Of a DNA stretch of 16,884 bases, positions 1 through 16,884 are shown one piece after another. The stretch is from a virus. The notes beneath the pieces were generated by a model. That model was not told the origin of the DNA, searched no databases, and worked only from the letters and a program-made list of their open reading frames with translations. Positions within the stretch are counted from its first letter, which is position 1; each line of letters begins with the position of its first letter. The stretch lies in the UHGV virus genome UHGV-0068632; one strand, given 5' to 3'. Made by a program: the position numbers and the translations under genes.

Positions 1-101
1 TGAAGCCAGTTGGCGCTATTCCTGCAATGCAGACAAGAGAAGGGCGCTTTATTTTCACCGTAGCTTTTCAAACCATCATATCCAGATAAGAGGTAATAAA
101 C

Positions 102-578
102 ATGTCTCAGACTTGCGAAAAGGGCGCGTTTTTGGGCCGCGACGTGGCTGTATTCTTCGCTATCGCTTGTCCTAACGCGAAGCCGTTAGATGACGACTAC
201 AAAGCGTTAGGAATGATGCGCGGCAAAACGCTCTCAGTCGAATGGGAAACCGCAGACGCCACCGCTGATAAATCAGCAGACTACACAAAAGAATCAATGG
301 TTACTTACAAATCTGTTTCTTTCTCCGGCGATGGTGTATCCCGTACTGAAGCAATCCATAATCAGAAAGAACTGAAGCGTCACGTTATTAACCCTGGTGA
401 AACAACCGGATCTCAGCCTTATGTGTGGCTTAAACTTGTTTCCCCGGTTGATGTAACTGAAGGTCCATTCCTTTGCACTTCCTTTAAAGAGGAAGACCCG
501 AACGATGATGTTTCCACCTGGTCTATTGAGTGTTCAAGCGCTGGTAAGGTGACGGTTGGCGACATCCCAGCAGCATAA
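102..578 (+). CDS. Putative major tail (tail tube) protein, 158 aa
   Basis: Complete ORF with RBS aagagg 9 nt upstream of the ATG. Sits immediately upstream of the chaperone-position gene and tape measure gene. Size and composition fit small siphovirus tail tube proteins. Family assignment is by pattern and position, not by a search. Confidence 0.6.
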   Translation: MSQTCEKGAFLGRDVAVFFAIACPNAKPLDDDYKALGMMRGKTLSVEWETADATADKSADYTKESMVTYKSVSFSGDGVSRTEAIHNQKELKRHVINPGETTGSQPYVWLKLVSPVDVTEGPFLCTSFKEEDPNDDVSTWSIECSSAGKVTVGDIPAA

Positions 579-596
579 TAATCAATATTAATAATC

Positions 597-619
597 GGGG
601 CCGTTGGCCCCTTTCTTTT
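597..619 (+). terminator. Candidate intrinsic terminator or attenuator after the tail tube gene
   Basis: GGGGCC-gtt-GGCCCC hairpin at 597-611 followed by TTTCTTTT at 612-619, starting 19 nt after the stop codon at 576-578. Confidence 0.5.
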
Positions 620-1309
620 ATGGTGAAAACTATGATTCATGTTCGAACAGGACAATTTGCGGCGGTGGTAGACGGCAGGAGGTATGCGTTTAATCCCTGC
701 TTCGCTGCAATGGCTAAGATCGGCAGTGACAGCGAACTGGTCGAATACTTCGCAACCATCCACGGTGGCAAATATCCATCACGATTGCCAGCAGATCCAG
801 ACCTTCGCAATCGCATTCTGGCGCGGTGTTATGGTGAGTTAGTGCAAACGTCAATACACATCCTGAAATGTTGCTCAGACAACGAAATAGGCCCGTTATT
901 GGGTGAATGTAGGTTTACTCCTTCCGGCAAATTGCGACTAAAACCCGGACTGATGCCGACCAGTGACGTTATCACGCTGGCGCAACATTGCATGTACCAC
1001 GGTTTAATCGGTGACGGGCCAGAAGAAGACGCCGGAGAGATCCGGGAAGGGGAATATAAGCCGACTTTTAACGTGCTGGAATTCGTTTATTCTGCCGTAG
1101 CTCACCTGGGGTTATCAGAATCAGAAGCATGGAATATGACAATGACCGGATATAGAGCCGCCGTACGCGCTAAAACGCCGCCAGACGAAAGAAACGAGAG
1201 AAGCAAGCCAAACGTTCACATAAATAAACGTGCTTATGACGAGCAAATGGAGGCCGCTAAAAAGGCACTAGAAAGAATGAAAAATCGAGAGCAAGAAAAA
1301 GCCCGGTAG
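620..1309 (+). CDS. Putative tail assembly chaperone (gene in the lambda G/GT position), 229 aa
   Basis: ORF located between the tail tube gene and the tape measure gene. The ATG at 620 abuts the terminator T-tract and has no clear RBS; an alternative ATG at 632 is preceded by ggtga at 5 nt spacing. Function assigned by synteny only. No slippery frameshift site identified. Confidence 0.45.
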   Translation: MVKTMIHVRTGQFAAVVDGRRYAFNPCFAAMAKIGSDSELVEYFATIHGGKYPSRLPADPDLRNRILARCYGELVQTSIHILKCCSDNEIGPLLGECRFTPSGKLRLKPGLMPTSDVITLAQHCMYHGLIGDGPEEDAGEIREGEYKPTFNVLEFVYSAVAHLGLSESEAWNMTMTGYRAAVRAKTPPDERNERSKPNVHINKRAYDEQMEAAKKALERMKNREQEKAR

Positions 1310-1325
1310 ATCCGGGCGTTTTTGT
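1294..1325. terminator. Bidirectional hairpin terminator between convergent genes
   Basis: GCCCGG-tagat-CCGGGC at 1301-1317, flanked by an A-tract upstream and GTTTTTG downstream. Lies between the + gene ending at 1309 and the - gene ending at 1335. Confidence 0.6.
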
Positions 1326-1334
1326 TAAGTTCGC

Positions 1335-1655
1335 TTATGCTATTTTTTCGTAAAGCACATTCATCTGGGTGCGAATCACTGTTAATATATTGATTGCTGC
1401 GTTCTTATCAATGCGTTTATTCGCTACTATTTTTGTTTTCCCATCAATAACAACCAGATCTGCGTGCAATACATGGTTGAAGTTGACAATGTAATAATAC
1501 TGTTTATCGCCAACATGTTGAACATATGCACCATTTAGATTTCCTTTATACCCACAATCACGCTCTGCGACACCGAAGTCAAATTCGCGGTTCATCTTGC
1601 GATTATATGCTACTTGTTTATGTTCCCATTTTCTCATCCATTCATCGCGCTTCAT
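1335..1655 (-). CDS. Hypothetical basic protein, 106 aa, last gene of minus-strand cassette 1
   Basis: ORF with RBS aagggtga upstream of the ATG at 1655. The RBS overlaps the stop of the upstream lipoprotein gene, suggesting translational coupling. Net basic composition. No family recognised. Confidence 0.65.
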   Translation of the reverse strand: MKRDEWMRKWEHKQVAYNRKMNREFDFGVAERDCGYKGNLNGAYVQHVGDKQYYYIVNFNHVLHADLVVIDGKTKIVANKRIDKNAAINILTVIRTQMNVLYEKIA

Positions 1656-1664
1656 GTTTCACCC

Positions 1665-2324
1665 TTAATTCCAGTTGCAAGCGTTTTTTACTTTGTCGAT
1701 GTGGTTATAAAGACCATCAATGTTAAACACTGCTTTCTCAATGTCGCCAGCTTCCGGCACTACTTCAATGATAAATTGTTTTTCGTTAACCAGATTTTTA
1801 ATCATTGGGATGGCTTTTTTGTCGTTCCATAATCCAAGAGCTTTATAGTTAGTTGACCGCCCCCATTCAGTGGCTACAGCTTTGTGATCGCCGATCCGGT
1901 AGTTAATATAAGTAGCGTCCCCGGCGTCAGTTACACGGTGTGACCATGCTACGAACATTTTTGTTTTATTACCCTGGCAAGCAATTGTTAATACCGGTTT
2001 ATTATTATCCTGTGCCTTCAGTGCCGGGAAGGCATCAAGACTTCCGCTAAAATGATCTGCTTTCACAAAAAGGAACACGTTTTTTGTGTCCTGCATATCA
2101 TCTTTTCTTTCGACCACAAGCCACTGTTTACCAGCTTTTTCTTTTGCTAACTGTGCCTCATATGCGGCTTGTTTTGCTTGTTGTTCCGCAAGCCATTTAG
2201 CATTTTTCTCAGCCAATGCTTGTTGTTCTTGAGTGGTCACTATAGGCGCTTTTTCATTATCCTCATTGCAACCAACCAGACCCAATACCGCCGCAATCAT
2301 TGCCACTTTTGCTAACTGTTTCAT
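1665..2324 (-). CDS. Putative outer-membrane lipoprotein, 219 aa, accessory (moron-like) gene
   Basis: N-terminus MKQLAKVAMIAAVLGLVGC has a signal peptide and lipobox L-V-G-C; residue +2 is Asn, which by the +2 rule predicts outer-membrane sorting. A Gln/Ala/Lys-rich predicted helical linker precedes a globular C-terminal domain. Opposite strand to the tail genes. Confidence 0.8.
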   Translation of the reverse strand: MKQLAKVAMIAAVLGLVGCNEDNEKAPIVTTQEQQALAEKNAKWLAEQQAKQAAYEAQLAKEKAGKQWLVVERKDDMQDTKNVFLFVKADHFSGSLDAFPALKAQDNNKPVLTIACQGNKTKMFVAWSHRVTDAGDATYINYRIGDHKAVATEWGRSTNYKALGLWNDKKAIPMIKNLVNEKQFIIEVVPEAGDIEKAVFNIDGLYNHIDKVKNACNWN

Positions 2325-2336
2325 AACCCACCACGC

Positions 2337-2426
2337 TTAGTTTTTATTTTTAAGTGATTTTAACATTTCTTCAATGAAATCCGCATAGCGTTCATGTTCG
2401 TTGGGACGGTAGTTTACGTTTTTCAT
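2337..2426 (-). CDS. Small hypothetical ORF, 29 aa (MKNVNYRPNEHERYADFIEEMLKSLKNKN), first gene of cassette 1
   Basis: Found by hand; below the ORF track cutoff. RBS gagga lies 4 nt upstream of the ATG at 2426, and its stop is 12 nt upstream of the lipoprotein start. Short, so coding status is uncertain. Confidence 0.35.
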   Translation of the reverse strand: MKNVNYRPNEHERYADFIEEMLKSLKNKN

Positions 2427-2503
2427 TTTCTTGTCCTCTTTTGCTTCCTCCGGTTTATCCGGTCCTTTTAAATCCCTTTACTCTATCCATTTCCTTTAGC
2501 CTC

Positions 2504-2567
2504 TTTATACAAAATGTATTCGTTGAAGTGAAGCCATTTTGTATAAAATAGAGACATAGATCACATC
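2504..2567. promoter_or_regulatory. Divergent promoter/operator region carrying the shared motif pair
   Basis: Perfect 13-bp inverted repeat tttatacaaaatg (2504-2516) / cattttgtataaa (2535-2547) containing a TATAAA -10-like core in each orientation. Followed by catagatcaca (2555-2565) with a GATC site, 20 nt upstream of the tape measure ATG. Confidence 0.45.
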
Positions 2568-2584
2568 TTGTATGAGGTTAAATC

Positions 2585-4924
2585 ATGGCTACCAGTGTAG
2601 GTACAATTTATTACGAAGTTGATGCAAAAACTGGTCAACTTCTCGTTGCACAACGACAGGCAGACCAGGCCTTTGACCGTATAGAGCGCGGCGCAAAACA
2701 GGCTGACCGCCAGGTAAACACCCTGAAAACATCCATCAAGGCACTGACCAGGGTTATCCATTTGCTAATTGCTGCCGAGGCTGTGCGCCAATTTATGGAT
2801 ATGGCGGAGCAAGCCAAAATGCTTCGCGTAAAAATCAAATTGCTTACAGGTGAAGCGGAGGCAACGGAACGGGTTTTCAACAGACTGAAAGAAATATCAA
2901 AAGAAACAGGCCAAAGCCTCAAGGATACTGGTGCCCTGTGGCAAGGTCTTGCTATATCGCTAAAAAACACATCCGCCACAGAAGGCCAGGTGCTCAACCT
3001 GGTCAGCACGCTGCAAAAACTTGGTAACTTGGGCGGCGTGTCTGCGGAACAACTATCAAACTCCATGCTTCAGTTCCGCCAGGCTATTGATGCTGGCGTG
3101 TTGCAGGCGGAAGAGTTCAACTCAATACGTGATAACACCCCAACAATCATACAGGAAATGGCCCGACAGATGGGGTTATCTATGGGGCAGTTCCGCGCCG
3201 AAATGCTGGACGGCAAGATCACGGCTGAAAGGATGCTCAACGCGATCCAGGCGGCTACGCAGGAAACAAACGAGAAGTTTGCACAGTTACCGCGCACGTC
3301 CGGTATGGCTTTTAATGAGCTTAAAGTCGAGGTGATGGGACTTGTCGAACAACTTGATGATCTTTTCGGCATATCAGATGGCGTTGTGTCAGCTATCGAC
3401 TTAATAACTGGTGGCGTTGAGGGATTAGGTAAAGGCGCAAAATTCGCCGCAACCTGTTTCAATACACTAAAAACGGCTGGCAGTGAGTTTATCGACATGT
3501 TTGATGATGTTGCTGTTAAAGCTGGTGAGGTGGCGGAAGAGATTATCAGGATGGTAACGCCAATCAAAGCGCTAATGGATGGCTACAAATGGATGAAGGA
3601 GATCATTGATAAACGCAAGAATGAGCTAAACAGCAACAACGAAAAGAAATTCGGCCCTACAGTCGGTAAGGTCATGACGTTTGCAAATGACATCAAAAAT
3701 GCGACCGCCGCTTATGATGAGTTTATGCAGAAACAGGGTGAGGCTGATGACGGCAAGATCACCGGATTCGATCAGCCAGTTGGCAAGCCGAAAAAAGGGA
3801 AAAAAGACAAGAAATCTGAAGCTGATCGGCTTGGTGATGAAGGCATAAAAGTATCCGACCAGTACAACAAAGACGCCGCAGCTATGCGCAAAGCGTTAGA
3901 GAACGGCAAGGCCATTGATGCTGCATTCGCCCAGGGTAAAATCACTCTCCTTGAGTACCGCGCCGCGCAAAAAGGGATAGGTAAGGAACTGAAGGAAGAA
4001 TTAGCGCAAATTCCGGTAGATGAATTGCGTGATAAATGGGCGCAAATAGTAAGCCCGATGGATCAGCTTAAAGGTGAGGTTGACCCTATCCAGCAGGTGC
4101 AGAATGAATGGGCCGTCCGTAAGCAAATGCTTATCGACCTGGGCGTTACTGAAGCGCAACAGAAACAGGAACTGTTAGCCTATGAGCAACAGATCCGTGA
4201 TCTGAAGTGGGAACAGTGGCAGGCACAAAGCGATACAAACGGCCTTATCGGTGATTGCGTTAATGGCCTAAAAGGTGGTATGAGCAATGCACTTGTTGGC
4301 CTGTTAAATGGTACTCAATCATTGAGTGATGTTTTTGCTAACTTAGGCAGCAATATCCTCGGGAATATCGGTAACAGGCTTTCAGACATAGCTGCAAACT
4401 GGATAGCAGATCAGATCATGATGGAAACGCAAAGCAAAGCGACTCAGGCAAGTACCACGGCGGGCGCGGTAGCGGCGCAAGGCCAGATTGCTGCGGCGGC
4501 GGCCCCGGCGGCGGCGGCAACAGCGGCGTCAACTGGCGGCGCATGGGCGGCGGCTGGTTCTGCGGCACTCACTGCGATCATGTCGCTGGCTACGTCAATT
4601 TTCGGCGGCGGTCGCTTTAATGGTGGTAGCGTTATTGGTGGCAATATGTACCGCGTAGGGGAACACAACAGGCCGGAGCTATTCCAGACATCTAACGGAA
4701 ATCAATATATGATCCCAGGCGAGAATGGCAGGGTTATTCCTGGGCGTGATATTGGCGGTGGCGGCGGCATTAGTATGCCTGTCAATATCAACATTCAGAC
4801 CACAAACGGATTTAGCGACGAAGACAGTCGCAGACTTGAGCAAACAATGGAACGTGTAGCAATGAAGATGATAACAAGGGAATCACAAAGACCTGGAGGA
4901 ATATTGCAACCGCGCCGCAAATAA
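2585..4924 (+). CDS. Tail tape measure protein, 779 aa
   Basis: Large ORF in the expected position, with RBS gagg 8 nt upstream. Has the mostly helical N-terminal region and the Ala/Gly-rich hydrophobic segment (QASTTAGAVAAQGQIAAAAAPAAAATAAS...) typical of tape measure proteins. Followed by gpM/L/K/I/J homologues. Confidence 0.9.
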   Translation: MATSVGTIYYEVDAKTGQLLVAQRQADQAFDRIERGAKQADRQVNTLKTSIKALTRVIHLLIAAEAVRQFMDMAEQAKMLRVKIKLLTGEAEATERVFNRLKEISKETGQSLKDTGALWQGLAISLKNTSATEGQVLNLVSTLQKLGNLGGVSAEQLSNSMLQFRQAIDAGVLQAEEFNSIRDNTPTIIQEMARQMGLSMGQFRAEMLDGKITAERMLNAIQAATQETNEKFAQLPRTSGMAFNELKVEVMGLVEQLDDLFGISDGVVSAIDLITGGVEGLGKGAKFAATCFNTLKTAGSEFIDMFDDVAVKAGEVAEEIIRMVTPIKALMDGYKWMKEIIDKRKNELNSNNEKKFGPTVGKVMTFANDIKNATAAYDEFMQKQGEADDGKITGFDQPVGKPKKGKKDKKSEADRLGDEGIKVSDQYNKDAAAMRKALENGKAIDAAFAQGKITLLEYRAAQKGIGKELKEELAQIPVDELRDKWAQIVSPMDQLKGEVDPIQQVQNEWAVRKQMLIDLGVTEAQQKQELLAYEQQIRDLKWEQWQAQSDTNGLIGDCVNGLKGGMSNALVGLLNGTQSLSDVFANLGSNILGNIGNRLSDIAANWIADQIMMETQSKATQASTTAGAVAAQGQIAAAAAPAAAATAASTGGAWAAAGSAALTAIMSLATSIFGGGRFNGGSVIGGNMYRVGEHNRPELFQTSNGNQYMIPGENGRVIPGRDIGGGGGISMPVNINIQTTNGFSDEDSRRLEQTMERVAMKMITRESQRPGGILQPRRK

Positions 4925-4927
4925 ACG

Positions 4928-4958
4928 AAACCCCGGTACAATGCCGGGGTTATCTTTT
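4928..4958. terminator. Bidirectional hairpin terminator
   Basis: CCCCGG-tacaatg-CCGGGG at 4931-4949 followed by TTATCTTTT. Lies between the tape measure stop (4924) and the stop of the minus-strand ORF at 4957. Confidence 0.6.
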
Positions 4959-5133
4959 AGTTATTCTCAAAACTTGTATATCCTCTTTCAATTTTCCCGC
5001 CTCTTACACTTCTTGCAAATACTGCATCATTATGTTTGAAAAATGGTTCAGTATATGTGTCTCCTTTACTATCCATCCATTTCACGATCCAGGCTATACG
5101 TTTTACATTGCTTTTATTTGCCTGGTTTTTCAT
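4957..5133 (-). CDS. Small hypothetical protein, 58 aa (MKNQANKSNVKRIAWIVKWMDSKGDTYTEPFFKHNDAVFARSVRGGKIERGYTSFENN)
   Basis: Found by hand; one codon under the track cutoff. Strong RBS ggagg about 9 nt upstream of the ATG at 5133. The overlapping + strand track ORFs 5032-5289 and 5043-5228 lack an RBS and look like low-complexity antisense artefacts. Confidence 0.5.
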   Translation of the reverse strand: MKNQANKSNVKRIAWIVKWMDSKGDTYTEPFFKHNDAVFARSVRGGKIERGYTSFENN

Positions 5134-5151
5134 TTTATTTTCCTCCGCAAA

Positions 5152-5244
5152 TTACAATCTTCCGTTTCTGGCTATATAGCTGCGAGAAAACATCACCAAC
5201 CAAATATTCCAGATCTCCCTCCAGGTGAATTTATCGTCCTCCAT
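5152..5244 (-). CDS. Possible micro-ORF, 30 aa (MEDDKFTWREIWNIWLVMFSRSYIARNGRL)
   Basis: RBS gaggtg upstream of the ATG at 5244 overlaps the TGA stop of the 84-aa gene, and its own stop sits just upstream of the RBS of the 58-aa gene. Very short, so low confidence. Confidence 0.25.
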   Translation of the reverse strand: MEDDKFTWREIWNIWLVMFSRSYIARNGRL

Positions 5245-5251
5245 ACCCACC

Positions 5252-5506
5252 TCACTTATGGCAACCGCGAACGCCAGACAATTCATTGAATTTATGGTGT
5301 TCAACAATCACCCACTCTTTCAGATCCTGGCTATAGACTCGCCAGTCTAAATTGGCGCGGAAGGCGTAGCCGTAACCGTCTTTCAATTTTTTGGGTGACG
5401 CATTCTTGTTTAAAAACGCGTTCAAAAGTTCCTTTGCTTTTTTGACTACATGTCCCGGCGCGTTTTTCTGTGCTTTCAGATTTTTGTCAATCGCTACCAG
5501 TTTCAT
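5252..5506 (-). CDS. Basic 84-aa protein, tentatively RelE/ParE-superfamily-like (candidate toxin or mRNA interferase)
   Basis: Complete ORF in the track. Net charge about +9. The segment KKLKDGYGYAFRANLDWRVYSQDLKEWVIVEHHK resembles, by eye, the beta-strand core and C-terminal His/Tyr region of RelE/YoeB/YafQ-type toxins. This is pattern recognition only, not an alignment. Confidence 0.55.
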   Translation of the reverse strand: MKLVAIDKNLKAQKNAPGHVVKKAKELLNAFLNKNASPKKLKDGYGYAFRANLDWRVYSQDLKEWVIVEHHKFNELSGVRGCHK

Positions 5507-5523
5507 AACTCACCCCATCATCC

Positions 5524-5678
5524 TTAGTTAAGTGCCTTCAGGAAGAAGTCCCGGTATTCATCTTCTTTTGCATTCATCATGAATTGACCGTATTTGAATG
5601 CGTCGTCGAAACCCTTAACGATTGCTATTTCCACTTGTTCGAATGCGTTGTTTAGCATTACCACTACATAGCGTTTCA
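5524..5678 (-). CDS. Small hypothetical protein, 51 aa (MKRYVVVMLNNAFEQVEIAIVKGFDDAFKYGQFMMNAKEDEYRDFFLKALN), possible partner of the 84-aa protein
   Basis: Strong RBS aggagg 6-7 nt upstream of the ATG at 5678. The track's longer 76-aa version starting at 5754 runs through the promoter motif and has no RBS, so the internal start is preferred. Lies 17 nt upstream of the 84-aa gene. Confidence 0.55.
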
Positions 5679-5744
5679 TTTTGGGCCTCCTTCGTTGGTA
5701 CTGCTTTTCTTCTTGCTTTCTATATACATCTTGATGCGTGATAT

Positions 5745-5830
5745 GTGAAGCCATTTTGTAAACTAGCTATAATCATTGTGATGAAGATCTCATTTTTTGC
5801 GTAGAATCGCGTAAAAGTATATACAAAATG
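5745..5830. promoter_or_regulatory. Divergent promoter/operator region carrying the shared motif pair
   Basis: gtgaagccattttgta at 5745-5760 is identical over 16 bp to 2528-2543. A perfect TATAAT lies at 5768-5773 and a GATC at 5786-5789. The motif recurs in reverse orientation as tatacaaaatg at 5820-5830. Confidence 0.4.
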
Positions 5831-5848
5831 TAAATTATAGGGGGATTT

Positions 5849-6202
5849 ATGCCTGAAGTGTTCCGATGGACACCACAAAGAAGCTACAGCGTAAACAGTG
5901 AGCCTAACGTGTCTGTCATTAAGCTGGGTGATGGGTATGAACAGCGCCAGACAAAAGGGATTAACCCTTTACTTGATAGCTACAGCCTGGTTTTTAAAGG
6001 CACAAGCGCCGGATGCGGTGACGCCGGAAACGTGGCGCTCCAAGTTGACGCATTTTTAAGGGCGCGTTGCGCGGTCGAGGCGTTTTACTGGACTCCATCA
6101 ACTGACGGGGTGCAAAGGCTTTTTGTATGCAGAAAGTGGAGCATGACGAAAGACGGCCCGGTATGCACGCTAAACGCAACTTTTGAGCAAGTTGTCAATT
6201 AA
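5849..6202 (+). CDS. Minor tail protein, lambda gpM-like, 117 aa
   Basis: Matches my recollection of lambda gpM along its length: FRW near the N-terminus, GDGYxQR, WTP, CxKWS, and the C-terminal FEQVVN. RBS ggggga 4 nt upstream. Confidence 0.9.
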   Translation: MPEVFRWTPQRSYSVNSEPNVSVIKLGDGYEQRQTKGINPLLDSYSLVFKGTSAGCGDAGNVALQVDAFLRARCAVEAFYWTPSTDGVQRLFVCRKWSMTKDGPVCTLNATFEQVVN

Positions 6203-6215
6203 TGGAGGTGTCAAT

Positions 6216-6401
6216 ATGTATGCTATTTGTGTAGTGGACCGCACGGGCGCTTTTACATTGTTTGACGACTATGAAATCAACGATCTTACTGTAAAGGCTG
6301 ATAATGGCGAGATCTGGTATCTTCATGATGTTGGTGACGGGTATGTCGGATGCAGATCGAGAGAGGGTAGGGAAGTTTTATTTTTACTTGATGGCGTATA
6401 A
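6216..6401 (+). CDS. Small hypothetical protein, 61 aa, between the gpM-like and gpL-like genes
   Basis: RBS ggaggtg about 6 nt upstream of the ATG at 6216. The track start at 6183 has no RBS. No counterpart in the lambda M-L junction, so probably accessory. Confidence 0.55.
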   Translation: MYAICVVDRTGAFTLFDDYEINDLTVKADNGEIWYLHDVGDGYVGCRSREGREVLFLLDGV

Positions 6402-6406
6402 ACACG

Positions 6407-6433
6407 ACCCCGCGCGAAGCGGGGTTATTATTA
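6407..6433. terminator. Bidirectional hairpin terminator
   Basis: ACCCCGC-gcgaa-GCGGGGT at 6407-6425 followed by TATTATTATT. The same 19-mer occurs as an exact reverse complement at 14606-14624. Confidence 0.6.
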
Positions 6434-6547
6434 TTCCATTTCCATTAACGCTATATTTTCTGCTATCGTTTTCCAGTCCAGATCTACAGCATGAACACCA
6501 AATACTATCAATCCCATTGCGATTAGTGCTAAAACTTCGATTTTCAT
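6431..6547 (-). CDS. Small putative membrane protein, 38 aa (MKIEVLALIAMGLIVFGVHAVDLDWKTIAENIALMEME)
   Basis: Found by hand. RBS gtgagg 6 nt upstream of the ATG at 6547. The hydrophobic N-terminal segment predicts a single transmembrane helix. The stop overlaps the terminator tail. Confidence 0.45.
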   Translation of the reverse strand: MKIEVLALIAMGLIVFGVHAVDLDWKTIAENIALMEME

Positions 6548-6638
6548 AATCAACCTCACTTAATTAAGAAAGGCATAAACGATGGCAATCGCGCCAGCCA
6601 CTACCAAAACATTTCGATCACTTCGTCTACTTTATTGA

Positions 6639-6842
6639 TTAAGGTAACTCCACTTCGTTAAATGTAACAAGCACCCCTTGATTTTCTTTATTTATAATTA
6701 TGAAGGCATTAATTGAAGGCAGACATCTTTCCACGCGGTAAACGTCACCAATATCTAAACTGTAATATTCTGTTAATTCTCTATTGTTCCCTTTAGCAAA
6801 ACCCGTAAACCTAACCATTTTTTGACCGTCGTACTTTAACAT
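6639..6842 (-). CDS. Hypothetical protein, 67 aa, cassette 3
   Basis: ORF in the track. RBS agga 6 nt upstream of the ATG at 6842. Lies 9 nt downstream of the preceding gene's stop. No family recognised. Confidence 0.65.
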   Translation of the reverse strand: MLKYDGQKMVRFTGFAKGNNRELTEYYSLDIGDVYRVERCLPSINAFIIINKENQGVLVTFNEVELP

Positions 6843-6850
6843 ATACAGTC

Positions 6851-7099
6851 CTATAGGTTATCACGCAGATAATTAACGCCTTTGTCAGTGACGAATGAGT
6901 GATTAACCTGGTTTTCATCCGTCATGATGATGAATGACTTTTCCTGTAGGTATTTCGCTTTTGGGTACAGCGTTAAACAGACCTGGTACAGTATCCCGCG
7001 CTCAATCAGCAAATCAATAAATTCGTGCTCATGATAACCGACGAGGCGGGCGGCTTGTTTCAACGTGTACACATAATCGCCGTGATTGCGCCGCCCCAT
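6851..7099 (-). CDS. Hypothetical protein, 82 aa, possible helix-turn-helix DNA-binding protein
   Basis: ORF in the track with RBS aaggcgg upstream. The segment YTLKQAARLVGYHEHEFIDLLIERGIL has the spacing of an HTH motif of the excisionase/AlpA-like type. Judged by eye only. Confidence 0.6.
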   Translation of the reverse strand: MGRRNHGDYVYTLKQAARLVGYHEHEFIDLLIERGILYQVCLTLYPKAKYLQEKSFIIMTDENQVNHSFVTDKGVNYLRDNL

Positions 7100-7108
7100 G
7101 TTGCCGCC

Positions 7109-7456
7109 TTATTTATCGAATGCGCCCAGGTTATCTATGCAGAAGTCTTTCGCAGCTTTTTCGTATTCGCGTTTTGCTTGCGGATCGTCTGCCGGGAAAC
7201 CTTTTGCGTGTATTTCACCAGGGCAAGACTGATCCATAGAATCAGCAAATTCAACATTGACGTTAAAGTTAATATCTTTCGGATTCATGTTTTCCACCTC
7301 ATCAATTATCTGCACCGGATTAGCGGCATATTTCACTGGATGGCCTAAACTACATTCAAGAATCCTTCCTTCTTCCAAAGCTGCCTCTTCGCTATCAAAT
7401 AATCCGAAACACTCCTTGCAACCACTTAACCACACATCAAGACTATATTTTTGCAT
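7109..7456 (-). CDS. Acidic hypothetical protein, 115 aa, cassette 3
   Basis: ORF in the track. RBS gagagg 8 nt upstream of the ATG at 7456. About 23 Asp/Glu against about 11 Lys/Arg (net charge near -12). Contains a CxxC pair (CKEC). No family recognised. Confidence 0.7.
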   Translation of the reverse strand: MQKYSLDVWLSGCKECFGLFDSEEAALEEGRILECSLGHPVKYAANPVQIIDEVENMNPKDINFNVNVEFADSMDQSCPGEIHAKGFPADDPQAKREYEKAAKDFCIDNLGAFDK

Positions 7457-7468
7457 TTCGTTAACCTC

Positions 7469-7624
7469 TCATTTGACAGGTTCGATTCTGTACCCCAAAA
7501 CGCGTTCGTCTTCAGCGAGTAATAGCGCGTCAGTCAGTGCCTCGCCTTCGTCTTTATACAGAGCTACAGTCATTTCCCTGCCACCTGACAGGAATACCTT
7601 CAACCTCCACACCTTATCAGCCAT
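7469..7624 (-). CDS. Small hypothetical protein, 51 aa (MADKVWRLKVFLSGGREMTVALYKDEGEALTDALLLAEDERVLGYRIEPVK), first gene of cassette 3
   Basis: Strong RBS ggagg 6 nt upstream of the ATG at 7624. The track's 76-aa version starting at 7699 has no RBS and extends into the promoter region. Stop lies 12 nt upstream of the next gene. Confidence 0.55.
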   Translation of the reverse strand: MADKVWRLKVFLSGGREMTVALYKDEGEALTDALLLAEDERVLGYRIEPVK

Positions 7625-7628
7625 CTCA

Positions 7629-7739
7629 CACCTCCGCGCCATTTTGTTAACTGTGCTTCCGTTTGAGTAAAATATACATATTGTATAAACCGCGATCAAT
7701 CCATTTTGGTATGATTTAGCGTGACGCAGATCACAAAAT
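7629..7739. promoter_or_regulatory. Divergent promoter/operator region carrying the shared motif family
   Basis: Motif variants at 7629-7641 (ccattttgttaac), about 7669-7681 (catattgtataaa) and 7701-7715 (ccattttggtatgat, containing the extended -10-like TGGTATGAT). agatcacaaaat at 7728-7739 is identical to 15004-15015. Confidence 0.4.
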
Positions 7740-7753
7740 CAGAAGGTGAGAAA

Positions 7754-8458
7754 ATGCGCAATATACCTACAGAGATGATTATTGATTCCGTGGACGCTGG
7801 TGTGGGCGCGGTGATTGACTTGTTCGAACTGGACTTGTCGCCCCTGGGTGGCGAGGTTATCCGCTTCCATTCCGGCGCGAATGGCTATTACGGCCCGGTT
7901 ATCTGGAAGGGATTAACTTACAACAGCTACCCGATCGAGGCTACTGGCTTCGAAATGAAAAACGAGGGCGTTTATTCGCGGCCTCAAATGGTTGTAGCCA
8001 ATATCGGCGGGCTAATCACAGGGATGAATAACGACTTCAACGACCTGCGAGGAATGAAGGTTACGCGCCGCCAGGTGGAAGTAAAATACCTGGACGCCGT
8101 TAACTTCCCAAACGGCAATCCAGACGCAGATCCATCTATTGAGGCTGTATCTTTTTACGTCGTGGAGGCCATGAGCGAGGAAACAGCGGATCAGGTGCAA
8201 TATGAGCTGTCAACGCCAATTGATGCTGATAAGGCCGTTATCCCTGGGCGCACCATCCTTGCTGACGTTTGCCAGTGGCAATACAGAGGCGACGGGTGTA
8301 TGTACGCTGGCGGACCAGTAGCAAACGATAAAGACGAGCCGACAAGCGATCCTAAAGCCGACAGATGCAGCCACCGTCTAAGCGGTTGTCGTTTGCGTTT
8401 CCCGCGTCCAAATCCGTTACCGATTTCCTGTTTCCCTGGTTCCAGTAAGGTAGGTTAA
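7754..8458 (+). CDS. Minor tail protein, lambda gpL-like, about 234 aa
   Basis: Extended match to my recollection of lambda gpL: TGFE, SRPQ, GMxxDxxxL, VTRRQV, FLDAVNFPNGN, AVxPGRxxLAxxCxWxYRGDxC, CSHRLSGCRLRF. The ATG at 7754 follows gaaggtgag; the track's start at 7721 is a GTG inside the conserved leader motif. Confidence 0.9.
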   Translation: MRNIPTEMIIDSVDAGVGAVIDLFELDLSPLGGEVIRFHSGANGYYGPVIWKGLTYNSYPIEATGFEMKNEGVYSRPQMVVANIGGLITGMNNDFNDLRGMKVTRRQVEVKYLDAVNFPNGNPDADPSIEAVSFYVVEAMSEETADQVQYELSTPIDADKAVIPGRTILADVCQWQYRGDGCMYAGGPVANDKDEPTSDPKADRCSHRLSGCRLRFPRPNPLPISCFPGSSKVG

Positions 8459-8460
8459 TC

Positions 8461-9192
8461 ATGGTAATGGAAGACAAAATGTTGCGTTATGCCGCCGCGC
8501 ATCCGTTTGAAGAAGTTTGCGGACTGGTAATAGATAACGAATATTTTTACCCGTGCGCTAACGTGTCTGAAACGCCCTACAACAGCTTCAAAATTTCGCC
8601 GGACGATTACATCAAAGCTGACGAATTGGGCGTTATAACCGCCGTTTTTCACTCTCACGTTGATGATATTCCGGTATTGTCGGCACGGGATCGACAACAG
8701 CAGGTTATTTCAGGACTACCCTGGCTTTTGTATTCAGGCGGAAGGATCAGGAAATTCCGTCCGGTAGCGCACCTGTTAGGCAGAAAATTTGAACACGGGA
8801 AAACAGACTGCTACGCGCTTTTCCGCGACGCCTATCACCTTTGCGGCGTGGATCTGCCTGACTTCGAGCGCCTTGATGGGTGGTGGTTGCGTGGTGAAAA
8901 CCTGTATTTAAAAAACTTGCCTCTAAACGGGTTTTTCCAGGTTGACGCTAAAAGCATACAGCCTGGAGATGTAATTATCCGGCAGCCGTTTAAAGGCGCG
9001 GACCCATGCCACGCGATGATTTACCTGGGCGATAACACTGTTTTGCATCATGACAATGCCGGACTGCTAAGCCGCCGCGAGCAAATGCGGCCCGCTTATG
9101 TTCGACAAACGCATTCAATATGGAGATCTGATAAATGCTCAAATTTAGATTTACGGGCAATCTTCGAAGATATTACAGCAAAGTGTGTTTAA
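8461..9192 (+). CDS. Tail assembly protein, lambda gpK-like, with MPN/JAB and NlpC/P60-like domains, 243 aa
   Basis: N-terminal EEVCGLV plus HSHVDD...S..D, a JAMM-type metal-binding motif. C-terminal half has a conserved Cys (KTDCYALFRDAY) and His residues (HAMIYLGDNTVLHH), as in NlpC/P60 hydrolases. Lambda K has the same two-domain layout. Confidence 0.9.
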   Translation: MVMEDKMLRYAAAHPFEEVCGLVIDNEYFYPCANVSETPYNSFKISPDDYIKADELGVITAVFHSHVDDIPVLSARDRQQQVISGLPWLLYSGGRIRKFRPVAHLLGRKFEHGKTDCYALFRDAYHLCGVDLPDFERLDGWWLRGENLYLKNLPLNGFFQVDAKSIQPGDVIIRQPFKGADPCHAMIYLGDNTVLHHDNAGLLSRREQMRPAYVRQTHSIWRSDKCSNLDLRAIFEDITAKCV

Positions 9193-9665
9193 ACGTTGAA
9201 ACGCCAGCGCAAGGACTTCGCTTGTTGACCGCGCAGAATCAGGAATTCAAGAAGGCGTTTTTAAATACACCTTTGCGTTTACGAATTTCCGGGAAAGATT
9301 ACGACGAAAAGACCGCGCCCGCTGCGGTTAATAGCAAATATCCAGATGGGACTACGGTAATTATTGCGCCAATAGTGGAAGGTGGTATTGCAGGGATCGG
9401 TGTGGTCGGTTGGATTATGATCGGAATATCAGTTGTTAGTGTCGCATTTTCTATTTTCATGTCTCGCAACATGAAGGTGAAAACATCATCAGAAAGCGCA
9501 CAGGATAACACCATAACAAACAACAGTTACACCAGCATAGAAAACAGGGTGGGCCAGGGTAGACCAGTGCCAATTTTATTGGGTGAAATGAAAGTAGGTT
9601 CAAACGTCGGATCGTTAGGCATAGACACAACAAACAATAAAGACGCCTTAGACGTTGTAAGTTAA
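9135..9665 (+). CDS. Tail assembly protein, lambda gpI-like, 176 aa
   Basis: N-terminus LKFRFTGNLRRYY aligns with lambda I (ICLYGDLQRFG). Has the Gly/Ala-rich hydrophobic stretch and LLGEMKVGSNVGS, corresponding to lambda LYGEMRVGSRVVS. Overlaps the 3' end of the gpK-like gene by 58 bp in another frame, as in lambda. Confidence 0.85.
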   Translation: MLKFRFTGNLRRYYSKVCLNVETPAQGLRLLTAQNQEFKKAFLNTPLRLRISGKDYDEKTAPAAVNSKYPDGTTVIIAPIVEGGIAGIGVVGWIMIGISVVSVAFSIFMSRNMKVKTSSESAQDNTITNNSYTSIENRVGQGRPVPILLGEMKVGSNVGSLGIDTTNNKDALDVVS

Positions 9666-9679
9666 CAGGAGAAATAACC

Positions 9680-12600
9680 ATGAGTAGCGGCGGCGGCAAA
9701 GCAAAAACACCAACTTTAATTAACGATAATCTATATCACAAACAGTTTTATCGTGTACTCGACATTATTTCAGAAGGTCCGATTTATGGTCCTGTTAATA
9801 CCAATGCGCCATTAAACAGCGTAATGCTTAATGACACCCCTGTAACTGACGCGAACGGCAATACCAGCATCCCCGGTATTAGCGTAGCGTGGCGCAATGG
9901 TACGATAGATCAATCACCGATTAACGGTTTTAACGCCATTGAATCAACCGTTATTGTTAACGCACAGGTTAAACACGATACACCAATAATCAGGACCGTT
10001 TCCGATCCTAACGTAAACCGCGTTCGCCTGAATATCGGCGTCGATTCACTTGTACAATCTGACGAGCAAAGCAATCAACATAACACATCGGTTATGATGA
10101 TGATTGACGTGAAGCCTTCGTCTTCTTCTACGTGGACGCTTGTTAAAGACGTTACTATAGGCCCAGGTAAGATCAGCGGAGAATATCTTGAAGCGCATAT
10201 TATCAATGCACCAGATGAAAAACCGTTTGATATTCGCGTTCGCCGTGTAACCGCTGATAGCACAAGCGATCTGTTGCAGAATGATACGCGATGGAGTAGC
10301 TACAGCGAAATAATCGACGATAATTTGTCTTATCCTCACACCGCTGTAGCTGGCGCGGTAATTGACCATGATCAGTACGCTGACACGCCTACCCGCACCT
10401 ATCACCTTCGCGGGCTGATTGTTGATATTCCTGATAACTACGACCCGGAAAAGCGCACTTATTCCGGTTTGTGGCTTGGCGGCTTCAAACAGGCGTACAC
10501 CAATAACCCAGCATGGATCTTCCGCTATCTGGTTAAAAACGAGCGTTTCGGCCTTGCTCGTCACGCTGGCTATATTGACGTTGACGACGGCGCATTATAT
10601 ACGCTTTCTCAATACTGCGACCAGTTGGTTGATGATGGCTACGGCGGCCTTGAGCCTCGCATGACGCTTAACGCTTACATCACAGAGCAAATGAGCGCCC
10701 GCGACTTACTGGACAATATCGCCGGGATGTTCAGGGGTATCGCGTTATGGGACGGGCAACGCCTTACCGTGATGATTGATGCACCACAAGACCCGATCGC
10801 CACCATTACAAATGCAAATGTCGTTGATGGCGCGTTTACTCGTTCAAGTATCGCCCGCGCAGAATGCTACAACGCCGTGATCGTATCATGGACTGACCCG
10901 GAAAACGGATGGGAGCAATCAAAAGAGTATGTAGCAGACGATGAACTGATCGCCCGTGATGGTTACAACGAAACCACGTTAGAGGCGTTCGGGTGCACAT
11001 CACGCGGGCAAGCATACCGCGCGGGCAAGTGGCTGATAGAAACAGCAAAACGCGAGCCGTCAAAATTCACGTTTAAAATGGCGCGTGACGCGATTCACTT
11101 TACGCCAGGGGATATTATCGAGATACTCGACAATAACCGCGCAGGCGCTCGTTTAGGCGGCCGCATCGTTGCGAACAACGGCAAAGTAATAACGGTAGAT
11201 AAGGTTGACGCCAATTATATCGCCGCTGGGGATACAATCAGCCTTCTTGATAGCGATGGCAAGTTTAAAAAGCATCAGATCACCGGGGTGAGCGGAAACA
11301 AAATCACACTGGCGGCGGCCCCGTCATGGATTCGAAACGGCACTGTTTTTGCTGTATCCACTGAATCAGCAAAACCCGTTTTGTGCCGGATCACCAGTGT
11401 AGCCGAAACAGAAAATAACAGCGTGTACACCATCGAGGCCGCACAGCACGACCCGAACAAGCAAGCAGTGGTCGATGAAGGCGCAATATTTGAAGTCAAC
11501 AATGACACGCTTAACCATTTCCGCGTGCCGAACATTGAAAATCTGAAGGTGGTAAACATTGGATCGGAAACAATTCAATGTCGCGCCACATGGGAAACGC
11601 AGACAACAACGCATCGTATGACATTTGAGATCCGCATATATAATGCAGATGGTGCGGTGGTTAAAAGCTATGAAACAACGAAATACAGTTATGATTTTTA
11701 TGGCATTGACGCTGGCGTGTATTCTTTAGGGGTTCGCGGAAGAAATGACACTGGCATGAAGGGCGCGGAAAGTATTGTGGATCTGGTTATTGGTGCGCCA
11801 GCAGCGCCAATAGGTGTTAACTGGGTACCAGGTGTATTTCAGGCTACCGTATACCCGATAAGTAAGACAACGCTAACCACTGATACAGCGTATGAATTCT
11901 ACTATGCAGGGGAAAACCAGATCACAGATCCGGCAAAAATAACCACGGCGGCACAGTTTACCGGGCGCGGGTATCAGTGGACGTTCGGCGGAATGAACAC
12001 GGGCCATACTTATTACGTTTATGTGCGTACACGTAATGCTTTTGGCGTGTCAGACTTCGTTGAAGCATCAGGTAAGCCGACAGAAAATTTTGATGAAATT
12101 AGCGATTACGTCACCAAAGACGTGATGAATTCCGAACAATTTAAAGAAATGGTGGGCGACATTAAGGATCTTGGCGATCGCACTGACATTATCGAAAGTG
12201 CAACTCAAGACCTTAAAACAGCTACTGATACCCTAAGCGGAATAACTGAAGGCTTAAGAACTGATACTGATAATTTAATTACAGAAACAGAATCAATTAA
12301 AGCTGATACTGATTCCCTTAAAAAAGACACTGAAGACCTTTACAAGAAAGTCGAAGAAAACGCCGATGAAATAGGTAAACATGAGGTAAGAATTGACTCA
12401 TTAGAGGTATCAAGCGAAAACGTAGATAATGAACTGGCACAGACAAAAGCAAGCCTACAAAACGCATCGCTTGCTCTTATTAATAATTCGCTTGCTCAAA
12501 CTAATACCAGAAGAACGCTGACAGCTCAGATCAAAAACGTGGATTATGAAACTAAGGCGCAAATAGATCGCATTGATAACGTGATTGTCAGTGAAAAAGA

Positions 12601-14599
12601 AGCAAGAGCGGAGGCAATGGAGACAATTACCGCCGAAATCGACACGATGGATAAAAACATCAAAGGTGAGATTGCGCGCGTAGATACTGCCATTGCCAAT
12701 GAGAGCCAGGCAAGGGCTGATGCCATCAGTGAAGTTAGCGCAAACATTGACGCACTTGATAGTAAAACAGATGCCAGTGTTAATCGTCTTGATCAAGCTA
12801 TCGCAGATGAGGCCAGCGCACGCGCACAGGCTATCAGCAATGTCAATGCGAGCATGACAAATCTTGATAACAAGGTTACAAGCAACGTTTCTAGACTTGA
12901 TCAGGCAATAGCTGACGAATCAAGCGCAAGAGCAGAAGCCGATGATCAGTTAATAGCAAAAAGCGAAAAACTTGATGGTGATCTCGCTATGGCAAGGGCA
13001 AGCCTACAAAACGCTTCGCTTGCTCTCATCAATAATACATTGTCTCAGACAAAGACAAGGCGCACTCTCACAGCGGAGTTCAAACGCGGACAAAGTGAAA
13101 CTAAAGCACAAATTGACCGTATTGATAATGTCATTACTGACGAAAAACAGGCAACAGCGGAAGCGTTTGAAACTATCACAGCAGAAATGAACACGATGGA
13201 CTCAAACATTAAAGGAGAAATATCACGATTAGATAAAGTGATCGCGACTGAAACGCAAGCAAGATCTGAAGCTATAAGTAGTGTTAATGCAAGCATAAAG
13301 ACGCTAGAAAGCGACACTGAAGCCAGCGTTAACCGTCTTGATCAGGCAGTTGCTGACGAGGCCAGCGCCCGCGCACAAGCTATCAGCGGAGTAAATGCAA
13401 GCATCAGCACGCTTGATAGCAAGGTTACAAGCAATGTGACCCGTATCGACAAAGCTATTGCAGATGAGACGCAGGCCCGCACAGACGCAATAAGCAACCT
13501 TAACTCATCGCTTACCAGTACGATTAATTCTAAAGTATCTGAAGTATCAACAGCACTTTCTACGCATGAAGCATCAAGCGCGGAAAAATTCAGCCAGATC
13601 TCAGCGTCTTTCGAAGCTGTAAACTCAAGCATCACGGAATGGTCGCAGACCATGACAACGGCGGACGAGGCATTATCAACCAAAATTGATCAGTTAACAG
13701 TAACCGTTAATGGGAACACAACAGCGATCGAGACGACATCGAAAGCGTTAACCGACTTCAAAGGTAATGTTGATGCGTCATGGTCAATCAAGATTGCTAC
13801 TGATAACAACGGCATGAAATACGCTACAGGTATGTCGCTTGGCCTGACTGGTAGCGGGACTAACGTTCAATCGCAGTGTATTTTCCTCGTTGACCGCTTC
13901 GTGTTAATGACCGCAGCAAACGGCACATATACAACGCCTTTCTATGTGTCTAATGGTGCAATGTATGTGAAAGAAGCGTTTATTAAAAACGCATCAATAG
14001 GTACAGCTAAAATTGCAGATGCAGCCATTACTATGGCTAAAATTGTTAATGAAATAAAATCATCAAACTATGTTGCTGGTTCTAAAGGTTGGAGGATAAC
14101 ACAAAGCGGATCATCAGAATTTAACGATGTTGTGGTAAGGGGCGAAATCCATGCTAATAGCGGTAAATTCAAAGGAACTGTAGAAGCTACATCCTTTGTT
14201 GGTGATGTCGCATCTACTAACGTTATACCGCAATCATCATTCCCTGGGACAAGTACAAGCGGATCTCGATCTGTTACGAAGACGTATAAAGATTCATCAT
14301 CAAGCTCGCTTTCGAAAACAGTTTTCGTAATGATTCCTTACCATCTTACTTATTATACTTATTCAGGATCATCAACAATAAAAGTAACAATTGATATTAA
14401 TGGCAATAGCAAAACATATAACGTAGTAAGGGCGGCATCATCGCCTCAATTCGGATTTACGGTATCACATTGCGTAACTGGGATTACTGCTCAAACAGTT
14501 ACGATAAAAATAACAGAGGAATACACCAACACCGGAACATCAGCAGAAAGAAGGCCAGGTCTTGCACTTGTTACAAGAAGCTCAGGATCATGGTCATAA
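9680..14599 (+). CDS. Tail tip / host specificity protein, lambda gpJ-like, 1639 aa
   Basis: Collinear similarity to lambda J over the N-terminal roughly 800 aa (for example SEGPIYGPV, YHLRGLIVDIPDNYDPEKRTYSG, LSQYCDQLVDDGYGGLEPRMTLNAY, FGCTSRGQAYRAGKWLIETA). Followed by FN3-like segments, a roughly 480-aa repetitive coiled-coil region and a distinct C-terminal domain. Confidence 0.95.
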   Translation: MSSGGGKAKTPTLINDNLYHKQFYRVLDIISEGPIYGPVNTNAPLNSVMLNDTPVTDANGNTSIPGISVAWRNGTIDQSPINGFNAIESTVIVNAQVKHDTPIIRTVSDPNVNRVRLNIGVDSLVQSDEQSNQHNTSVMMMIDVKPSSSSTWTLVKDVTIGPGKISGEYLEAHIINAPDEKPFDIRVRRVTADSTSDLLQNDTRWSSYSEIIDDNLSYPHTAVAGAVIDHDQYADTPTRTYHLRGLIVDIPDNYDPEKRTYSGLWLGGFKQAYTNNPAWIFRYLVKNERFGLARHAGYIDVDDGALYTLSQYCDQLVDDGYGGLEPRMTLNAYITEQMSARDLLDNIAGMFRGIALWDGQRLTVMIDAPQDPIATITNANVVDGAFTRSSIARAECYNAVIVSWTDPENGWEQSKEYVADDELIARDGYNETTLEAFGCTSRGQAYRAGKWLIETAKREPSKFTFKMARDAIHFTPGDIIEILDNNRAGARLGGRIVANNGKVITVDKVDANYIAAGDTISLLDSDGKFKKHQITGVSGNKITLAAAPSWIRNGTVFAVSTESAKPVLCRITSVAETENNSVYTIEAAQHDPNKQAVVDEGAIFEVNNDTLNHFRVPNIENLKVVNIGSETIQCRATWETQTTTHRMTFEIRIYNADGAVVKSYETTKYSYDFYGIDAGVYSLGVRGRNDTGMKGAESIVDLVIGAPAAPIGVNWVPGVFQATVYPISKTTLTTDTAYEFYYAGENQITDPAKITTAAQFTGRGYQWTFGGMNTGHTYYVYVRTRNAFGVSDFVEASGKPTENFDEISDYVTKDVMNSEQFKEMVGDIKDLGDRTDIIESATQDLKTATDTLSGITEGLRTDTDNLITETESIKADTDSLKKDTEDLYKKVEENADEIGKHEVRIDSLEVSSENVDNELAQTKASLQNASLALINNSLAQTNTRRTLTAQIKNVDYETKAQIDRIDNVIVSEKEARAEAMETITAEIDTMDKNIKGEIARVDTAIANESQARADAISEVSANIDALDSKTDASVNRLDQAIADEASARAQAISNVNASMTNLDNKVTSNVSRLDQAIADESSARAEADDQLIAKSEKLDGDLAMARASLQNASLALINNTLSQTKTRRTLTAEFKRGQSETKAQIDRIDNVITDEKQATAEAFETITAEMNTMDSNIKGEISRLDKVIATETQARSEAISSVNASIKTLESDTEASVNRLDQAVADEASARAQAISGVNASISTLDSKVTSNVTRIDKAIADETQARTDAISNLNSSLTSTINSKVSEVSTALSTHEASSAEKFSQISASFEAVNSSITEWSQTMTTADEALSTKIDQLTVTVNGNTTAIETTSKALTDFKGNVDASWSIKIATDNNGMKYATGMSLGLTGSGTNVQSQCIFLVDRFVLMTAANGTYTTPFYVSNGAMYVKEAFIKNASIGTAKIADAAITMAKIVNEIKSSNYVAGSKGWRITQSGSSEFNDVVVRGEIHANSGKFKGTVEATSFVGDVASTNVIPQSSFPGTSTSGSRSVTKTYKDSSSSSLSKTVFVMIPYHLTYYTYSGSSTIKVTIDINGNSKTYNVVRAASSPQFGFTVSHCVTGITAQTVTIKITEEYTNTGTSAERRPGLALVTRSSGSWS
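12449..13546 (+). repeat. In-frame tandem duplication (2 x 549 bp, 183 aa each) inside the gpJ-like gene
   Basis: Unit 1 begins gcaagcctacaaaacgcatcgcttgctctt at 12449 and unit 2 begins gcaagcctacaaaacgcttcgcttgctctc at 12998. The proteins ASLQNASLALINNSLAQTNTRRTLTAQ... and ASLQNASLALINNTLSQTKTRRTLTAE... are collinear. Each unit holds three shorter repeats of about 36 aa of the RLDQAIADEASARAQAIS type. Confidence 0.8.
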
Positions 14600-14606
14600 A
14601 AAATAA

Positions 14607-14632
14607 CCCCGCTTCGCGCGGGGTTTTCTTTT
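14607..14632. terminator. Bidirectional intrinsic terminator between the J-like gene and the lipoprotein gene
   Basis: CCCCGC-ttcgc-GCGGGG at 14607-14623 followed by TTTTCTTTT. Lies 8 nt after the J-like stop codon, and the minus-strand lipoprotein stop overlaps the T-tract. Confidence 0.65.
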
Positions 14633-14879
14633 AGTAGTTAGCTACACAATTCGACGGGCTACCTATGCGGCGCATGTTGTGATCGAGTTCATGACACCAT
14701 TGACCAGTATATGGCAGTTTTTCAGTGTCATATACAAGATGACCATTAGCATCATAGACGATTTCTTGTGGAATCACTCCGCTATTTGGCAGGTTATGCA
14801 ATGCAGCTTCTTTGTCAACAGCGCAACCAGTAAGAGCAACAGCCGCAGCGAATAAAACCACTTTGAACATGTTTTTCAT
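14631..14879 (-). CDS. Small outer-membrane lipoprotein, 82 aa, in the Cor/Llp position (candidate receptor-blocking superinfection exclusion protein)
   Basis: N-terminus MKNMFKVVLFAAAVALTGC has a signal peptide and lipobox L-T-G-C with Ala at +2. RBS gagga 6-7 nt upstream. Encoded convergently just downstream of the receptor-binding J-like gene, where T1/phi80-type Cor and T5 Llp genes are found. Assigned by position and type, not by sequence homology. Confidence 0.7.
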   Translation of the reverse strand: MKNMFKVVLFAAAVALTGCAVDKEAALHNLPNSGVIPQEIVYDANGHLVYDTEKLPYTGQWCHELDHNMRRIGSPSNCVANY

Positions 14880-14975
14880 TTTTTAATCCTCGTTCTTGTT
14901 AGCTCATCCGGTTCATCCGGTGGCTTAAATATCCGACAAAACCACATTTCGTATATTGATATAAATCAATAAATA

Positions 14976-15023
14976 CATTTTGTATAAGTCAAAAATGTAA
15001 CATAGATCACAAAATGGTAGAAT
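14976..15023 (+). promoter_or_regulatory. Candidate promoter and conserved leader for the tail fibre gene
   Basis: cattttgtataa at 14976-14987, catagatcacaaaat at 15001-15015 (GATC at 15005-15008), and the extended -10-like TGGTAGAAT at 15015-15023, about 34 nt upstream of the ATG at 15057. Confidence 0.45.
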
Positions 15024-15056
15024 TATTCCGTTAATTAACATAATGGAGTCATTGCG

Positions 15057-16847
15057 ATGATTTATACAACGGGAACAATTGCCATTAACGGCAATACTGT
15101 TACAGGCACGGGAACAAACTTTTCCGCGCCGCTTTCTCTCATCCGTGTAGGTTGCACGCTCATTGCCATTAGCAATCCTATCCAGATCTTTACCATCACA
15201 GAAATTAAGAGCGGTACTGAACTGTCAGTGACGCCAGCGGCTAACCCTGCAATTGCTGCCGGGGCAAAATTCAGCATTCTGCTTTCTGACTCTATCTCAG
15301 TTGATGGGCTTGCCCAGGATGTAGCGGAAACACTTCGTTTTTATCAGGAAAAAGAAGACGAAATATCCAGCGCAATAGATGGCAGCAATATTGGCTTAGG
15401 TCCAGAGCCGCGCGATTGCGTCGATATATCAGGCGATCCGTCTTCTTACGTTGGCTTTTTGCGCATAAAGGAAACGACTAAGGGTTTTCCTTCTGTAGCG
15501 GCTGGTGAATCATTTTTGAGTGGATTTATCTGTCAACGAGACACGACGCCTTCATATACAGGCGTCTTTGTCGGTTGGGCTACGCGATCACTTTATACGT
15601 ATACATGGGTCGCAACATCAGGTCCGAACTGGACACGACACGCAAGAAAAGATGAGGTGGATAGGCTTGTTCAAAGAACAGGAGAAACTCGCGTACGCGC
15701 TCAAAACGCAAATAAATTCCTTACCGTCTATGATTCAGGATCGTGGGGTTATTATGACTCAGAGGCTAGTAAATGGCTACCGCTTCCAGTTCTTGCTGGA
15801 GGCACTGGTGCGGGAAACGCAGAAGAAGCAAGAAATAATTTAAATCTTGGTGAAAGCAACGCGGTTAAATTCAAAAACCTTACGTTAATAGGGGCGCTAG
15901 ATGCAAATTTAGGCATGCTCGTAAAAACTGGAAGAGACTGGAATACTCAGCACACTGACAATATCCAAAAATTTATACCAATGGCAGGAAGCACAAACGG
16001 ACCCGCCGGAGCAATGGTACTCGGTGGCTTCCATGTGCAATACAGCACAAATTACGCTGTGCAATTCGGGGGTCGAAATTCCGGTTTTTGGGGTAGAACA
16101 ATTGAAAACGGAACAGTTCAGGAATGGCGTCAACTAGCTACGCTTAACACATCCGGTCAAAAATGGACTGCCGGTCAGCATTTTGTGACGACAAAAATTA
16201 ACTCTTATGATTTCACAAGACGTTTAACTATCGATGTGATAGAAAACGCAAAAACAAACGCACGGTTACGCTTATGGGGATCAGAAACAAGGCAGTCCGT
16301 TTTAGAATATGGACTCTCGAACGCTGAAACCGATGAGTATAATACATATGGCTTTTATTGCCAGCTTAACCCAGACGGAGTAATTAGTTTTCAGGTTAAC
16401 GGCGTAGTAAACTGCACAGCAGTTAATCAGACTTCAGATCGCGATCTGAAGGACAACATTCAGGTTATAGGTGATGCAACTGAAGCAATCCGTAAAATGA
16501 ACGGGTACACCTACACCCTCAAGGAAAACGGCCTGCCTTACGCTGGCGTTATCGCTCAAGAGGTAATGGAGGCGCTGCCGGAGGCTGTGGGATCGTTTAC
16601 TCATTACGGTAAAGCATTACAAGGCCCGACCACTGACGGCAACGAGCTACGCGAGGAAACGCGTTACCTCAATGTTGACTACGCTGCGGTGACTGGTTTA
16701 CTTGTTCAGGTGGCACGCGAAACAGATAACCGCGTCACCGAACTGGAGGAAGAAAACGCCAGCTTACGAGCTAACATTGCCGTCATGGATGAGCGGATCA
16801 CAAAACTTGAAGCGCTTGTCAGGCAGTTAACCGGAAGCGAAGAATAA
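15057..16847 (+). CDS. Tail fibre protein with C-terminal intramolecular chaperone (peptidase S74-like) domain, 596 aa
   Basis: RBS ggag 9 nt upstream. The C-terminal roughly 135 aa (TSDRDLKDNIQVIGDATEAIRKMNGYTYTLKENG...AGVIAQEVMEALPEAV...) matches the conserved self-cleaving chaperone module of endosialidase and T5 L-shaped fibre proteins, and ends in a coiled-coil (LEEENASLRANIAVMDERITKLEALV). Confidence 0.85.
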   Translation: MIYTTGTIAINGNTVTGTGTNFSAPLSLIRVGCTLIAISNPIQIFTITEIKSGTELSVTPAANPAIAAGAKFSILLSDSISVDGLAQDVAETLRFYQEKEDEISSAIDGSNIGLGPEPRDCVDISGDPSSYVGFLRIKETTKGFPSVAAGESFLSGFICQRDTTPSYTGVFVGWATRSLYTYTWVATSGPNWTRHARKDEVDRLVQRTGETRVRAQNANKFLTVYDSGSWGYYDSEASKWLPLPVLAGGTGAGNAEEARNNLNLGESNAVKFKNLTLIGALDANLGMLVKTGRDWNTQHTDNIQKFIPMAGSTNGPAGAMVLGGFHVQYSTNYAVQFGGRNSGFWGRTIENGTVQEWRQLATLNTSGQKWTAGQHFVTTKINSYDFTRRLTIDVIENAKTNARLRLWGSETRQSVLEYGLSNAETDEYNTYGFYCQLNPDGVISFQVNGVVNCTAVNQTSDRDLKDNIQVIGDATEAIRKMNGYTYTLKENGLPYAGVIAQEVMEALPEAVGSFTHYGKALQGPTTDGNELREETRYLNVDYAAVTGLLVQVARETDNRVTELEEENASLRANIAVMDERITKLEALVRQLTGSEE

Positions 16848-16884
16848 GAGGTGATGTGCGAAGAACATCGCCGCGCGAAACGAG

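Follow-up and report, generated by a model that had tools for sequence, protein, structure and literature searches.

Four junctions in the tail module of an mEp021-like phage are probably resident expression slots that hold swappable cargo. This is the best explanation, taken as a whole, for the window analysed here, a 16,884-nucleotide stretch of viral DNA (UHGV virus genome UHGV-0068632). The window comprises the tail module of a temperate Escherichia coli siphophage of the mEpimmI group (mEp021-like), present as a prophage. Phage MagusPhagus shows 93.5% identity to the window over 81% of its length, and mEp010, mEp021 and mEp044 are approximately 85% identical to it; the mEpimmI-group family has been described (PMC11893012). 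We found 13 minus-strand genes in four islands, all of them lying between tail genes in lambda order.

That order had been claimed for the plus-strand genes by a first-pass annotation of the sequence, and Pfam matches bear it out. The four junctions split these genes into five segments. Segment 1 (102..1309) comprises the tube gene (102-578; PF06199) and the DUF6246 gene in the chaperone position (620-1309; PF19759), with a hairpin between them (597-611); a search of this segment returned no −1/+1 partner open reading frame (ORF) and no slippery heptamer. The tape measure protein gene (TMP; 2585-4924; PF20155) stands alone, and segment 3 (5849..6401) consists of M (5849-6202; PF05939) and a 61-aa gene 3' of it (6216-6401). 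Segment 4 (7754..14599) has Pfam matches for L (7754-8458), K (8461-9192), I (9135-9665) and J (9680-14599), and the tail fibre gene (15057-16847) encodes a C-terminal S74 chaperone domain (PF13884). A Q antiterminator is present in the family (PF03589, 1e-29).

Every junction has the same layout: the stop of a plus-strand gene, a bidirectional hairpin terminator, minus-strand genes, a promoter block of 80 to 130 nt and the next plus-strand gene. All four minus-strand groups that had been annotated were found, with one correction, as island 2 ends at 5679 and not at 5678. They are island 1 (1335-2426; 106, 219 and 29 aa), island 2 (4957-5679; 58, 30, 84 and 51 aa), island 3 (6431-7624; 38/42, 67, 82, 115 and 51 aa) and island 4 (14631-14879; 82 aa). 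The minus-strand ORFs are real genes, because variation among relatives falls mostly at codon position 3, no in-frame stop occurs in any relative's variant (including those of the 29-, 30- and 38-aa ORFs), each ORF has a Shine-Dalgarno sequence and there are Pfam and PHROG matches. The ribosome binding sites had been expected, and only that of the 67-aa gene of island 3 (TAGGAC) is weak. The predicted hairpin terminators are likewise present at all four convergent ends: T1 (1301..1317; GCCCGG-loop-CCGGGC with T runs on both strands), T2 (4929..4951), T3 (6406..6426) and T4 (14605..14625), with T3 and T4 88% complementary over 33 nt. The islands are also richer in AT, as had been judged by eye; their GC is 0.389-0.419 compared with 0.47 for the core. 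Islands 1 to 3 fall below all equal-sized core windows (0 of 697-865 windows), the corresponding figure for island 4 is 4% of core windows, and the difference recurs in 16 of 16 genomes compared. The terminators, common 5' regions and lower GC agree with the description of the cassettes as compact and transcription-unit-like. The first 50 nt of the islands have a mean folding energy of −12 to −19 kcal/mol, compared with −8.6 kcal/mol for core 50-mers; the weakest cases lack a hairpin.

The divergent 5' regions do share motifs, as first noticed. We found TACAAAATGTA once in each of the four and nowhere else in the window, with 0.55 occurrences expected by chance. The plus-side modules of the four blocks align with 24 invariant columns, and the blocks are, to judge by sequence, paralogues of a single module. 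Each contains two predicted promoters, a sigma-70-type one directed at the island and another directed at the tail gene that follows, as well as a TGTGA-N6-TCACA palindrome that resembles a CRP site. Block 1 (2503..2584) has a predicted minus-strand promoter (TTCACT, 2531-2526; spacer 17; TATAAA, 2508-2503), the 13-mer ATACAAAATGTAT (2507-2519), the plus-strand element CCATTTTG-TATAAAAT (2533-2549) and the palindrome (2550-2565). Block 2 (5720..5848) has a predicted minus-strand promoter (TTCACA, 5749-5744; spacer 17; TATATA, 5726-5721), a plus-strand element (CCATTTTG, 5751-5758; TATAAT, 5768-5773), the palindrome (5777-5792) and the 13-mer (5821-5833). In block 3 (7639..7753), the predicted minus-strand promoter (TTGATC, 7699-7694; spacer 17; TATATT, 7676-7671) and the 13-mer (7674-7686) are followed by two plus-strand elements (TTGTTA-18-TAAAAT and CCATTTTG-G-TATGAT, 7701-7715) and the palindrome (7720-7735). 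Block 4 (14960..15056) carries the 13-mer (14973-14985), a predicted minus-strand −35 element (TTGACT, 14993-14988), the palindrome (14996-15011) and a plus-strand extended −10 element (TGgTAGAAT, 15015-15023). These promoters and start sites are consensus predictions; a general promoter scan gave fewer promoter-like sites than shuffled sequence and passed its threshold in block 3 only. Across the family, the 75-110 nt 5' of the TMP, M, L and fibre genes are near-invariant regardless of the sequence beyond, and the 13-mer occurs in 53/53, 39/56, 53/57 and 49/51 junctions at slots 1 to 4 and in none of the sister lineage. Four paralogous modules with predicted promoters in both directions suggest that the junctions serve as resident slots for expression.

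All 16 closely compared genomes have these four junctions filled, and so do 59 family loci. Of the 511 island ORFs called in those loci (48.9k aa), 407 (39.5k aa) lie on the minus strand. When relatives are aligned and the cassettes scored, islands 1 and 4 differ in content, as do islands 2 and 3 at their terminator ends, whereas the promoter-proximal genes of the latter two keep their positions in 16 of 16 or in 14 to 15 of 16 genomes. The first-pass annotation had named a fixed position in all relatives, together with a documented structural role, as a sign against accessory cassettes; those promoter-proximal genes are fixed in position, but none has a documented structural role. By crude ORF calls (greedy longest-first, at least 40 aa), the four slots hold 16, 18, 18 and 7 alleles, and 40 distinct cargo combinations occur in 48 complete loci. 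Extra cargo in relatives consists mostly of orphan small proteins, lipoproteins and selfish elements, the last including HNH, T5orf172 with a treble-clef zinc finger, and IS200. Where island 4 is absent, the junction still has its promoter block, and the terminator is also present in three of four such junctions examined at full length, which argues that cargo sits in resident expression slots. One locus (L028, possibly a defective or misassembled contig) lacks island 3 and retains its promoter block. Junctions 2 and 3 are both empty in a sister lineage (L protein ~71% identical), where many loci have overlapping TMP and M genes and a gap of 36 nt between M and L.

The cargo of slot 1 is an envelope lipoprotein of the VasI/IalB fold with an orphan partner. 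The lipoprotein gene (c1b, 1665..2324; 219 aa; lipobox LVGC; VasI/TagO domain) occurs in 4 of 16 close relatives and in 18 loci overall, and its partner (c1c, 1335..1655; a 106-aa orphan cytoplasmic protein) in 2 of 16 and in 7 loci; both are variable cargo. The promoter-proximal 29-aa ORF (c1a, 2337..2426; Shine-Dalgarno AAGAGGA) is found in 12 of 16 close genomes, its variable sites fall 6/2/16 by codon position, and its leader is homologous to that of island 4. The single gene of island 4 (c4, 14631..14879; phrog_12984) encodes an 82-aa type-C Lpp lipoprotein with lipobox LTGC, 94% identical to mEp010 gp116, which is Lpp010. Superinfection exclusion of LamB-dependent phages by Lpp010 has been shown experimentally, and phages with a type-C Lpp use LamB (PMC11893012). 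The slot 4 cargo is thus, going by the known function of this 94%-identical protein, an outer-membrane exclusion lipoprotein. The cassettes had been proposed as a home for defence, anti-defence or exclusion functions; exclusion is supported by the likeness of c4 to Lpp010 (PMC11893012), but PADLOC matched no window protein to a known defence system. Cor or type-A Lpp occupy slot 4 in relatives. One mEp021 gene at this position (DUF6453, minus strand) is labelled a virion structural protein in GenBank, so slot genes need not all be lysogeny genes.

In slot 2, a ParE-like small protein and the 51-aa gene that precedes it may form a toxin-antitoxin-like pair. The 84-aa protein (c2b, 5252..5506) has a ParE-like toxin domain (PF24732, 1.2e-7, above the gathering score) and is present in 16 of 16 genomes as two alleles, ~62% identical, that reassort among genomes. 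Its homologues are all 84-aa proteins, at least 58% identical; an AF2 model (pLDDT 46) does not confirm the ParE-like fold. The first gene of the island (c2a, 5524..5679; 51 aa; phrog_29810; 15 of 16 genomes) is a candidate antitoxin by position only. A 30-aa ORF with a conserved frame (c2x, 5152..5244; 15 of 16) is carried as a 93-nt CDS in annotations of relatives, and the terminator-proximal 58-aa orphan (c2c, 4957..5133; 12 of 16) has a low GC3 of 0.27. Slot 3 carries a KilAC-domain protein accompanied by three or four small orphans. The 82-aa KilAC (antirepressor C-terminal) protein (c3c, 6851..7099; PF03374, 2e-6) occurs in 16 of 16 genomes at 90-99% identity, which equals or exceeds that of tail proteins. 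Upstream lie an acidic, Cys-containing 115-aa orphan (c3b, 7109..7456; phrog_38567; 16 of 16) and the first gene (c3a, 7469..7624; 51 aa; phrog_29559; 14 of 16), which has no similarity to c2a on comparison. Downstream are a 67-aa orphan (c3d, 6639..6842), found only in the window among the 16 close genomes and in 9 loci of the wider set, and a hydrophobic 38/42-aa ORF (c3e, 6431..6559; 11 of 16). In islands 2 and 3, the promoter-proximal genes also occur in most of the 59 family loci, and their GC3 is 0.50-0.58, near the core, with the exception of the 115-aa gene (0.37). They are family-conserved genes, not variable accessory load; their conservation equals that of core genes, and they may have a function for the phage itself instead of being cargo.

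The fixed parts of a slot are the promoter block, the leader and, in most genomes, the first gene or genes, together with the terminator in the majority of junctions examined. Terminator-adjacent genes are exchanged, the likeliest route being homologous recombination via conserved flanking sequence, possibly aided by homing endonucleases. We propose that, in a lysogen, slots would be transcribed leftward from their own promoters as far as the terminator, and during lytic growth a Q-antiterminated late transcript would run rightward through terminators and islands, opposing island transcription. A reading of the cassettes as four morons acquired independently of one another is not supported; the cargo is bounded by a terminator at one end and by a conserved promoter block at the other. 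That four ordinary morons gathered independently, each with its own promoter and terminator and no resident scaffold, is very improbable: the lower GC than the flanks, terminators, own Shine-Dalgarno sequences and presence/absence differences are classical moron criteria, but the block is conserved under any cargo and persists in empty junctions, as does the terminator in three of four full empty island-4 junctions, the four blocks are paralogous, and the same four sites only are used across 59 loci. It is less improbable, though still doubtful, that the conserved island 2 and 3 genes are opposite-strand core functions, perhaps in the regulation of late development or of assembly, and that only islands 1 and 4 are accessory. 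The prevalence of the ParE-like, 115-aa, KilAC and two 51-aa genes, the identity of the KilAC protein, the core-like GC3 of four of the five and the restriction of homologues to the mEp021-like family all favour this. Against it, L028 lacks the whole of island 3, the sister lineage lacks islands 2 and 3, the ParE-like gene has its two reassorting alleles, and we found no record of the conserved island 2 and 3 proteins among virion proteins, none being marked structural in the mEp021 GenBank annotation.

The palindrome invites a further reading, an addition to resident slots and not an alternative to them, which we hold tentatively: it may be a host cAMP-CRP site at which bound CRP activates the island promoter from a class I or II position and covers the tail-facing start. 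Scored as 22-mers against AAATGTGATCTAGATCACATTT, sites in blocks 2, 4 and 1 give the three highest matches of the whole window (17, 16 and 16 of 22; mean across the window 5.7, sd 2.05), and the block 3 core matches at 9 of 10. Of 116 core matches with at most one mismatch in islands 2-4 of 59 loci, 111 are at block positions, with 8 in the rest of the 1.06 Mb; the block 1 core, however, has two mismatches in 53 of 53 junctions. By arithmetic from predicted promoters and palindrome positions, the centres lie at about −61.5, −70.5, −63.5 and −41 to −44 from the island promoters and at +1.5 to +8.5 from the tail-facing starts, a phasing that hinges on predicted start sites accurate to ~2 nt. 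At slot 4, the palindrome has at most two mismatches in 44 of 45 cargo-bearing junctions and four to five in 4 of 6 empty ones, but there are few empty junctions, and common descent probably links them. The mal regulon depends on CRP. LamB is used by phages with a type-C Lpp (PMC11893012). If CRP does act here, cargo would be expressed in lysogens at high cAMP, and the slot 4 exclusion lipoprotein would be co-expressed with its catabolite-controlled target LamB. The palindrome and 13-mer also occur at early-region intergenic sites of mEp021, which a phage regulator fits equally well. Both motifs could be operators of such a regulator (the Cro-position HTH protein gp14 or a common immunity repressor), coupling both the island promoters and the internal tail ones to whether the phage is lytic or lysogenic. 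We consider this unlikely. In its favour, intergenic sites across that region repeat GTGA-N6-TCACA and the 13-mer or its core TACAAAATG (e.g. 16519-16552, 20078-20152 and 11927, the last adjoining the −35 of a strong PR-like promoter), one immunity type is common to all family members (PMC11893012), gp14 has a Crp-like HTH match, and the motifs are missing from the sister lineage. No operator is defined for any regulator of the mEp021-like family, however, that match of gp14 is weak (E 7e-4, under the Pfam cut-off), and the palindrome is close to the host CRP consensus even outside its core.

The resident-slot arrangement falls within the known moron theme as a tidy variant rather than being a new type of system, since it consists of swappable accessory genes in fixed slots, one of them a known exclusion lipoprotein. 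Morons were reportedly defined by Hendrix and Juhala. Lambdoid examples are bor and lom of lambda and the morons of HK97 and HK022. The islands resemble these as extra genes between conserved late genes, with lower GC, a terminator, a predicted promoter of their own and presence/absence differences, and lambda bor is likewise on the opposite strand. Unlike in morons, the promoter block is not imported by the cargo; it is resident and paralogous at four fixed junctions and persists when a slot is empty, most of the junctions examined still have the terminator, and a slot can hold several genes, the promoter-proximal ones family-conserved. P2- and P4-like elements and prophages have defence and accessory hotspots, fixed positions with variable cargo. 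The slots share with them fixed positions, conserved flanks and many alternative cargos that reassort independently, but they are located within the tail gene cluster, in the opposite orientation to it, and their cargo is small orphans, lipoproteins and homing endonucleases, with no defence system found by PADLOC. With its lipobox and its position between the J and fibre genes, c4 resembles the Cor/Llp/Lpp exclusion lipoproteins encoded beside receptor-binding tail genes (Lpp010 and Lpp021 of mEpimmI phages, PMC11893012). It differs from the Cor family in belonging to phrog_12984, not phrog_1119. The start of the island 2 operon, with an 84-aa ParE-like protein, a small gene before it and a 17-nt gap, recalls type II toxin-antitoxin systems of the ParE/RelE superfamily, but the upstream 51-aa protein has no antitoxin-family match and homologues are confined to the mEp021-like family. 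Divergent CRP-controlled promoter pairs of E. coli have class I sites at −61.5 or −71.5 and class II sites at −41.5. The blocks likewise place a near-consensus TGTGA-N6-TCACA between back-to-back promoter-like elements, at a spacing from predicted starts that fits class I or II in one direction and occlusion in the other; unlike in those pairs, the putative site occurs four times within a phage late region.

Over 81% of the window, phage MagusPhagus is 93.5% identical to it; phages mEp010, mEp044, mEp554, mEp021, mEp013 and mEp515 match at about 85% identity, and some 35 Escherichia coli prophages also match, with coverage of 55 to 85%. The mEpimmI phages to which these relatives belong are a Nus-dependent, non-lambdoid temperate group, described in 2025 and reported to be prevalent in human gut samples (PMC11893012). 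On the plus strand, Pfam assignments give a lambda-like gene order: tube (102-578), a DUF6246 protein in the chaperone position (620-1309), tape measure (TMP, 2585-4924), M (5849-6202), L (7754-8458), K (8461-9192), I (9135-9665), J (9680-14599) and a fibre with an S74 chaperone domain (15057-16847). A 61-aa plus-strand gene (6216-6401) follows M. The chaperone position is a single DUF6246 open reading frame (ORF) with the first minus-strand island directly next to it. We found neither an overlapping −1 or +1 ORF at the 3' end of this gene nor an X XXY YYZ slippery heptamer, so that the G/GT frameshift pair usual in long-tailed phages is not evident here. Between tube and DUF6246 (597-611) there is a GC-rich hairpin flanked on either side by T runs; it is conserved in mEp010, mEp044 and mEp021, where it is annotated as a terminator.

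Four groups of minus-strand genes, here called islands, interrupt this order at the positions given in the first-pass annotation, apart from one nucleotide at the edge of island 2 (5679, not 5678). Named from the promoter-proximal end, island 1 holds c1a (29 aa, 2337-2426), c1b (219 aa, 1665-2324) and c1c (106 aa, 1335-1655). Island 2 holds c2a (51 aa, 5524-5679), c2b (84 aa, 5252-5506), c2x (30 aa, 5152-5244) and c2c (58 aa, 4957-5133). Island 3 holds c3a (51 aa, 7469-7624), c3b (115 aa, 7109-7456), c3c (82 aa, 6851-7099), c3d (67 aa, 6639-6842) and c3e (38 or 42 aa, 6431-6547 or 6431-6559), and island 4 is the single gene c4 (82 aa, 14631-14879). The genes had been credited with their own ribosome-binding sites, and every one has a Shine-Dalgarno sequence, that of c3d (TAGGAC) being weak. 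When homologous copies from as many as 57 related loci are compared, most variable sites are third codon positions (positions 1/2/3: c2a, 10/10/44; c3c, 18/6/52; c4, 9/3/45; c1a, 6/2/16) and no variant of any island gene has an in-frame stop. Thus, the minus-strand frames are under coding constraint. The AT-richness that had been judged by eye also holds on measurement: island GC is 0.389 to 0.419 versus 0.47 for the core, lower than in every equal-sized core window for islands 1 to 3 and lower than in 96% of them for island 4. This difference is kept in all 16 genomes compared.

Variation in gene content is uneven within the islands. Presence was scored by tblastn across 16 genomes. All 16 carry c2b, c3b and c3c; c3c is 90 to 99% identical among them, and c2b occurs as two alleles that are about 62% identical. 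The remaining counts were 15 for c2a and c2x, 14 for c3a, 12 for c1a and c2c, 11 for c3e, nine for c4, four for c1b, two for c1c and one for c3d. Most variability therefore falls in islands 1 and 4 and, within islands 2 and 3, at the ends next to the terminators. Composition follows the same pattern: GC3 is core-like (0.50 to 0.58) in four of the five conserved proximal genes (c3b is lower, 0.37) and 0.27 to 0.38 in the variable genes. The description of the islands as accessory cassettes thus stands for about half of the genes and fails for those of islands 2 and 3 that lie nearest the promoters, whose conservation is family-wide. Such conservation of the ParE-like, KilAC-only, 51-aa and 115-aa proteins suggests a function for the phage itself. 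By crude ORF calls, slots 1 to 4 hold 16, 18, 18 and 7 cargo alleles, in 40 different combinations among 48 complete loci, and thus the slots reassort independently.

To place the islands among relatives, we compared 15 annotated genomes and 80 IMG/VR loci retrieved by searching with L. These fall into a family of 59 loci that includes the window (L at least 84% identical) and a sister lineage of 37 loci (L about 71% identical). All four junctions are filled across the family, with the exceptions given below, and minus-strand genes make up 407 of 511 family island ORF calls (39.5k of 48.9k amino acids). In many sister-lineage loci TMP and M overlap and only 36 nt separate M from L, so that junctions 2 and 3 are empty, as they are in lambda. 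Within the family, island 4 is reduced to 108 to 113 nt in L006, L031, L045 and L051, and L028 lacks both island 3 and the 61-aa gene. The sister lineage (L060-L096, from IMG/VR) has the DUF6246 gene and lacks the block motifs described below; some of its members carry 300- to 800-nt fillers at the TMP-M and M-L junctions. Megablast against the INPHARED phages gave no match to this lineage, which therefore appears uncharacterised among deposited phages.

What the junctions keep is a terminator on one side and a promoter block on the other. The hairpin terminators that had been proposed for the 3' ends were found at all four convergent ends (1301-1317, 4929-4951, 6406-6426 and 14605-14625), scoring on both strands, and those at 6406-6426 and 14605-14625 show 88% complementarity to each other along 33 nt. 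Island starts fold more stably on average than core 50-mers, their first 50 nt giving −12 to −19 kcal/mol versus −8.6 kcal/mol, with no hairpin in the weakest of these folds. Shared motifs had likewise been noticed in the divergent regions at the 5' ends, and TACAAAATGTA occurs once in each region and nowhere else in the window (0.55 expected). In alignments, the last 75 to 110 nt upstream of TMP, M, L and the fibre gene are nearly invariant regardless of cargo, and this block persists in empty junctions. Three of the four empty island-4 junctions examined in full also keep the terminator; all three have the same J variant and read from the J stop through hairpin and block to the fibre ATG. 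The fourth (L036) is 210 nt long with a different hairpin. In L028, the M stop leads through the block to the L ATG. Because the block is kept whatever the cargo, and in empty junctions too, the insertion site of the cargo is bounded by a resident promoter block on one side and, in most junctions examined, by a terminator on the other.

As judged from their alignment, the four blocks are copies of one module. Their plus sides align with 24 invariant columns, xTxAAx-(C/A)CATTTTG-(G)TAT..., followed by (T/C)GTGA-N6-TCACA. The minus sides of blocks 1 to 3 are in register, with TTCAC(T/A) or TTGATC, a 17-nt spacer containing ATACAnnnTG, and TATAAA, TATATA or TATATT; the −35 of this strand is GTGAAG, which precedes CCATTTTG, read in reverse complement. 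In block 4 these parts recur, slightly reordered. From the two sides together, each block reads as a compact back-to-back pair of promoter-like elements. These promoter assignments are predictions based on consensus: a general promoter scan passed its threshold only in block 3 and a looser scan gave plausible −10 elements in blocks 2, 3 and 4; the elements of block 1 and the island-facing promoters of blocks 1, 2 and 4 were read from the sequence and alignments. The 13-mer ATACAAAATGTAT is present in 53/53, 39/56, 53/57 and 49/51 family junctions for slots 1 to 4, and in none of the sister lineage. We had considered it as a free-standing palindromic operator and dropped this reading, since the alignments identify it as the spacer and first −10 bases of the island-facing promoters in blocks 1 to 3; its palindromic look may thus be incidental. 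A lead to repressor operators was also dropped because one apparent match falls within repressor coding sequence.

The blocks also carry a CRP-like palindrome (2550-2565, 5777-5792, 7720-7735 and 14996-15011 for blocks 1 to 4). With up to one mismatch, the window has three copies of TGTGA-N6-TCACA, one each in blocks 2, 3 and 4 (0.59 expected). The three highest window scores for the 22-bp CRP consensus are in block 2 (17/22), block 4 (16/22) and block 1 (16/22), against a mean of 5.7 (sd 2.05), and block 3 has 9/10 of the palindrome core. Across the 59 family loci, islands 2 to 4 contain 116 palindromes with up to one mismatch, 111 of them at block positions, and the rest of the 1.06 Mb contains eight. 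Counted from the predicted island-facing promoters, the palindrome centres of the window lie at about −61.5, −70.5, −63.5 and −41 to −44; with predicted −10 elements as the only reference, these distances fit the CRP positions −41.5, −61.5 and −71.5. Counted from the predicted tail-facing starts, the centres lie at +1.5 to +8.5. Where slot 4 holds cargo, the palindrome has at most two mismatches in 44 of 45 junctions; where it is empty, the palindrome is degraded (four to five mismatches) in four of six, and the tail-facing −10 survives. Resting on predicted starts, this arrangement fits a putative host cAMP-CRP site that would activate cargo and occlude an internal tail promoter.

A phage regulator acting at the palindrome in place of CRP is a live alternative, and the early region of mEp021 offers evidence for it, since palindrome and 13-mer core co-occur there at intergenic sites. 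In this genome (L016), the TACAAAATG core and GTGA-N6-TCACA are found together at 11927-11975, 16519-16575 and 20078-20152, and also at 2378, 6065 and 12609; one of the copies directly adjoins the −35 of a strong promoter (TTGACT-17-TATATT) that lies downstream of the repressor gene. In this family, the TACAAAATG/palindrome module may mark junctions or act in regulation throughout the genome. At the Cro position, mEp021 encodes gp14, an 81-aa HTH protein (L016 10615-10860) with a weak Crp-like match (PF13545, E = 7e-4, below the cut-off), which makes it a candidate binder of these palindromes. With either regulator, cAMP-CRP or a phage protein, the four junctions could be read as paralogous bidirectional cargo docks built by the phage, with back-to-back promoters and an operator that switches the island promoter on while covering the tail-facing start, so that one host signal toggles all four between cargo expression in the lysogen and tail transcription. 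We hold this full reading to be possible and rather unlikely. If true, any gene dropped between block and terminator would inherit the control, and in slot 4 an exclusion lipoprotein that blocks LamB would be co-regulated with LamB itself. Literature searches for CRP-controlled morons returned only general moron reviews.

Tail transcription across the islands can be proposed by analogy with lambda, in which the late transcript modified by a Q-type antiterminator ignores terminators. A bona fide Q antiterminator is encoded by mEp021 (PF03589, 1e-29). By this analogy the late transcript would ignore the hairpins and cross the islands antisense to their cargo; in a lysogen, cargo transcripts running leftward, and any rightward leakage, would end at the hairpins.

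Among the cargo of the window, c4 is identical to Lpp010 (mEp010 gp116) at 77 of 82 residues (94%) and has an LTGC lipobox, and by these two features it classes as a putative type-C Lpp lipoprotein of the mEpimmI kind. Plasmid-expressed Lpp010 excludes mEp010, mEp044, mEp554 and lambda, all LamB-dependent (PMC11893012). The c4 protein matches phrog_12984 ('lipoprotein') and not the Cor family (phrog_1119), which is matched by relatives with Cor in slot 4. In island 2, c2b scores 32.1 bits against PF24732 (ParE_like; cut-off, 24.4), and its homologues are confined to the mEpimmI-type family. An AlphaFold2 model from a 10-sequence alignment reached a pLDDT of 45.8, too low to use. The gene c2a ends 17 nt upstream of c2b, co-occurs with it in 15 of 16 genomes and has no Pfam, NCBIfam or PADLOC match; the layout of the pair is toxin-antitoxin-like, c2a being a candidate antitoxin by position. 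No homology was found between c2a and c3a, the 51-aa first genes of islands 2 and 3, and their equal length is coincidence or convergence. The c1b protein has a VasI domain (PF11319, 53.9 bits; cut-off, 26.5) and falls below the NCBIfam VasI equivalog cut-off (41.6 versus 124.2), the only NCBIfam match, itself sub-threshold, among the island proteins. Whereas VasI/TagO of type VI secretion systems lies within the secretion cluster, c1b belongs to a prophage tail module, where island 1 separates DUF6246 from the tape measure gene. PDB sequence searches with c1b and c2b returned nothing meaningful. The c3c protein is a KilAC domain alone, and the remaining island genes are orphans. For 10 island proteins, PADLOC-DB 2.0 gave no matches at E up to 0.01.

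The same slots hold other genes in relatives. Slot 4 may contain Cor, a type-A 'Phage_lipoprotein' with DUF6453, or a 100-aa orphan; slot 1 has at least nine orphan families; slot 2 has HNH, T5orf172 with a treble-clef zinc finger, and IS200 transposase genes. The selfish elements of island 2 (L043 7173-7631, L013 4371-5681, L002 5930-7264 and L010 5414-5896) comprise an IS200-type transposase, HNH endonuclease genes adjoining the ParE-like gene, and a 436-aa protein with T5orf172 and treble-clef zinc-finger/CapR domains, which is split into two ORFs in mEp021; such elements could drive cargo turnover there. Traces of exchange between slots are also seen. A common 24-nt translation-initiation region spans the starts of c1a (2418-2441), c2c (5125-5148) and c4 (14871-14894) and consists of a Shine-Dalgarno sequence followed by ATGAAAAAC, so that all three proteins start MKN. 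The leaders of islands 1 and 4 share ACCGGAT(A/G)AACCGGA, the Shine-Dalgarno sequence and ATGAAAAAC. These likenesses suggest that 5' ends have been duplicated or exchanged between slots.

The nearest known concept is the moron of Hendrix and Juhala. Like morons, the islands lie between genes that are adjacent in related phages (junctions 2 and 3 of the sister lineage, island 4 of L006, L031, L045 and L051, and island 3 of L028) and deviate in base composition, with the conserved proximal genes nearer the core. Unlike morons, they do not bring their own promoter and terminator, because the block is a property of the junction and most junctions examined have kept the terminator. They resemble P2/P4-like cargo hotspots in their fixed positions and differ in that recognised defence systems were not found in them. 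The description of the mEpimmI group puts most variable genes in the regulation cluster (PMC11893012); it does not describe counter-oriented islands or the scaffold, and the words moron, opposite, antisense and divergent are absent from it. Searches of the literature for this slot architecture likewise yielded only general moron reviews. What we add to the first-pass annotation is the set of resident, paralogous slots of terminator and promoter block with a CRP-like palindrome. If the slot model holds, the family shows in a clean natural case how accessory genes can be arranged in temperate phages: not scattered as self-contained morons but gathered at a few standard expression sites, insulated and facing against the essential operon that contains them, where cargo can be exchanged and tail assembly left undisturbed. 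The model yields testable predictions on regulation, namely that each of the four paralogous promoter pairs has an operator for CRP or for a phage protein, and the slots mark where to search for exclusion and other lysogenic-conversion genes in mEpimmI phages.

Several observations stand beside these results. The minus-strand island-4 gene mEp021_80 (DUF6453, 314 aa, L002 17544-18479) is annotated in GenBank as a virion structural protein, and at least one slot gene may therefore be made in lytic growth and enter the particle. A fifth insertion point lies between I and J, where mEp021 (L002 11761-12327) and mEp515 (L014 11934-12500) carry an HNH gene in the sense (plus-strand) orientation within a 571-nt gap, versus 13 to 14 nt in most of the other 14 genomes. 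Within J, two 300-nt direct repeats (12412-12711 and 12961-13260) are 70% identical and probably specify Ig/FN3-like domain repeats; for the C-terminal half of J, repeats that vary in length have been mentioned (PMC11893012). Rfam and tRNA scans of the window gave no matches. In the fibre-gene leader, GTTAATTAACA (15030-15041) is nearly invariant across relatives, empty junctions included, and bears a possible resemblance to the ArcA half-site consensus. Five of the nine E. coli prophages examined (L004, L005, L007, L010 and L015) have their right end about 150 nt before a truncated abgT, which points to a common integration site; L011 adjoins mppA instead.

Follow-up and report, generated by a model that had tools for sequence, protein, structure and literature searches.

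A conserved terminator-type hairpin between the tail tube gene and a DUF6246 gene in an mEp021-group coliphage

In the viral genome UHGV-0068632, a G+C-rich hairpin with a run of T separates the tail tube gene from the gene that follows it, which raises the question of whether this element sets the amounts of the two products by partial termination or serves the tube transcript in some other way, and from which codon the downstream gene is translated. An earlier note on this DNA had read the locus as attenuation, with high expression of the tube protein and partial read-through into a gene in the position of a tail assembly chaperone. We analysed the whole 16,884-nt stretch, hereafter the window, together with related loci. 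The first 2.6 kb of the window shares 96.5% identity with Escherichia phage MagusPhagus and 82-85% with phages mEp021, mEp010, mEp554, mEp044, mEp515 and mEp013, and the window belongs to a temperate coliphage of the mEp021 group (mEpimmI), whose members are Nus-dependent, non-lambdoid and temperate (PMC11893012).

On the + strand, the tube gene is followed by a DUF6246/phrog_791 gene, the tape measure gene, homologues of lambda M, L, K, I and J and a fibre gene, an order that is broken by blocks of reverse-strand accessory genes. The tail tube (major tail) protein gene (102-578, 158 aa) was assigned through PF06199 (E = 3e-8) and phrog_853 'major tail protein' (E = 1e-47), its orthologues in relatives carry tail tube or major tail protein annotation, and its reading frame ends with the tandem stop TAATAA (576-581). 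The product of the DUF6246 gene (632-1309, + strand, 225 aa) matches PF19759 with E = 6e-55 and 186 bits, compared with a gathering cut-off of 27, as well as phrog_791; counted from an ATG at 620, the reading frame (620-1309) would encode 229 aa. The tape measure protein gene (2585-4924, + strand; PF20155, E = 4e-48; phrog_1538) is in turn followed by a hairpin at 4929-4951. Between DUF6246 and tape measure, ORF and domain searches placed two reverse-strand accessory genes (1335-2324), one of 106 aa (1335-1655), to which these searches assigned no family, and one of 219 aa (1665-2324) with a type VI secretion VasI domain (PF11319, E = 2e-14). In mEp021, mEp010 and MagusPhagus this slot is filled by another, single gene, and it thus constitutes a variable cargo site. 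As for the tube protein, its 158 aa in the E. coli phages compare with about 244 aa in relatives from other genera, and the tube protein of relative L112, the one in which the domain was checked, matches the Ig-like Big_2 family; judged from these sequences, the extension seems to have been either lost in the E. coli lineage or gained by the other genera.

The hairpin begins 19 nt past the tube stop and stands directly ahead of the DUF6246 gene. Its stem pairs GGGGCC (597-602) with GGCCCC (606-611) across the loop GTT (GUU in the RNA, 603-605), and the T-tract TTTCTTTT (612-619; UUUCUUUU in the RNA), with seven U in eight positions, follows on the + strand only. A pattern scan classed the site as terminator-like with 6/6 G-C pairs, and the hairpin folds at -12.6 kcal/mol (z = -2.8), a stability reached by one of 200 shuffles. 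These are the sequence features of an intrinsic terminator, namely a G+C-rich hairpin, a U-rich tract immediately 3' of it and a position downstream of a coding region, and 597-619 is accordingly best described as a predicted intrinsic (Rho-independent) terminator-type signal that marks the 3' end of the tube cistron. The orthologous site is already annotated in relatives, as the predicted terminator TERM_8 (score 100, TransTermHP-style) in mEp021 (MH706966.1) and as the ARNold terminator T12 in mEp010 (PP180001.1), and the element is of an ordinary, known kind. TERM_8 and T12 share the GGGGCC/GGCCCC stem and the position between the major tail gene and DUF6246 with the window, whereas their loop is ATTT instead of GTT and their tract reads TTTATTTTT. 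Both are predictions, the terminators tested experimentally in this group being t1, t2 and t5 (PMC11893012). The hairpin and T-tract that the earlier note had placed at 597-619, between the tube stop and the next gene, are therefore present, and its reading of them as an intrinsic-terminator-type element is borne out by the six G-C pairs, the seven U in eight positions, and the terminator predictions that it had proposed as a check, both by the pattern scan and at the orthologous sites.

Folding of the region 570-660 gave no structure that competes with the terminator hairpin, only weak independent stems besides it, and an Rfam scan of the window returned no family match, so that a regulated attenuator of the leader or riboswitch type was rejected. 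A promoter scan of the gap between the two genes (579-631) found none. Because this gap of 53 nt is filled by the hairpin and the Shine-Dalgarno sequence, it leaves DUF6246 no room for a promoter of its own.

Two ATG codons compete for the start of DUF6246. ATG620 (620-622) has no Shine-Dalgarno sequence of its own and is preceded only by the T-tract, while the in-frame ATG632 (632-634) stands 5 nt behind GGTGA (GGUGA, 622-626), just as the earlier note had described. At the position equivalent to 620, 33 of 59 E. coli-group loci have the codon AGG, 21 have AAG, four have ATG and one has TAG; ATG620 is thus a rare G-to-T variant inside the Shine-Dalgarno region, which in relatives reads AGGGTGA, AAGGTGA or AGGGGGA. 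The string ATGATTCATGTTCG that begins at 632 is nearly invariant (13/14 aligned sequences, with one T-to-C change in L008), the gene callers PGAP, PHANOTATE and Pharokka start the gene at the equivalent of 632 (PGAP in ten genomes, to which the mEp010 and MagusPhagus records can be added), and DUF6246 homologues measure 225-227 aa. ATG620 was rejected as the true start since the codon is missing from 55 of the 59 close relatives, and on this comparative evidence ATG632, the earlier note's choice, is the true start. Fixing the start at 632 is a gain in annotation. In the mEp021 record, gp62 starts inside the terminator, yet the annotated ribosome-binding site TGGTG serves the 632-type ATG, and by the same comparison this longer start is probably wrong. 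The ATG620 variant in the window furthermore adds a weak second hairpin over the Shine-Dalgarno sequence and AUG632; over 63 nt that include the terminator hairpin, the folding energy is -15.6 kcal/mol in the window versus -13.4 kcal/mol in relatives, and the extra hairpin may slightly lower translation. A start elsewhere in the window also merits attention: the L-like minor tail gene (7721-8458) is listed from GTG 7721, and since an in-frame ATG at 7754 is preceded by the Shine-Dalgarno sequence AAGGTGAG and matches to PHROG profiles set in at residues 8-12, ATG 7754 is the likelier start of that gene.

Conservation of the hairpin was assessed on 13 E. coli phage or prophage loci, 16 loci from other genera, 80 IMG/VR contigs and two metagenomic contigs, counting those in which a tube-like gene precedes DUF6246. 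The MAFFT alignments, of the intergenic region as well as of loop-centred hairpins, followed sequence and left the Atlantibacter-type and Pusillimonas hairpins out of register; because structural register was lacking, pairs were counted outward from the loop by a script, with control windows as the null. All 107 related loci carry a hairpin with at least five G-C pairs (five or six) within 60 nt before the DUF6246 ATG, compared with 4.9% of 1070 control windows taken from these loci, and the distance from the stem end to the ATG is 10-22 nt (106 loci). The 25 distinct hairpins among these loci have loops that vary freely (GTT, ATTT, ATCT, AAGC, GAAA, TTCG, TCGC and others), while their stems change only by compensatory or G-U changes. 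The GGGGCC/GGCCCC stem, for example, alternates with GGGGCT/AGCCCC, with a U-G intermediate between the two in L070; a stem pair is inserted in AAGGGGGCT/AGCCCCCTT; Enterobacter and Pseudocitrobacter have GGGAGG/CCTCCC, and Pusillimonas has the flipped stem AGCCCC/GGGGCT. The G-U intermediates (L070 and L048) can pair in the + strand RNA only, and the T-tract is likewise confined to the + strand, which argues that the selected object is an RNA hairpin in the tube transcript. Selection on the hairpin as an RNA structure is thus shown by covariation.

The U-tract behaves differently from the stem. Seven of the eight positions after the stem are T in 54 of 106 loci (the E. coli-group type), and T is less frequent in other genera. 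Atlantibacter-type relatives keep the hairpin with the tail UUUGAGGUUUU, in which the Shine-Dalgarno sequence lies; L113 keeps it with GCUUAGGG in place of a U-tract, and L112 has a weak hairpin only. Since the hairpin is retained in loci without a good U-tract, termination as such is not the function conserved across the family, and the comparison points to the hairpin itself, for instance as RNA 3'-end protection, as what has been conserved.

The signal at 597 is one of several. A perfect stem of six G-C pairs with a T-rich tail is found at five sites of the window (597, 1301, 4931, 6408 and 14607), which amounts to 10 hits over both strands against 0.08 +/- 0.36 in dinucleotide shuffles, roughly 100-fold over chance. 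The sites at 597, 1301, 4931 and 14607 lie at or just after the stops of the + strand tube, DUF6246, tape measure and J genes, and the one at 6408 comes after an uncharacterised ORF of 72 aa whose stop is at 6401. The hairpin GCCCGG-TAGAT-CCGGGC (1301-1317) overlaps the DUF6246 stop (1307-1309) and is bidirectional, with T-rich tails on both strands, so that it also ends the convergent reverse-strand genes; its equivalent is annotated as TERM_9 in mEp021 and T13/T14 in mEp010. In mEp021, the same layout of stop, hairpin, U-tract, Shine-Dalgarno sequence and ATG recurs at 19979-20028 (L110) after the gene for a DUF6260 virion protein of 350 aa, probably the major capsid protein, with TERM_7 reading CCCCGGCG-CAAT-GCCGGGGA followed by eight T. 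Taken together, the hairpins behind the tube gene and the capsid candidate suggest that the signal follows the two most abundant structural genes. With at least five such hairpins in the tail operon and another behind the capsid candidate of mEp021, the 597 hairpin is not special to the tube/DUF6246 junction.

A few further observations concern these intergenic regions. TERM_7 of mEp021 has, once again, a spurious ATG right after its T-tract (TTTTGTATGTGGAG). The terminator-like hairpins at 6400-6432, after the M-like block, and at 14599-14631, after the J-like gene, form a mutual 33-nt inverted repeat (88% complementary) that brackets 8.2 kb with the L, K, I and J homologues and a block of reverse-strand genes. 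Just after the J-like gene and its hairpin lies a reverse-strand lipoprotein gene (14631-14879, phrog_12984), the position at which this phage group carries superinfection-exclusion lipoproteins (PMC11893012). Besides, each of the gaps in which a reverse-strand block gives way again to + strand tail genes contains a motif, CCATTTTGTATAA / TTATACAAAATG, that occurs in both orientations (2504-2547, 5751-5763, 5819-5831, 7639-7688, 7707-7715, 14944-14987 and 15015-23), with an inverted pair and an 8-nt spacer at 2504-2547 and the extended -10-like sequences TGGTATGAT and TGGTAGAAT close to motif sites. With 93% identity to mEp021, mEp010 and MagusPhagus, the region 2440-2590 is more conserved than the genes, whereas the overall count of the motif at up to three mismatches is not above chance (13 vs 8.1). 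On sequence grounds, the gaps that bear the motif may be internal promoters or operators.

What, then, does the hairpin behind the tube gene do? To an explanation by leaky termination combined with 3'-end protection after the tube cistron we would give an even chance. Part of the polymerases arriving from the head and tube genes would release in the U-tract (around 617-620), leaving a tube message with a protective hairpin at its 3' end and without the ribosome-binding site of the next gene. Polymerases that read through would make the DUF6246 mRNA, to be translated from AUG632 with the help of the Shine-Dalgarno sequence GGUGA (622-626), and the outcome would be more tube protein than DUF6246 protein. 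As there is no room for a promoter upstream and the gene is closed downstream by the hairpin at 1301-1317, expression of DUF6246 should depend wholly on read-through, which lends support to the differential expression that the earlier note had envisaged. Actual termination, its efficiency and its effect on the protein ratio are points that we infer.

Comparable arrangements are known from other phages. In T7, the major capsid gene 10A is directly followed by the terminator T-phi, which 'terminates incompletely' (PMC6068830). It resembles the present site in that a terminator directly follows the most abundant structural gene and downstream structural genes are reached by read-through, and differs in that its target is T7 RNA polymerase, the gene ahead of it encodes capsid and not tube protein, and its function has been established by experiment. 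In SPP1, the late structural gene clusters are bounded by predicted Rho-independent stem-loop terminators in intergenic positions (PMC6316719). Stem-loop terminators thus delimit late structural clusters there too, although the host is Gram-positive. To our knowledge, no Q-type antitermination is known for SPP1.

Several points weaken an account in which attenuation is the whole story. Gp37 of mEp021 is a lambda-type Q antiterminator (PF03589, E = 1e-29), and that phage has a tR'-like terminator ahead of its lysis genes. Lambda Q makes late polymerases resistant to intrinsic terminators. Given the presence of Q in the group and its Nus dependence, late polymerases may largely ignore the signal at 597, and termination during lytic growth may be small. 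The degraded U-tracts of relatives and the at least five similar hairpins in the tail operon, with essential tail genes situated beyond five of them, count against attenuation as well. A 6-bp stem with a triloop, moreover, is at the short end for efficient terminators.

These observations bring forward a serious rival, to which we attach a lower, though still considerable, probability, well short of even: the hairpin might be solely a stabiliser of the mRNA 3' end. Late transcription, putatively antiterminated by Q here, would pass it nearly completely, and after endonucleolytic cleavage or rare termination the hairpin would block 3' exonucleases, so that the tube segment outlives the RNA downstream. 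The Q gene (PF03589) and tR'-like terminator of mEp021 and the Nus dependence of the group (PMC11893012) favour such a role, as do the conservation of the hairpin where the U-tract is degraded or missing and the location of essential tail genes downstream of five such hairpins; in addition, a raised stability of the upstream mRNA is a known effect of terminator hairpins (PMC11696848). A pure exonuclease barrier, however, has no need of a U-tract, and the tract is well kept in the E. coli group (7/8 U in 54 loci), while the conserved motifs that resemble promoters or operators, ahead of the tape measure gene and of tail genes further on, could make read-through unnecessary for those genes. Leaky termination and stabilisation are not mutually exclusive.

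An insulating role is unlikely in our estimation. The hairpin would stop unmodified polymerases, such as those reading through from upstream or arriving from promoters of accessory genes, from expressing prophage tail genes in the lysogenic or pre-late state and would be irrelevant under Q. Such a role would suit a tail operon broken up by reverse-strand accessory genes that have hairpins on either side, and Castellaniella and Eoetvoesiella loci have a reverse-strand gene exactly at the tube/DUF6246 junction, which marks the junction as an insertion slot. Nevertheless, neither in the window nor in any of the enterobacterial relatives does the junction contain an accessory gene or a promoter, the hairpin at 597 is unidirectional, and the recurrence of the layout after the capsid candidate of mEp021 fits better with a role related to abundance.

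Still less probable, and in our view very unlikely, is a translational element for DUF6246 that uncouples its ribosome-binding site from tube translation or tunes initiation. The stem does end at a short and fairly fixed distance before the Shine-Dalgarno sequence and ATG (10-13 or 17-22 nt), and the ATG620 variant in the window does add its weak hairpin over the Shine-Dalgarno sequence and AUG632. The distance to the ATG, however, splits into two classes, the Shine-Dalgarno sequence and start codon never lie inside the hairpin, and the layout is that of a terminator and recurs after genes whose downstream neighbour is on the other strand. Finally, the perfect DNA palindrome and the use of the junction as an insertion slot in some relatives might suggest a palindrome that arose by chance, the remnant of a lost accessory gene, or a site that acts in the DNA, for instance by binding a protein; this most improbable reading is disfavoured by the 10 hits at five sites where 0.08 were expected, by conservation with compensatory changes in 107/107 loci, and by the G-U intermediates and one-sided T-tract that fit + strand RNA and not DNA.

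The identity of the DUF6246 product was considered as well. In the distant relatives L112, L113 and L028, DUF6246 alone occupies the interval between the tube and tape measure genes, a position that makes it a candidate tail assembly chaperone, and the label rests mainly on this position. Gp62 of mEp021 is annotated in its record as 'hypothetical protein' and not as 'virion structural protein', in a phage for which the authors mapped 16 virion proteins by mass spectrometry. The order of tube, putative non-virion gene and tape measure, together with the M, L, K, I and J homologues, recalls lambda V-G-T-H; the V-G gap of lambda, in contrast, is 15 nt and has no hairpin, compared with 53 nt and a terminator hairpin in the window. 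Lambda produces G and GT at 30:1 by a -1 frameshift that is widely conserved among long-tailed phages (PMC5009743), which makes the absence of such a frameshift here worth noting: instead of G/GT, the window has a single ORF of 225 aa, which contains no slippery site, is accompanied by no T-like ORF and shows no similarity to G or T that our comparisons could detect. As lambda G itself is abundant relative to GT, it is also not self-evident that low levels of a chaperone would be needed.

The search for recoding signals was negative. No slippery heptamer of the form X XXY YYZ occurs in the DUF6246 gene of the window or of the E. coli relatives, and the alternative frames of the window gene are full of stops, in agreement with the earlier note, which had described a single 229-aa ORF in which it could identify no G/T-type slippery site. 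Elsewhere, heptamers are sporadic and non-conserved, with extensions of at most 17 aa, and frameshifting near the A-runs at 1259, 1280 and 1296 was rejected because the extensions would be only 5-13 aa. No T-like overlapping ORF was found in 12 loci, in which alternative-frame extensions past the stop span 0-59 aa; the exceptions are L026 and L028, where the open alternative frame is the tape measure ORF itself. In these Castellaniella and Eoetvoesiella prophages (L026 3315-6182 and L028 3557-6175), the open tape measure frame already begins 11-81 codons ahead of the DUF6246 stop, so that the two genes overlap or abut, an arrangement that is not conserved elsewhere and is probably an effect of the G+C-rich genomes.

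Comparisons beyond the phage group gave a similar picture. The DUF6246 family (PF19759) has 377 cluster representatives, and the best 150 of the 377 are all single proteins, most of them of about 190-235 aa. An hhalign comparison of DUF6246 with lambda G and T gave probabilities below 1%, the Pfam families Phage_TAC_11 (E = 0.14) and Phage_TAC_6 (E = 0.24) stayed below their cut-offs, and neither the protein itself nor a profile of 99 sequences retrieved anything meaningful among the PDB sequences. A first structural model built from 15 sequences, of low confidence (pLDDT 65), found no fold match in the PDB. With a later model of high confidence (pLDDT 93), the significant hits in BFVD were unnamed homologues, and several 'tail assembly chaperone' entries appeared at non-significant scores (E = 0.18-0.6, probability 0.18-0.69). 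A literature search for DUF6246 brought up one unrelated mention. We put forward only tentatively, and with more doubt than belief, that DUF6246 may represent a new family of tail assembly chaperones, made as a single product of 200-230 aa without a G/GT frameshift, the dose of which would be set at the RNA level by the enclosing signals, that is, the conserved upstream hairpin/terminator and the downstream terminator, rather than by recoding.

The hairpin at 597 is a well-conserved, covarying example of a common phage habit, the placement of a terminator-type hairpin after the most abundant structural genes. Because the phage group also has Q antitermination, it offers a convenient system in which to ask whether such hairpins act by termination or by RNA 3'-end protection. 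The larger point, and the only part with some, if modest, novelty, concerns the gene and not the hairpin: in siphophage tail operons, the place of the chaperone is taken by a family of 377 clusters without the widely conserved frameshift.

Follow-up and report, generated by a model that had tools for sequence, protein, structure and literature searches.

The locus described here raises a simple question: what is a minus-strand cassette carrying a predicted lipoprotein gene doing within the tail operon of a phage, and where would its products act? The stretch of DNA that we analysed (the window; 16,884 nucleotides of UHGV-0068632) comes from a temperate E. coli siphophage, an mEp021-like member of the mEpimmI group. 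Its sequence match is 96% to phage MagusPhagus and 84–86% to the mEp phages, and the similarity to both stops exactly at the cassette. Three minus-strand genes encoding proteins of 29, 219 and 106 aa sit between a DUF6246 gene and the tape measure gene, as an earlier sequence-only reading had proposed for the ORFs at 2337–2426, 1665–2324 and 1335–1655. Their position, which that reading gave as between a chaperone gene and the tape measure gene, is correct, although the identity of the chaperone is positional only, since the DUF6246 gene occupies the tail-chaperone position but its TAC matches are non-significant. Both here and in each of the 17 related loci of the viral collection, the 219-aa gene is found between the DUF6246 and tape measure genes of a siphophage. 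The elements of the locus are as follows.

2504..2565, minus strand: conserved upstream module, comprising TGTGATCTATGT (2554–2565), TTTTATACAAAATG (2535–2548) and an 18-nt inverted repeat (arms 2504–2521 and 2530–2547)
2450..2462, minus strand: leader hairpin CCGGATAAACCGG, about 25 nt before the ATG of the 29-aa gene
2337..2426, minus strand: gene for a hydrophilic small protein of 29 aa, MKNVNYRPNEHERYADFIEEMLKSLKNKN, an optional leader gene of the slot
1665..2324, minus strand: gene for the 219-aa lipoprotein, with a predicted signal peptide and lipobox (residues 1–19), a flexible segment (20–30), an alpha-helix (31–63) and a VasI/TagO-family beta-sandwich (about 68–219)
1335..1655, minus strand: gene for the 106-aa basic protein, an ORFan and independently shuffled second cargo gene
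1301..1317, both strands: bidirectional hairpin resembling an intrinsic terminator (GCCCGG-loop-CCGGGC) and having T-runs on both strands, identified by a terminator scan

All three ORFs are real genes under coding constraint, with dN/dS values of about 0.03–0.25, and an SD-like sequence precedes each of their starts. They are closely spaced: the ATG of the 219-aa gene follows the 29-aa stop codon after 12 nt, and that of the 106-aa gene follows the 219-aa stop codon after 9 nt. The SD-like sequence of the 106-aa gene overlaps the latter stop codon. Translational coupling of the 219-aa and 106-aa genes, as had been suggested, is no more than plausible because the two ORFs do not overlap. The 29-aa ORF had been assigned to the same transcript as the lipoprotein gene and is indeed real and tightly spaced upstream of it, but it belongs to the leader of the slot and also precedes other cargoes, those of MagusPhagus, mEp021, mEp554, 09-00049 and STEC308; it is missing from the M1/5-type copies and from many of the copies that carry TagO. 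Comparisons with relatives give 5 synonymous and 1 non-synonymous, and 10 and 3, substitutions (dN/dS about 0.03; dN 0.016 and dS 0.52 against MagusPhagus), and mEp021 and mEp554 have an in-frame 3-nt indel. This pattern of substitution and occurrence identifies the ORF as a conserved small gene of the slot leader and not of the TagO cargo.

The cassette is very probably a moron carrying a VasI-domain lipoprotein, and as a moron it is an element of an ordinary kind. Its GC content (0.375–0.435) deviates from that of the flanks (about 0.46–0.50), it is present or absent among relatives, and it has its own terminator, the hairpin at 1301–1317, which overlaps the DUF6246 gene at its end and closes the cassette. 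This hairpin, a match at consensus level only, has a 6-bp all-GC stem and lies 17 nt past the 106-aa stop. Among the relatives, at least six arrangements of cargo are seen between the DUF6246 and tape measure genes.

TagO lipoprotein and 106-aa protein
TagO lipoprotein and 124-aa lipoprotein
TagO lipoprotein alone
secreted 160-aa protein, 106-aa protein and 124-aa protein
secreted 137-aa protein
small membrane proteins

In locus L034 nothing separates the DUF6246 gene from the tape measure gene. The first gene in the slot always bears an export signal, and the alternative first genes have in common the N-terminus MKRLAKVA. The slot behaves as a site of cargo exchange in which leader and terminator are constant, and the view that the tail operon contains an independent minus-strand cassette that moves horizontally is supported.

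The 219-aa protein begins with MKQLAKVAMIAAVLGLVGC and continues NED. Its signal (MKQLAK-VAMIAAVLG-LVGC19) has an n-region with two lysines, a hydrophobic core of 12 residues and the lipobox L-V-G-C ending in Cys19, and thereby presents the charged n-region, the uncharged h-region and the [LVI][ASTVI][GAS]C pattern with the cysteine at about 15–35 of a PROSITE PS51257-type lipobox. Among 13 homologues, neither G18 nor C19 varies. In E. coli, Asn at the +2 position predicts the outer membrane, and sorting to that membrane had been proposed on this basis; the Asn is present in the window allele, but the +2 residue varies among homologues (N, R, D, G or E, with Asp-Glu in one), so outer-membrane sorting is not a constant of the family and the membrane of residence is uncertain. 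Structure prediction, which had been suggested as a check, returned an AlphaFold2 model with a Q/A/K-rich helix of 33 residues (31–63) followed by a beta-rich domain (68–215). The lipobox, the Asn, the helical linker and the globular domain are therefore as the sequence-only reading described them, and the predicted fold is an IalB-like beta-sandwich.

The globular domain belongs to the Pfam VasI family (PF11319; 53.9 bits, gathering score 26.5), with residues 55–218 aligned to positions 25–184 of the 184-position profile. C116, C216 and W218 do not vary among 11 diverse VasI-domain members, a C-terminal A-C-x-W motif is present, and a disulfide between Cys116 and Cys216 probably closes the beta-sandwich. 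This family assignment, which is also that of the T6SS protein TagO, displaces the suggestion that the protein is an unusually large member of the Cor/Llp type. Cor, Llp and the mEpimmI Lpp proteins are about 60–80 aa long and are encoded after the J-like gene, whereas the 219-aa gene lies between the chaperone and tape measure genes; there is no homology between them, and no match in Pfam, NCBIfam or PADLOC links the 219-aa protein to Cor/Llp/Lpp. The window also has an 82-aa lipoprotein in the Cor position (14631–14879), and the cassette is, as had been stated, separate from and unrelated to it in position and in family (PHROG 12984 for the 82-aa protein and PHROG 1848, which is not a structural family, for the 219-aa protein).

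Searches with the 219-aa protein, using a word-indexed protein search with the single sequence and then a 13-sequence profile, recovered 12–14 close relatives, and a scan of one genome per species recovered none, suggesting that the lipoprotein variant is confined to E. coli mEp021-like prophages. The gene has a dN/dS of about 0.2 among 10 alleles. A fold search of BFVD with the model found uncharacterised phage proteins only, and a sequence search of the PDB gave one chance match only. The structural resemblance to Bartonella IalB (PDB 3dtd) is accompanied by an identity of only 10% and by no sequence-level family match at E values up to 1; as no biochemical activity or mechanism of IalB is known to us, the match names a fold and not a function.

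Closer to the 219-aa protein is the TagO of the T6SS-2 of E. coli Sakai (ECs_0222), which is 31% identical over 112 aa (E 2e-11). The homology to T6SS TagO/VasI proteins such as ECs_0222 and V. cholerae VCA0118 extends over the C-terminal beta-sandwich and includes the pair of cysteines, a P-x-L-x-I-x-C-x-x-N-x-T strand and an F-N-I-x-G-L...A-C-x-W C-terminus, and both proteins are predicted to be exported to the periplasm. At the N-terminus they differ: T6SS TagO has a plain signal peptide and ECs_0222 has an RLxCYD motif, whereas the 219-aa protein has a lipobox and a Q/A/K-rich helical linker instead. The motif is present in the P2-like phage copies (as three repeats) and in a Brucella phage copy. 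Against the TIGR03360 equivalog model the 219-aa protein scores 41.6 bits, below the cutoff of 124.2, other phage-borne copies score 26–76, and the ECs_0222 control scores 257.4. In Brucella phage BiPBO1 a VasI-domain gene directly follows a CI-like repressor gene; P2-like phages have one beside attR, and Pasteurella phage Pmp14 has one between the chaperone gene and a large gene downstream, probably that of the tape measure. The recurrence of VasI-domain genes at classic lysogenic-conversion positions of unrelated temperate phages supports a lysogen-expressed defence role. A distinct TagO/VasI-domain subfamily is lysogenic-conversion cargo of many unrelated temperate phages, and a predicted lipid-anchored version of it occupies a classic moron slot here.

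Upstream of the cassette, the module at 2504–2565 is kept in all relatives regardless of the cargo that follows. Its motif is present in five copies in the window compared with 0.34 expected, and the module also precedes two other minus-strand cassettes, including that of the Cor-position lipoprotein, with local alignment scores of 31, 23 and 32 against about 16–17 ± 2.3 in shuffled sequences. The leader of the gene for the Cor-position lipoprotein contains a hairpin, CCGGATGAACCGG, near-identical to that at 2450–2462. The module is a candidate promoter or operator of the cassette, and it is possibly a restart element for the plus-strand tape measure gene. A sigma-70 scan of the region upstream of the cassette found no consensus site, and inspection of the module by eye gave no -35/-10 register that is consistent across the three copies.

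The reading that we prefer, and in which our confidence is a little below even, is that the cassette is a moron whose VasI-domain lipoprotein would be produced by the lysogen and work in its envelope, perhaps in phage exclusion. The protein would be exported by Sec and processed as a lipoprotein at Cys19, and would then hang from the membrane, which for the window allele with its Asn at +2 would be the outer membrane under the +2 rule. The helix, about 5 nm long, would present the VasI/TagO-type (IalB-like) beta-sandwich in the periplasm, and the protein, if made in the lysogen, would most likely interfere there with genome entry by other phages, as reported for SDIC4B. The 106-aa protein would be separate cytoplasmic cargo and the 29-aa gene a facultative leader gene. 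The reality of the genes, the domain and its fold, the mobility of the cassette and the loose pairing of its genes are shown, whereas we infer that the lipoprotein is processed and sorted as such, that the prophage expresses it and that it acts against phages; exclusion as the specific mechanism is a tentative proposal drawn from analogy, and receptor blocking or phage exclusion, the roles raised in the sequence-only reading, are reasonable guesses on the same footing.

The first of these analogies is one of position. HK97 gene 15, the first described moron, encodes a superinfection exclusion protein and has the chaperone gene on one side and the tape measure gene on the other; its product derives from a host gene, yebO (PMC3594210). 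The cassette with the 219-aa gene is in the same slot, which supports our reading, and both genes are accessory and targeted to the envelope, with a host-gene origin apparent for each (tagO/vasI for the 219-aa protein). They differ in that gp15 is a small inner-membrane protein for which exclusion has been demonstrated, unrelated in sequence to the 219-aa lipoprotein. The Cor-position gene offers a second parallel, as the 82-aa and 219-aa proteins are both minus-strand prophage lipoproteins of the tail region with the upstream element and the leader hairpin in common. Lpp homologues of the Cor-position gene in mEpimmI phages exclude phages experimentally (PMC11893012), and the common upstream element and hairpin lend support to a defence role.

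SDIC4, a system from Serratia LptG-YjiA islands, provides the third analogy. Its SDIC4B component has a VasI-like fold, is periplasmic, gives 10–200-fold phage protection on its own, and is reported to interfere with phage genome entry (bioRxiv 10.1101/2024.01.28.577318). We took the sequences of SDIC4A, SDIC4B and subtype II from the plasmid table of that preprint and translated them; SDIC4B and all of its operon partners are exported, lipoprotein or membrane proteins. SDIC4B and the 219-aa protein are alike in being small and exported to the periplasm, in having a Cys near the C-terminus and another in an early beta-strand, and in being encoded in short operons of envelope proteins outside T6SS loci. 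SDIC4B is soluble, chromosomally encoded and BrxR-associated, whereas the 219-aa protein is predicted to be lipid-anchored and is phage-borne, with no BrxR near the cassette, and the SDIC4 partner genes are unrelated to those for the 106-aa, 124-aa and other slot proteins. Alignment of the 219-aa protein with SDIC4B by hhalign gave probabilities of 0.13% and 1.0%, and no match emerged when the slot proteins were compared with the SDIC4 components by BLASTP. We therefore reject membership of SDIC4 for lack of sequence or profile similarity and keep the analogy, in which the link to SDIC4B would be solely the VasI fold similarity given in the preprint.

Several observations count against the preferred reading. 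No PADLOC model matches. The dN/dS of the 219-aa gene does not indicate the diversifying selection often seen in arms-race proteins, and the phage already has an exclusion lipoprotein in the Cor position, both of which argue against an exclusion role. Expression in the lysogen is called into question by the lack of a sigma-70 consensus and by the chance that the upstream element serves the plus-strand late genes.

Among the alternatives, the relationship to TagO suggests that the lipoprotein might modulate or plug into the host T6SS-2, or shield the envelope of the lysogen from T6SS attack. The Pfam match above threshold, the cysteine pair and ACxW motif in common with ECs_0222, and the presence in E. 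coli T6SS-2 of a periplasmic TagO next to ClpV are all compatible with this, and TagO/VasI is itself a T6SS accessory protein still listed without known function (PMC13584744). However, the equivalog score falls far short of the cutoff that ECs_0222 clears (257 bits), the RLxCYD motif of T6SS VasI is missing, and the 219-aa gene lies in a phage tail operon outside any T6SS locus and not beside tssH/clpV or tssA. VasI-domain genes are moreover found in phages of Brucella, a genus that to our knowledge has no T6SS, and we regard a T6SS function as unlikely. A role as an envelope fitness or virulence factor, in host interaction, adhesion, invasion or envelope stress, as for lambda Lom and Bor or Bartonella IalB, also seems improbable to us. 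Morons do encode diverse fitness factors (PMC3594210), the 15 carrier genomes of the cassette include human, STEC and food isolates, and in a study of C. rodentium prophages a cargo gene of the VasI family appears, on annotation alone, among the putative virulence factors (PMC6456863); but the match to the IalB fold supplies no mechanism, and a lipoprotein tethered in the periplasm would not be exposed at the surface unless flipped.

The remaining alternatives concern the neighbours of the gene. The spacing of the 219-aa and 106-aa genes on one strand, with an SD-like sequence over the upstream stop, and the nearly unchanged pair in at least nine loci would suit an obligate two-component system of co-translated, interacting proteins. 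The pairing is not obligate, however: in at least 11 loci the lipoprotein has an unrelated lipoprotein of 124 aa beside it, in L033 and L035 it is alone and in L034 it is followed by unrelated small acidic proteins, and the 106-aa gene is found elsewhere behind a non-VasI secreted protein of 160 aa. The 106-aa protein is basic, as had been noted (pI 9.5; 18 K+R and 12 D+E; dN/dS 0.25), and has neither a signal peptide nor a transmembrane segment, so it is expected in the cytoplasm, a different compartment from that of the periplasmic lipoprotein. The proposal that it is a partner of the lipoprotein is thus not upheld, and a two-component system is very unlikely. A structural, assembly or lysis component, such as an o-spanin-like lipoprotein or a tail assembly factor, is brought to mind by the lipobox and by the location inside the tail gene cluster, and is in our judgement extremely unlikely. 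The cassette runs against the tail genes and ends in a terminator of its own; its neighbours are tail genes, and none of them encodes an i-spanin, holin or endolysin. The PHROG is not a structural one, and the 219-aa gene is absent or replaced in the viable isolated phages mEp021, mEp554 and MagusPhagus. The concern, voiced with the sequence-only reading, that the protein could prove to be a conserved structural or lysis component is answered by this absence from close relatives and by the one locus in which the DUF6246 and tape measure genes adjoin.

A broader reading, which we consider distinctly doubtful, is that phage-borne VasI/TagO proteins are a widespread class of prophage periplasmic exclusion factors, linked to T6SS TagO, that sense envelope-penetrating tail-like machines. 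Such a class would include the lipid-anchored version described here, the versions of P2-like, Klebsiella, Pasteurella, Brucella and Labrenzia phages, and possibly SDIC4B, and the feature recognised may be one common to phage tail tips and T6SS spikes. If this were true, study of the class would also reveal what TagO does in the T6SS. A positive result in a phage or T6SS challenge would add an envelope-level defence protein and provide a functional handle on T6SS TagO.

The slot also provides a clear case from nature of cargo modules being exchanged behind a leader that stays constant, and helps to predict prophage-expressed genes in the mEpimmI group of phages, which is common in the human gut. 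The exchange extends to the individual modules, as in locus L022, where a TagO allele that is 92.7% identical is joined to a 106-aa gene that is 99% identical, a mixture of diverged and near-identical parts that points to module shuffling.

A minus-strand cassette of three close-set ORFs is present at 1335-2426, exactly where a sequence-only reading had placed it. That reading set the cassette between the chaperone and tape measure genes; the tape measure gene is as described, but 'chaperone' derives from the position of the DUF6246 gene only. The cassette and its neighbors are as follows:

102-578: tail tube gene
620-1309: DUF6246 gene, at the tail-chaperone position
1301-1317: hairpin closing the cassette, with T-runs on both strands (sequence scan)
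1335-1655, minus strand: 106-aa ORF, read in the sequence
1665-2324, minus strand: 219-aa ORF, read in the sequence
2337-2426, minus strand: 29-aa ORF, read in the sequence
2585-4924: tape measure gene

The 29-aa and 219-aa ORFs are separated by 12 nt and the 219-aa and 106-aa ORFs by 9 nt, an SD-like sequence precedes every start, and the cassette GC content is 0.375-0.435, compared with about 0.46-0.50 in the flanks. All three are under coding-sequence evolution: pairwise dN/dS for the 219-aa gene is about 0.13-0.5, typically 0.2, with no indication of diversifying selection among the 10 alleles compared; the 106-aa gene has a dN/dS of 0.25 against a 73%-identical homologue; and the 29-aa ORF differs from its relatives by 5 synonymous and 1 non-synonymous change in one comparison, by 10 and 3 in another, and by an in-frame codon indel. 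Matches in the flanking DNA are at 96% to Escherichia phage MagusPhagus and at 84-86% to mEp021, mEp554, mEp010, and mEp044, and the similarity stops at the cassette. These relatives are Nus-dependent, non-lambdoid 'mEpimmI' temperate siphophages (PMC11893012).

Phage isolates, prophages of E. coli, and contigs from the viral collection show the following gene sets in the slot that separates DUF6246 from the tape measure gene:

[29 aa], TagO-like 219 aa, 106 aa
[29 aa], TagO-like 219 aa, unrelated 124-aa lipoprotein (lipobox LTGC, PHROG 18614)
TagO-like protein only (203 or 223 aa)
secreted 160-aa protein, 106 aa, 124-aa lipoprotein
29 aa, secreted 137/138-aa protein
28-aa protein, membrane proteins of 35 aa and 104 aa (mEp554)

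A leader of ~130 nt adjoining the tape measure gene is kept irrespective of the cargo, and the arrangements with a long first gene share an almost identical signal-peptide N-terminus (MKRLAKVA...); cargo therefore swaps behind a fixed leader and ahead of a fixed terminator. Direct evidence for module shuffling is provided by one locus (L022), in which a TagO allele at 92.7% identity is joined to a 106-aa gene at 99% identity. Mobility of the cassette is established, and the TagO-like version is found in about 15 of 5,426 complete E. coli genomes. One more distant relative has the tape measure gene directly adjoining DUF6246 and the TagO-like gene at another place, followed by unrelated small acidic proteins. 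The element is a moron in a canonical moron slot and ordinary in kind; its position is identical to that of HK97 gene 15, the element that gave rise to the term and whose product is a superinfection exclusion protein of host-gene origin (PMC3594210).

The MKRLAKVA/MKQLAKVA start is common to the TagO-like, secreted 137/138-aa, and secreted 160-aa first genes (in the window and in loci L001, L003, L007, and L008), suggesting that recombination swaps the cargo at a joint within the signal-peptide coding region. In mEp554 (PP180005.1, 2329-2850), GenBank has the plus-strand ORFs mEp554_92 and mEp554_93, which are probably wrong-strand calls, because it is the minus strand that carries the conserved 28-aa leader gene together with the membrane-protein ORFs of 35 and 104 aa.

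The 219-aa product is an exported VasI-fold protein and is very probably lipid-anchored. Residues 55-218 match Pfam VasI (PF11319; 53.9 bits, gathering score 26.5), and the full-length protein matches PHROG 1848, of unknown function (E 2e-56). The proposed lipoprotein signal holds up, as it conforms to the lipobox rules, with G18 and C19 invariant in 13 homologues. Cys116 and Cys216 are invariant among diverse family members, consistent with a periplasmic disulfide. The +2 residue following the lipobox Cys differs between close homologues (N, R, D then E, G, or E in the alignment of P0001-P0012), so some alleles may stay in the inner membrane, and function may require periplasmic tethering only. 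Linker length also varies among homologues, which are 203-224 aa long.

The accompanying genes are less closely tied to the lipoprotein than had been proposed. The 106-aa protein, put forward as its partner, is not obligate: its gene is an independently shuffled ORFan, other slot combinations exist, and the 219-aa protein has no obligate partner. The 29-aa ORF is, as supposed, a real upstream gene, encoding a conserved hydrophilic peptide, but since it precedes varied cargoes and is missing from many TagO-carrying copies, it is part of the leader and not of this cargo. A 4834-aa 'protein' (P0018) matched the 106-aa profile at E 5e-39 by summing weak repeat matches; it is built of about 46 near-identical Gly/Val/Ala-rich repeats and must, with near certainty, be seen as a false ORF or search artefact rather than a relative.

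Scanning for sigma-70 sites gave no consensus promoter ahead of the cassette. The leader contains a conserved module, TGTGATCTATGT followed by TTTTATACAAAATG, the latter forming an 18-nt inverted repeat with a plus-strand copy. The module recurs ahead of two further minus-strand cassettes of the window, the 14631-14879 lipoprotein gene and a 51-aa and 115-aa pair (7109-7624); local alignments of the three copies score 31, 23, and 32, compared with about 16-17 +/- 2.3 for shuffles. There are five copies of TTTTATACAAAATG (up to 2 mismatches) versus 0.34 expected.

2535-2565, 7695-7735, 14976-15011, minus strand: TGTGATCT(A/G)(T/C)GT - N9-15 - (T)ATAC(C)AAAATG, ahead of three tail-region cassettes
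2503-2516, 5817-5830, plus strand: further TTTTATACAAAATG copies
14631-14879, minus strand: 82-aa lipoprotein (lipobox LTGC, PHROG 12984 'lipoprotein'), Cor position after the J-like gene

A CCGGAT(A/G)AACCGG hairpin is likewise common to the TagO and Cor-position leaders (CCGGATnAACCGG in the latter). Homologues of the Cor-position lipoprotein in the mEpimmI group have been proven experimentally to exclude superinfecting phages (PMC11893012), and the leader shared with this exclusion-type gene suggests that the TagO cassette is co-regulated with a function already known from lysogens. The element may be a promoter or operator that morons use in common, but could equally serve as a restart signal for plus-strand late genes past each antisense cassette.

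The third of these antisense cassettes (7109-7624, minus strand) has two ORFs behind the shared element, one of 51 aa (ATG 7624, MADKVWRLKVFLSGG...) and then one of 115 aa (7109-7456). Another (4957-5754, minus strand), just past the tape measure gene, comprises 76-aa, 84-aa, and 58-aa ORFs; related loci label the 84-aa product ParE_like, and relatives also have an HNH gene at that place.

What the 219-aa protein does we infer, and phage exclusion at the envelope is the likeliest, though tentative, reading. The best precedent, by analogy, is SDIC4, an anti-phage system of Serratia LptG-YjiA islands. Its component SDIC4B reportedly has a VasI-like fold outside T6SS loci and alone gives 10-200-fold protection (preprint, bioRxiv 10.1101/2024.01.28.577318); from the supplement plasmid sequences, it and all other SDIC4 components are secreted, lipoprotein, or membrane proteins, an all-envelope content resembling that of the slot. 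Neither sequence nor profile comparison revealed any resemblance of SDIC4B to the window protein, and no PADLOC model matched. Another envelope fitness function for the anchored protein seems improbable to us, and a structural or lysis role has very little probability.

A T6SS-related role is likewise unlikely, about on a par with another envelope fitness function. The C-terminal 112 residues of ECs_0222 (Sakai), the TagO of the E. coli T6SS-2 locus adjoining ClpV, are 31% identical to the window protein (E 2e-11). The window protein is not a TagO equivalog, because it scores 41.6 bits to TIGR03360 (cutoff 124.2; ECs_0222 257; other phage-borne copies 26-76), lacks the N-terminal RLxCYD motif that T6SS members and several phage copies have, bears a lipid anchor and helical linker in its place, and is encoded within a phage tail operon. 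A 2026 review (PMC13584744) lists the T6SS role of TagO/VasI as unknown, and the cassette offers a cheap experimental route to this domain's function. The main gene could already be recognised, and had been auto-annotated, as a TagO/VasI-family member; what is new is the lipid-anchored architecture without RLxCYD, the finding that the supposed partner is an ORFan shuffled on its own, the combinatorial nature of the cargo slot, and a leader element common to the cassette and the exclusion lipoprotein gene.

VasI-domain genes are present in 24 phage records (tblastn), at standard sites of lysogen-expressed cargo in those that follow. In Brucella phage BiPBO1 the gene is 8 nt after a CI-like repressor in the same orientation. 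Pasteurella phage Pmp14 (997-2920), which is unrelated and has a host of another family, uses the same slot as the window: a pair of VasI-like paralogues, together with a secreted protein, comes after the tail chaperone genes and before a 652-aa gene, probably the tape measure. P2-like phages of Klebsiella and E. coli have the gene next to attR, with a zinc-ribbon membrane protein ahead. In two of the P2-like phages (500465-2 and 3LV2017) that protein has transmembrane segments, and the TagO-like gene, wholly without annotation in 3LV2017, encodes a ~297-aa protein with three RLxCYD repeats followed by the VasI domain.

What the first reader, a model, noticed from the sequence alone, without database searches (positions are those of the whole stretch)
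2504..2567. Shared motif family (CATTTTGTATAA ... A-GATC-ACA) in all four divergent intergenic regions
All four divergent regions (2504-2567, 5745-5830, 7629-7739, 14976-15023) carry the same elements. The first is cattttgtataa or a close variant; at 2504-2547 it forms a perfect 13-bp inverted repeat with an 18-bp spacer, and 16 bp are identical between 2528-2543 and 5745-5760. The second, 8-15 nt downstream, is a GATC-containing leader motif: catagatcaca at 2555-2565 and 15001-15011, agatcacaaaat identical at 7728-7739 and 15004-15015, and agatctca at about 5784-5791. The first element holds a TATAAA-like -10 core. The GATC is a Dam methylation site in the same relative place in four promoters. 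This suggests one regulatory logic (a shared sigma-70 promoter type, a phage regulator operator, or Dam- or SeqA-sensitive control) drives both the tail genes and the accessory cassettes.
Basis: seen in the sequence. Interest (0 to 1): 0.6.

Follow-up and report, generated by a model that had tools for sequence, protein, structure and literature searches.

The report
Shared phage promoter and CRP boxes
The four gaps between the tail genes and the backward-facing accessory genes of this mEp021-like E. coli phage carry the same compact two-way promoter module, plus a palindrome that looks like a binding site for the host sugar-sensing regulator CRP; this is an ordinary kind of control region, but it has not been described for this phage family.

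Summary
CATTTTGTATAA-like words are enriched (9 versus 2.9 expected), and 8 of the 9 lie in the four divergent regions.

The window is the tail region of an mEp021-like (mEpimmI) temperate coliphage. In the full mEp021 genome, CATTTTGT occurs 17 times and 16 of those are intergenic (12% of the genome is intergenic). The core therefore belongs to a promoter-associated module used across the whole genome. Its reverse complement ACAAAATGG sits 1 nt upstream of a -35 hexamer in four promoter-like sites. CCATTTTG abuts the -10 hexamer in others, including sites just upstream of nutL and nutR2.

The "GATC leader motif" is the right half of a CRP-type palindrome, (T/C)GTGA-N6-TCACA. In 35-43 distinct relatives the half-sites are conserved and the spacer varies. 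GATC itself is kept in only 19 of 43 sequences in region 2. Such palindromes are about 40-fold enriched in mEp021 intergenic DNA. Most lie 17 or 27 nt upstream of a -35 hexamer, which is class I geometry, for the leftward accessory-gene promoters.

Dam/SeqA control is not supported. All promoter and CRP assignments are predictions; no 5' ends or binding data exist. I rate it a new member of a known kind, of moderate interest.

The parts
2504..2516 (-). R1, left copy of the core (CATTTTGTATAAA on the minus strand). It holds the predicted -10 TATAAA (2509->2504) of the leftward promoter, with TSS near 2497.
   Evidence: TATACAAAA(T)G is invariant in 39 distinct relatives with visibly different left flanks. 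PWM promoter score 9.7, top 0.015% of the window.
2527..2532 (-). R1, predicted -35 TTCACT of the leftward promoter, with a 17-nt spacer to TATAAA.
   Evidence: It varies only to TTTACT in relatives.
2534..2549 (+). R1, right copy CCATTTTGTATAAAAT. Read rightward it is a -10-like TATAAA/TAAAAT ahead of the tape-measure gene (ATG at 2585). Read leftward, ACAAAATGG lies 1 nt upstream of the -35 TTCACT.
   Evidence: Invariant in 39 relatives.
2550..2565 (.). R1, CRP-type palindrome AGAGAcatagaTCACA (2 mismatches). It ends 17 nt from the leftward -35. Its centre at 2557.5 is about -60.5 for the leftward TSS and about +3.5 for the rightward one.
   Evidence: TCACA is 39/39 in relatives but the left half is variable. 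Spacing to the left copy is invariant, 39/39.
5721..5749 (-). R2, predicted leftward promoter TTCACA (5749->5744), 17-nt spacer, TATATA (5726->5721), TSS near 5714. It lies ahead of a 51-aa gene (ATG at 5679) and a ParE-like toxin gene.
   Evidence: score 9.6. Register match. Class I-type gap (tail p = 0.003-0.004). Conservation.
5751..5764 (+). R2, core copy CCATTTTGTAAACT. Its reverse complement lies 1 nt upstream of the leftward -35. Read rightward it holds TAAACT.
5768..5773 (+). R2, consensus TATAAT. It is invariant in 43 distinct relatives and is the predicted rightward -10 (TSS near 5780) for the minor tail gene at 5849.
   Evidence: (score 11.2, top 0.004%).
5777..5792 (.). R2, CRP-type palindrome TGTGAtgaagaTCTCA (1 mismatch). 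It lies 27 nt from the leftward -35. Its centre at 5784.5 is about -70.5 leftward and about +4.5 rightward.
   Evidence: (TGTGA 39/43, 14 different spacers, GATC 19/43).
5819..5830 (-). R2, second core copy (CATTTTGTATAT on the minus strand). It is degenerate in six of eight close relatives, so it is probably not functional.
7640..7652 (+). R3, core copy CCATTTTGTTAAC at the junction between variable left cargo and the conserved region. TTGTTA (7644-7649) is also a predicted -35 for a rightward promoter with -10 TA(A/C)AAT at 7668-7673.
   Evidence: score 10.5.
7671..7699 (-). R3, predicted leftward promoter TTGATC (7699->7694), 17-nt spacer, TATATT (7676->7671), TSS near 7664. It is the second-best sigma-70-like match in the whole window. 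The spacer holds the CATATTGTATAAA copy at 7677-7689.
   Evidence: score 12.0. Both hexamers are conserved.
7701..7715 (+). R3, CCATTTTGgTATGAT. Read rightward it is an extended -10 (TGnTATGAT) for the L-like tail gene (ATG at 7754). Read leftward, CCAAAATGG lies 1 nt upstream of the -35 TTGATC, the same register as PR of mEp021.
   Evidence: The TATGAT hexamer is degenerate in some relatives (CATGAT, TGTGAT, CGCGAT), whereas CCATTTTGG is better conserved.
7720..7735 (.). R3, CRP-type palindrome CGTGAcgcagaTCACA (1 mismatch). Its centre at 7727.5 is about -63.5 leftward (gap 20 nt, or 19 nt in relatives) and about +5.5 rightward.
   Evidence: (CGTGA 36/36, TCACA 35/36, 11 different spacers).
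14928..14969 (-). R4, candidate leftward promoter of the Lpp exclusion-lipoprotein gene (14631-14879). It has -10 GATATT (14933->14928), TSS near 14921, and a perfect FNR-type box TTGATataaATCAA (14956-14969) centred at -41.5.
   Evidence: the only match in the window, and a perfect one. Half-sites are conserved and N4 varies across unrelated left flanks. Spacing. Lpp identity.
14974..14988 (+). R4, core copy TACATTTTGTATAAG. The ACATT(T/A)TGT part is conserved, but the TATAAG part varies (TGTAAG, TGCAAG, TATGCG) in relatives, so it is probably not a -10 here.
14996..15011 (.). R4, CRP-type palindrome TGTAAcatagaTCACA (1 mismatch; TGCAA in many relatives). Its centre at 15003.5 is about -82.5 from the predicted lpp TSS, and it overlaps the spacer of the rightward promoter.
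   Evidence: TCACA 28/34.
15009..15023 (+). R4, ACAAAATGgTAGAAT. This is the reverse complement of the core fused to an extended -10 (TGnTAGAAT). It is the predicted rightward promoter of the tail-fibre gene (ATG at 15057, TSS near 15030).
   Evidence: score 10.4. TAGAAT is replaced by TAAAAT in divergent variants that have no leftward cassette.

Best explanation
The four regions are conserved, compact, two-way promoter and operator regions in the tail-gene cluster of an mEp021-like (mEpimmI) temperate coliphage. Each lies between a leftward accessory ('moron') cassette and the next rightward tail-gene segment. The cassettes encode a VasI-like protein, a ParE-like toxin pair, an ANT/KilAC fragment and the Lpp exclusion lipoprotein.

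Motif 1 (core CCATTTTGT, reverse complement ACAAAATGG) is a promoter-associated module that this phage family uses across its whole genome. It takes one of two fixed registers.
- Register A: ACAAAATGG lies 1 nt upstream of a -35 hexamer. This is the place of a proximal UP-element or alpha-CTD contact.
- Register B: CCATTTTG lies directly (or 1 nt) upstream of a TAnnnT -10 hexamer. This gives a T-tract plus TG, like an extended -10.

In the back-to-back pairs of R1-R3, the same copy can serve register A for the leftward promoter and register B for the rightward one.

Motif 2 is a CRP-type palindrome, and its GATC is part of the CRP consensus. It lies 17 nt (R1) or 27 nt (R2) upstream of the leftward -35, which is class I geometry as at lac or malT. 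In R3 it is about -63, and in R4 about -82.5, upstream of an FNR-type box at -41.5. In R1-R3 the same palindrome covers about -6 to +11 of the predicted rightward promoter.

Inferred mechanism: cAMP-CRP (with FNR at lpp) switches on the accessory genes from conserved backbone promoters, and may at the same time occlude the rightward tail-gene promoters.

What is shown: the sequences, their enrichment, their conservation pattern and their geometry. What is inferred: the transcription starts, CRP/FNR binding, and the direction and sign of regulation.
For: Identity of the window. It is 93.5% identical to phage MagusPhagus and 85-86% identical to the mEp phages. The gene order is tail genes interrupted by reverse-strand cassettes.

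Motif 1.
- It is enriched and intergenic-specific.
- It is invariant in 35-43 distinct relatives, even where the left flanks differ.
- Register A occurs in exactly four places per genome, each with a high-scoring -35/-10 pair: mEp021 PR (TTGACT-17-TATATT), R3 leftward (TTGATC-17-TATATT), R1 leftward and R2 leftward.
- Register B occurs just upstream of boxA of nutR2 (TTGTTC-16-TATACT), upstream of nutL (TTGATC-16-TAAACT) and upstream of mEp021 gene 26. The nut-site positions come from PMC11893012.
- The predicted promoters are in the top 0.02% of the window's sigma-70 PWM scores.
- Variants without a leftward cassette still keep a core-like sequence and a TAAAAT hexamer after the J terminator.

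Motif 2.
- It matches TGTGA-N6-TCACA with 1 mismatch in R2, R3 and R4.
- The half-sites are conserved while the spacers vary.
- mEp021 intergenic DNA holds 5 sites against 0.12 in 1000 dinucleotide shuffles, with a maximum of 2.
- 6 of the 7 genome-wide sites lie in regulatory gaps. The site in the nutR2 gap is a perfect palindrome in MagusPhagus.
- In 5 of 14 site-by-direction tests, a -35/-10 pair in the top 1% of the null lies at gaps of 16-18 or 26-28 nt; I estimate about 0.14 would be expected by chance.
- CRP motif centres peak at -41.5, -61.5 and -93.5.

The leftward genes are accessory. Lpp-type exclusion lipoproteins of this group were tested experimentally, and the others are identified.
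Against: - No transcript 5' ends and no binding data exist for any of these sites. Every TSS is placed 7 nt after a predicted hexamer.
- The leftward -10 hexamers of R1 (TATAAA) and R2 (TATATA/TATACA) lack the nearly invariant T at -7.
- The R1 left half-site is poor and variable (AGAGA, AGATA, AGTTA).
- The R3 palindrome is 2-3 bp off the class I phase, and its gap varies between 19 and 20 nt among relatives.
- The R4 left half is TGCAA in half of the relatives.
- The core also occurs in contexts that fit neither register. One copy directly abuts the helicase gene's Shine-Dalgarno sequence. Others are at start codons, or downstream of the N-like gene. The 'motif family' is therefore probably heterogeneous.
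- A 9-13 bp word this sharply conserved is more than sigma-70 or alpha-CTD normally require. That leaves room for a specific factor.
- AT-rich intergenic DNA readily yields promoter-like matches.
Confidence: 0.55

Rival explanations
1. The core CCATTTTGT (and perhaps the palindrome) is the operator of a dedicated phage-encoded regulator, either an activator or a repressor, rather than a generic sigma-70/alpha-CTD element plus host CRP. It would coordinate PL, PR, the nutR2-proximal promoter and the tail-region promoters as one phage-specific regulon.
For: The core is a sharply defined 9-13 bp word at 10-16 intergenic sites. It occurs in clusters of 2-3 copies per regulatory region, in both orientations. 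It is more conserved than adjacent hexamers in R3 and R4. A 16-mer that contains it is repeated at both sides of the immunity region, ACAAAATGGTATGACT and ACAAAATGGATTGACT. The phage encodes several small DNA-binding-like proteins.
Against: The core is not palindromic, and the spacing between copies is irregular (17, 25, 27, 36, 64 and 72 bp). Its position relative to -35 and -10 hexamers is fixed to the base pair, as expected for a part of the promoter itself. The early promoters PL and PR must fire before any phage protein exists. The palindrome matches host CRP in both half-site sequence and spacing. No candidate protein was identified.
Confidence: 0.2
2. The conserved blocks are mainly recombination linkers (boundary sequences). 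Short conserved sequences at the promoter side, together with the shared AACCCCG...CGGGGTT terminators at the other side, let accessory cassettes be swapped between related phages by homologous recombination. On this reading their regulatory look is secondary.
For: Similarity between relatives with different left cargo begins at or just beside a core copy: at 7640 in R3, near 2490-2504 in R1, and near the FNR-type box in R4. BLAST matches in E. coli prophages start at query positions 38, 48 or 67 of the R1 query, which are window 2477, 2487 and 2506. Five unrelated left flanks share the R4 module. Three cassette-end terminators share the same stem.
Against: This does not explain the same core at non-cassette sites (nutL, nutR2, PR, gene 26). 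It does not explain the base-pair-fixed registers with -35 and -10 hexamers. It does not explain the pattern of conserved half-sites with variable spacers, or the 40-fold enrichment of CRP-type palindromes. The linker and promoter roles are not mutually exclusive.
Confidence: 0.12
3. The GATC inside the second motif makes the four promoters sensitive to Dam methylation or SeqA binding.
For: All four window sites contain GATC. GATC is kept in 37/39 (R1), 34/36 (R3) and 27/34 (R4) relatives. Relatives encode adenine methyltransferases. One source describes CRP as methylation-sensitive, so methylation could modulate binding.
Against: GATC is kept in only 19/43 relatives in R2, and it is lost in individual relatives elsewhere while TCACA persists. 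The sites in PL and in the nutR2 gap of MagusPhagus lack GATC. Three of the four regions have a single GATC, whereas SeqA needs at least two closely spaced sites. GATC is over-represented throughout the window (94 against 56 expected), so finding one in a gap is unremarkable. The GA before TCACA is part of the CRP consensus.
Confidence: 0.06
4. The second motif is an RNA element in the 5' leader of the rightward tail-gene transcripts, such as a stabilising hairpin or a site for an RNA-binding protein.
For: It lies between the predicted rightward -10 hexamers and the Shine-Dalgarno sequences. It is palindromic, so it can form a short stem.
Against: The predicted stems are negligible: 0 to -2.9 kcal/mol, with z-scores from +0.86 to -0.97 against shuffles. 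R1 and R4 do not fold at all. No Rfam family matches the window. The same palindrome occurs upstream of promoters at nutR2, PL and gene 26, where it would not be in a leader.
Confidence: 0.03

Closest known systems
Class I CRP-dependent promoters (lac P1, centre -61.5; malT, -70.5) and divergent promoter pairs that share a CRP site
   Same: There is a 16-bp TGTGA-N6-TCACA-type palindrome with A/T-rich flanks. It ends 17 nt before a -35 hexamer in R1, in the nutR2 gap and upstream of gene 26, as at lac (lac sequence from memory), or 27 nt before it in R2. The core promoters are weak, as is usual for activator-dependent promoters. An A-tract lies between the CRP site and the -35, where alpha-CTD sits.
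   Different: Binding and activation are untested. R3 is off phase by 2-3 bp. The R1 and R4 sites have only one good half-site. The same site also overlaps the start of an oppositely oriented predicted promoter, so it could repress there.
Phage morons: accessory genes with their own promoter and terminator inside the late operon of lambdoid phages (for example lambda bor and lom, and the HK97/HK022 morons)
   Same: The cassettes lie on the reverse strand inside the tail-gene cluster. Each is bounded by a factor-independent bidirectional terminator on one side and a promoter region on the other. The cargo varies between relatives. The cargo includes an exclusion lipoprotein and a toxin-like gene.
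   Different: Here the promoter region belongs to the conserved backbone and is shared by different cargos, like a fixed expression slot. The four slots use one common module with CRP/FNR-type boxes.
UP elements and extended -10 (TGn) promoters of sigma-70
   Same: ACAAAATGG at about -45 to -37 resembles the A-rich proximal UP subsite (consensus AAAAAARNR, from memory). CCATTTTGgTATGAT and ACAAAATGgTAGAAT are exact TGnTAnnAT extended -10 elements.
   Different: In most copies the TG abuts the hexamer with no intervening base. The word is far more sharply conserved than UP elements or spacers usually are.
Dam-regulated promoters (pap, agn43, IS10 transposase, Mu mom)
   Same: A GATC lies inside a protein-binding-site-like sequence next to a promoter.
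   Different: There is one GATC per site rather than a set. The GATC is not conserved where the binding-site half is. No competing methylation-blocking arrangement is evident.
FNR plus CRP co-activated promoters such as E. coli ansB (FNR at -41.5, CRP at about -91.5; from memory)
   Same: R4 has a perfect TTGAT-N4-ATCAA box at -41.5 and a CRP-type site 41 bp further upstream of the predicted lpp start.
   Different: The upstream site is at -82.5, not -91.5. The -10 (GATATT) and the TSS are only predicted. A single FNR-type match has modest statistical weight.

Membership tests
CRP (cAMP receptor protein) binding site | A 16-bp core TGTGA-N6-TCACA with few mismatches | tested here: met
   R2, R3 and R4 have 1 mismatch and R1 has 2. 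There are 3 hits with up to 1 mismatch against 0.59 expected in the window, and 5 against 0.12 in mEp021 intergenic DNA.
CRP (cAMP receptor protein) binding site | Dimer footprint in evolution: both half-sites constrained and the central spacer free | tested here: met
   R3 has CGTGA 36/36 and TCACA 35/36 with 11 different spacers. R2 has TGTGA 39/43 and TCTCA 32/43 with 14 different spacers. R1 and R4 have only the right half well conserved.
CRP (cAMP receptor protein) binding site | Centre at an activator position (-41.5, -61.5, or about -71.5, -82.5, -92.5) relative to a transcription start | tested here: inconclusive
   Relative to predicted leftward starts the centres are -60.5 (R1), -70.5 (R2), -63.5 or -62.5 (R3) and -82.5 (R4). 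Sites with a 17-18 nt gap to a -35 also occur at nutR2, gene 26 and PL. All starts are predicted, not mapped.
CRP (cAMP receptor protein) binding site | cAMP-dependent binding by CRP, and crp/cya-dependent expression | not testable with these tools
   Needs EMSA or footprinting, and reporter assays.
Sigma-70 promoter (with extended -10 or UP-like element) | -35 and -10 hexamers 16-18 nt apart that resemble TTGACA and TATAAT | tested here: met
   Leftward: TTCACT-17-TATAAA, TTCACA-17-TATATA and TTGATC-17-TATATT. Rightward: GTGAAG-17-TATAAT, TGgTATGAT and TGgTAGAAT. Scores are in the top 0.02% of the window. Caveat: R1 and R2 leftward lack T at -7.
Sigma-70 promoter (with extended -10 or UP-like element) | A mapped transcription start 5-9 nt downstream of the -10 | not testable with these tools
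   No transcript data are available. The only genomic paper on the group does not analyse promoters.
Dam/SeqA-controlled promoter | Functionally required GATC(s), hence conserved; for SeqA, at least two GATCs close together | tested here: not met
   GATC is kept in 19/43 relatives in R2, and is lost in some relatives in R1, R3 and R4 while TCACA is kept. There is a single GATC in R1, R2 and R4.
Phage moron (autonomous accessory cassette in a late operon) | An accessory gene or genes with their own promoter and terminator, variable among related phages, inserted between conserved structural genes | tested here: met
   Cassettes lie on the reverse strand between tail genes, with bidirectional terminators at 4929-4951, 6406-6426 and 14605-14625. 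Cargo differs among relatives. Promoter activity itself is predicted only.
FNR binding site (R4 only) | TTGAT-N4-ATCAA centred near -41.5 of a promoter that lacks a -35 | tested here: inconclusive
   There is a perfect box at 14956-14969. Half-sites are kept and N4 varies across unrelated left flanks. The box is centred at -41.5 from predicted -10 GATATT. However, about 1 match with up to 1 mismatch is expected per window by chance, and the TSS is not mapped.

The most novel reading that the evidence does not exclude
The mEpimmI phages carry a family-wide regulatory code. A sharply defined core word (CCATTTTGT / ACAAAATGG) is read by a dedicated factor, or is an unusually specific alpha-CTD/sigma contact. 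Together with host CRP (and FNR) boxes, it defines a set of about 10 promoters. This set includes PL, an internal CRP-dependent promoter that feeds nutR2 (which would explain why this phage needs a third nut site), and four conserved 'expression slots' in the tail region into which different accessory cargos are swapped. A single CRP dimer would act as a direction switch, turning accessory genes on and tail-gene promoters off. That would tie superinfection exclusion, toxin expression and early transcription to the host's nutritional state.
Probability: 0.2. Interest if true: 0.6.

Novelty: new member of a known kind. Interest (0 to 1): 0.4.

Why it matters
If the predictions hold, a gut-prevalent family of temperate coliphages expresses its accessory genes under direct control of the host's global carbon (CRP) and oxygen (FNR) regulators. 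Those genes include an exclusion lipoprotein, a ParE-like toxin pair and others. They would be expressed from conserved backbone promoters, and the same logic would reach the early promoters.

This gives testable answers to two open points for the group. The first is how the reverse-strand cassettes inside the tail operon are expressed in lysogens. The second is why mEp021 uses three nut sites: nutR2 would have its own promoter.

It also corrects a tempting misreading. A GATC inside a CRP site is not evidence for Dam control. Mechanistically nothing here is a new kind of system.

Tried and rejected
- Dam/SeqA control was rejected on GATC conservation and copy number.
- An RNA leader hairpin was rejected. 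The folds are not better than shuffles, and there are no Rfam hits.
- A Q-antiterminator loading site was rejected. There is no sense-oriented core copy downstream of the Q-like gene in mEp021 or MagusPhagus.
- A CI-type operator is unlikely. The core is not palindromic, and the immunity region shows other palindromes (TTGCA-N4-TGCAA, CTTG-N4-CAAG) that look more like operators. I did not resolve this.
- I compared the core by eye with IHF, DnaA, Fis, LexA, TyrR, OmpR, sigma-54, sigma-S and T4 late-promoter consensus sequences recalled from memory. Only partial resemblances turned up (for example TTATACAAA against DnaA box TTATNCACA, and TTTACATTTTG against an OmpR half-site). I did not pursue any of them and none counts as evidence.
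- The core as an ORF start: the mini-ORFs that begin at its ATG are not conserved. A few copies elsewhere are genuine start-codon contexts.
- Literature: no paper in the library holds the motif in a phage context. The mEp021 antitermination paper (Arch Virol 2023) is not held, so I located the nut sites from PMC11893012 and from the boxA-like sequences themselves.
- The L-protein relatives at about 71% identity (L054-L090) belong to another phage group. They have a terminator and no motif upstream of the L gene, so they gave no footprinting information.
- My k-mer clustering of left flanks was too coarse to count cargo types in R1-R3.
Full report
**What the window is.** The 16.9-kb window is the tail-gene region of a temperate coliphage of the mEp021 group (mEpimmI). 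It is 93.5% identical over 81% of its length to Escherichia phage MagusPhagus. It is 85-86% identical to mEp010, mEp044, mEp554, mEp021, mEp013 and mEp515. On the plus strand lie the major tail protein, tape measure (2585-4924), an M-like minor tail protein (5849-6202), L, K and I homologues (from 7754), a J-like central fibre (9680-14599) and a side fibre (from 15057). Four reverse-strand cassettes interrupt them. Each has a bidirectional intrinsic terminator at its 3' side (4929-4951, 6406-6426, 14605-14625) and a divergent gap at its 5' side. These four gaps are the finding's four regions: R1 about 2427-2584, R2 about 5680-5848, R3 about 7625-7753 and R4 about 14880-15056. The cassettes encode accessory functions:
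- a VasI-like protein (1665-2324);
- a ParE-like toxin (5252-5506) with a small upstream gene;
- an ANT/KilAC-domain fragment (6851-7099);
- an 82-aa lipoprotein (14631-14879).

The lipoprotein is the same size and occupies the same position, between the J-like and side-fibre genes, as the gene cloned as Lpp010, and it matches a PHROG lipoprotein family. Lpp-type lipoproteins of this phage group were shown experimentally to exclude superinfecting phage (PMC11893012). That paper, the only genomic study of the group, does not analyse promoters.

**Check of the observation.** All stated coordinates and identities are correct.
- CATTTTGTATAA with up to 2 mismatches occurs 9 times against 2.9 expected, and 0 of 200 shuffles reach that. 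Eight of the 9 hits are in the four gaps.
In the complete mEp021 genome 16 of 17 CATTTTGT and 10 of 11 CATTTTGTA are intergenic, although only 12% of the genome is intergenic (p = 3e-14 and 6e-9). About 0.6 CATTTTGTA are expected from composition. MagusPhagus has 15 exact CATTTTGTA.

The motif is therefore real. It is also not confined to the tail region.

**Conservation.** I aligned the four gaps from eight sequenced phages. I then aligned them from 35-43 distinct sequences drawn from 80 IMG/VR loci found with the L protein.
- In R1, TATACAAAA(T)G and CCATTTTGTATAAAATAG are invariant. The spacing from the left copy to ATCACA is 45 nt in all 39 sequences. This holds although the left flanks are visibly different cassettes, and in some relatives the tape-measure start also differs.
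- BLAST against 5,426 complete E. coli genomes finds R1 in 26 chromosomes, once each. Several matches begin exactly where the left motif copy begins.
- In R3, similarity between relatives with different left cargo begins at the CCATTTTGTTAAC copy.
- The promoter-side sequences therefore belong to the conserved backbone, and the cargo to their left is exchangeable.
- L-protein relatives at about 71% identity belong to another phage group and have a terminator and no motif.

**The second motif is half of a CRP-type palindrome.** Extending the 'A-GATC-ACA' element leftward gives:
- AGAGAcatagaTCACA (2550-2565);
- TGTGAtgaagaTCTCA (5777-5792);
- CGTGAcgcagaTCACA (7720-7735);
- TGTAAcatagaTCACA (14996-15011).

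The CRP consensus is TGTGA-N6-TCACA. The strongest known site, AAATGTGATCTAGATCACATTT, itself contains GATC twice (PMC2504297).

With up to 1 mismatch the window has three matches against 0.59 expected, all in the divergent gaps.

Relatives show the footprint expected of a dimeric protein:

| Region | Left half | Right half | Distinct N6 spacers | GATC kept |
|---|---|---|---|---|
| R1 | variable (AGAGA, AGATA, AGTTA) | TCACA 39/39 | 10 | 37/39 |
| R2 | TGTGA 39/43 | TCTCA 32/43 | 14 | 19/43 |
| R3 | CGTGA 36/36 | TCACA 35/36 | 11 | 34/36 |
| R4 | TG(C/T)AA | TCACA 28/34 | 9 | 27/34 |

In R1, R3 and R4 the relatives that lose GATC keep TCACA.

Genome-wide, mEp021 has 7 such sites, and 6 of them lie in regulatory gaps. 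MagusPhagus has a perfect TGTGAcattcaTCACA in the nutR2 gap. Within the 6.3 kb of mEp021 intergenic DNA there are 5 sites against 0.12 in 1000 dinucleotide-preserving shuffles, with a maximum of 2. An RNA-hairpin reading is not supported (z-scores from +0.86 to -0.97), and there is no Rfam match.

**Geometry.** I scored sigma-70-like -35/-10 pairs with a simple weight matrix whose frequencies I recalled from the Harley-Reynolds compilation. This is a rough tool.

The best candidates in the gaps are in the top 0.02% of all positions in the window:
- Leftward: TTCACT-17-TATAAA (R1), TTCACA-17-TATATA (R2), TTGATC-17-TATATT (R3, second best in the window).
- Rightward: GTGAAG-17-TATAAT (R2; the TATAAT is invariant in 43 sequences), TGgTATGAT (R3), TGgTAGAAT (R4).

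The palindrome ends 17 nt before the leftward -35 in R1. By my recollection of the lac P1 sequence this is the same as at lac, where CRP is centred at -61.5. It ends 27 nt before the leftward -35 in R2, one helical turn more. The same 17-18 nt gap recurs at three other mEp021 sites:
- upstream of TTGTTC-16-TATACT in the nutR2 gap;
- upstream of TTGTGA-16-TAAACT before gene 26;
- upstream of TTGATC-16-TAAACT on the leftward side of the immunity region.

In a formal test, 5 of 14 site-by-direction combinations have a top-1% promoter score at gaps of 16-18 or 26-28 nt; I estimate about 0.14 would be expected by chance. CRP motif centres in E. coli peak at -41.5, -61.5 and -93.5 (PMC5957442).

R3 is off phase, at -63.5 or -62.5, and its gap differs among relatives.

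In R4 the palindrome is at about -82.5 from a candidate lpp start (14921). That start is defined by a -10 GATATT and a perfect FNR-type box TTGATataaATCAA centred at -41.5. The half-sites of this box are kept and its N4 varies across unrelated left flanks.

Seen from the rightward promoters, the palindromes of R1-R3 cover roughly -6 to +11. Bound protein there would be expected to occlude RNA polymerase.

**What the first motif is.** The core CCATTTTGT (reverse complement ACAAAATGG) occupies two base-pair-fixed registers.
- Register A: ACAAAATGG, one base, then a -35 hexamer. This occurs in exactly four places per genome, each with a high-scoring promoter: mEp021 PR (gtatACAAAATGG a TTGACT-17-TATATT), R3 leftward (CCAAAATGG a TTGATC-17-TATATT), R1 leftward and R2 leftward. 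The position, about -45 to -37, is that of the proximal UP-element subsite, where alpha-CTD sits between a class I activator and sigma (established knowledge, recalled from memory).
- Register B: CC(A/G)TT(T/C)TG directly before a TAnnnT hexamer, or with one extra base as a true extended -10 in R3 and R4. This occurs at the promoter-like sites next to nutL and nutR2 and before gene 26.

The nutR2 case is instructive. The predicted start lies about 10 nt upstream of the boxA-like TGCTCTTTAA. PMC11893012 places nutR2 in that gap and notes that this phage unusually needs three nut sites. An internal promoter would give that third site a purpose. This is my inference.

In R1-R3 one physical copy can serve register A leftward and register B rightward, which gives back-to-back promoters whose predicted starts are 57-58 bp apart. 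Rightward function is plausible. Three divergent relatives have no leftward cassette before the fibre gene, yet keep a core-like sequence and a TAAAAT hexamer right after the J terminator.

The family is nevertheless heterogeneous.
- In R4 the TATAAG part varies freely while ACATT(T/A)TGT is kept.
- One copy abuts the helicase gene's Shine-Dalgarno sequence.
- A few copies are start-codon contexts.
- The second R2 copy (5819-5830) is degenerate in most relatives.

**Most likely mechanism, and its limits.** I think these are conserved bidirectional promoter regions that act as fixed expression slots for swappable accessory genes. cAMP-CRP would activate the leftward promoters by the class I route, joined by FNR at lpp. 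It would possibly damp the rightward promoters that re-start tail-gene transcription after each terminator-bounded cassette.

Weak points:
- No 5' ends or binding data exist.
- The leftward -10 hexamers of R1 and R2 lack T at -7.
- R1 and R4 have only one good half-site.
- R3 is off phase.
- The core is more sharply conserved than sigma-70 or alpha-CTD contacts usually require. A dedicated factor therefore remains possible (rival, 0.2).
- A role as recombination linker for cassette exchange is compatible with the junction data, but it cannot explain the non-cassette copies or the fixed registers (rival, 0.12).
- Dam/SeqA control (0.06) and an RNA leader element (0.03) are poorly supported.

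**Comparison with known systems, and novelty.** The parts are all of known kinds: morons in a late operon, sigma-70 promoters with extended -10 or UP-like features, and class I CRP and class II FNR sites. What is new is their description in this phage family, the family-wide reuse of one core word, and the reach of CRP-type boxes into the early region (PL and the nutR2 gap). I found no paper that mentions the motif in a phage context. I rate it a new member of a known kind, with interest 0.4.

Noticed in passing
window 14956-14969: A perfect FNR-type box TTGATataaATCAA lies upstream of the Lpp exclusion-lipoprotein gene. It is centred 41.5 bp from a start predicted from -10 GATATT (14933->14928). 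The half-sites are kept and N4 varies in relatives with unrelated left flanks. This suggests anaerobic control of superinfection exclusion.
   Followed up: partly
L005 (mEp021) 20075-20180; MagusPhagus record 46555-46650: The gap that holds nutR2 contains two back-to-back core copies, a CRP-type palindrome (perfect in MagusPhagus) and TTGTTC-16-TATACT. The predicted start is about 10 nt upstream of the boxA-like TGCTCTTTAA. An internal CRP-dependent promoter could explain why this phage needs a third nut site. The terminator annotated there (TERM_4, 20087-20120) coincides with the palindrome and has no T-run, so it may be a misprediction.
   Followed up: partly
L005 (mEp021) 11173-11188 and 11928-11943: Near-identical 16-mers, ACAAAATGGTATGACT and ACAAAATGGATTGACT, flank the repressor gene. 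The second abuts the -35 of a strong PR-like promoter (TTGACT-17-TATATT). Its reverse orientation (CCATTTTG|TATACT) would point an antisense promoter at the 3' end of the repressor gene.
   Followed up: no
window 4929-4951, 6406-6426, 14605-14625: The three bidirectional terminators that close the reverse-strand cassettes share the stem AACCCCG...CGGGGTT. The loops of the second and third are reverse complements of each other (GCGCGAAGC and GCTTCGCGC). They may serve as the second conserved anchor for cassette exchange.
   Followed up: no
window 5252-5679 (minus strand): A ParE-like toxin gene (84 aa, Pfam PF24732, E = 1e-7) is preceded by a 51-aa gene. This is a possible toxin-antitoxin pair inside the tail operon, expressed from the R2 leftward promoter.
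   Followed up: no
window 1665-2324 (minus strand): A 219-aa protein matches the type VI secretion VasI family (PF11319, E = 2e-14). This is an unexpected cargo for a phage tail-region cassette. It is preceded by a 29-aa ORF (2340-2426).
   Followed up: no
whole window: GATC is over-represented (94 sites against 56 expected; no shuffle reaches 94). Relatives encode two or three DNA methyltransferases, including an N6-adenine enzyme.
   Followed up: no
window 5797-5816: A strongly conserved block, TTGCGTAGAA(T/G)CGCGTAAA, lies between the R2 palindrome and the minor tail gene. It contains a small CGCG...CGCG inverted repeat. Its function is unknown.
   Followed up: no
window 15025-15044: A palindromic GTTAATTAAC lies in the largely conserved 5' leader of the fibre gene, conserved across almost all relatives. 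It resembles an ArcA half-site pattern recalled from memory; this was not tested.
   Followed up: no
window 2418-2429, 5125-5136, 14871-14882 (minus strand): Three reverse-strand genes begin with the identical 12-mer AAAATGAAAAAC (Met-Lys-Asn...). This suggests exported or lipoprotein-type N-termini and a shared translation-start context.
   Followed up: no
loci L025, L039, L045 (about 110 nt upstream of the fibre gene ATG): In these relatives the J gene and its terminator are followed directly by TATACATAATGTATACA or TATACGCATTGTAAACT and by TTAAAAT, with no leftward cassette. The slot is empty but its promoter-like elements remain.
   Followed up: partly

Follow-up and report, generated by a model that had tools for sequence, protein, structure and literature searches.

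Among the described systems that resemble the locus analyzed here, the gp15 moron of HK97 is transcribed independently from its own promoter to its own terminator, deviates in GC content from its neighbours, and is inserted among the tail genes of a temperate siphovirus; it consists of a single, variably present gene of the YebO family encoding a small envelope protein. Small sigma-70-promoted units with an envelope-targeted peptide are also represented by the early exclusion genes T4 imm/sp and T5 llp, which show that virulent phages, too, encode exclusion proteins. A different kind of relative is provided by proteins with a KilAC domain, such as CreP of A. baylyi, the C-terminal domains of Listeria AriS and of phi11 Gp07, P1 KilA, and Ant. 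The functions of the KilAC proteins studied so far are heterogeneous. CreP, which consists of KilAC only, is bacteriostatic, makes cells of A. baylyi and E. coli filament, co-precipitates FtsZ, and behaves like the toxin in a toxin module that is kept repressed. The KilAC domain of AriS blocked the SOS response when over-expressed; at native levels, AriS caused no measurable SOS inhibition. For phi11 Gp07, expression is reported to lead to filamentation, and the KilA-C domain is reported to keep the growth-inhibitory effect in E. coli.

The DNA examined here is a stretch of 16,884 nt from the virus genome UHGV-0068632 (hereafter, the window). It is the tail module of a temperate coliphage of the mEpimmI (mEp021-like) group, phages whose frequency among human faecal isolates has been reported to equal that of lambdoid phages. 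An earlier note, made from the sequence alone, had described a minus-strand operon of five small proteins between gpM-like and gpL-like genes, and the list of open reading frames, the sequence itself, and the Pfam assignments of the flanks (Phage_min_tail, 102.9 bits, for gpM; Phage_tail_L, 240.5 bits, for gpL) all agree with this description. In lambda, M and L are adjacent. The features of the cassette are as follows:

7671-7699, minus strand: predicted sigma-70-type cassette promoter, TTGATC (7699-7694), 17-nt spacer, TATATT (7676-7671)
7687-7673: 15-bp palindrome TATACAATATGTATA, within the promoter spacer and overlapping the -10 element
7469-7624, minus strand: g51, ORF of 51 aa, Shine-Dalgarno (SD) sequence GGAGGTG, orthologue of mEp021_74
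7109-7456, minus strand: g115, ORF of 115 aa, fusion of an N-domain and a C-module
7289-7456, minus strand: g115 N-domain (residues 1-56), hypervariable, beta-beta-alpha-beta, containing the CxxC pair of the window
7286-7300, minus strand: internal SD GAGGTG (7300-7295), 6 nt, ATG of Met57 (7288-7286), candidate second start
7109-7288, minus strand: g115 C-module (residues 57-115 and stop), acidic, nearly invariant, 59 aa
6851-7099, minus strand: g82, ORF of 82 aa, Pfam KilAC/ANT, orthologue of mEp021_71
6639-6842, minus strand: g67, ORF of 67 aa, optional orphan
6431-6547, minus strand: g38, ORF of 38 aa, hydrophobic peptide, SD GAGG 7 nt upstream
6406-6426, both strands: bidirectional intrinsic terminator found by scan, a GC-rich hairpin with T-runs on both strands

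The intergenic gaps are, in order, 12, 9, 8, and 91 nt; thus, the earlier range of 9-12 nt among the first four genes holds for two of the three gaps, the third being one nucleotide shorter, and the long gap before the last gene was given correctly. An SD-like sequence precedes every gene and is weak before g67. The five genes are real, beyond what chance open reading frames would offer, because purifying selection acts on each of them in a set of about 46 related loci (pN/pS of 0.34 for g51, 0.36 for g115, 0.13 for g82, 0.21 for g67, and 0.28 for g38, computed over 10-44 unique homologous sequences per gene), four of the five proteins match PHROG families, and AlphaFold predicts confident folds for g51 and for residues 1-50 of g115. 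No Rfam family matched positions 6300-7800, and the structure of the 91-nt gap with the g38 region is not unusual (z = -0.67). Existing annotation of the operon is limited to the names 'hypothetical', 'transporter', and 'antirepressor'.

The distribution of the genes among relatives is uneven. All 46 unique loci that were found through g115 carry g82, and 45 of them carry g51, so that the g51/g115/g82 trio is fixed in the mEpimmI group; g67 and g38 are optional, being present in 11 and 34 of the 46 loci, respectively, and polymorphic inserts between g115 and g82 are frequent. An empty cassette site was not seen in the group (46 unique loci) because the trio is always present. We compared these properties with the definition of a moron given by Juhala and Hendrix, as summarised in PMC3594210. 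The cassette is inserted between genes that are adjacent in lambda (as judged from the Pfam assignments of the gpM and gpL flanks) and has its own promoter and terminator in silico. Presence/absence polymorphism is confined to its optional parts, the trio being fixed. The base composition deviates, with a GC content of 41.6% in the cassette, 45.5% in the window, and 49.6% in the tape-measure gene; the deviation is most pronounced in g67 (34%) and g38 (35%) and modest in g51 (50%) and g82 (46%). The site between tail genes, the separate promoter and terminator, and the deviating GC content are shared with the HK97 gp15 unit, as is the presence of a small envelope protein, which is predicted for g38. 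However, the cassette comprises five genes with a fixed core of three, in contrast to the single variable gene of HK97, and has no sequence similarity to YebO.

The cassette promoter was located by a consensus scan that by itself does not exceed chance (6 sites compared to 6.7 expected). Conservation provides the stronger indication: among 38 variants of the upstream sequence, the -35 element, the spacer length, the -10 element, and the core palindrome TACAATATGTA are nearly invariant, with the core variants TACAGTATGTA and TACAATACGTA occurring in four of the 38, and the nucleotide diversity of the promoter is 0.07, compared to 0.23-0.45 in the adjacent coding DNA. The promoter and the early rightward promoter region of mEp021 have in common the block AAAATGGATTGA, the 17-nt spacer, TATATT, and TCAAAnGGAAG. 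This likeness consists of a few short blocks and argues, if anything, for repressor control. The motif family ATACAAAATG at the cassette promoter recurs upstream of the Lpp exclusion gene and of the ParE-like cassette, that is, upstream of genes that are usually expressed from the prophage, which argues against its being a marker of repressor-controlled early promoters. Unlike SOS-controlled antirepressors of the Gifsy or 186 Tum type, the cassette promoter lacks a LexA box: no CTGT-N8-ACAG sequence, with up to one mismatch, is present anywhere in 7630-7720, and the three LexA-type sites in the whole window (4.5 expected) are not near the promoter. At the other end, the terminator serves both directions: on the minus strand, it ends the cassette, and on the plus strand, the gpM-p72 segment. 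The records of mEp021, mEp010, mEp013, mEp044, mEp515, and mEp554 carry a terminator annotation at the corresponding position.

The g82 protein is 88-99% identical across all 46 unique loci. The earlier note had seen an HTH-like segment in it; instead, g82 is a stand-alone KilAC/ANT domain protein as judged from the Pfam profile PF03374, which it matches with 28.3 bits (E = 2.3e-6), only 3 bits over the gathering cut-off of 25.3, with residues 10-82 aligned to profile positions 23-105 of 108. Pfam gave no match of the HTH_XRE type, and a PDB sequence search with g82 found nothing significant. The nearest annotated antirepressor domains are about 35% identical, the protein belongs to phrog_5689, and its mEp021_71 orthologue is labelled 'putative antirepressor'. 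Near the C-terminus, the sequence TDKG corresponds to the TxKG motif known from CreP and P1 KilA, and AARLVG approximately matches an AKxLxL-type motif. Like CreP, g82 is a KilAC domain alone, without an N-terminal Bro, AntA, or KilA-N domain, and shares the TxKG motif; it differs from CreP in length (82 versus 103 aa) and is only distantly related to the KilAC proteins that have been studied. A KilAC-like protein was also listed among probable phage-function genes in a published pangenome analysis, in the set where the manual and automated core-gene analyses disagreed. The gene is, as had been pointed out before, internal in the operon and not last, given that g67 and g38, or g38 alone, follow it in most loci. 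The autoregulator role once considered for it finds no counterpart among the studied KilAC relatives, which point to interference with cell division or the SOS response.

The two genes that precede g82 are related to each other. g51 belongs to phrog_29559, a family of unknown function, and has 50 homologues, all in E. coli phages or prophages; its NCBI name, 'transporter', is not supported by NCBIfam or Pfam. The AlphaFold2 model (pLDDT 88.2) consists of strands at 6-12 and 17-23, a helix at 26-37, and a strand at 42-49. The N-domain of g115, modelled with a pLDDT of about 90 over residues 1-50, has strands at 2-10 and 13-20, a helix at 23-37, and a strand at 42-49, so that the two secondary-structure maps are near-superimposable. 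In addition, the two proteins find each other by BLASTP (E = 0.002, 32% identity over 50 aa) and, weakly, by hhalign (E = 0.004 over 48 columns, with a probability of 8%). g51 and the N-terminal half of g115 are therefore probable paralogues with a beta-beta-alpha-beta fold.

g115 itself is a fusion of this hypervariable N-domain with a nearly invariant acidic module. When 32 homologues with identities as low as 43-47% are aligned, most of the variation lies within the first 56 residues, and nearly all of the 24 invariant columns are in the C-terminal half, in which pN/pS falls to 0.15 (residues 71-115). The N-domain has a nucleotide diversity of 0.29-0.45, a pN of 0.28, and a pS of 0.61. The resulting pN/pS of 0.46, with pS saturated, lends no support to positive selection on the N-domain and points to old, shuffled alleles rather than to demonstrable positive selection. 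The net charge of about -12 given for the 115-aa protein was reproduced by counting (23 D+E, 11 K+R, pI 4.39), and the acidity is a family trait, with a mean net charge of -9.6 and a range of -13 to -2 among the 32 homologues. The CxxC pair that had also been noted is indeed present in the window (C13-x-x-C16) but is kept in only three of the 32 homologues and hence is not a conserved feature of the family; a zinc site was rejected on these grounds. A PDB sequence search with the g115 profile gave nothing significant, and the GTDB species genomes contained one weak match.

The C-module reads ...ADSMDQSCPGEIHAKGFPADDPxAKREYEKAAKDFCIDNLGAFDK. In the AlphaFold2 model of g115, residues 56-88 have a pLDDT below 50, and a helix is predicted at 92-112. 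Several observations bear on its start. The sequence (G/A)AGGTGGA or AAGGCGGA is located 6 nt 5' of the ATG of Met57 in 41 of 43 related loci, the exceptions being L038, with CTGGTGGA, and L050, with GAGGA, where the encoded peptide is different as well. Nucleotide diversity drops to 0.09 at the internal start, compared to 0.29 and 0.22 in the flanks, and homologues of the C-module that are encoded separately begin exactly at the equivalent of Met57. Conservation of the internal SD is inseparable from conservation of the encoded (K/E)VE(E/D) peptide, save in one locus. From these features, we infer that the C-module is probably also translated alone from the conserved internal start.

Separate genes for the C-module, of 50-60 aa and with net charges of -8 to -14, were found in four other groups of loci (L053, L054/55, L060/61, and L056-59). 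In the first three of these, a homologue of the g38 peptide follows 10-12 nt downstream, and the two genes form a single promoter-terminator unit with a predicted sigma-70-type promoter. The three versions are diverged and have different neighbours. The contigs are of the virulent type, relatives of rV5-like phages (L054 is related to rV5-like myoviruses). There, the pair does not belong to a tail module but lies among small genes that each have their own promoter. Each part also occurs without the other: one locus (L063) has the peptide gene without the C-module, and 12 of the 46 related loci have the C-module without the peptide. The C-module is rare, with only 13 hits among 1.84 billion representative proteins, and a DNA pattern for the pair recovered only L053 again in IMG/VR, together with three chance matches in metagenomes. 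The pair in the rV5-like relatives resembles T4 imm/sp and T5 llp as a small sigma-70-promoted unit with an envelope-targeted peptide; however, it has no sequence relationship to them, and its peptide is not a lipoprotein, having VHA followed by D.DW and no lipobox. The acidic 'SMDQxCPGE' module and the exported or membrane peptide might constitute a new two-gene phage system for lytic infection, for example for exclusion or envelope takeover, which in the g115 of the temperate lineage would have acquired the duplicated, hypervariable N-domain as a possible specificity or regulatory head and would yield two products via the retained internal start; we consider this doubtful. Such a system would move among E. 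coli phages that are unrelated to one another, namely temperate mEpimmI siphoviruses, relatives of the virulent rV5-like myoviruses, and, in a diverged form, Sashavirus-like contigs.

The last two genes are optional. g67 lies between g82 and the peptide gene, and only nine homologues exist in 5.8 billion clusters, eight of them full-length and 87-97% identical and one a fragment of 37 aa; it matches phrog_14327 weakly and nothing in the PDB, Pfam, NCBIfam, or PADLOC. The last gene had been called a membrane peptide of 38 aa, and g38 is indeed a hydrophobic peptide of this length, MKIEVLALIAMGLIVFGVHA followed by VDLDW..., with VHA as a possible cleavage motif. Members of its family start with MK(I/M)... 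and have a hydrophobic core of 14-17 residues and an invariant GVHA before D.DW, within the overall invariant pattern EVLAL...GL.V.GVHA.D.DW; in most loci without g67, the gene begins about 10 nt after g82. The pN/pS of g38 was measured over 28 unique sequences. This sequence would suit a single-pass membrane anchor as well as a signal peptide that is cut after VHA. The peptide had no match in the GTDB species genomes, and a peptide-like match in L094 turned out to be spurious, a fragment of an unrelated 146-aa ORF after a gpL-like gene. That none of the five proteins is recognisable, as had been stated, is thus incorrect for the 82-aa protein because of its Pfam match to KilAC and remains valid for the other four, which are without characterised relatives.

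Taken together, our best reading, adopted with modest confidence, is that of a regulated host-manipulation (kil-type) accessory operon. More specifically, the cassette may be a fixed operon of the moron type, antisense within the tail operon, with products that act on the host cell and not on the virion, a view that we hold tentatively. The gene structure, the conservation, the paralogy signal, the fusion architecture, the stand-alone pair, the KilAC membership, and the conserved promoter and terminator are results of the sequence analysis; we infer the timing of expression, the targets, and any phenotype as follows. Host RNA polymerase would transcribe the operon from the early-rightward-like promoter with its operator-like palindrome, the promoter firing at infection or induction, and the operon would later be silenced by Q-antiterminated late transcription that crosses the cassette in the opposite direction. 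The constant effector would be g82, which, by analogy with other KilAC proteins, may bind a host target such as FtsZ of the division machinery or RecA and thereby cause a transient arrest of division or of the SOS response. g51 and the N-domain of g115 would be paralogous mini-domains, with g115 fused to the acidic 59-aa module that would also be made alone. The module and the terminal exported or membrane peptide would be a portable pair serving lytic infection, plausibly at the cell envelope, as is proposed because virulent phages carry the same pair. g67 would be a recent optional insert.

Other readings explain parts of the same evidence. A moron expressed from the prophage for superinfection exclusion or defence, in which incoming phages would be stopped at DNA entry or at a different stage by the peptide, possibly aided by the acidic module, in the manner of HK97 gp15, appears rather unlikely to us, even though the anatomy of the cassette (own promoter, own terminator, lower GC content, and a site between tail genes) and the small hydrophobic, presumably envelope-located peptide kept in 34 of the 46 loci suit it. 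The same tail module contains three other antisense cassettes, one with Lpp, a lipoprotein that excludes phages when expressed, and another with a ParE-like toxin pair. The pair in rV5-like relatives is compatible with exclusion because virulent phages encode exclusion proteins, too. However, it is the trio that is fixed, and the peptide is dispensable, missing in 12 of the 46 loci; there is no similarity to the YebO/gp15, Sie, Imm, or Cor families; KilAC-only proteins inhibit growth upon expression and fit poorly with constitutive prophage expression; and a single repressor immunity is already common to all mEpimmI phages. For an anti-defence locus, as originally suggested, g115 or its C-module would neutralise restriction-modification, a RecBCD-like complex, or another system by mimicry or binding, with the N-domain tracking variable host targets. 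Conserved acidity, both in the g115 family and in the stand-alone modules, a hypervariable domain beside a constant module as in arms-race proteins, and the presence of the module among individually promoted small genes of virulent phages are consistent with this idea. Yet, the picture of a DNA mimic with an Aca-like autoregulator gained no positive support: no DNA-mimic, anti-defence, or defence family turned up in Pfam, NCBIfam, PADLOC, or the fold searches, with nothing from NCBIfam for the cassette proteins and no PADLOC-DB match at E <= 1 for the five proteins or their neighbours. Like Ocr, ArdA, and Arn, g115 is small and strongly acidic; unlike them, it is predicted to be disordered in half of its length, the acidic module being mostly disordered and not a rigid DNA-like surface, and part of its charge lies in the variable domain and part in the short module. 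Similarly, the operon recalls Acr/Aca operons in that it is short, its small acidic proteins evolve fast, and one conserved member contains an HTH-like segment. That member, g82, however, is a KilAC protein and not an Aca-type HTH and is internal and not last; the cassette lies in a tail operon, and neither homology nor fold comparisons linked it to Acr or anti-defence proteins. With the N-domain pN/pS of 0.46 at saturated pS and the CxxC pair not conserved, anti-defence seems unlikely.

A toxin-antitoxin or abortive-infection-like module, in which a bacteriostatic KilAC toxin is checked by g51 and/or g115, would have a precedent in CreP, and the genes of the trio are tightly linked and always together, next to a cassette with a ParE-like toxin pair. 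Nevertheless, such a module is improbable, given that neither g51 nor g115 resembles any antitoxin family, that PADLOC gave no match, and that an array of three or more genes, often interrupted by insertions between g115 and g82, is atypical of coupled pairs. Finally, it is hardly conceivable that the five genes, despite their strand, encode accessory proteins of the virion or of tail assembly; the location between gpM and gpL is the sole argument for this. The orientation is opposite to that of the late operon, promoter and terminator are separate, and two of the genes have homologues in virulent phages at sites that belong to no tail module. The virion of mEp021 has been analysed by mass spectrometry, and gp71-74 are not among the structural virion proteins annotated in the mEp021 record. 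The five proteins matched no tail, assembly, or structural family in Pfam or PHROG.

If the reading as a host-manipulation operon is correct, the cassette would offer a concrete E. coli model for the role of a stand-alone KilAC domain in a native phage. The tiny C-module family (13 representatives in 1.84 billion proteins) and an exported peptide would then be common to temperate and virulent coliphages, and the pair, being compact, would be worth considering for a new function in host takeover, exclusion, or anti-defence. Should the cassette have no phenotype, it would be one more set of small orphan genes of phages. The four antisense cassettes that are interleaved with the tail genes in this phage group and have a sequence motif in common raise the question of co-regulation and of read-through by late transcription.

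Two further candidates were considered and rejected. According to a review, the ORF for Ipe, which induces haemolysis in mEp021, has forms of 83, 82, 77, and 72 aa, which suggested mEp021_71 or mEp021_72 of the cassette; the GenBank record, however, places ipe at mEp021_29 (17562-17795), far away. On the plus strand, antisense to the cassette, an ORF of 137 aa (7257-7670) remains open in many relatives. It was judged to be non-coding because it is in the frame that shares its wobble positions with the sense genes, has a pN/pS of 0.49, higher than in the sense frame, encodes a product rich in Ser and Leu, and ranges in length between 77 and 237 codons across relatives.

The five minus-strand genes between gpM and gpL constitute an autonomous, conserved, non-structural operon, a moron-type accessory unit with a known domain (KilAC). 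Its fixed part consists of a KilAC-only protein and two probably paralogous mini-domains, of which one is joined to a portable acidic module. The positions of the five open reading frames (named here by length in amino acids), as proposed in an earlier note, match the ORF list and the sequence exactly.

Genes of the cassette
7624-7469, minus strand: g51, 51 aa
7456-7109, minus strand: g115, 115 aa
7099-6851, minus strand: g82, 82 aa
6842-6639, minus strand: g67, 67 aa
6547-6431, minus strand: g38, 38 aa

The intergenic gaps are, in gene order, 12, 9, 8 and 91 nt, and every gene is preceded by an SD-like sequence, a weak one for g67. On the plus strand, the cassette is flanked by gpM (Pfam Phage_min_tail, 102.9 bits) and gpL (Phage_tail_L, 240.5 bits), in a window that represents a lambda-like tail module (tube protein, DUF6246, tape measure at 2585-4924, M, L, K, I, J and side fibre). 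In this module, gpK (8461-9192, plus; NlpC/P60 and JAB-like domains) and gpI (9135-9665, plus) overlap by 58 nt, as in the relatives, and an HNH endonuclease gene sits between gpI and gpJ in mEp021 and mEp515. Escherichia phage MagusPhagus matches the region at 95% identity, and mEp013, mEp010, mEp044, mEp515, mEp021 and mEp554 match it at 83–87%; these phages make up the mEpimmI group, temperate coliphages that are Nus-dependent and non-lambdoid (PMC11893012). Among 5,426 complete genomes of E. coli, 35 carry the region as well. In mEp021, the counterpart of the cassette is gp74 to gp71, of which three carry the annotation hypothetical protein and one that of a "putative antirepressor"; Ipe of this phage was considered as a cassette gene and rejected.

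For comparison, 53 related loci were reduced to 46 unique M-L intervals, in all of which g115 is present by design of the search. The g82 gene was found in all 46 (88–99% identity), g51 in 45, the g38 peptide family in 34 and g67 in 11; in most loci lacking g67, the g38 family starts about 10 nt after g82. Insertions concentrate at the g115-g82 junction, which carries a 77–93-aa gene in five loci, including mEp021_72 (2881-3108 of the mEp021 locus), and fragments of an HNH/AP2-like homing endonuclease in another (L033, about 623-1108 of the M-L interval). Purifying selection acts on all five cassette genes (pN/pS of 0.34 for g51, 0.36 for g115, 0.13 for g82, 0.21 for g67 and 0.28 for g38), and they are therefore real genes. 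This includes the orphan g67 (34% GC), for which 5.8 billion clusters yielded nine homologues, eight full-length and 87–97% identical and one a 37-aa fragment. An antisense ORF over g51 and the first half of g115 (7257-7670, plus, 137 aa) is stop-free in most relatives (median 127 codons); it shares its third positions with the sense genes, its product is rich in Ser and Leu and variable in length, and its pN/pS exceeds that of the sense frame. It was judged to be an artefact of wobble-coincident frames and is probably not a gene.

The g115 protein is bipartite. Among 32 homologues, with identities down to 43–47%, residues 1 to about 56 are hypervariable and fall into several allelic types, whereas residues 71-115 are almost invariant (ADSMDQSCPGEIHAKGFPADDPxAKREYEKAAKDFCIDNLGAFDK), and nucleotide diversity follows this division.

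Nucleotide diversity
promoter: 0.07
g51: 0.23-0.31
g115, N-terminal half: 0.29-0.45
around g115 codon 57: 0.09
g115, C-terminal half: 0.05-0.09

In the AlphaFold model, residues 1-50 form a confidently predicted beta-beta-alpha-beta domain (pLDDT about 90), residues 56-88 have low confidence, and a helix spans 92-112. The earlier note had singled out an acidic protein with a CxxC pair. Its net charge is indeed −12, and acidity is general in the family (mean −9.6); C13xxC16 is present as well, but is kept in only 3 of the 32 homologues. In the window, a strong SD sequence, GAGGTG (7300-7295), lies 6 nt 5' of the ATG of Met57, and the form (G/A)AGGTGGA or AAGGCGGA is kept in 41 of 43 loci. The exceptions are L038 (CTGGTGGA) and L050 (GAGGA), the sole locus with a different peptide at that place. 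The most parsimonious origin would be the joining of a free-standing module gene to the end of a g51 duplicate, with the ribosome-binding site of the module gene retained; the C-terminal module (59 aa) may plausibly be translated on its own from Met57. In E. coli RefSeq prophages, PGAP names the g51 homologue "transporter" (e.g., 4033-4221 of L008 and 3799-3966 of L009). Because g51 is a 51-aa soluble beta-beta-alpha-beta protein without any NCBIfam or Pfam match, this name is unjustified and seems to be an annotation mistake that has been passed on.

When 1.84 billion representative proteins were searched exhaustively with a profile of the C-terminal module, only 13 matched, including proteins of 50–64 aa that start at the position of Met57. 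Three diverged stand-alone versions, with differing neighbour genes (L053, L054/L055 and L060/L061), each have their own TTGACA...TAAGAT/TATGAT promoter and the order module, 10–12 nt, 45–47-aa g38 homologue, terminator. The 120-kb contig of L054 is about 66% identical to rV5-like myoviruses over a third of the query, and a related contig (L063) carries the peptide gene alone at the corresponding place. In virulent phages, the module and the terminal peptide occur as a linked pair. The invariant core of the peptide family, EVLAL..GL.V.GVHA.D.DW, is compatible with a short membrane anchor and also with a Sec signal peptide that is cleaved behind VHA. A more diverged module protein, P0111 (net charge −14; 5001-5171 of L056, also in L057–L059), occurs on 58-kb Sashavirus-like contigs and is followed by a 59-aa gene and a 42-aa single-helix membrane peptide unrelated to g38, a loose echo of the same order in a third phage lineage. 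Scans for a wider distribution added nothing: GTDB species genomes yielded no match to the peptide and one weak match to g115, and a DNA pattern for the stand-alone pair recovered only L053 in IMG/VR, besides three chance matches in metagenomes.

The match of g82 to Pfam KilAC/ANT (PF03374) exceeds the gathering score and covers positions 23-105 of the 108 in the profile; the protein also carries the TxKG motif. With its own group set aside, the closest annotated relatives by BLAST are the C-terminal regions of antirepressors from Cronobacter and Hafnia phages (about 35% identity). Other KilAC domains have been studied experimentally. CreP (103 aa, KilAC-only) is bacteriostatic, makes both A. 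baylyi and E. coli filament, and brings down FtsZ in co-precipitation. In Listeria AriS, the KilAC domain dampens the SOS response when over-expressed, probably via RecA; at the native AriS level, suppression was not detectable. Expression of phi11 Gp07 leads to filamentation, and its KilA-C domain keeps the growth-inhibitory effect in E. coli.

Upstream of g51 lies a promoter-like TTGATC-17-TATATT (7699-7671), although the scan was not significant (6 found vs. 6.7 expected). This site and its spacer palindrome (TACAATATGTA core; TATACAATATGTATA in the window) are nearly invariant among 38 upstream-sequence variants. In mEp021, the promoter that separates the repressor gene from the N-like gp17 has AAAATGGATTGA, the 17-nt spacer, TATATT and TCAAAnGGAAG in common with it, and a related 16-mer occurs just 5' of that repressor gene. 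A LexA box was looked for at the cassette promoter, and none was found; Rfam gave no match over 6300-7800, and RNA folding showed nothing unusual for the 91-nt gap with g38 (z −0.67). A bidirectional hairpin (6406-6426) closes the cassette, and a terminator is annotated there in six relatives. Therefore, late transcription from gpM to gpL must pass this terminator and run antisense over the cassette. The mEpimmI group encodes a Q-like regulator, and we infer a late shut-off of cassette expression. Just short of the terminator stops a conserved 72-aa plus-strand gene (6183-6401; phrog_3249, function unknown; mEp021_70), which shares 20 nt with the end of gpM and appears to be a late-operon member.

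As to function, our preferred reading is a tentative one: host RNA polymerase would transcribe the cassette at infection or induction, the KilAC protein g82 would transiently interfere with division or RecA/SOS, and the acidic module and putatively exported peptide would act in lytic infection, possibly at the envelope. Exclusion or defence expressed from the prophage has precedents in HK97 gp15 and the mEpimmI group's own Lpp, and we consider it somewhat unlikely. Anti-defence, as the earlier note suggested, is favoured by the acidity and variable head of g115; searches with the cassette proteins against NCBIfam, PADLOC and the PDB, as well as fold searches, were dead ends that leave it without homology or fold support (curated anti-defence families lay outside their scope), and it appears unlikely. 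A KilAC toxin accompanied by neutralisers is improbable, and a structural role is hardly credible. The cassette itself is solid and testable and will not greatly surprise a phage biologist. The literature searched contained no previous description of the probable g51/g115 paralogy, of the fusion architecture that keeps a candidate internal start, of the very small SMDQxCPGE module family, or of the pair that this module forms with a putatively exported peptide in both temperate and virulent coliphages.

Four separate minus-strand cassettes are interleaved with the plus-strand tail genes of the window.

1335-2324, minus strand: 219-aa VasI-like (PF11319) protein and 106-aa protein
5252-5754, minus strand: 76-aa protein and 84-aa ParE-like toxin (PF24732, 32.1 bits vs. 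a cut-off of 24.4), likely a toxin-antitoxin pair
6431-7624, minus strand: g51-g38 operon
14631-14879, minus strand: 82-aa Lpp, the exclusion lipoprotein of the mEpimmI paper

The 10-mer ATACAAAATG (at most one mismatch) occurs 12 times in the window vs. 2.2 expected, a count reached in none of 200 shuffles, and clusters at the divergent junctions 5' of each of the four cassettes (2507-2516, 2535-2544, 2564-2573, 5752-5761, 5821-5830, 7677-7686, 14945-14954 and 14976-14985). Four times it forms the palindrome TACAWWWTGTA. The motif could represent an operator or promoter element common to these cassettes; in mEp021, it is found at the early rightward promoter (11926) and 5' of the repressor gene (11173).

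Follow-up and report, generated by a model that had tools for sequence, protein, structure and literature searches.

Two copies of a probable two-way terminator hairpin in the tail module of an mEp021-group phage, with loop flips at such hairpins among relatives

The window, that is, the whole stretch of 16,884 nucleotides analysed here (UHGV virus genome UHGV-0068632), is the tail module of a temperate siphophage belonging to the mEp021 or “mEpimmI” group of coliphages. It shares 93.5% identity with Escherichia phage MagusPhagus and about 85% with mEp010, mEp013, mEp021, mEp044, mEp515, and mEp554. The core genes lie on the plus strand: the major tail protein gene (102-578), the tape measure gene (2585-4924), the M-like minor tail protein gene (5849-6202; PF05939), a gp70-like gene of 61 aa downstream of the M-like gene (6216-6401; phrog_3249, function unknown; homologous to mEp021_70), the L, K, and I genes (7721-9665), the J-like gene for a central tail fibre or host-specificity protein of 1639 aa (9680-14599), and a tail fibre gene (15057-16847).

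Accessory ORFs on the minus strand are interspersed between these core genes. They include a ParE-like toxin ORF (5252-5506), a KilAC/ANT-like ORF (6851-7099), and several others without assigned function. To the right of the gp70-like gene, a variable minus-strand cassette (6427-6878) carries the gene for a small hydrophobic protein of 38 aa, membrane-bound or signal-like (6431-6547), together with a 67-aa ORF (6639-6842). The 38-aa protein has no match in Pfam or PHROG. At the equivalent position, mEp021 has an unannotated 45-aa ORF whose product matches it with 79% identity over 33 residues, and the small membrane proteins of these two types of locus differ only at the C-terminus. Facing the J-like gene is the gene for Lpp, a lipoprotein of 82 aa with the lipobox LTGC (14631-14879; phrog_12984, 4e-27). 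Superinfection exclusion by the Lpp proteins of this group is an experimental finding: Lpp021 and Lpp010 exclude their cognate phages (PMC11893012). The phage group also encodes Erf-type annealing proteins and NinB/NinG.

Plus-strand and minus-strand genes converge at four junctions, and each has one perfect GC-rich stem-loop between the two stop codons. At the junction of the gp70-like gene and the small membrane-protein gene (site 1), the hairpin occupies 6407-6425, with the stem ACCCCGC/GCGGGGT and the loop GCGAA on the plus strand. The gp70-like stop codon (6399-6401) lies 5 nt before it, and that of the 38-aa protein gene (6431-6433) lies 5 nt from its other side, inside its T-rich tail. 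At the junction of J and lpp (site 2), the hairpin at 14606-14624 has the loop TTCGC on the plus strand and GCGAA on the Lpp strand, and its stem reaches 8 bp over 14605-14625; the J stop codon (14597-14599) lies 6 nt before it, and the Lpp stop codon (14631-14633) is again in the T-rich tail. The gene context given for both copies in the original prediction, a plus-strand gene meeting a small minus-strand gene whose stop lies in the hairpin tail, is therefore correct. The third hairpin (4929-4951; AACCCCGG-TACAATG-CCGGGGTT) is of the same design, occurs as a single copy, and lies at the convergent junction after the tape measure gene. The fourth (1301-1317; GCCCGG-TAGAT-CCGGGC) lies where the plus-strand gene 620-1309 meets the minus-strand gene 1335-1655.

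The hairpins of sites 1 and 2 are copies of one sequence. A scan of the window finds ACCCCGCGCGAAGCGGGGT at 6407-6425 on the plus strand and its exact reverse complement at 14606-14624, which bears out the prediction of a 19-bp hairpin present twice in opposite orientation. With up to 3 mismatches allowed, these are the only 2 matches to the 19-mer in the window, where 0.01 would be expected by chance, and none of 200 shuffles reaches 2 matches. The pair also forms the longest inverted repeat of the window (33 nt, 88% identity, arms 8,166 nt apart). Exact identity between the copies covers 23 nt (ACCCCGCGCGAAGCGGGGTTATT; ...GGGGTTATT) and extends beyond the hairpin solely on the 3' side of the GCGAA reading; on the 5' side of that reading, copy 1 has G and copy 2 has A. 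The claim that identity continues into the flanks holds on this 3' side, and the proposed 24-mer beginning with aaccccgc is true for copy 2 only. The repeat is real and non-random.

Several features mark both hairpins as candidate intrinsic terminators. All four readings (two sites, two strands) fold into a stem of 7-8 bp with a 5-nt loop, and the predicted RNA dG is -16.1 (plus) and -16.3 (minus) kcal/mol at site 1 and -16.0 (plus) and -19.7 (minus) kcal/mol at site 2. The z values range from -2.6 to -5.7, and between 0 and 5 of 200 shuffles per reading fold as stably. With 6 G-C pairs among the 7-8 bp, the stem is GC-rich and the loop short, as is typical of an intrinsic terminator. The U-tract is clean at site 2 on both strands (UUUCUUUU; UAUUUUUUAU), where the tails read UUUCUUUUAG (plus) and UAUUUUUUAU (minus). 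At site 1, the tails UAUUAUUAUU (plus) and CGUGUUUAUA (minus) contain interrupted T-runs, which count as a U-tract only under a lenient scan rule (5 T in 8). Read in the lpp sense, site 2 comes closest to a canonical terminator, and a consensus scan classes all four readings as terminator-like. Both sites also have the layout of a bidirectional terminator: converging stop codons flank them at a distance of 5-6 nt, and the stem is preceded by an A-run and followed by a T-run. The sequence is AAAAATA-stem-TTTCTTTT at site 2 and, as a weaker case, AAACACG-stem-TATTATT at site 1.

Existing annotations of relatives already imply a terminator. In the mEp021 record, the site-1 homologue is annotated as a terminator on both strands (TERM_11/TERM_12). 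The same homologue is listed as an ARNold terminator in the GenBank records of mEp010, mEp013, mEp044, mEp515, and mEp554, and the site-2 homologue in those of mEp010, mEp013, mEp044, and mEp554 but not mEp515 (in mEp010, the annotated homologues are T17/T18); all of these annotations are computational predictions. The GC-rich stem, T-rich tails, convergent stops, and annotated homologues together support the word “terminator” used in the original prediction, as far as sequence can do so, and both hairpins are likely to be two-way intrinsic (Rho-independent) terminators. The annotated bidirectional terminators of the mEp relatives are alike in their perfect GC-rich stem, short loop, A-rich and T-rich sides, converging stops, and genomic position. 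The difference is that here one 19-mer serves two junctions of one genome. This double use of one terminator sequence draws no comment in the mEp records or in PMC11893012, which mentions “terminator” once, for the early region.

As a two-way terminator, each hairpin would stop minus-strand accessory transcription (of Lpp and the small membrane protein) from running antisense into J and into gp70/M. It would also close or attenuate the plus-strand unit, unless a Q-like late regulator makes the polymerase resistant to termination. The L-K-I-J genes and the tail fibre gene lie downstream of the hairpins, so termination on the plus strand would have to be bypassed by a Q-like antiterminator or offset by internal promoters. 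Termination at site 1 may be inefficient because its T-runs are interrupted. According to PMC4824070, a terminator too near a translated gene is open to masking by the terminating ribosome; ribosomes at stop codons 5-6 nt away could mask the present hairpins as well.

The orientation of the two copies is a matter of the loop. The stem ACCCCGC/GCGGGGT is its own reverse complement, so that a perfect palindrome leaves orientation to be carried by the 5-nt loop alone. Read on the plus strand, the site-1 loop of the window is GCGAA, as it is in MagusPhagus, mEp010, mEp044, three further loci (L128, L129, and L130), and the majority of IMG/VR contigs. TTCGC, or a sequence one base away from it, is found in mEp021, mEp515, mEp013, mEp554, L110, and L122-L126. 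Both site-1 flanks are homologous between this TTCGC group and mEp010, mEp044, and L128-L130, and in the comparison of L122 with mEp010 little besides the loop differs within ±25 nt. Seventeen genomes have both copies; as the site-1 loop is flipped in relatives, the copies are direct in 6 of these 17 and inverted in 11. In the light of these comparisons, “inverted” describes one of two interchangeable, labile states of a 5-nt loop.

The hairpin itself is widely conserved at both sites. Relatives were sampled among IMG/VR loci by their gp70-like protein and Lpp as anchors, independently of the 19-mer. At site 1, the hairpin is present in 33 of 38 gp70-anchored loci long enough to read, with the loops GCGAA (24 loci), GAGAA (3), TTCGC (4), TTCGT (1), and TTCTC (1) on the gp70 strand; 2 more distant relatives have the same stem with a CGGA loop, and 4 loci from the most distant relatives are without the hairpin. 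Of 17 Lpp-anchored loci, 15 have it at site 2, with GCGAA (12 loci), GCAAA (2), or a stem variant (1) on the lpp strand, and 2 loci with distant Lpp homologues have a different hairpin. Stem changes are rare (3 cases), and the loop variants are single-base changes. None of the loop and stem variants (GAGAA, GCAAA, ATCGC, TTCGT, and a G>T stem change) is common to both sites of one genome, and ongoing gene conversion that keeps the copies identical is rejected on this ground.

Loop flips are also found at the terminator of the tape measure gene. This hairpin reads a-CCCCGG-CACAATG-CCGGGG-c in L107 and L108 and g-CCCCGG-CATTGTG-CCGGGG-t in L109, where the whole 21-mer, including its mismatched outer pair, is inverted between homologous flanks although the hairpin is single-copy. 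In a second type of tape-measure terminator, the loop is TAT in L101, L105, and L012 and ATA in L027. These flips point to inversion of the hairpin in situ: during evolution, the loop might have been turned by a template switch at replication or by exchange between the hairpin arms, and in the proposed model it would be neutral for termination. Because the tape-measure terminator has flipped without a second copy, gene conversion from site 2 is less convincing as the sole explanation of the flip at site 1. It is a possible source in mEp013 and L126, because 16 nt beyond the hairpin also match site 2 there.

The hairpin-loop flip-flop is well known in plastomes (PMC12928735, which cites Kim and Lee 2005), and in E. 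coli and T4, template switches at palindromes are an established phenomenon (PMC7202029). The plastid flip-flop and the quasipalindrome template switches of E. coli and T4 likewise involve a short perfect inverted repeat with the loop found both ways and the flanks unchanged, as is the case for three separate hairpins among the present close relatives. In contrast, the phage stems are only 6-9 bp long, and the hairpins are predicted transcription terminators. A word search of the open literature finds “loop inversion” and “hairpin inversion” only in plastome papers and never with intrinsic terminators, which is no proof of absence. The one mildly new element seems to be that terminator loops have undergone micro-inversion repeatedly in close phage relatives; its occurrence at three different hairpins suggests that template-switch events at terminators are common enough to be seen at this short evolutionary range. 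Were the pattern general, the flip-flop of loops in intrinsic terminators would make up an unrecognised class of replication-template-switch mutation in phages and bacteria, and it could serve as an inexpensive marker of such switching. Two copies of a perfect-stem hairpin “in opposite orientation” are poor evidence for an invertible segment, because their orientation consists of 5 loop bases that flip alone.

Mosaic breakpoints near the hairpins raise the question of whether recombination might be their main business. Homology of the window with 8 loci (MagusPhagus and 7 others) stops exactly at 6426 and resumes at 6873/6879, with 6427-6878 replaced by other sequence. At site 2, 8 loci become homologous from 14596-14599 onward. 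On its right, the same site-1 hairpin adjoins at least 5 different flanks, each with its own cassette, and several J 3' ends abut the same unit of Lpp plus hairpin. Such edges are what would be seen if the hairpin were primarily a recombination “joint” for the exchange of accessory, receptor-binding, and exclusion modules, with termination secondary or coincidental. However, breakpoints are equally frequent at the plain gene boundaries 6551/6552 and 6850, where there is no hairpin, as in the usual phage mosaic after selection for intact genes. In a different phage, CSP1C, whose Lpp is 57% identical overall, the hairpin lies inside a shared patch that runs from the fibre 3' end to the Lpp C-terminus, not at the edge of the patch, and arms of 8 bp are very short for homologous exchange. 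A primary role in recombination is thus rather unlikely. A broader suggestion, equally tentative, is that the terminator hairpins of this phage family might be evolutionary “joints” and more than passive punctuation: their loops would undergo recurrent micro-inversion (at three independent hairpins), and exchange of accessory cassettes, genes for exclusion lipoproteins, and receptor-binding ends, both within phage groups and between them, would prefer these points.

The arrangement resembles known cassette systems. In lambdoid phages, a moron, a concept of Juhala and Hendrix, is an extra gene with its own promoter and terminator between core genes. The present loci are alike in having variable, terminator-bounded minus-strand accessory genes inside the tail operon, with breakpoints at gene or terminator edges; variable presence is seen both in the replaced segment at site 1 and at site 2, where the Lpp type and the terminator differ in mEp021 and mEp515. 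Unlike in morons, the site-1 hairpin stays with the core gp70-like gene while the neighbouring cassette varies, and the cassette promoters are putative; a scan for promoter consensus sequences picks up a single weak site on the minus strand (7699-7671), with nothing upstream of lpp. A receptor-binding gene with a convergent gene for an exclusion lipoprotein is also the layout of oad/llp in T5 and of cor in phi80, T1, and N15. These systems share with the window a small opposite-strand lipoprotein gene directly after the host-specificity gene. The Lpp of mEpimmI phages is closer still, as its exclusion is experimental for this very group (PMC11893012) and the patch of fibre end, hairpin, and Lpp end is common to CSP1C. 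What differs from the oad/llp, cor, and Lpp systems is that here a terminator lies between the genes and that a second copy of it lies 8 kb upstream, beside the unrelated small membrane-protein gene.

The 19-mer is specific to two junctions of this phage group. There are exactly 2 copies in the complete MagusPhagus genome and 1 in mEp021, and the other strong hairpins of these two phages (about 10 per genome) are all different. In IMG/VR, the exact 19-mer is found in 38 stretches, of which 37 match the window and represent this phage group, the exception being L009. Among 185,579 species, one representative genome each, it occurs in 51 scattered, mostly non-enteric, mostly GC-rich genomes, with no enterobacterial match. 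These 51 unrelated matches fit the sporadic independent occurrence of a short GC-rich palindrome. The original prediction had asked for further copies in the genome and its relatives, and had allowed that the hairpin could be a generic terminator of many unrelated gene ends; the genome census, the IMG/VR scan, and the species scan rule this out. A dispersed repeat of the REP or MITE kind is likewise rejected, as it would have many copies. A related design is found elsewhere, for instance as CCCCGC-CGAA-GCGGGG after the tail sheath gene of Vi01. The hairpin design is favoured, and it is the exact repeat within one genome that is special.

In mEp013 and L126, sites 1 and 2 share AACCCCGCTTCGCGCGGGGTTTTCTTTTAGTAGTTA, a piece of about 37 nt that aligns directly and not in inverted orientation. 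It comprises the hairpin and, from the minus-strand gene, the last codons and 3' UTR. A segment with the lpp 3' end and its terminator may thus have been copied to site 1 at some time, or a segment of site 1 to site 2. The site-2 hairpin goes with the 3' end of lpp. The most likely reason why two of the four junctions have one 19-mer in common would then be an old terminator duplication. Alternatively, the two copies might have reached a favoured terminator design independently, by convergence and without any duplication. Unrelated phages do have near-identical designs (Vi01 is one, and matches at E<=1 come from 324 phage records), the frame AACCCCG...CGGGGTT recurs in the 4929 hairpin, and the exact 19-mer is present in the 51 unrelated bacterial genomes. 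Against convergence, all 19 positions are identical, including the loop, in genomes whose other strong hairpins all differ, and in some relatives 16 further nt beyond the hairpin, which belong to the 3' ends of the minus-strand genes, are also similar. Duplication is the likelier account, and convergence is improbable.

A common origin through an ancient duplication is thus probable for the hairpins. The original prediction had extended such an origin to the two accessory insertions, and the comparison of flanks that it proposed supports the hairpin half of this idea, with 23 nt identical in the window and, in mEp013 and L126, about 37 nt that align directly. The cassettes themselves do not share this origin. 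Comparison of the small membrane protein with Lpp shows no relationship (E = 5.5), and homology of the two accessory proteins is rejected.

The RNA hairpin might also work at another step than polymerase release, mainly as a protector of the RNA 3' end or a stop for processing that stabilises the upstream mRNA. The weak U-tracts of site 1 would be compatible with such a role, as would the reliance of late transcription in this group on a Q-like antiterminator (PMC11893012) and the bypass of short-stem terminators by processive antitermination that is described in PMC10325885. However, site 2 has a canonical U-tract on both strands, most of all for lpp, and antitermination is not expected for minus-strand accessory transcripts. 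Stabilisation as the main function is therefore doubtful, at a level similar to convergence, and it does not exclude two-way termination, since one hairpin could serve both roles.

Inversion of the tail genes was a further proposal of the original prediction, in which the two copies would recombine and invert the 8.2-kb L-K-I-J block, or at least mark rearrangement junctions. The repeat is real and inverted in the window, and the Erf-type annealing proteins and NinB/NinG of the group might assist such exchange. Natural genomes give the proposal no support. Each of about 45 related loci has its HSPs on a single strand, and among 5,426 complete E. coli genomes the predicted inversion junction (at >=80% coverage) is found 0 times, as is the deletion junction expected for direct copies, while the native sites are found 17 and 9 times. 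The flank combinations in IMG/VR are all native. An invertible segment would occur in both orientations in nature, which is not the case in these loci and E. coli genomes, and no dedicated invertase or recombinase is found in or beside the segment, whose only genes are L, K, I, J, and small accessory ORFs, some ANT/KilAC-like and others without assigned function. The identity of 19-23 bp is at or below the minimal efficient processing segment for RecA-dependent exchange in E. coli. Inversion would also put essential tail genes antisense to the late transcript, and in the 6 of 17 genomes with direct copies, exchange would delete L-K-I-J; either outcome would destroy the tail operon. As a fixed event, inversion of L-K-I-J is largely refuted, and recombination of the copies to this end is very improbable.

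Pentaloops of the form G-N-R-N-A resemble the boxB loops of lambda and P22. An N-like protein is present in this phage group (PMC11893012), but the GCGAA hairpin is most implausible as a boxB-like site for the N-like antiterminator Gp17, because the group has its three nut sites in the early region, with boxB loops rich in adenine (PMC11893012), no boxA-like sequence lies near either of these hairpins of the late tail region, the loop flips or changes (CGGA, GAGAA, GCAAA) without loss of the hairpin, and a search of the whole window against Rfam 15 at the gathering score gives 0 matches. A d(GCGAAGC) mini-hairpin register was also considered and rejected, as it conflicts with the longer 7-bp stem predicted by the fold.

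For the annotation of mEpimmI-type phages, the tail module can be read as plus-strand core segments that alternate with minus-strand accessory cassettes, with a two-way hairpin at each convergent junction and a common motif at each divergent one. This motif, CATTTTGTATAA, occurs 9 times in the window against 2.9 expected, and 8 of the 9 occurrences fall in the four divergent intergenic regions. It sits just upstream of the tape measure, M-like, L, and tail fibre genes, a distribution that lends some weight to internal promoters as a possible way to offset termination on the plus strand.

The hairpin of site 2 (14606-14624), which lies between the tail-fibre gene J and the exclusion lipoprotein gene lpp, has a counterpart in phages of another type. 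In Escherichia phage CSP1C (PQ202980.1; positions 1274-1600 of locus L155), a tail-fibre 3' end, a CCCCCGC-GCGAA-GCGGGG hairpin and an Lpp C-terminus form a single patch that is also found in Cronobacter phage CSP1; neither phage is of the mEpimmI type. The DNA of this patch is nearly identical to that of the site-2 variants in mEpimmI phages, even though identity between the Lpp proteins is just 57%; such a pattern suggests that a module for receptor binding and exclusion has been exchanged horizontally.

The J-like gene itself (9680-14599; 1639 aa) contains an internal 300-nt direct repeat (12412-12711 and 12961-13260; 70% identity; 549-nt spacing) encoding recurring 'LDQAIADE..ARA.AIS.VNAS' segments. 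Homology with relatives is lost at about 12810-12940 and regained at about 13204-13609, later still in some loci, which marks the repeat region as a mosaic hot spot.

At site 1 (hairpin 6407-6425), the window's 38-aa membrane-protein gene has a homologue in mEp021, an unannotated 45-aa ORF (MKIEVLALIIMGLIVFGVHAADWDW...YINY; locus L002 38074-38211, minus strand; 42729-42866 in the record), whose last codons and 3' UTR are similar to those of lpp. An accessory cassette among the tail genes holds an ORF of 82 aa (6851-7099, minus strand) whose product has a KilAC/ANT antirepressor domain (PF03374, 2.3e-6); this ORF is kept in every relative examined, homology being regained at 6850-6879. Within the tail gene cluster, a ParE-like toxin domain ORF (5252-5506, minus strand; PF24732, 1.2e-7) and the ORF of 76 aa immediately upstream of it, likewise on the minus strand (5524-5754), may constitute a toxin-antitoxin pair.

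The points at which plus-strand tail genes restart past a minus-strand cassette are divergent intergenic regions carrying the 12-nt motif CATTTTGTATAA, often arranged as inverted pairs, which occurs nine times in the window against 2.9 expected (at least nine in 0 of 200 shuffles). Eight of these copies fall within the four divergent regions (locations 2505-2575; 5752-5830; 7677-7688, also 7639-7712; 14945-14987), and CATAGATCACA is common to regions A and D (positions 2555 and 15001). A promoter or operator shared by these regions is the probable reading; the tail cluster would then be divided into several regulated transcription units.

Single-copy terminator hairpins of relatives show loop micro-inversions. 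The tape-measure terminator (homologous to window 4929-4951) reads a-CCCCGG-CACAATG-CCGGGG-c in L107 and L108 but g-CCCCGG-CATTGTG-CCGGGG-t in L109, an inversion spanning the entire 21-mer; elsewhere, AAGGCCGCT-TAT-AGCGGCCTT in L101, L105 and L012 corresponds to an ATA loop on an identical stem in L027.

Follow-up and report, generated by a model that had tools for sequence, protein, structure and literature searches.

What does a phage do with a long, internally duplicated repeat array in its central tail fibre, and how has such an array arisen and changed? The question is raised by gene J of UHGV-0068632, a stretch of viral DNA of 16,884 nucleotides (hereafter, the window) from an mEp021-like coliphage of a human gut metagenome. 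A first-pass annotation of the window had placed a 549-bp in-frame tandem duplication at 12449-13546, in a predicted coiled-coil stalk between the conserved core and the distal domain of J. By itself, a duplication of this kind is ordinary tail-fibre modularity, already mentioned in the literature on this phage group. The construction of the shaft and its variation among relatives suggest a more elaborate role.

Gene J and the domains around the shaft

J (9680-14599, plus strand; 1639 aa) was identified from its ORF, Pfam domains, match to lambda gpJ and position after L, K and I. The tail module comprises TMP (2585-4924), L (7721-8458), K (NlpC/P60; 8461-9192), an ORF at the I position (9135-9665) and J itself, and the L-K-I-J order is identical in all relatives compared. 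The N-terminal hub and the FNIII/Ig domains are gpJ-like (Pfam PF24801, PF13550, PF24421 and PF24489, all above cut-off), with FNIII-A_GpJ at aa 88-214, Phage-tail_3 at aa 335-492, Ig_J at aa 609-707 and Ig_J_second at aa 709-811. Residues 1-850 match lambda gpJ (PDB 8iyk, chain J) with a phmmer E of 2.6e-184. J is best read as a tip attachment protein, or central tail fibre, of the lambda gpJ family, and by analogy to lambda it would be a homotrimer. The J protein of mEp021 has been detected in virions by mass spectrometry (PMC11893012).

At the nucleotide level, J is 82-89% identical to its counterparts in MagusPhagus, mEp010, mEp013, mEp021, mEp044, mEp515 and mEp554. Membership of the mEpimmI group applies to the J region, where this identity is accompanied by the same neighbours and a downstream lipoprotein gene that is 91-98% identical. 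The J proteins of this group and of MagusPhagus share synteny, domain order, heads and 36-aa units with the J studied here, and their cores are 91-98% identical in amino acids. A bidirectional intrinsic terminator (14605-14625) separates J from the convergent lipoprotein gene; further downstream, the product of a side-fibre gene (15057-16847) carries an S74 chaperone domain.

Two domains follow the shaft. The beta-prism, or central straight fibre (aa 1338-1496; 13691-14167), is recognized by Pfam (Phage_Tail_Tip, PF09327, aa 1349-1496, E 4e-36), AF2 and Foldseek. A distal variable module, probably receptor-binding (aa 1511-1639; 14210-14596), stands out by the contrast in identity among relatives: it is 84% identical to those of MagusPhagus and 09-00049 and 11-36% identical to other C-terminal types, against 91-98% for the core. 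It represents a third C-terminal type, unlike the LamB and OmpA tip types of the mEpimmI phages, which agree with published LamB versus OmpA dependence (PMC11893012). The first-pass annotation had taken all of 13700-14599 for an exchangeable receptor-binding module. This holds for about 14210-14596 only, the last ~130 aa; 13700-14179 is instead the conserved beta-prism, 76-89% identical among relatives. The same region had been described as AT-rich and Ser/Thr-rich; Ser and Thr make up 27-34% of residues, but GC is only mildly low (0.40 versus 0.455 for the whole window). Shaft length and tip type assort independently among relatives. Joint transfer of receptor module and lipoprotein gene as a single cassette was considered and holds only in part: the tip differs from that of LamB-type phages, whose lipoprotein nonetheless shares 91-98% identity with the one encoded here.

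Anatomy and history of the repeats

Self-comparison of J by three routes (blastn, Smith-Waterman and an offset scan) found a significant internal repeat, the check that the first-pass annotation had itself proposed, and the duplication stands. In self-blastn of the ORF, 12412-12888 matches 12961-13437 with 72.0% identity over 479 nt (E 2.8e-70) at an offset of exactly 549 nt. The Smith-Waterman alignment of aa 913-1091 with aa 1096-1274 is free of gaps, with identities of 68.7% (amino acids) and 68.2% (nucleotides). A self-similarity scan of aa 912-1290 ranks offset 183 highest (z 23.7) and 36 second (z 17.9), followed by 219, 72, 147, 255 and 108, compared with a maximum z of 4.7 in 300 shuffles. 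Tandem Repeats Finder (TRF) detected neither the 549-nt nor the 108-nt period in J because the copies are too diverged, and exact-seed repeats together with self-blastn were needed to reveal them.

The first-pass annotation had divided each 183-aa copy into three repeats of about 36 aa. Each copy consists instead of a conserved head of 38-39 aa and four 36-aa units, which start at aa 962, 998, 1034 and 1070 in one copy and at aa 1145, 1181, 1217 and 1253 in the other. The proposed boundaries of the duplication fit natural unit edges, as 12449 is the first codon of ASLQNAS and 13546 lies one codon beyond unit 8, although similarity already sets in at 12412/12416, some 35 nt before the proposed start. 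Units 4 and 8 are dissimilar in their second halves (37% nucleotide identity).

The shaft as a whole spans approximately aa 827-1332, some 500 residues, and is built in three tiers: 7-residue repeats, heads of 38-46 residues and arrays of 36-residue units. All of its parts are encoded on the plus strand. A heptad zone of 97 aa (aa 827-923; 12158-12448) opens with LKTATDN-type 7-aa repeats and continues as a unique stretch to the first head. Head A (aa 924-961, ASLQNASLALINNSLAQTNTRRTLTAQIKNVDYETKAQ; 12449-12562) contains a 21-nt repeat found by TRF (12467-12506). Across the heads of all relatives, the first 14 aa hardly vary, including cases with DNA identity of 53-72%. Block A, with units 1-4 (aa 962-1105; 12563-12994), is contiguous and gap-free under the unit HMM, which scores 50-64 bits per unit. 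The 39-aa gap between the blocks is head B (aa 1106-1144; 12995-13111), a linker modelled as helix with pLDDT 81-95. Block B, with units 5-8 (aa 1145-1288; 13112-13543), was delimited by the same HMM, and a helical neck (aa 1289-1332; 13544-13675), 37% Ser plus Thr and conserved in relatives, carries the AF2 helix on to aa 1332. Three minus-strand ORFs within the repeats (12455-12796, 13045-13317 and 13342-13683) are probably spurious, lying antisense to a strongly constrained Ala-rich frame.

This 4+39+4 arrangement of two A-type blocks distinguishes J from its mEpimmI relatives, and the junction between unit 4 and the linker has no match in 50,697 phage records or 5,426 E. coli genomes. MagusPhagus has a single block, to which block B is orthologous, with per-unit nucleotide identities of 89, 72, 81 and 94%; the corresponding values for block A, which lies equally far from every other block, are 71, 67, 72 and 56%. 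Between the 549-nt copies, synonymous sites are saturated (pS 0.74; third-position identity 40%) and dN/dS is 0.06. Such synonymous divergence has erased most of the DNA homology between the two halves: no identical in-register run exceeds 17 nt between the copies or 15 nt between 36-aa units. These values mark the duplication as ancient, or as imported from another J gene, and as kept under strong purifying selection. Further crossing-over between the two copies, which the first-pass annotation had considered likely, is not favoured, since saturated synonymous sites and a shared run of only 17 nt make them poor substrates.

Repeat recombination is nevertheless documented in near-identical genes of relatives. 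The first-pass annotation had anticipated that fibre length may vary among isolates and had proposed a comparison of copy number; among 37 J genes of the family, unit number ranges from 2 to 15, and length differences of exactly 108, 216 or 1002 nt separate genes that are otherwise almost the same. The J gene of mEp515 (5 units) equals that of mEp021 (13 units) minus 1002 nt, that is, 8 units plus 46 aa, with no other mismatches. The junction falls at the edge of a 35-nt identical run shared by mEp021 units 5 and 13, and parsimony suggests that the event was a deletion. In CB7286, GN04592 and LP26, differences of 108 or 216 nt with 0-1 mismatches lie within adjacent units that are 100% identical (units 7 and 8 of LP26 agree at 108 of 108 positions), and MIN12 differs from 2-331 by one unit. 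Arrays of this family gain or lose whole units (108 nt) or blocks through in-register recombination in which the partner units still have tens of identical bases in common, and the resulting length variants are viable phages. Both mEp021 and mEp515 form plaques and require OmpA (PMC11893012).

The 2025 study of the mEpimmI phages described repeats of varying length in the C-terminal part of J (positions 950-1,475) and a less conserved terminus (PMC11893012); the 36-aa unit, the unit-exact indels and the scaling described below are not defined there. The recognizable unit is narrowly distributed, because an exhaustive profile search with it returned only 67 representatives, 11 of them at E<=1e-10. 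Word-indexed protein searches gave 12 and 9 matches, mostly partial proteins, and were unfit for a survey of copy number. A wider profile search gave 4226 matches, mostly fragments of Enterobacter J proteins, and served only as an alignment for AF2.

Helical structure and the scaling of the two repeat tiers

Several observations agree with the long helical stalk that had been predicted between the J core and the distal domains, among them the Pfam layout. Hydrophobic residues recur with a period of 3.60 in the arrays (3.59-3.61) and 3.54 in the heptad zone, and the core has no such peak. AF2, run as a monomer on aa 1106-1500 only, models aa 1107-1332 as one helix with pLDDT 91-98 from a 54-sequence alignment and again as helix from the single sequence (pLDDT 71-90), with long antiparallel strands from aa 1338. 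The arrays lack the 3.5-residue period of a canonical heptad coiled coil, which only the heptad zone approaches. Because the array period is 3.59-3.61, we describe the shaft as a helical bundle with regular stutters; since 3.60 is not canonical heptad packing, a strict coiled coil is an inference. Each unit makes ten helical turns, and its 36 residues hold 10 core positions in a 7+11+7+11 pattern; these include an invariant Glu11 (100%) and an Arg15 conserved at 83%. Homologous shafts have been solved as trimeric coiled coils (PMC13455828; bioRxiv 2026.02.24.707460; lambda AHS).

The heptad zone and the arrays vary together. In relatives, the zone falls into length classes of 69, 76, 83, 90, 97, 104, 118 and 132 aa, always in steps of 7. 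Its length (69-132 aa) scales with unit number (Spearman 0.94), and across 15 lineages the ratio of zone to units is fixed (r 0.995); RM9245, which has a divergent stalk with other repeats, was excluded. All departures go one way, with too few units for the zone, and a proposed upper bound on unit number is units <= (zone - 58)/4.9. Lineages that are just 76-88% identical in the heptad zone retain equal unit counts, though the arrays change fast. This scaling is a new result, and a passive spacer would not be expected to show so tight a relation between two distinct repeat arrays of a single protein. Compensation of twist, in which heptads would cancel the supercoil of the units, was rejected: both periods, 3.5 and 3.6, are below about 3.63, so heptads and units twist the same way.

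Four known systems place this shaft in context. Lambda gpJ (PDB 8IYK, 8XCJ and 8XCK) aligns over aa 1-850, and the modelled beta-prism finds the lambda central fibre as its top Foldseek matches (8xcj/8xci, E 1e-6, probability 1.0). The lambda shaft, in contrast, is a short three-helix bundle for which neither repeats nor length variation are described; after LamB binding it flips, and residues 841-861 become beta strands (PMC11101478). The central fibres of F-type pyocins (F2, PDB 25VF, PMC13455828; PA0641, bioRxiv 2026.02.24.707460; F7, bioRxiv 2026.01.28.702463) likewise combine a J-like hub, two FNIII domains, an alpha-helical shaft, trimeric in the pyocins, and a beta-prism. By sequence, the beta-prism of J matches the F2 fibre 25vf (E 3e-22; the shaft match is weak) and gp24 (23gd), and in this homologue of the F2 fibre the long helix to aa 1332 stands directly upstream of the beta-prism from aa 1338. 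The pyocin shaft has ~163-178 residues; apart from one stutter it is mostly heptad, and no repeat array is described for it. That of J has ~500 residues (~300-800 in relatives), a 3.6 period, modular construction and variable copy number. It is the alpha-helical shaft of lambda gpJ and of the F-pyocin central fibres in greatly enlarged form. T1 gp33 (PDB 9L9P; PMC11945409), the sole solved-structure entry to match the unit profile (E 2e-7), has four IA(D/T)ETxA units that precede the same type of beta-prism domain, although these are 33 aa apart versus 36 here and residues 821-1172 of gp33 are unresolved in the structure. Two of the best profile matches outside J carry anchor or stalk domains of YadA-family trimeric autotransporter adhesins. 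YadA-type stalks are also trimeric, helical and built of repeats in the different context of outer-membrane adhesins, and we regard the likeness as a resemblance of repeat chemistry, with no claim of homology.

Possible roles of the shaft

Taken as a whole, the data are probably best explained by a modular shaft that carries an old duplication, changes by whole-unit recombination, projects the tip and is likely metastable. The shaft connects the conserved hub to the beta-prism and the exchangeable receptor-binding tip, and would determine the reach of the tip, which in a fully helical state could be as much as ~76 nm here. That copy number sets the distance from baseplate to tip, as the first-pass annotation suggested, is plausible; homologous systems point to a role beyond that of a spacer. 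Judged from its homologues in lambda gpJ and the F-type pyocin fibres, the shaft would probably rearrange after receptor binding instead of serving as a passive rod. Published TEM mentions only the ~130-nm tails, and a central fibre of 50-120 nm would be conspicuous in such images, which counts against an extended shaft.

A stronger form of this reading, which we hold tentatively, is that the whole head-and-unit array, which has ~370 residues here and as many as ~625 in relatives, works as a giant fold switch of the F7-pyocin type. After receptor binding, each 36-residue unit would pass from ten helical turns (5.4 nm) to one beta-hairpin layer (~1 nm) of a triangular prism, along which the upstream heptad zone would become a spine, and through this conversion the tail tip would be drawn closer to the cell by tens of nanometres. 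Such a switch has been shown for the pyocin only (F7; bioRxiv 2026.01.28.702463). In J, a Glu-Arg i/i+4 pair at core positions and small-x-small motifs in alternating orientation may correspond to those described for the F7 switching region. A SxSxxMxxLxS-type pattern, admittedly loose and counted over repeats that are not independent, has 25 matches in aa 912-1345 versus 5.9 +/- 2.4 in shuffled sequence; it fits each unit once per orientation, at positions 35-9 (92-100% conforming) and 14-24 (90-100%), with a third overlapping match in some units, and has no match in the heptad zone. The newly proposed mechanism of coiled coil to beta-prism would require the observed scaling if the spine must match the height of the prism. 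A switch would explain the lock between zone and units, at about one heptad (~1.05 nm of helix) per 1.3-1.4 units (~1.3 nm of prism), the departures that all have too few units for the zone, and the stutter-rich 3.6 period. Monomer AF2, whether run on the single sequence or on 54 sequences, gave no beta-prism alternative for the units; in the published method, trimers are modelled at widely differing alignment depths.

The main competitor to a rearranging shaft is a rigid trimeric rod that only holds the tip at a set distance, for instance so that porins can be reached across a layer of O-antigen or capsule. Drift or adaptation to surface thickness would then govern unit number, and the zone/unit link would reflect shared ancestry or selection on total length. 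We give this account a real but limited chance. It agrees with the purely helical models from both AF2 runs, with the free assortment of stalk length and receptor type (phages with 5 and 13 units share a receptor) and with the proximity of zone and array, which lie ~200 nt apart and are usually inherited together. Against it, unit counts stay equal in lineages only 76-88% identical in the zone although the arrays change quickly, and selection on total length predicts neither a fixed ratio over 15 lineages nor one-way departures. With a rigid 50-120-nm rod, access of the tube to the outer membrane is also hard to explain, and the homologous shaft rearranges in lambda and in the F7 pyocin. In a further, unlikely account, side tail fibres dock as they do on the F-pyocin shaft, either on the heads or on acidic, Gly-containing stretches that directly precede these. 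Duplication of head and array would then create a second tier of side fibres or alter their spacing. The side fibres of the F2 pyocin bind a kink in the shaft at residues 953-956 (PMC13455828; also bioRxiv 2026.02.24.707460), which falls on aa 1088-1091 (DDQL) at the junction of block A and linker in an alignment that is weak and not significant alone (14.6 bits, i-Evalue 0.1). No part of the stalk is more conserved than the heads, and the S74-chaperone side-fibre gene lies downstream; yet AF2 models the linker as unbroken helix, relatives with a single head also have side-fibre genes, and in lambda the side fibres attach to gpV/gpM via a collar, not to J.

That the second copy is an artefact of misassembly or of a chimeric contig is very improbable. 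The source is a short-read gut metagenome assembly of sample ERR589747, and many database homologues are partial, consistent with contigs that break in the J repeats. Copies only 68% identical, however, could not come from collapsed or duplicated reads, and the frame is kept (dN/dS 0.06). The exact 1639-aa protein was called on 4 separate metagenome contigs, and the same 4+39+4 array, 96-100% identical, occurs in the independent IMG/VR genome IMGVR_UViG_2617270943_000003. Two-block J genes are also present in isolate phages and complete genomes.

Returning to the modular, probably metastable shaft, otherwise identical J genes differ by exactly 1, 2 or 8 units, so how shaft length affects adsorption, host range and DNA delivery is measurable without engineering. 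If the fold switch is real, common human-gut coliphages carry the largest known protein fold switch, and its mechanism becomes testable in a plaque-forming phage instead of a bacteriocin. Copy-number variants such as mEp021 and mEp515 would then form a ready series for the scaling of stroke length and stored energy.

The repeat array of the J gene

The largest open reading frame of the window (9680-14599, + strand, 1639 aa) carries the reported repeat. Its Pfam matches are four lambda-J domains (aa 88-811) and Phage_Tail_Tip (aa 1349-1496), and aa 1-850 match lambda gpJ (8iyk, E 2.6e-184). Tape-measure, L, K and I genes lie upstream; downstream is a gene for a side fibre that bears an S74 chaperone domain. 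The window's J gene shares 82-89% identity with those of Escherichia phage MagusPhagus and phages mEp010, 013, 021, 044, 515 and 554, which are human-gut coliphages of the published mEpimmI group (PMC11893012). The exact protein is encoded by four human-gut metagenome contigs.

The in-frame 549-nt tandem duplication proposed in the first-pass annotation is real, and the coordinates given there follow the natural unit boundaries. In self-blastn, 12412-12888 aligns with 12961-13437 (72% identity, E 2.8e-70) at an offset of exactly 549 nt, and the protein copies align without gaps (aa 913-1091 with 1096-1274). A self-similarity scan of aa 912-1290 gave offset peaks at 183 (z 23.7) and 36 (z 17.9) and at their sums and differences, with no shuffled control above z 4.7; Tandem Repeats Finder detected neither the 549-nt nor the 36-aa period. 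Each copy had been read as three repeats of about 36 aa, whereas an HMM of the motif finds four contiguous units per copy, starting at aa 962, 998, 1034 and 1070 (block A) and at aa 1145, 1181, 1217 and 1253 (block B). A 39-aa linker separates the two sets; thus, the 183-aa copy consists of a conserved head (ASLQNASLALINN...TRRTLTA...) and four units. Antisense ORFs of 90-113 aa lie opposite the arrays (12455-12796, 13045-13317 and 13342-13683, - strand), probably arising only because the sense frame is rich in Ala and under strong constraint.

A predicted helical shaft

The hydrophobic period is 3.60 residues in the unit arrays and 3.54 in the heptad zone, the 7-aa repeats that precede them, with no comparable peak in the J core. 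Across eight phages (71 units), V/I/L/M residues make up 90-100% at positions 1, 4, 8, 19, 22, 26 and 29, E11 and A14 do not vary, and R15 is kept in 83%; this conservation defines ten core positions per 36 residues in a 7+11+7+11 pattern. An AlphaFold2 model of aa 1106-1500 predicts a single unbroken helix at aa 1107-1332, linker included, with pLDDT of 91-98 when a 54-sequence alignment is used and 71-90 when the sequence is modelled alone. Because of this helix and the hydrophobic period, the earlier proposal of a helical stalk holds. C-terminal to the helix, the model has long antiparallel strands that resemble the lambda gpJ central fibre (8xcj/8xci, E 1e-6); by sequence, this part matches the F2 pyocin fibre, gp24 of 23gd and T1 gp33. 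We infer the trimeric state of the shaft and the conformation of aa 827-1105. The unit profile also matches YadA-type trimeric autotransporter adhesins (P0017, P0018), with 10-12 matched stretches each.

Variation in length and tip among relatives

J genes were taken from seven phages, 18 E. coli prophages and 12 IMG/VR genomes, giving 37 genes including the window; prophage RM9245 was excluded for its divergent stalk. Units are in register in all J genes compared and total 2 to 15, with J lengths of 1350 to 1935 aa. The expectation that fibre length varies between isolates is supported by unit-exact indels between near-identical genes. For example, removal of 1002 nt in frame (eight units and a 46-aa linker) from J of mEp021 (L004 2996-8179) yields J of mEp515 (L006 2996-7177) with zero further mismatches, the junction bordering a 35-nt stretch common to units 5 and 13. 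Both phages form plaques and depend on OmpA (PMC11893012); therefore, an eight-unit difference is tolerated. Block B of CB7286, GN04592 and LP26 has 3, 4 and 5 units, respectively, with other differences of 0-1 nt and adjacent units at the variable site 100% identical, and between MIN12 and 2-331 the difference is a single unit. A modular helical shaft that changes length by recombination is thus well supported. Database proteins homologous to the stalk and beta-prism (P0003-P0012, P0088-P0205) are mostly annotated 'partial', which suggests that short-read assemblies often break within J arrays; consequently, copy number in draft genomes is unreliable.

The window's own duplication had been thought prone to unequal crossing-over, which its divergence does not favour. 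The copies share 68% DNA identity (40% at third positions, pS 0.74, dN/dS 0.06), their longest identical run is 17 nt, and units inside one block are 45-56% identical. The duplication is either old or imported, and at present makes a poor substrate for more crossing-over. Block B units are 89, 72, 81 and 94% identical to those of the single MagusPhagus block, to which block B is orthologous; block A is about 70-75% identical to every other block. Both window heads are of A type, whereas mEp phages have A/B pairs, marking a separate duplication event. The unit-4-to-linker junction was not found in the phage or complete E. coli records searched; it is present, with the same 4+39+4 array and tip, in IMGVR_UViG_2617270943_000003 (L027). 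That locus is 96-100% identical to window 12360-14599 and only 77-87% identical in the J core, with a different heptad-zone allele, placing a recombination point near nt 12360. Array and tip therefore move as a module.

Distally, the proposed exchangeable module (about 13700-14599) narrows to about 14210-14596, because the neck and beta-prism (~13544-14167) keep 76-89% identity among relatives and identity drops beyond about aa 1510. There, identity to the window tip is 84% (MagusPhagus, 09-00049), 31-36% or 11%, while J cores remain 91-98% identical. LamB-dependent phages have one tip type and OmpA-dependent phages another (receptor dependence: PMC11893012), and each type occurs with several shaft lengths. 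GC is 0.39-0.41 in the distal region vs. 0.455 in the window, and Ser and Thr make up 34% of the tip.

Scaling of the heptad zone and a possible fold switch

The heptad zone, which starts with DIKDLG (aa 827) and runs up to the first head, spans 12158-12448 in the window, followed by the heads and units in 12449-13543. Zones of 69 aa accompany 2 or 3 units; 76 aa, 4 (six genes); 83 aa, 4, 4, 5, 5, 5 and 5; 90 aa, 6 (three genes); 97 aa, 8 (the window); 104 aa, 8, 8, 9, 10 and 10; 118 aa, 5, 11, 11, 12 (six genes) and 13 (three genes); and 132 aa, 15 and 15. Zone length and unit number correlate across the 37 genes, which are not phylogenetically independent (Spearman 0.945), and across the 12 IMG/VR loci, fetched after the pattern was noticed (0.966). 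With lineages defined by zones less than 95% identical or differing in length, the largest count in each of 15 lineages, a maximum that favours the fit, gives zone = 57.7 + 4.88 x units (r 0.995). Wherever a gene departs from this relation, its units are too few for the zone length. Arrays may differ even between genomes that are nearly identical, yet lineages whose zones share no more than 76-88% identity have equal counts.

In lambda gpJ, a short alpha-helical shaft separates FNIII-2 from the beta-prism; this shaft flips on LamB binding, and residues 841-861 become strands (PMC11101478). In F-type pyocins, ~165-180 residues form the shaft, a trimeric coiled coil to which the side fibres also attach (PMC13455828; bioRxiv 2026.02.24.707460). 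The window's shaft is this same element, greatly enlarged and modular. In F7 pyocin, the shaft turns wholly into beta-prism, a conversion needed for killing, and ~100 upstream residues form a spine on the prism; the switching region is recognisable by an SxSxxMxxLxS pattern together with Glu-Arg pairs that are buried, and 21/24 siphophage fibres are predicted to switch in a similar way (bioRxiv 2026.01.28.702463). Each window unit fits this loose pattern once per orientation, with a Glu-Arg pair. By analogy, it is plausible that the window's helical shaft would convert to beta-prism, the heptad zone serving as a spine matched to prism height. Under the scaling, every 1.3 nm of putative prism would go with ~1.05 nm of spine in helical form, the right order for such a match. 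The main alternatives to a fold switch are a static spacer and a side-fibre platform.

The mEpimmI study already mentions that these J proteins contain repeats of varying length (PMC11893012), and long shafts are already known from pyocins. An incomplete literature search found no description of the 36-aa unit, the unit-exact indels or the zone/unit scaling.

Several minor observations concern the stalk and neighbouring genes. J of RM9245 (L024 1774-6045) combines a window-type tip with other stalk repeats (TLESSTSQSIEKLESQVNDD type) and one canonical unit only, and may represent a second repeat family at the equivalent position. An HNH-endonuclease-like gene lies between I and J in mEp021 and mEp515 and is absent from the window. 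A GC-rich hairpin with T-runs on both strands (14605-14625) forms a bidirectional terminator common to J and a convergent gene for an 82-aa lipoprotein (lipobox LTGC; 14631-14879, - strand). This lipoprotein is 91-98% identical to that of LamB-dependent mEp phages despite the different J tip; phages with OmpA-type, LP26-type or GRITGSW-ending tips have unrelated lipoproteins (Cor in UMNK88 and M15). Between the tail-chaperone-like and tape-measure genes, a 219-aa ORF (1665-2324, - strand) matches VasI, a type VI secretion protein family (PF11319, E 2e-14), an unusual passenger in a tail module. The tape-measure gene itself contains a short Ala-rich GCG/GCGGCGGCAACA repeat at 4493-4533.

What the first reader, a model, noticed from the sequence alone, without database searches (positions are those of the whole stretch)
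14631..14879. Cor/Llp-position lipoprotein convergent with the J-like receptor-binding gene
An 82-aa lipoprotein (lipobox LTGC) is encoded on the opposite strand immediately after the J-like gene, sharing its terminator. In T1/phi80-type phages (Cor) and in T5 (Llp), a small lipoprotein next to the receptor-binding gene inactivates the phage's own receptor to prevent superinfection and protect progeny. If that holds here, this protein and the C-terminal domain of the J-like protein should target the same outer-membrane receptor. I cannot confirm sequence homology to Cor or Llp from memory.
Basis: partly seen in the sequence, partly recalled or inferred. Interest (0 to 1): 0.5.

Follow-up and report, generated by a model that had tools for sequence, protein, structure and literature searches.

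The report
Phage lipoprotein that blocks the LamB receptor
This small gene next to a prophage's tail-tip gene encodes a lipoprotein that most likely stops other LamB-using phages (lambda included) from infecting the host; a 94%-identical copy was already shown to do this in 2025, so the finding is real but not new.

Summary
Window 14631-14879 (-) encodes an 82-aa protein with a signal peptide and the lipobox LTG|C. It converges on the 1639-aa J-like tail-tip gene and shares a bidirectional terminator hairpin (14605-14625).

It is not a Cor or Llp homologue. Both of those fall full-length in phrog_1119, while this protein matches only through its signal peptide. It belongs to a separate, narrow family (phrog_12984).

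It is 94% identical to Lpp010 (mEp010 gp116). In published work (PMC11893012), expressing Lpp010 excluded the LamB-dependent phages mEp010, mEp044, mEp554 and lambda.

The family sits about 40 nt after the J stop codon in every locus examined, across four siphovirus lineages: mEpimmI, Queuovirinae, Dhillonvirus and one Drexlerviridae phage. The only BASEL phages carrying it are the four with LamB as terminal receptor.

Within a lineage the lipoprotein stays 94-97% identical while the J tip switches between unrelated types (18-25% identity). This suggests it targets the receptor, not the phage protein.

How the protein disables LamB is unknown. Two AlphaFold models were low-confidence. Already known; modest interest.

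The parts
14631..14879 (-). CDS of the 82-aa prolipoprotein (stop codon included). It is an orthologue of mEpimmI 'type-C' Lpp010 and a member of phrog_12984.
   Evidence: ORF listing. phrog_12984 match at E=4e-27. 97.6% identical to the MagusPhagus lipoprotein and 91-94% to those of mEp010/013/044/554. Mostly synonymous divergence from close relatives.
14826..14879 (-). Signal peptide, residues 1-18 (MKNMFKVVLFAAAVALTG). It is cleaved by signal peptidase II before Cys19.
   Evidence: Read from the sequence. This is the only part that aligns with Cor, Llp and other lipoprotein models.
14823..14834 (-). Lipobox L16-T17-G18-C19. Cys19 is the lipidated first residue of the mature protein, and Ala at +2 predicts outer-membrane sorting.
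   Evidence: Cys19 is invariant in 25 aligned family members, and no member has Asp at +2. The lipobox pattern [LVI][ASTVI][GAS]C is the one used in PMC11893012.
14634..14825 (-). Mature 64-residue lipoprotein (about 7.2 kDa, pI 5.3). It holds the conserved motifs PNSGV and DTEKLPxTGQWC...RRIGSPSNC..Y, and two conserved Cys (C62, C78) that probably form a disulfide.
   Evidence: Alignments A1 and A3. Physical parameters. Residues 31-82 are 70-77% identical to lipoproteins of Seuratvirus, Nonagvirus and Dhillonvirus phages.
14887..14891 (-). Shine-Dalgarno sequence GAGGA, 7 nt upstream of the ATG.
   Evidence: Read directly from the sequence.
14605..14625 (.). Bidirectional intrinsic terminator hairpin shared by the J gene and the lipoprotein gene.
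   Evidence: Terminator scan hits on both strands. Folding energies of -16.0 and -19.7 kcal/mol, z -3.8 and -5.5. Annotated as a terminator in mEp010 and mEp013.
9680..14599 (+). J-like tail-tip / central fibre gene (1639 aa), the convergent neighbour.
   Evidence: Pfam domains FNIII-A_GpJ, Phage-tail_3, Ig_J, Ig_J_second and Phage_Tail_Tip. 74-82% identical to the J proteins of mEp010 and MagusPhagus. Homologous to lambda J up to about lambda residue 1038.
14168..14596 (+). Distal tip of J (residues 1497-1639, no Pfam model), the presumed receptor-binding domain, called 'type 1' here.
   Evidence: The last 160 aa are 82.5% identical to MagusPhagus. They are 40-50% identical to the J tips of Seuratvirus and Dhillonvirus phages that also carry the lipoprotein, including the LamB-dependent Bas21, Bas23 and Bas24. 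They are unrelated (about 25%) to the 'type 2' tip of mEp010, mEp013 and Bas22.

Best explanation
The gene encodes a small outer-membrane lipoprotein that acts as a superinfection-exclusion factor against phages using the maltoporin LamB as terminal receptor.

The proposed sequence of events is as follows. The precursor is exported. It is lipidated and cleaved at Cys19. Because residue +2 is Ala, the Lol pathway sorts it to the inner leaflet of the outer membrane. The 64-residue mature part, probably stabilised by a C62-C78 disulfide, then acts on LamB from the periplasmic side, so that tail tips of LamB-dependent phages can no longer use it productively. In a lysogen this excludes the phage itself, its relatives and lambda. 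After lysis it would also keep progeny from being wasted on LamB in cell debris.

What is shown: the gene anatomy, its conservation and synteny, its association with LamB-dependent phages, and (for the 94%-identical orthologue, in the literature) the exclusion phenotype.

What is inferred: outer-membrane localisation, the disulfide, direct binding to LamB, and that this allele excludes this phage.
For: 1. It is 94% identical to Lpp010 (mEp010 gp116). The five differences are M4V in the signal peptide and E39D, I40V, A44G and N45S in the mature part. Lpp010 expression excluded mEp010, mEp044, mEp554 and lambda, and those mEp phages are completely blocked on a lamB knockout (PMC11893012).

2. 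All 44 phage records holding a homologue were listed. In every locus examined, and wherever both matches were located, the gene lies about 40 nt after the J stop and converges on it.

3. The only BASEL phages among those 44 records are Bas21-24. These are the four isolates listed with LamB in the BASEL S5 table, where the word occurs five times (I take the fifth to be lambda itself). Bas20, which uses LptD and belongs to the same subfamily as carrier 9g, has a different gene in the slot and no homologue.

4. Within a lineage the mature lipoprotein is 94-97% identical while the last 95 aa of J are only 18-25% identical. This holds for window vs mEp010 and for Bas21 vs Bas22. The constant partner is therefore the receptor, not the phage tip. 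Lpp010 also excludes lambda, whose J tip is unrelated.

5. The slot is allelic with a known exclusion gene. The UMNK88 relative carries Cor there.

6. Signal peptide, lipobox, Shine-Dalgarno, its own terminator and purifying selection are all present.

7. There are precedents for periplasmic lipoproteins disabling outer-membrane receptors: Llp with FhuA and Rtp45 with LptDE.
Against: - No experiment exists for this allele or this phage. Its J tip ('type 1') differs from the tips of the phages shown to be excluded by Lpp010, which my comparisons of the mEp010 and mEp013 tips suggest are 'type 2', plus lambda's own.
- The window phage's receptor is inferred only from 40-49% identity of the J tip to Bas21/23/24.
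- mEp013 needs LamB and has an identical mature lipoprotein, yet escapes Lpp010. Exclusion is therefore not universal for LamB users.
- No binding to LamB has been shown.
- No sigma-70 consensus promoter was found upstream, so expression in the lysogen is unproven.
- The structure models are low-confidence (pLDDT 58 and 63), so there is no structural support.
Confidence: 0.8

Rival explanations
1. It is an exclusion lipoprotein that works after adsorption. It would block tail-tip opening, DNA ejection through the envelope, or a periplasmic or inner-membrane step, rather than inactivate LamB as a binding site.
For: The published assay was spot-plating only and did not separate adsorption from injection. 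mEp013 still infects Lpp010-expressing cells although it needs LamB, so LamB remains present and usable by at least one tip. Other exclusion lipoproteins, such as Ltp of Streptococcus phage TP-J34, act on ejection (own knowledge).
Against: The gene tracks receptor specificity, not the tape-measure or other ejection machinery, across four otherwise unrelated phage lineages. It excludes lambda as well as mEpimmI phages, and the one requirement those are shown to share is LamB. Both solved precedents at this locus type, Llp and Rtp45, act on the receptor.
Confidence: 0.12
2. It is a divergent member of the Cor/Llp family and blocks FhuA or another TonB-dependent transporter.
For: Same size, same lipoprotein design with two further cysteines, and the same genomic slot. 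A relative carries Cor there. There is a weak phrog_1119 hit at E=0.078.
Against: That weak hit covers residues 4-25 only, which is the signal peptide. Profile comparison with Cor gives 9.8% probability, and the alignments with Cor and Llp cover only 21-22 signal-peptide columns. As positive controls, Cor and T5 Llp both match phrog_1119 full-length at 8e-23 and 1e-19. Every carrier whose terminal receptor I found a record for (four mEp phages, Bas21-24) needs LamB.
Confidence: 0.02
3. It is a lipoprotein with a different role: an o-spanin-like lysis component, a Bor/Lom-type host-fitness moron, or a tail-assembly accessory. The exclusion seen on over-expression would then be a side effect.
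For: Small phage outer-membrane lipoproteins have several known roles. The exclusion result comes from plasmid over-expression. No promoter was identified here.
Against: There is no lysis cassette or i-spanin partner nearby, and the neighbours are tail genes. There is no match to any spanin, Bor or defence model. The exclusion is specific: per the paper, Lpp010 excluded only mEp010, mEp044, mEp554 and lambda, and Lpp021 excluded only the OmpA-dependent mEp021 and mEp515. The association with LamB-dependent phages is strict, including virulent ones.
Confidence: 0.04

Closest known systems
Lpp010 (mEp010 gp116), the 'type-C' lipoprotein of mEpimmI phages (Negrete-Mendez et al. 2025, PMC11893012); PHROG phrog_12984
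   Same: 77 of 82 residues are identical, with the same lipobox, length, position and orientation after J, and the same shared terminator. The window's phage belongs to the same group: its J, tail genes and side fibre resemble those of the mEp phages and MagusPhagus, and its relatives are prophages next to abgT.
   Different: There are four conservative substitutions in the mature part (residues 39, 40, 44, 45). The partnered J tip is of a different type (about 25% identity over the last 95 aa). No experiment has been done on this allele.
Llp of phage T5, the FhuA-blocking lipoprotein
   Same: It is a small (about 60-residue mature) acylated lipoprotein encoded next to the receptor-binding gene. 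It blocks the phage's own receptor and protects progeny. It also has two cysteines besides the lipid-bearing one.
   Different: There is no sequence similarity beyond the signal peptide. It falls in a different PHROG. The cysteine spacing differs: C26/C73 of the Llp precursor against C62/C78 here. The target is a plugged TonB-dependent transporter, where Llp works allosterically, whereas LamB is a plug-less trimeric porin. T5 llp is divergent from the oad gene, while this gene converges on J.
Cor of phi80, N15, T1 and lambdoid prophages (NCBIfam NF047972, phrog_1119)
   Same: It occupies the same genomic slot in a related prophage (UMNK88), is an outer-membrane lipoprotein of the same size, and gives an exclusion phenotype.
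   Different: It is not homologous (hhalign probability 9.8%). Cor excludes FhuA-dependent phages. In UMNK88 it is accompanied by two extra ORFs after J, probably a separate receptor-binding protein, whereas here the tip of J itself appears to carry specificity.
Rtp45 of phage Rtp, the LptD-blocking exclusion protein (bioRxiv 10.1101/2025.07.07.663478)
   Same: It is an exclusion factor encoded in the host-recognition locus downstream of the J-like gene of small siphoviruses. It binds its receptor from the periplasmic side and prevents binding of the phage's receptor-binding protein.
   Different: The receptor is different (LptDE). Its mechanism, physical displacement of loop EL4, is known only for that pair. 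No sequence relationship was detected in any library search here, and a direct comparison was not run.

Membership tests
mEpimmI type-C Lpp / phrog_12984 (LamB-associated exclusion lipoprotein) | Full-length sequence similarity to family members | tested here: met
   phrog_12984 at E=4e-27 over residues 7-82. 94% identical to Lpp010. 25-sequence alignment with 19 invariant columns.
mEpimmI type-C Lpp / phrog_12984 (LamB-associated exclusion lipoprotein) | Signal peptide with lipobox and invariant lipidated Cys | tested here: met
   LTG|C at residues 16-19. Cys19 is invariant across the family.
mEpimmI type-C Lpp / phrog_12984 (LamB-associated exclusion lipoprotein) | Located immediately downstream of, and convergent with, the J-like tail-tip gene | tested here: met
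   31 nt between the two stop codons in the window. The same arrangement is seen in MagusPhagus, mEp010, mEp013, KurtStettler, EP23, CSP1C, GottfriedDienst, 9g, AS5 and CAjan, and in most of the genome contigs shown.
mEpimmI type-C Lpp / phrog_12984 (LamB-associated exclusion lipoprotein) | The carrier phage uses LamB as terminal receptor | not testable with these tools
   Shown for mEp010/013/044/554 and Bas21-24. For the window phage it is inferred only from 40-49% identity of the J tip to Bas21/23/24.
mEpimmI type-C Lpp / phrog_12984 (LamB-associated exclusion lipoprotein) | Expression excludes LamB-dependent phages | not testable with these tools
   Shown in the literature for Lpp010, with the exception of mEp013. 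Not done for this allele.
Cor (NF047972 / phrog_1119) | Sequence homology of the mature domain to Cor | tested here: not met
   The phrog_1119 hit is at E=0.078 and covers residues 4-25 only. No NF047972 hit. hhalign probability is 9.8% over 22 signal-peptide columns. Positive control: UMNK88 Cor hits both models.
Cor (NF047972 / phrog_1119) | Small outer-membrane lipoprotein encoded in the tail-fibre / host-specificity region | tested here: met
   Cor occupies the equivalent slot in a related prophage.
Cor (NF047972 / phrog_1119) | Excludes FhuA-dependent phages | not testable with these tools
   Indirect evidence points to LamB instead.
Llp (phage T5) | Sequence homology of the mature domain to Llp | tested here: not met
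   hhalign aligns only 21 signal-peptide columns. There is no PDB sequence hit to any Llp chain at E<=10. T5 Llp itself matches phrog_1119 full-length.
Llp (phage T5) | Llp-like fold | tested here: inconclusive
   The two AlphaFold2 models have mean pLDDT of 58.3 and 63.1. Foldseek against the PDB gave no match at E<=0.001. The models are too poor for that null result to carry weight.
Llp (phage T5) | Binds the periplasmic face of its receptor and changes the extracellular loops | not testable with these tools
   Needs a complex prediction or an experiment.

The most novel reading that the evidence does not exclude
This family disables a plug-less trimeric porin by a mechanism unlike the two solved cases, Llp-FhuA allostery through a plugged barrel and Rtp45-LptD loop displacement. 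For example, it might enter or cap the maltoporin lumen from the periplasm. It would then also throttle maltodextrin uptake, giving the lysogen a metabolic phenotype. It would also explain how one lipoprotein excludes phages with at least three unrelated LamB-binding tips (type 1, type 2, lambda) while single tip variants such as mEp013 already escape. The family has no detectable relatives outside about three 50% clusters and no confident predicted fold, so it could also be a new fold.
Probability: 0.3. Interest if true: 0.55.

Novelty: already known. Interest (0 to 1): 0.25.

Why it matters
Practically, the gene marks this prophage as a LamB-targeting phage. It predicts that lysogens resist lambda and many virulent Seuratvirus, Nonagvirus and Dhillonvirus phages, which matters for phage-therapy cocktails and for predicting receptors from genome sequence.

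Conceptually, it is a third, sequence-unrelated solution to the same problem solved by Cor/Llp (FhuA) and Rtp45 (LptD). It sits in the same genomic slot, which shows that the slot is an exchangeable module of tip plus receptor blocker.

The open part is the molecular mechanism on LamB, together with the escape by mEp013. The gene's existence and function are already published.

Tried and rejected
- Pfam, NCBIfam and PADLOC gave no informative hit. Pfam has no model for Cor or Llp either, so its silence says nothing about them.
- A profile search of PDB sequences gave only noise at E>0.4.
- AlphaFold2 was run on the full-length protein and on the mature part with a 23-25-sequence alignment. Mean pLDDT was 58 and 63.
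- Foldseek of the better model against the PDB gave no match below E=1. I treat this as inconclusive, not as evidence for a new fold.
- An exhaustive HMM search of 1.84 billion representative proteins found only three family clusters plus one spurious stretch in a 4467-aa protein, so no deeper alignment was available.
- The word-indexed search with the J tip returned only four proteins. I therefore did not attempt a structure of the tip.
- The sigma-70 scan of 14300-15300 found no promoter, and reading the upstream sequence by eye found no convincing -35/-10 pair.
- I considered that the lipoprotein might bind the phage tip as a decoy. I rejected this because the tip types are unrelated while the lipoprotein is constant.
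- I considered an o-spanin role. I rejected it on context.

Full report
OBSERVATION

The ORF at 14631..14879 on the minus strand encodes 82 residues: MKNMFKVVLFAAAVALTGCAVDKEAALHNLPNSGVIPQEIVYDANGHLVYDTEKLPYTGQWCHELDHNMRRIGSPSNCVANY. It has a basic N-terminus, a hydrophobic core and the lipobox LTG|C with Cys19. Ala at +2 predicts sorting to the outer membrane by the established +2 rule, which is an inference. A GAGGA Shine-Dalgarno lies 7 nt before the ATG.

The 1639-aa J-like gene (9680..14599, +) ends 31 nt from the lipoprotein stop codon. Between them sits an 8-bp GC-rich hairpin (14605-14625) flanked by T-runs on both strands. It folds far better than shuffled sequence in both orientations (z -3.8 and -5.5). 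The homologous site is annotated as a terminator in mEp010 and mEp013.

The gene is under purifying selection. Synonymous versus non-synonymous codon differences are 12:2 against MagusPhagus and 14:5 against mEp010.

CONTEXT

The window is a siphovirus tail module. In order it holds:
- major tail protein
- tape-measure protein
- minor tail proteins
- a lambda K-type minor tail protein (annotated as a C40 peptidase in relatives)
- tail assembly protein I
- J
- the lipoprotein
- a side tail fibre with an S74 chaperone domain

Its closest relatives are Escherichia phage MagusPhagus and the temperate mEpimmI phages mEp010, mEp013, mEp044 and mEp554. It also resembles E. coli prophages that lie next to abgT. 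The exact 82-aa protein occurs in 141 blocks of public assemblies. In the five places shown it lies next to an S74 fibre gene, and in four of them a J-like gene of variable length (1393-1639 aa) is called on the other side.

WHAT IT IS NOT

Pfam, NCBIfam and PADLOC give nothing informative. The Cor model phrog_1119 is hit only at E=0.078, over residues 4-25, which is the signal peptide.

Profile comparison of the family alignment with a genuine Cor (from the related UMNK88 prophage) gives 9.8% probability over 22 signal-peptide columns. Comparison with T5 Llp aligns only 21 signal-peptide columns.

As positive controls, that Cor and T5 Llp both match phrog_1119 full-length (8e-23 and 1e-19), and Cor matches NCBIfam NF047972. 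The protein is therefore not a member of the Cor/Llp family. No PDB chain is similar in sequence.

WHAT IT IS

It belongs to phrog_12984, labelled 'lipoprotein' (E=4e-27). This is a narrow family: 27 clusters at 90% identity, and only three clusters at 50% identity among 1.84 billion representative proteins.

Invariant positions are C19, P31-N-S-G-V35, P37, T52-E53, T58-G-Q-W61, R71, G73, N77, C78 and Y82. C62 is nearly invariant. C62 and C78 probably form a disulfide, which is an inference.

The protein is 97.6% identical to the MagusPhagus lipoprotein and 91-94% identical to those of mEp010/013/044/554. Against mEp010 gp116 it differs at M4V in the signal peptide and at E39D, I40V, A44G and N45S.

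PUBLISHED FUNCTION OF THE ORTHOLOGUE

Negrete-Mendez et al. 2025 (PMC11893012) call mEp010 gp116 'Lpp010', the type-C lipoprotein. They report the following:
- mEp010, mEp013, mEp044 and mEp554 are completely blocked on a lamB knockout.
- Plasmid expression of Lpp010 excludes mEp010, mEp044, mEp554 and, unexpectedly, lambda.
- mEp013 is not excluded, although it needs LamB.
- A different lipoprotein, Lpp021 (type A), excludes the OmpA-dependent mEp021 and mEp515.

No other paper in the library mentions Lpp010 in this sense.

1. Distribution and synteny. The mature domain (residues 31-82) is 59-77% identical to small lipoproteins in 44 phage records. These span four lineages: mEpimmI, Queuovirinae (Seuratvirus and Nonagvirus 9g), Dhillonvirus (EP23, PNS1, Maverick, CS16, HH3) and one Drexlerviridae phage (Enterobacter phage AS5). 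Wherever I checked, the gene lies about 40 nt beyond the J stop and converges on it.

2. Link to LamB. The only BASEL phages in that list are Bas21-24. They are the four isolates the BASEL S5 table lists with LamB; the word occurs five times there, and I take the fifth to be lambda itself. FritzHoffmann (Bas20) uses LptD and belongs to the same subfamily as carrier 9g. It has a shorter J and a different 321-aa gene in the slot.

3. Two unrelated J tips. The window, MagusPhagus, EP23, CAjan and Bas21 share one type of distal J tip, which I call type 1. By their identity to the window's tip, Bas23 and Bas24 belong with them. mEp010, mEp013, Bas22, 9g and CSP1C share another, type 2. AS5 has a third. 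Types 1 and 2 are 18-29% identical over the last 95 residues, and neither aligns with the lambda tip beyond about lambda residue 1038. Both types include phages shown experimentally to need LamB. A 2026 preprint independently ties distal GpJ domains to LamB and notes the lack of homology with lambda.

4. Constant lipoprotein, changing tip. Within a lineage the lipoprotein barely changes when the tip type changes. Window versus mEp010 is 94% identical in the lipoprotein and 25% in the tip. Bas21 versus Bas22 is 97% and 18%. DNA similarity to the mEp phages starts exactly at the J stop codon. The lipoprotein's constant partner is therefore the receptor, not the phage tip. This argues against a decoy that binds the tip, and for action on LamB or a LamB-dependent step.

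5. An allelic slot. The related UMNK88 prophage has J, then two extra ORFs, then Cor on the opposite strand.

MECHANISM

The most likely mechanism is as follows. The protein is exported, lipidated and sorted to the inner leaflet of the outer membrane. It then acts on LamB from the periplasmic side, so that LamB-dependent tail tips cannot use it. In a lysogen this gives superinfection exclusion. In virulent carriers it protects progeny from LamB in cell debris. That second role is the one proposed for Llp and Cor.

mEp013 still plates on Lpp010-expressing cells while needing LamB. LamB is therefore not simply removed. Its conformation or accessibility is changed in a way some tips tolerate, which is an inference.

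The two solved precedents differ from each other. Llp acts allosterically on FhuA, and Rtp45 physically displaces a loop of LptD. LamB has no plug, so the details here cannot be borrowed from either.

My two AlphaFold2 models were low-confidence (pLDDT 58 and 63), and Foldseek found nothing. The fold is unknown. No sigma-70 consensus promoter was found upstream, so when the gene is expressed is also open.

RIVALS

- A post-adsorption block is not excluded by the published spot assays. I give it about 0.12.
- Membership of the Cor/Llp family with FhuA as target is refuted by sequence and by the receptors of the carriers (about 0.02).
- A spanin, Bor-like or assembly role does not fit the context or the specificity of exclusion (about 0.04).

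VERDICT

The gene is an allele of a protein whose exclusion activity was published in 2025, so it is already known. What remains open is the molecular mechanism on LamB, escape by tip variants, and whether this allele protects against its own type-1-tip phage. Interest is modest.

Noticed in passing
window 12412-12711 and 12961-13260 (inside J): There is a direct duplication with 549-nt spacing and 70% identity inside the coiled-coil part of J. J length varies from 1393 to 1707 aa among phages and prophages carrying the same or a near-identical lipoprotein. The mEpimmI paper also mentions repeats of different length in this region.
   Followed up: partly
window 14596-14600 (J stop) versus mEp010, mEp013, mEp044, mEp554: Megablast similarity to four mEp phages begins at or within two bases of the J stop codon (window 14596-14598) and continues through the lipoprotein gene, the intergenic region and the start of the side-fibre gene. 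The J tip upstream is of a different, unrelated type. This looks like a recombination joint that swaps LamB-binding tips while keeping the lipoprotein.
   Followed up: yes
L006 (E. coli UMNK88 prophage) 7274-8453: A related prophage has two extra ORFs (103 and 210 aa) after J, followed by a genuine cor gene on the opposite strand, in the slot the lipoprotein occupies here. This probably represents a separate FhuA-type receptor-binding module.
   Followed up: partly
window 4957-5754 and 6639-7456, minus strand: Two clusters of small ORFs (58-115 aa) run opposite to the surrounding tail genes, between the tape-measure gene and the minor tail protein genes. None has a lipobox. Homologous positions in MagusPhagus are annotated as hypothetical proteins. 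They look like moron-type accessory genes.
   Followed up: no
window 14880-15056: The 177-nt AT-rich spacer between the lipoprotein gene and the divergent side-fibre gene is about 91% conserved with the mEp phages but has no sigma-70 consensus match on either strand. Relatives annotate a 38-42-aa ORF here (window 14925-15041, -), which may be spurious.
   Followed up: partly
L004 (Shigella phage EP23) about 5920-6160; also phage PNS1: The lipoprotein gene is present and intact but not annotated in the EP23 and PNS1 records, including their RefSeq versions. The tblastn hit shows no annotated feature under it.
   Followed up: yes
L011 (mEp013) 2855-3103 versus L002 (mEp010) 2273-2521: The mature lipoproteins of mEp013 and mEp010 are 100% identical, yet the literature reports that mEp013 escapes Lpp010. 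The last 95 aa of their J tips are 66% identical, so escape probably maps to the tip. It also implies that mEp013's own lipoprotein may not exclude mEp013.
   Followed up: partly
L009 (phage T5) 2430-2663: In the T5 RefSeq record, Llp is named 'Cor superinfection exclusion protein' with gene name 'lpp'. Llp and Cor fall full-length into the same PHROG (phrog_1119), so these two classic exclusion lipoproteins are treated as one family there. NCBIfam's Cor model does not hit Llp.
   Followed up: yes
window 15057-16847 (+): This is a side tail-fibre gene (596 aa) with a C-terminal S74 intramolecular-chaperone peptidase domain. Carriers of the identical lipoprotein have fibres of 575-854 aa, and some relatives have 1160 aa, so this is a second variable host-range module right next to the first.
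   Followed up: no

Follow-up and report, generated by a model that had tools for sequence, protein, structure and literature searches.

A predicted self-cleaving chaperone domain on a lateral tail fibre from a temperate E. coli siphophage of the mEpimmI group

The tail module and its phage group

The window (the whole 16,884-nt stretch analysed here, from UHGV virus genome UHGV-0068632) encodes a siphophage tail module, in which PHROG and Pfam searches identified a major tail protein, a tape measure, minor tail proteins of the M, L, K and I types and a J protein. After the minor tail genes come J, a lipoprotein gene on the opposite strand and a tail fibre gene. DNA of the Escherichia phage MagusPhagus covers 81% of the window at 93.5% identity, and the window is 84-86% identical at the DNA level to mEp010, 013, 021, 044, 515 and 554. 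The mEpimmI group comprises Nus-dependent, non-lambdoid temperate coliphages from human faeces (PMC11893012), and the window is the tail module of a temperate E. coli siphophage of this group, recovered from a human gut metagenome. Related prophage segments are present in 294 of 5426 complete E. coli genomes.

The tail operon is broken at 1335-2324, 5252-5506 and 6851-7456 by small genes on the opposite (-) strand; these sites follow the major tail protein region and the tape measure gene or separate the M-like gene from the L-like one. Most of the small genes belong to families without known function (phrog_1848, phrog_5689, phrog_38567), one is annotated in a relative as a KilAC antirepressor-domain protein, and together they look like moron-type insertions in the structural module.

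The central fibre and the lipoprotein gene

The first-pass annotation had described a J-like central fibre accompanying the side fibre, and such a protein is indeed encoded upstream, at 9680-14599 on the + strand. This J-type central tail fibre or tip attachment protein (1639 aa) matches phrog_31 ('central tail fiber J') and carries five gpJ-type Pfam domains above their cut-offs (FNIII-A_GpJ, Phage-tail_3, Ig_J, Ig_J_second and Phage_Tail_Tip). Terminal receptors, LamB or OmpA, have been assigned to J variants of the mEpimmI phages (PMC11893012). Between its Ig domains and Phage_Tail_Tip, the protein holds two copies of a stretch of about 179 aa (residues ~913-1091 and ~1096-1274, 69% identical; window positions 12416-13501), which is Ala/Ser-rich and apparently coiled-coil-like, with motifs of the type 'RLDQAIADE.SARA.AIS'. 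In MagusPhagus (1478 aa) and in E. coli 09-00049 (1442 aa) the J protein falls short by roughly the length of one copy, and a spacer of variable length would alter how far the central fibre reaches.

A perfect bidirectional hairpin terminator (14605-14625) lies between J and the lipoprotein gene. The latter (14631-14879, - strand) encodes an 82-aa product that matches phrog_12984 ('lipoprotein', E = 4e-27), has the lipobox LTGC and is 91% identical to mEp044_110, with identities of 91-98% across mEp044 and MagusPhagus. Type-C superinfection-exclusion lipoproteins have been reported in LamB-using mEpimmI phages (PMC11893012), and the likeness of its sequence to these relatives suggests a probable role in superinfection exclusion for the product encoded here. 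In mEp021, a 311-aa FlgL-like 'virion structural protein' is encoded between J and the fibre (4742-5677, - strand); the window lacks this gene and has the lipoprotein gene alone in the interval, so the gene content of the locus varies within the group.

A lateral tail fibre with conserved ends and a variable middle

The fibre gene (15057-16847, + strand) encodes a side (lateral) tail fibre of 596 aa, chaperone domain included, and the last nucleotide of its TAA stop codon is 16847. The PHROG search assigned the protein to tail-fibre families (best match phrog_6578, E = 1e-156), with baseplate wedge families among the weaker matches, and an NCBIfam search of the fibre returned no match. A protein of 100% identity, P0112, carries the name 'tail protein [Caudoviricetes sp.]' and originates from human gut metagenome assemblies. 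The phages mEp044 and MagusPhagus, as well as E. coli prophages, carry orthologues at the corresponding locus, and the mEp021 orthologue (gp82) is listed in GenBank as a 'tail structural protein' and also noted as a 'putative tail tip protein'. A 'tail tip protein' is among the proteins identified by mass spectrometry in the mEpimmI study (PMC11893012), whose text and supplements give no band sizes or peptide coverage for the mEp021 fibre orthologue. The assignment to the lateral fibres draws on the position of the gene 3' of gpJ, an anchor conserved at the far N-terminus, variability in the rest of the protein and homology with lateral fibres already known.

Downstream, no terminator was found in the 37 nt between the stop codon and the window end; in mEp044, one is annotated after the fibre gene. 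On a longer contig carrying P0112, the next gene is an integrase 276 nt 3' of the fibre, and the prophage of E. coli 09-00049 ends with the fibre gene, beyond which lies the interrupted host abgT. A separate Tfa-type chaperone gene 3' of the fibre was considered and rejected, as the integrase comes next. With the integrase (or, in the prophage, host abgT) directly following the fibre, there is no separate fibre-assembly gene at this locus, which lends indirect support to a chaperone acting in cis.

The N-terminal 460 residues had been expected to hold the attachment and binding domains, and this division is upheld by a conserved attachment module followed by a variable, presumably receptor-binding body. 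The attachment (anchor) module spans residues 1-108 (15057-15380, + strand), which are 88-90% identical in the fibres of mEp021, mEp044 and MagusPhagus, the bodies of these fibres being unlike. It also matches residues 4-109 of Klebsiella siphophage depolymerases at E = 2e-22, namely Depo32 (GH-K3; 7VYV/7VZ3) and DpK2 (RAD2; 7LZJ), and in the depolymerase literature the matching N-terminal domain tethers the protein to the tail. Residues 109-459 (15381-16433, + strand) form the shaft and the presumed receptor-binding distal part, which vary among relatives. For example, relative to the 854-aa fibre of mEp044, the protein is the same minus an internal block of 257 aa.

Relatives have fibres of 449 to 1160 aa at this locus, every one of them ending in an S74 domain. 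At the DNA level, identity to other mEpimmI fibres rises above 85% again from 40-92 nt before the codon for Ser460, the first residue of the chaperone. On the strength of these conserved ends, the range of lengths and the point at which DNA identity resumes, the sequences indicate that the anchor and chaperone are conserved cassettes around a swappable middle. The BASEL studies found the same pattern in the lateral fibres of small siphophages (Drexlerviridae) and T5-like phages, where such fibres bind O-antigen as a primary and often dispensable receptor. It had also been proposed that the phage has two receptor-recognition devices, and it is reasonable to infer that J and the fibre would play these roles, since J variants have terminal receptors of their own, the fibre follows the BASEL lateral-fibre pattern and the lipoprotein is 91% like that of the LamB-using mEp044.

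The C-terminal Peptidase_S74 domain

The last 137 of the 596 residues (460-596; 16434-16847 including the stop codon, + strand) constitute a C-terminal intramolecular chaperone domain of the Peptidase_S74 family, in a protein with tail-fibre homology throughout. Pfam PF13884 (Peptidase_S74, 'Chaperone of endosialidase') matches residues 460-511 over profile positions 1-57 of 58 (E = 1.5e-14), scoring 54.4 bits against a gathering cut-off of 22, and the same family is precomputed in public databases for P0112. The domain opens with the motif SDRDLKDNIQVIG at residue 460, whose Ser codon is TCA (16434-16436). The first-pass annotation had begun it at S-DRDLKDNIQVIG, a start now confirmed at residue 460, and its interval of 16434-16847 proved exact, because the TAA stop codon ends at 16847. 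Membership of the chaperone family, for which a Pfam search had been advised, is supported jointly by PF13884, by profile comparison with solved chaperones and by the predicted fold. When residues 437-596 were used as the query, 111 homologues were recovered, nearly all of them with PF13884.

Ser460, Asp461, Lys465 and Gly497 are invariant across 40-41 aligned homologues of 25-90% identity, and an alignment of 40 of the 111, 30-90% identical to the query, shows all four unchanged. Together with the Pfam E-value, these invariant residues rule out a chance resemblance to S74. Ser460 is the predicted nucleophile of a scissile site at Thr459/Ser460 (16431-16436, + strand), placed there from the invariance of the Ser, the alignment of the SD.r.K motif and the corresponding Thr1263-Ser1264 of T5 pb1. 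Lys465 (16449-16451, + strand), likewise invariant and five residues after the Ser, is the predicted general base of a Ser-Lys pair. The conserved Ser named in the first reading is thus present, and its S-x4-K spacing is that of Ser-Lys pairs, five residues apart, that self-cleave in endoNF (S911/K916), MyRF (S587/K592) and T5 pb1 (S1264/K1269), the MyRF pair having been proven by mutagenesis (PMC8326128, PMC4690869).

Profile comparison with solved structures retrieved the long tail fibre gp37 of S16 (6F45, E = 5e-22), the MyRF ICA domain (7DC3, E = 9e-15), a phage tail fibre (8JOV, E = 6e-12) and a neck appendage protein chaperone (3GUD, E = 5e-5), with the SD..(L/I)K motif aligned between the fibre profile and all four. 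The 3GUD chain as deposited begins with the residues SDERHK. T5 pb1 and endoNF were not reached by single-sequence or profile searches of solved structures, even at E <= 10, and are linked to the fibre chaperone only by comparison of folds.

The Arg 'folding sensor' that stands 14 residues before the Ser in endoNF (R897) and T5 (R1250), and is contributed by the neighbouring chain, has no counterpart here: position -14 is Gln446 and is variable among homologues. R412, the majority residue in the fibre alignment consensus, might be a candidate replacement for this sensor, and the trigger for cleavage may differ from that of endoNF and T5, given Gln446 in place of Arg. The missing Arg is no argument against cleavage or S74 membership, since MyRF also does without it.

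One homologue, a metagenomic protein of 673 aa that is otherwise 73% identical (P0188), has Glu at the Lys465 position (SDRDLEDNI), and the catalytic Lys is kept in all 29 other sequences of its alignment. Either an error in sequencing or a natural variant defective in processing could account for the substitution.

Predicted fold of the chaperone

An AlphaFold2 monomer model of a 160-residue C-terminal fragment, built from a diverse alignment, reached a mean pLDDT of 91.3 and comprises a small alpha/beta body, a long beta-hairpin and a 51-residue terminal helix, which is the characteristic S74 fold. The hairpin, or 'tentacle', is predicted at residues 511-540 (16587-16676, + strand), with strands at 511-524 and 530-540 (fragment positions 75-88 and 94-104), and the chaperones of T5 pb1 and endoNF carry one as well. 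The C-terminal helix covers residues 542-592 (16680-16832, + strand; fragment positions 106-156) and is predicted to form a trimeric coiled coil; its block pLDDT is 95-98 over most of its length, and in the best register 11 of the 14 heptad a/d positions are hydrophobic.

A full-length AlphaFold2 model based on 30 close homologues was discarded, as its mean pLDDT was 60 and fell below 50 in the chaperone region because the alignment was short of diversity. Foldseek searches with that model gave TM scores of at most 0.16, which are noise.

Maturation of the fibre and alternative readings

In the published relatives, cleavage is restricted to the assembled trimer and the mature end lies directly before the Ser (PMC8326128, PMC4690869). 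Trimerisation of MyRF is driven by its C-terminal coiled coil. The mature T5 pb1 fibre ends at Thr1263, the Ser being released with a 133-residue chaperone, and uncleaved T5 pb1 S1264A is stable; this mutant fails to compete for the receptor, which implies that the binding tip becomes unmasked on cleavage. As the Thr459-Ser460...Lys465 arrangement is that of T5, templated folding of a trimer followed by cleavage at Thr459/Ser460 is the best-supported model for the fibre studied here.

On this model, the fibre would be synthesised as a 64.9-kDa precursor and its C-terminal 137-residue chaperone would align three precursors in register, the helices at 542-592 forming a trimeric coiled coil and the tentacles at 511-540 probably packing on the distal fibre domain, where they would template intertwined beta-structure. 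Once the fibre tip has folded, Ser460, activated by Lys465, would cut the Thr459-Ser460 bond, freeing a 15.2-kDa chaperone and leaving a mature subunit of 49.8 kDa (residues 1-459). Masses computed from sequence are 64.91 kDa for the full fibre, 49.77 kDa for residues 1-459 and 15.16 kDa for S460-E596 (137 aa), in agreement with the initial estimate of a loss of about 15 kDa and a mature end near residue 460 (predicted here at ~459/460). The mature trimer would attach to the tail via residues 1-108 and meet a primary, probably glycan, receptor with its distal tip, while J would deal with the terminal outer-membrane receptor. It is by homology that we infer trimerisation, cleavage, the exact scissile bond, the absence of the chaperone from virions and the type of receptor. 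The explanation as a whole, a lateral fibre of an mEpimmI-group siphophage whose S74 chaperone folds the trimer and then cleaves itself off, is given a probability of roughly 0.86.

Several other readings of the same data were weighed against it. The S74-like domain might be a permanent trimerisation or foldon module that stays uncleaved, in which case the virion would hold the full 65-kDa protein, possibly capped at its tip. The absence of the endoNF/T5 Arg sensor at the equivalent position (Q446) and the stability of the uncleaved T5 pb1 mutant are compatible with this, and the Glu that replaces the catalytic Lys in P0188 indicates that non-cleaving variants may exist. However, the invariance of Ser460 and Lys465 over 40 diverse homologues would be difficult to account for if they had no catalytic role, each of the four structurally matched relatives cleaves itself, and the failure of uncleaved T5 pb1 in receptor competition implies that retention would probably block function, making a permanent module unlikely. 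Along similar lines, the chaperone could be kept as a removable cap over the binding tip, with cleavage acting as a regulated host-recognition switch and variants such as P0188 being permanently capped or differently triggered, although we consider this idea very improbable. It is also very unlikely that the cut falls C-terminal of Ser460, giving a mature protein of residues 1-460 and a released fragment that starts at Asp461: the density cited for such a cut is described as less convincing, the Ser departs with the chaperone in both T5 pb1 and the K1F endosialidase, and the chaperone chain of 3GUD starts SDERHK.

A different question is whether the protein is a side fibre at all or some other tail-tip or baseplate component that carries an S74 domain. 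The note of 'putative tail tip protein' on the mEp021 orthologue and the weaker PHROG matches to baseplate wedge families lean that way, and no electron microscopy of fibres is reported for the mEpimmI group. Against these stand the homology of the body to the L-shaped lateral fibre of a T5-like phage, the match of the N-terminus to depolymerases that are siphophage tail appendages, and the location of the gene 3' of J, the usual site of siphophage lateral fibres, with conservation confined to the far N-terminus as in the Drexlerviridae of the BASEL studies. A tail-tip or baseplate role is therefore the least probable of the readings considered, and a self-processed lateral fibre remains the preferred one.

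Implications

Chaperones of this type were found in 1052 of 50,697 phage records, and a search with the full-length fibre returned 2393 proteins at E <= 1e-5. Some RefSeq homologues at the locus are named 'pyocin knob domain-containing S74 family peptidase', and one source uses 'L-shaped tail fiber protein' for a homologue. The presence of an S74 chaperone on the fibre is accordingly correct but ordinary, already known in kind and caught by routine annotation. Neither 'S74' nor 'chaperone' occurs in the text of the mEpimmI paper (PMC11893012), and for that group naming the domain is at most a small improvement in annotation.

For practical purposes, annotation should give residues 1-459 (about 50 kDa, predicted) as the virion protein rather than the 65-kDa product of the open reading frame. 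The C-terminal domain would be needed in cis for folding if the fibre were expressed or grafted onto another phage. The fibre is a mosaic of a Klebsiella depolymerase-like anchor, a body like that of T5-type L-shaped fibres and a conserved chaperone cassette. It provides a tidy case of receptor-binding-protein module exchange between temperate gut phages and virulent phages, though not one that is new in kind.

Comparison with known systems

The fibre chaperone resembles that of T5 pb1 in the Thr-Ser pair at the cleavage site, the S-x4-K spacing and the tentacle, although identity in the structural alignment is only 13%. The two proteins differ in length (1396 aa for pb1 versus 596 aa here), in the type of N-terminal anchor and at position -14, where pb1 has the Arg that the fibre lacks. 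The endoNF of coliphage K1F (PDB 3GW6) is the type member of Peptidase S74, but it is a podophage tailspike enzyme of 13-15% identity whose Arg897 sensor is not conserved in the fibre. The top sequence match among solved structures is S16 gp37 (PDB 6F45), in which SSDRRIKKDI is aligned to SDRDLKDNI; it is the fibre of a T4-like myophage and has an unlike body. The MyRF ICA (PDB 7DC3) shares the absence of an upstream Arg sensor, but belongs to a eukaryotic membrane-bound transcription factor and stays on the membrane after cleavage.

Closer likenesses are found among phages of E. coli. The mEpimmI fibres (mEp044_112, MagusPhagus CDS0019 and WP_065225624) are orthologues at the same locus whose middle, receptor-binding parts have been swapped or deleted, and that of MagusPhagus is 92% identical over its last 160 residues, the chaperone included. 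The conserved Ser is S717 in the mEp044 fibre and S1023 in that of MagusPhagus. The nearest relative found outside this group is the L-shaped fibre of the tequintavirus slur09 (YP_009202114, 1272 aa), which is 58% identical over residues 388-586 (199 residues), a stretch that takes in SDR.LK.NI and the chaperone in full. In the shaft, another two blocks show 46-52% identity, and the chaperone-coding DNA is 85% identical over 80 nt. The shaft of the fibre described here also carries the repeat motif 'GGTGA....ARNNL', of which the slur09 fibre has several copies. This likeness in sequence suggests that temperate and virulent coliphages have exchanged genes. As an idea more modest than that of the removable cap, the near-invariant chaperone cassette and the anchor may serve as homology arms, through which temperate gut phages could swap receptor-binding middles with virulent T5-like phages. 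The two phages differ in lifestyle and fibre attachment, as slur09 is a virulent phage of 112 kb whose fibre is attached via a collar protein encoded by an adjoining gene. Compared with the slur09 fibre, the one described here has half the length and another N-terminus.
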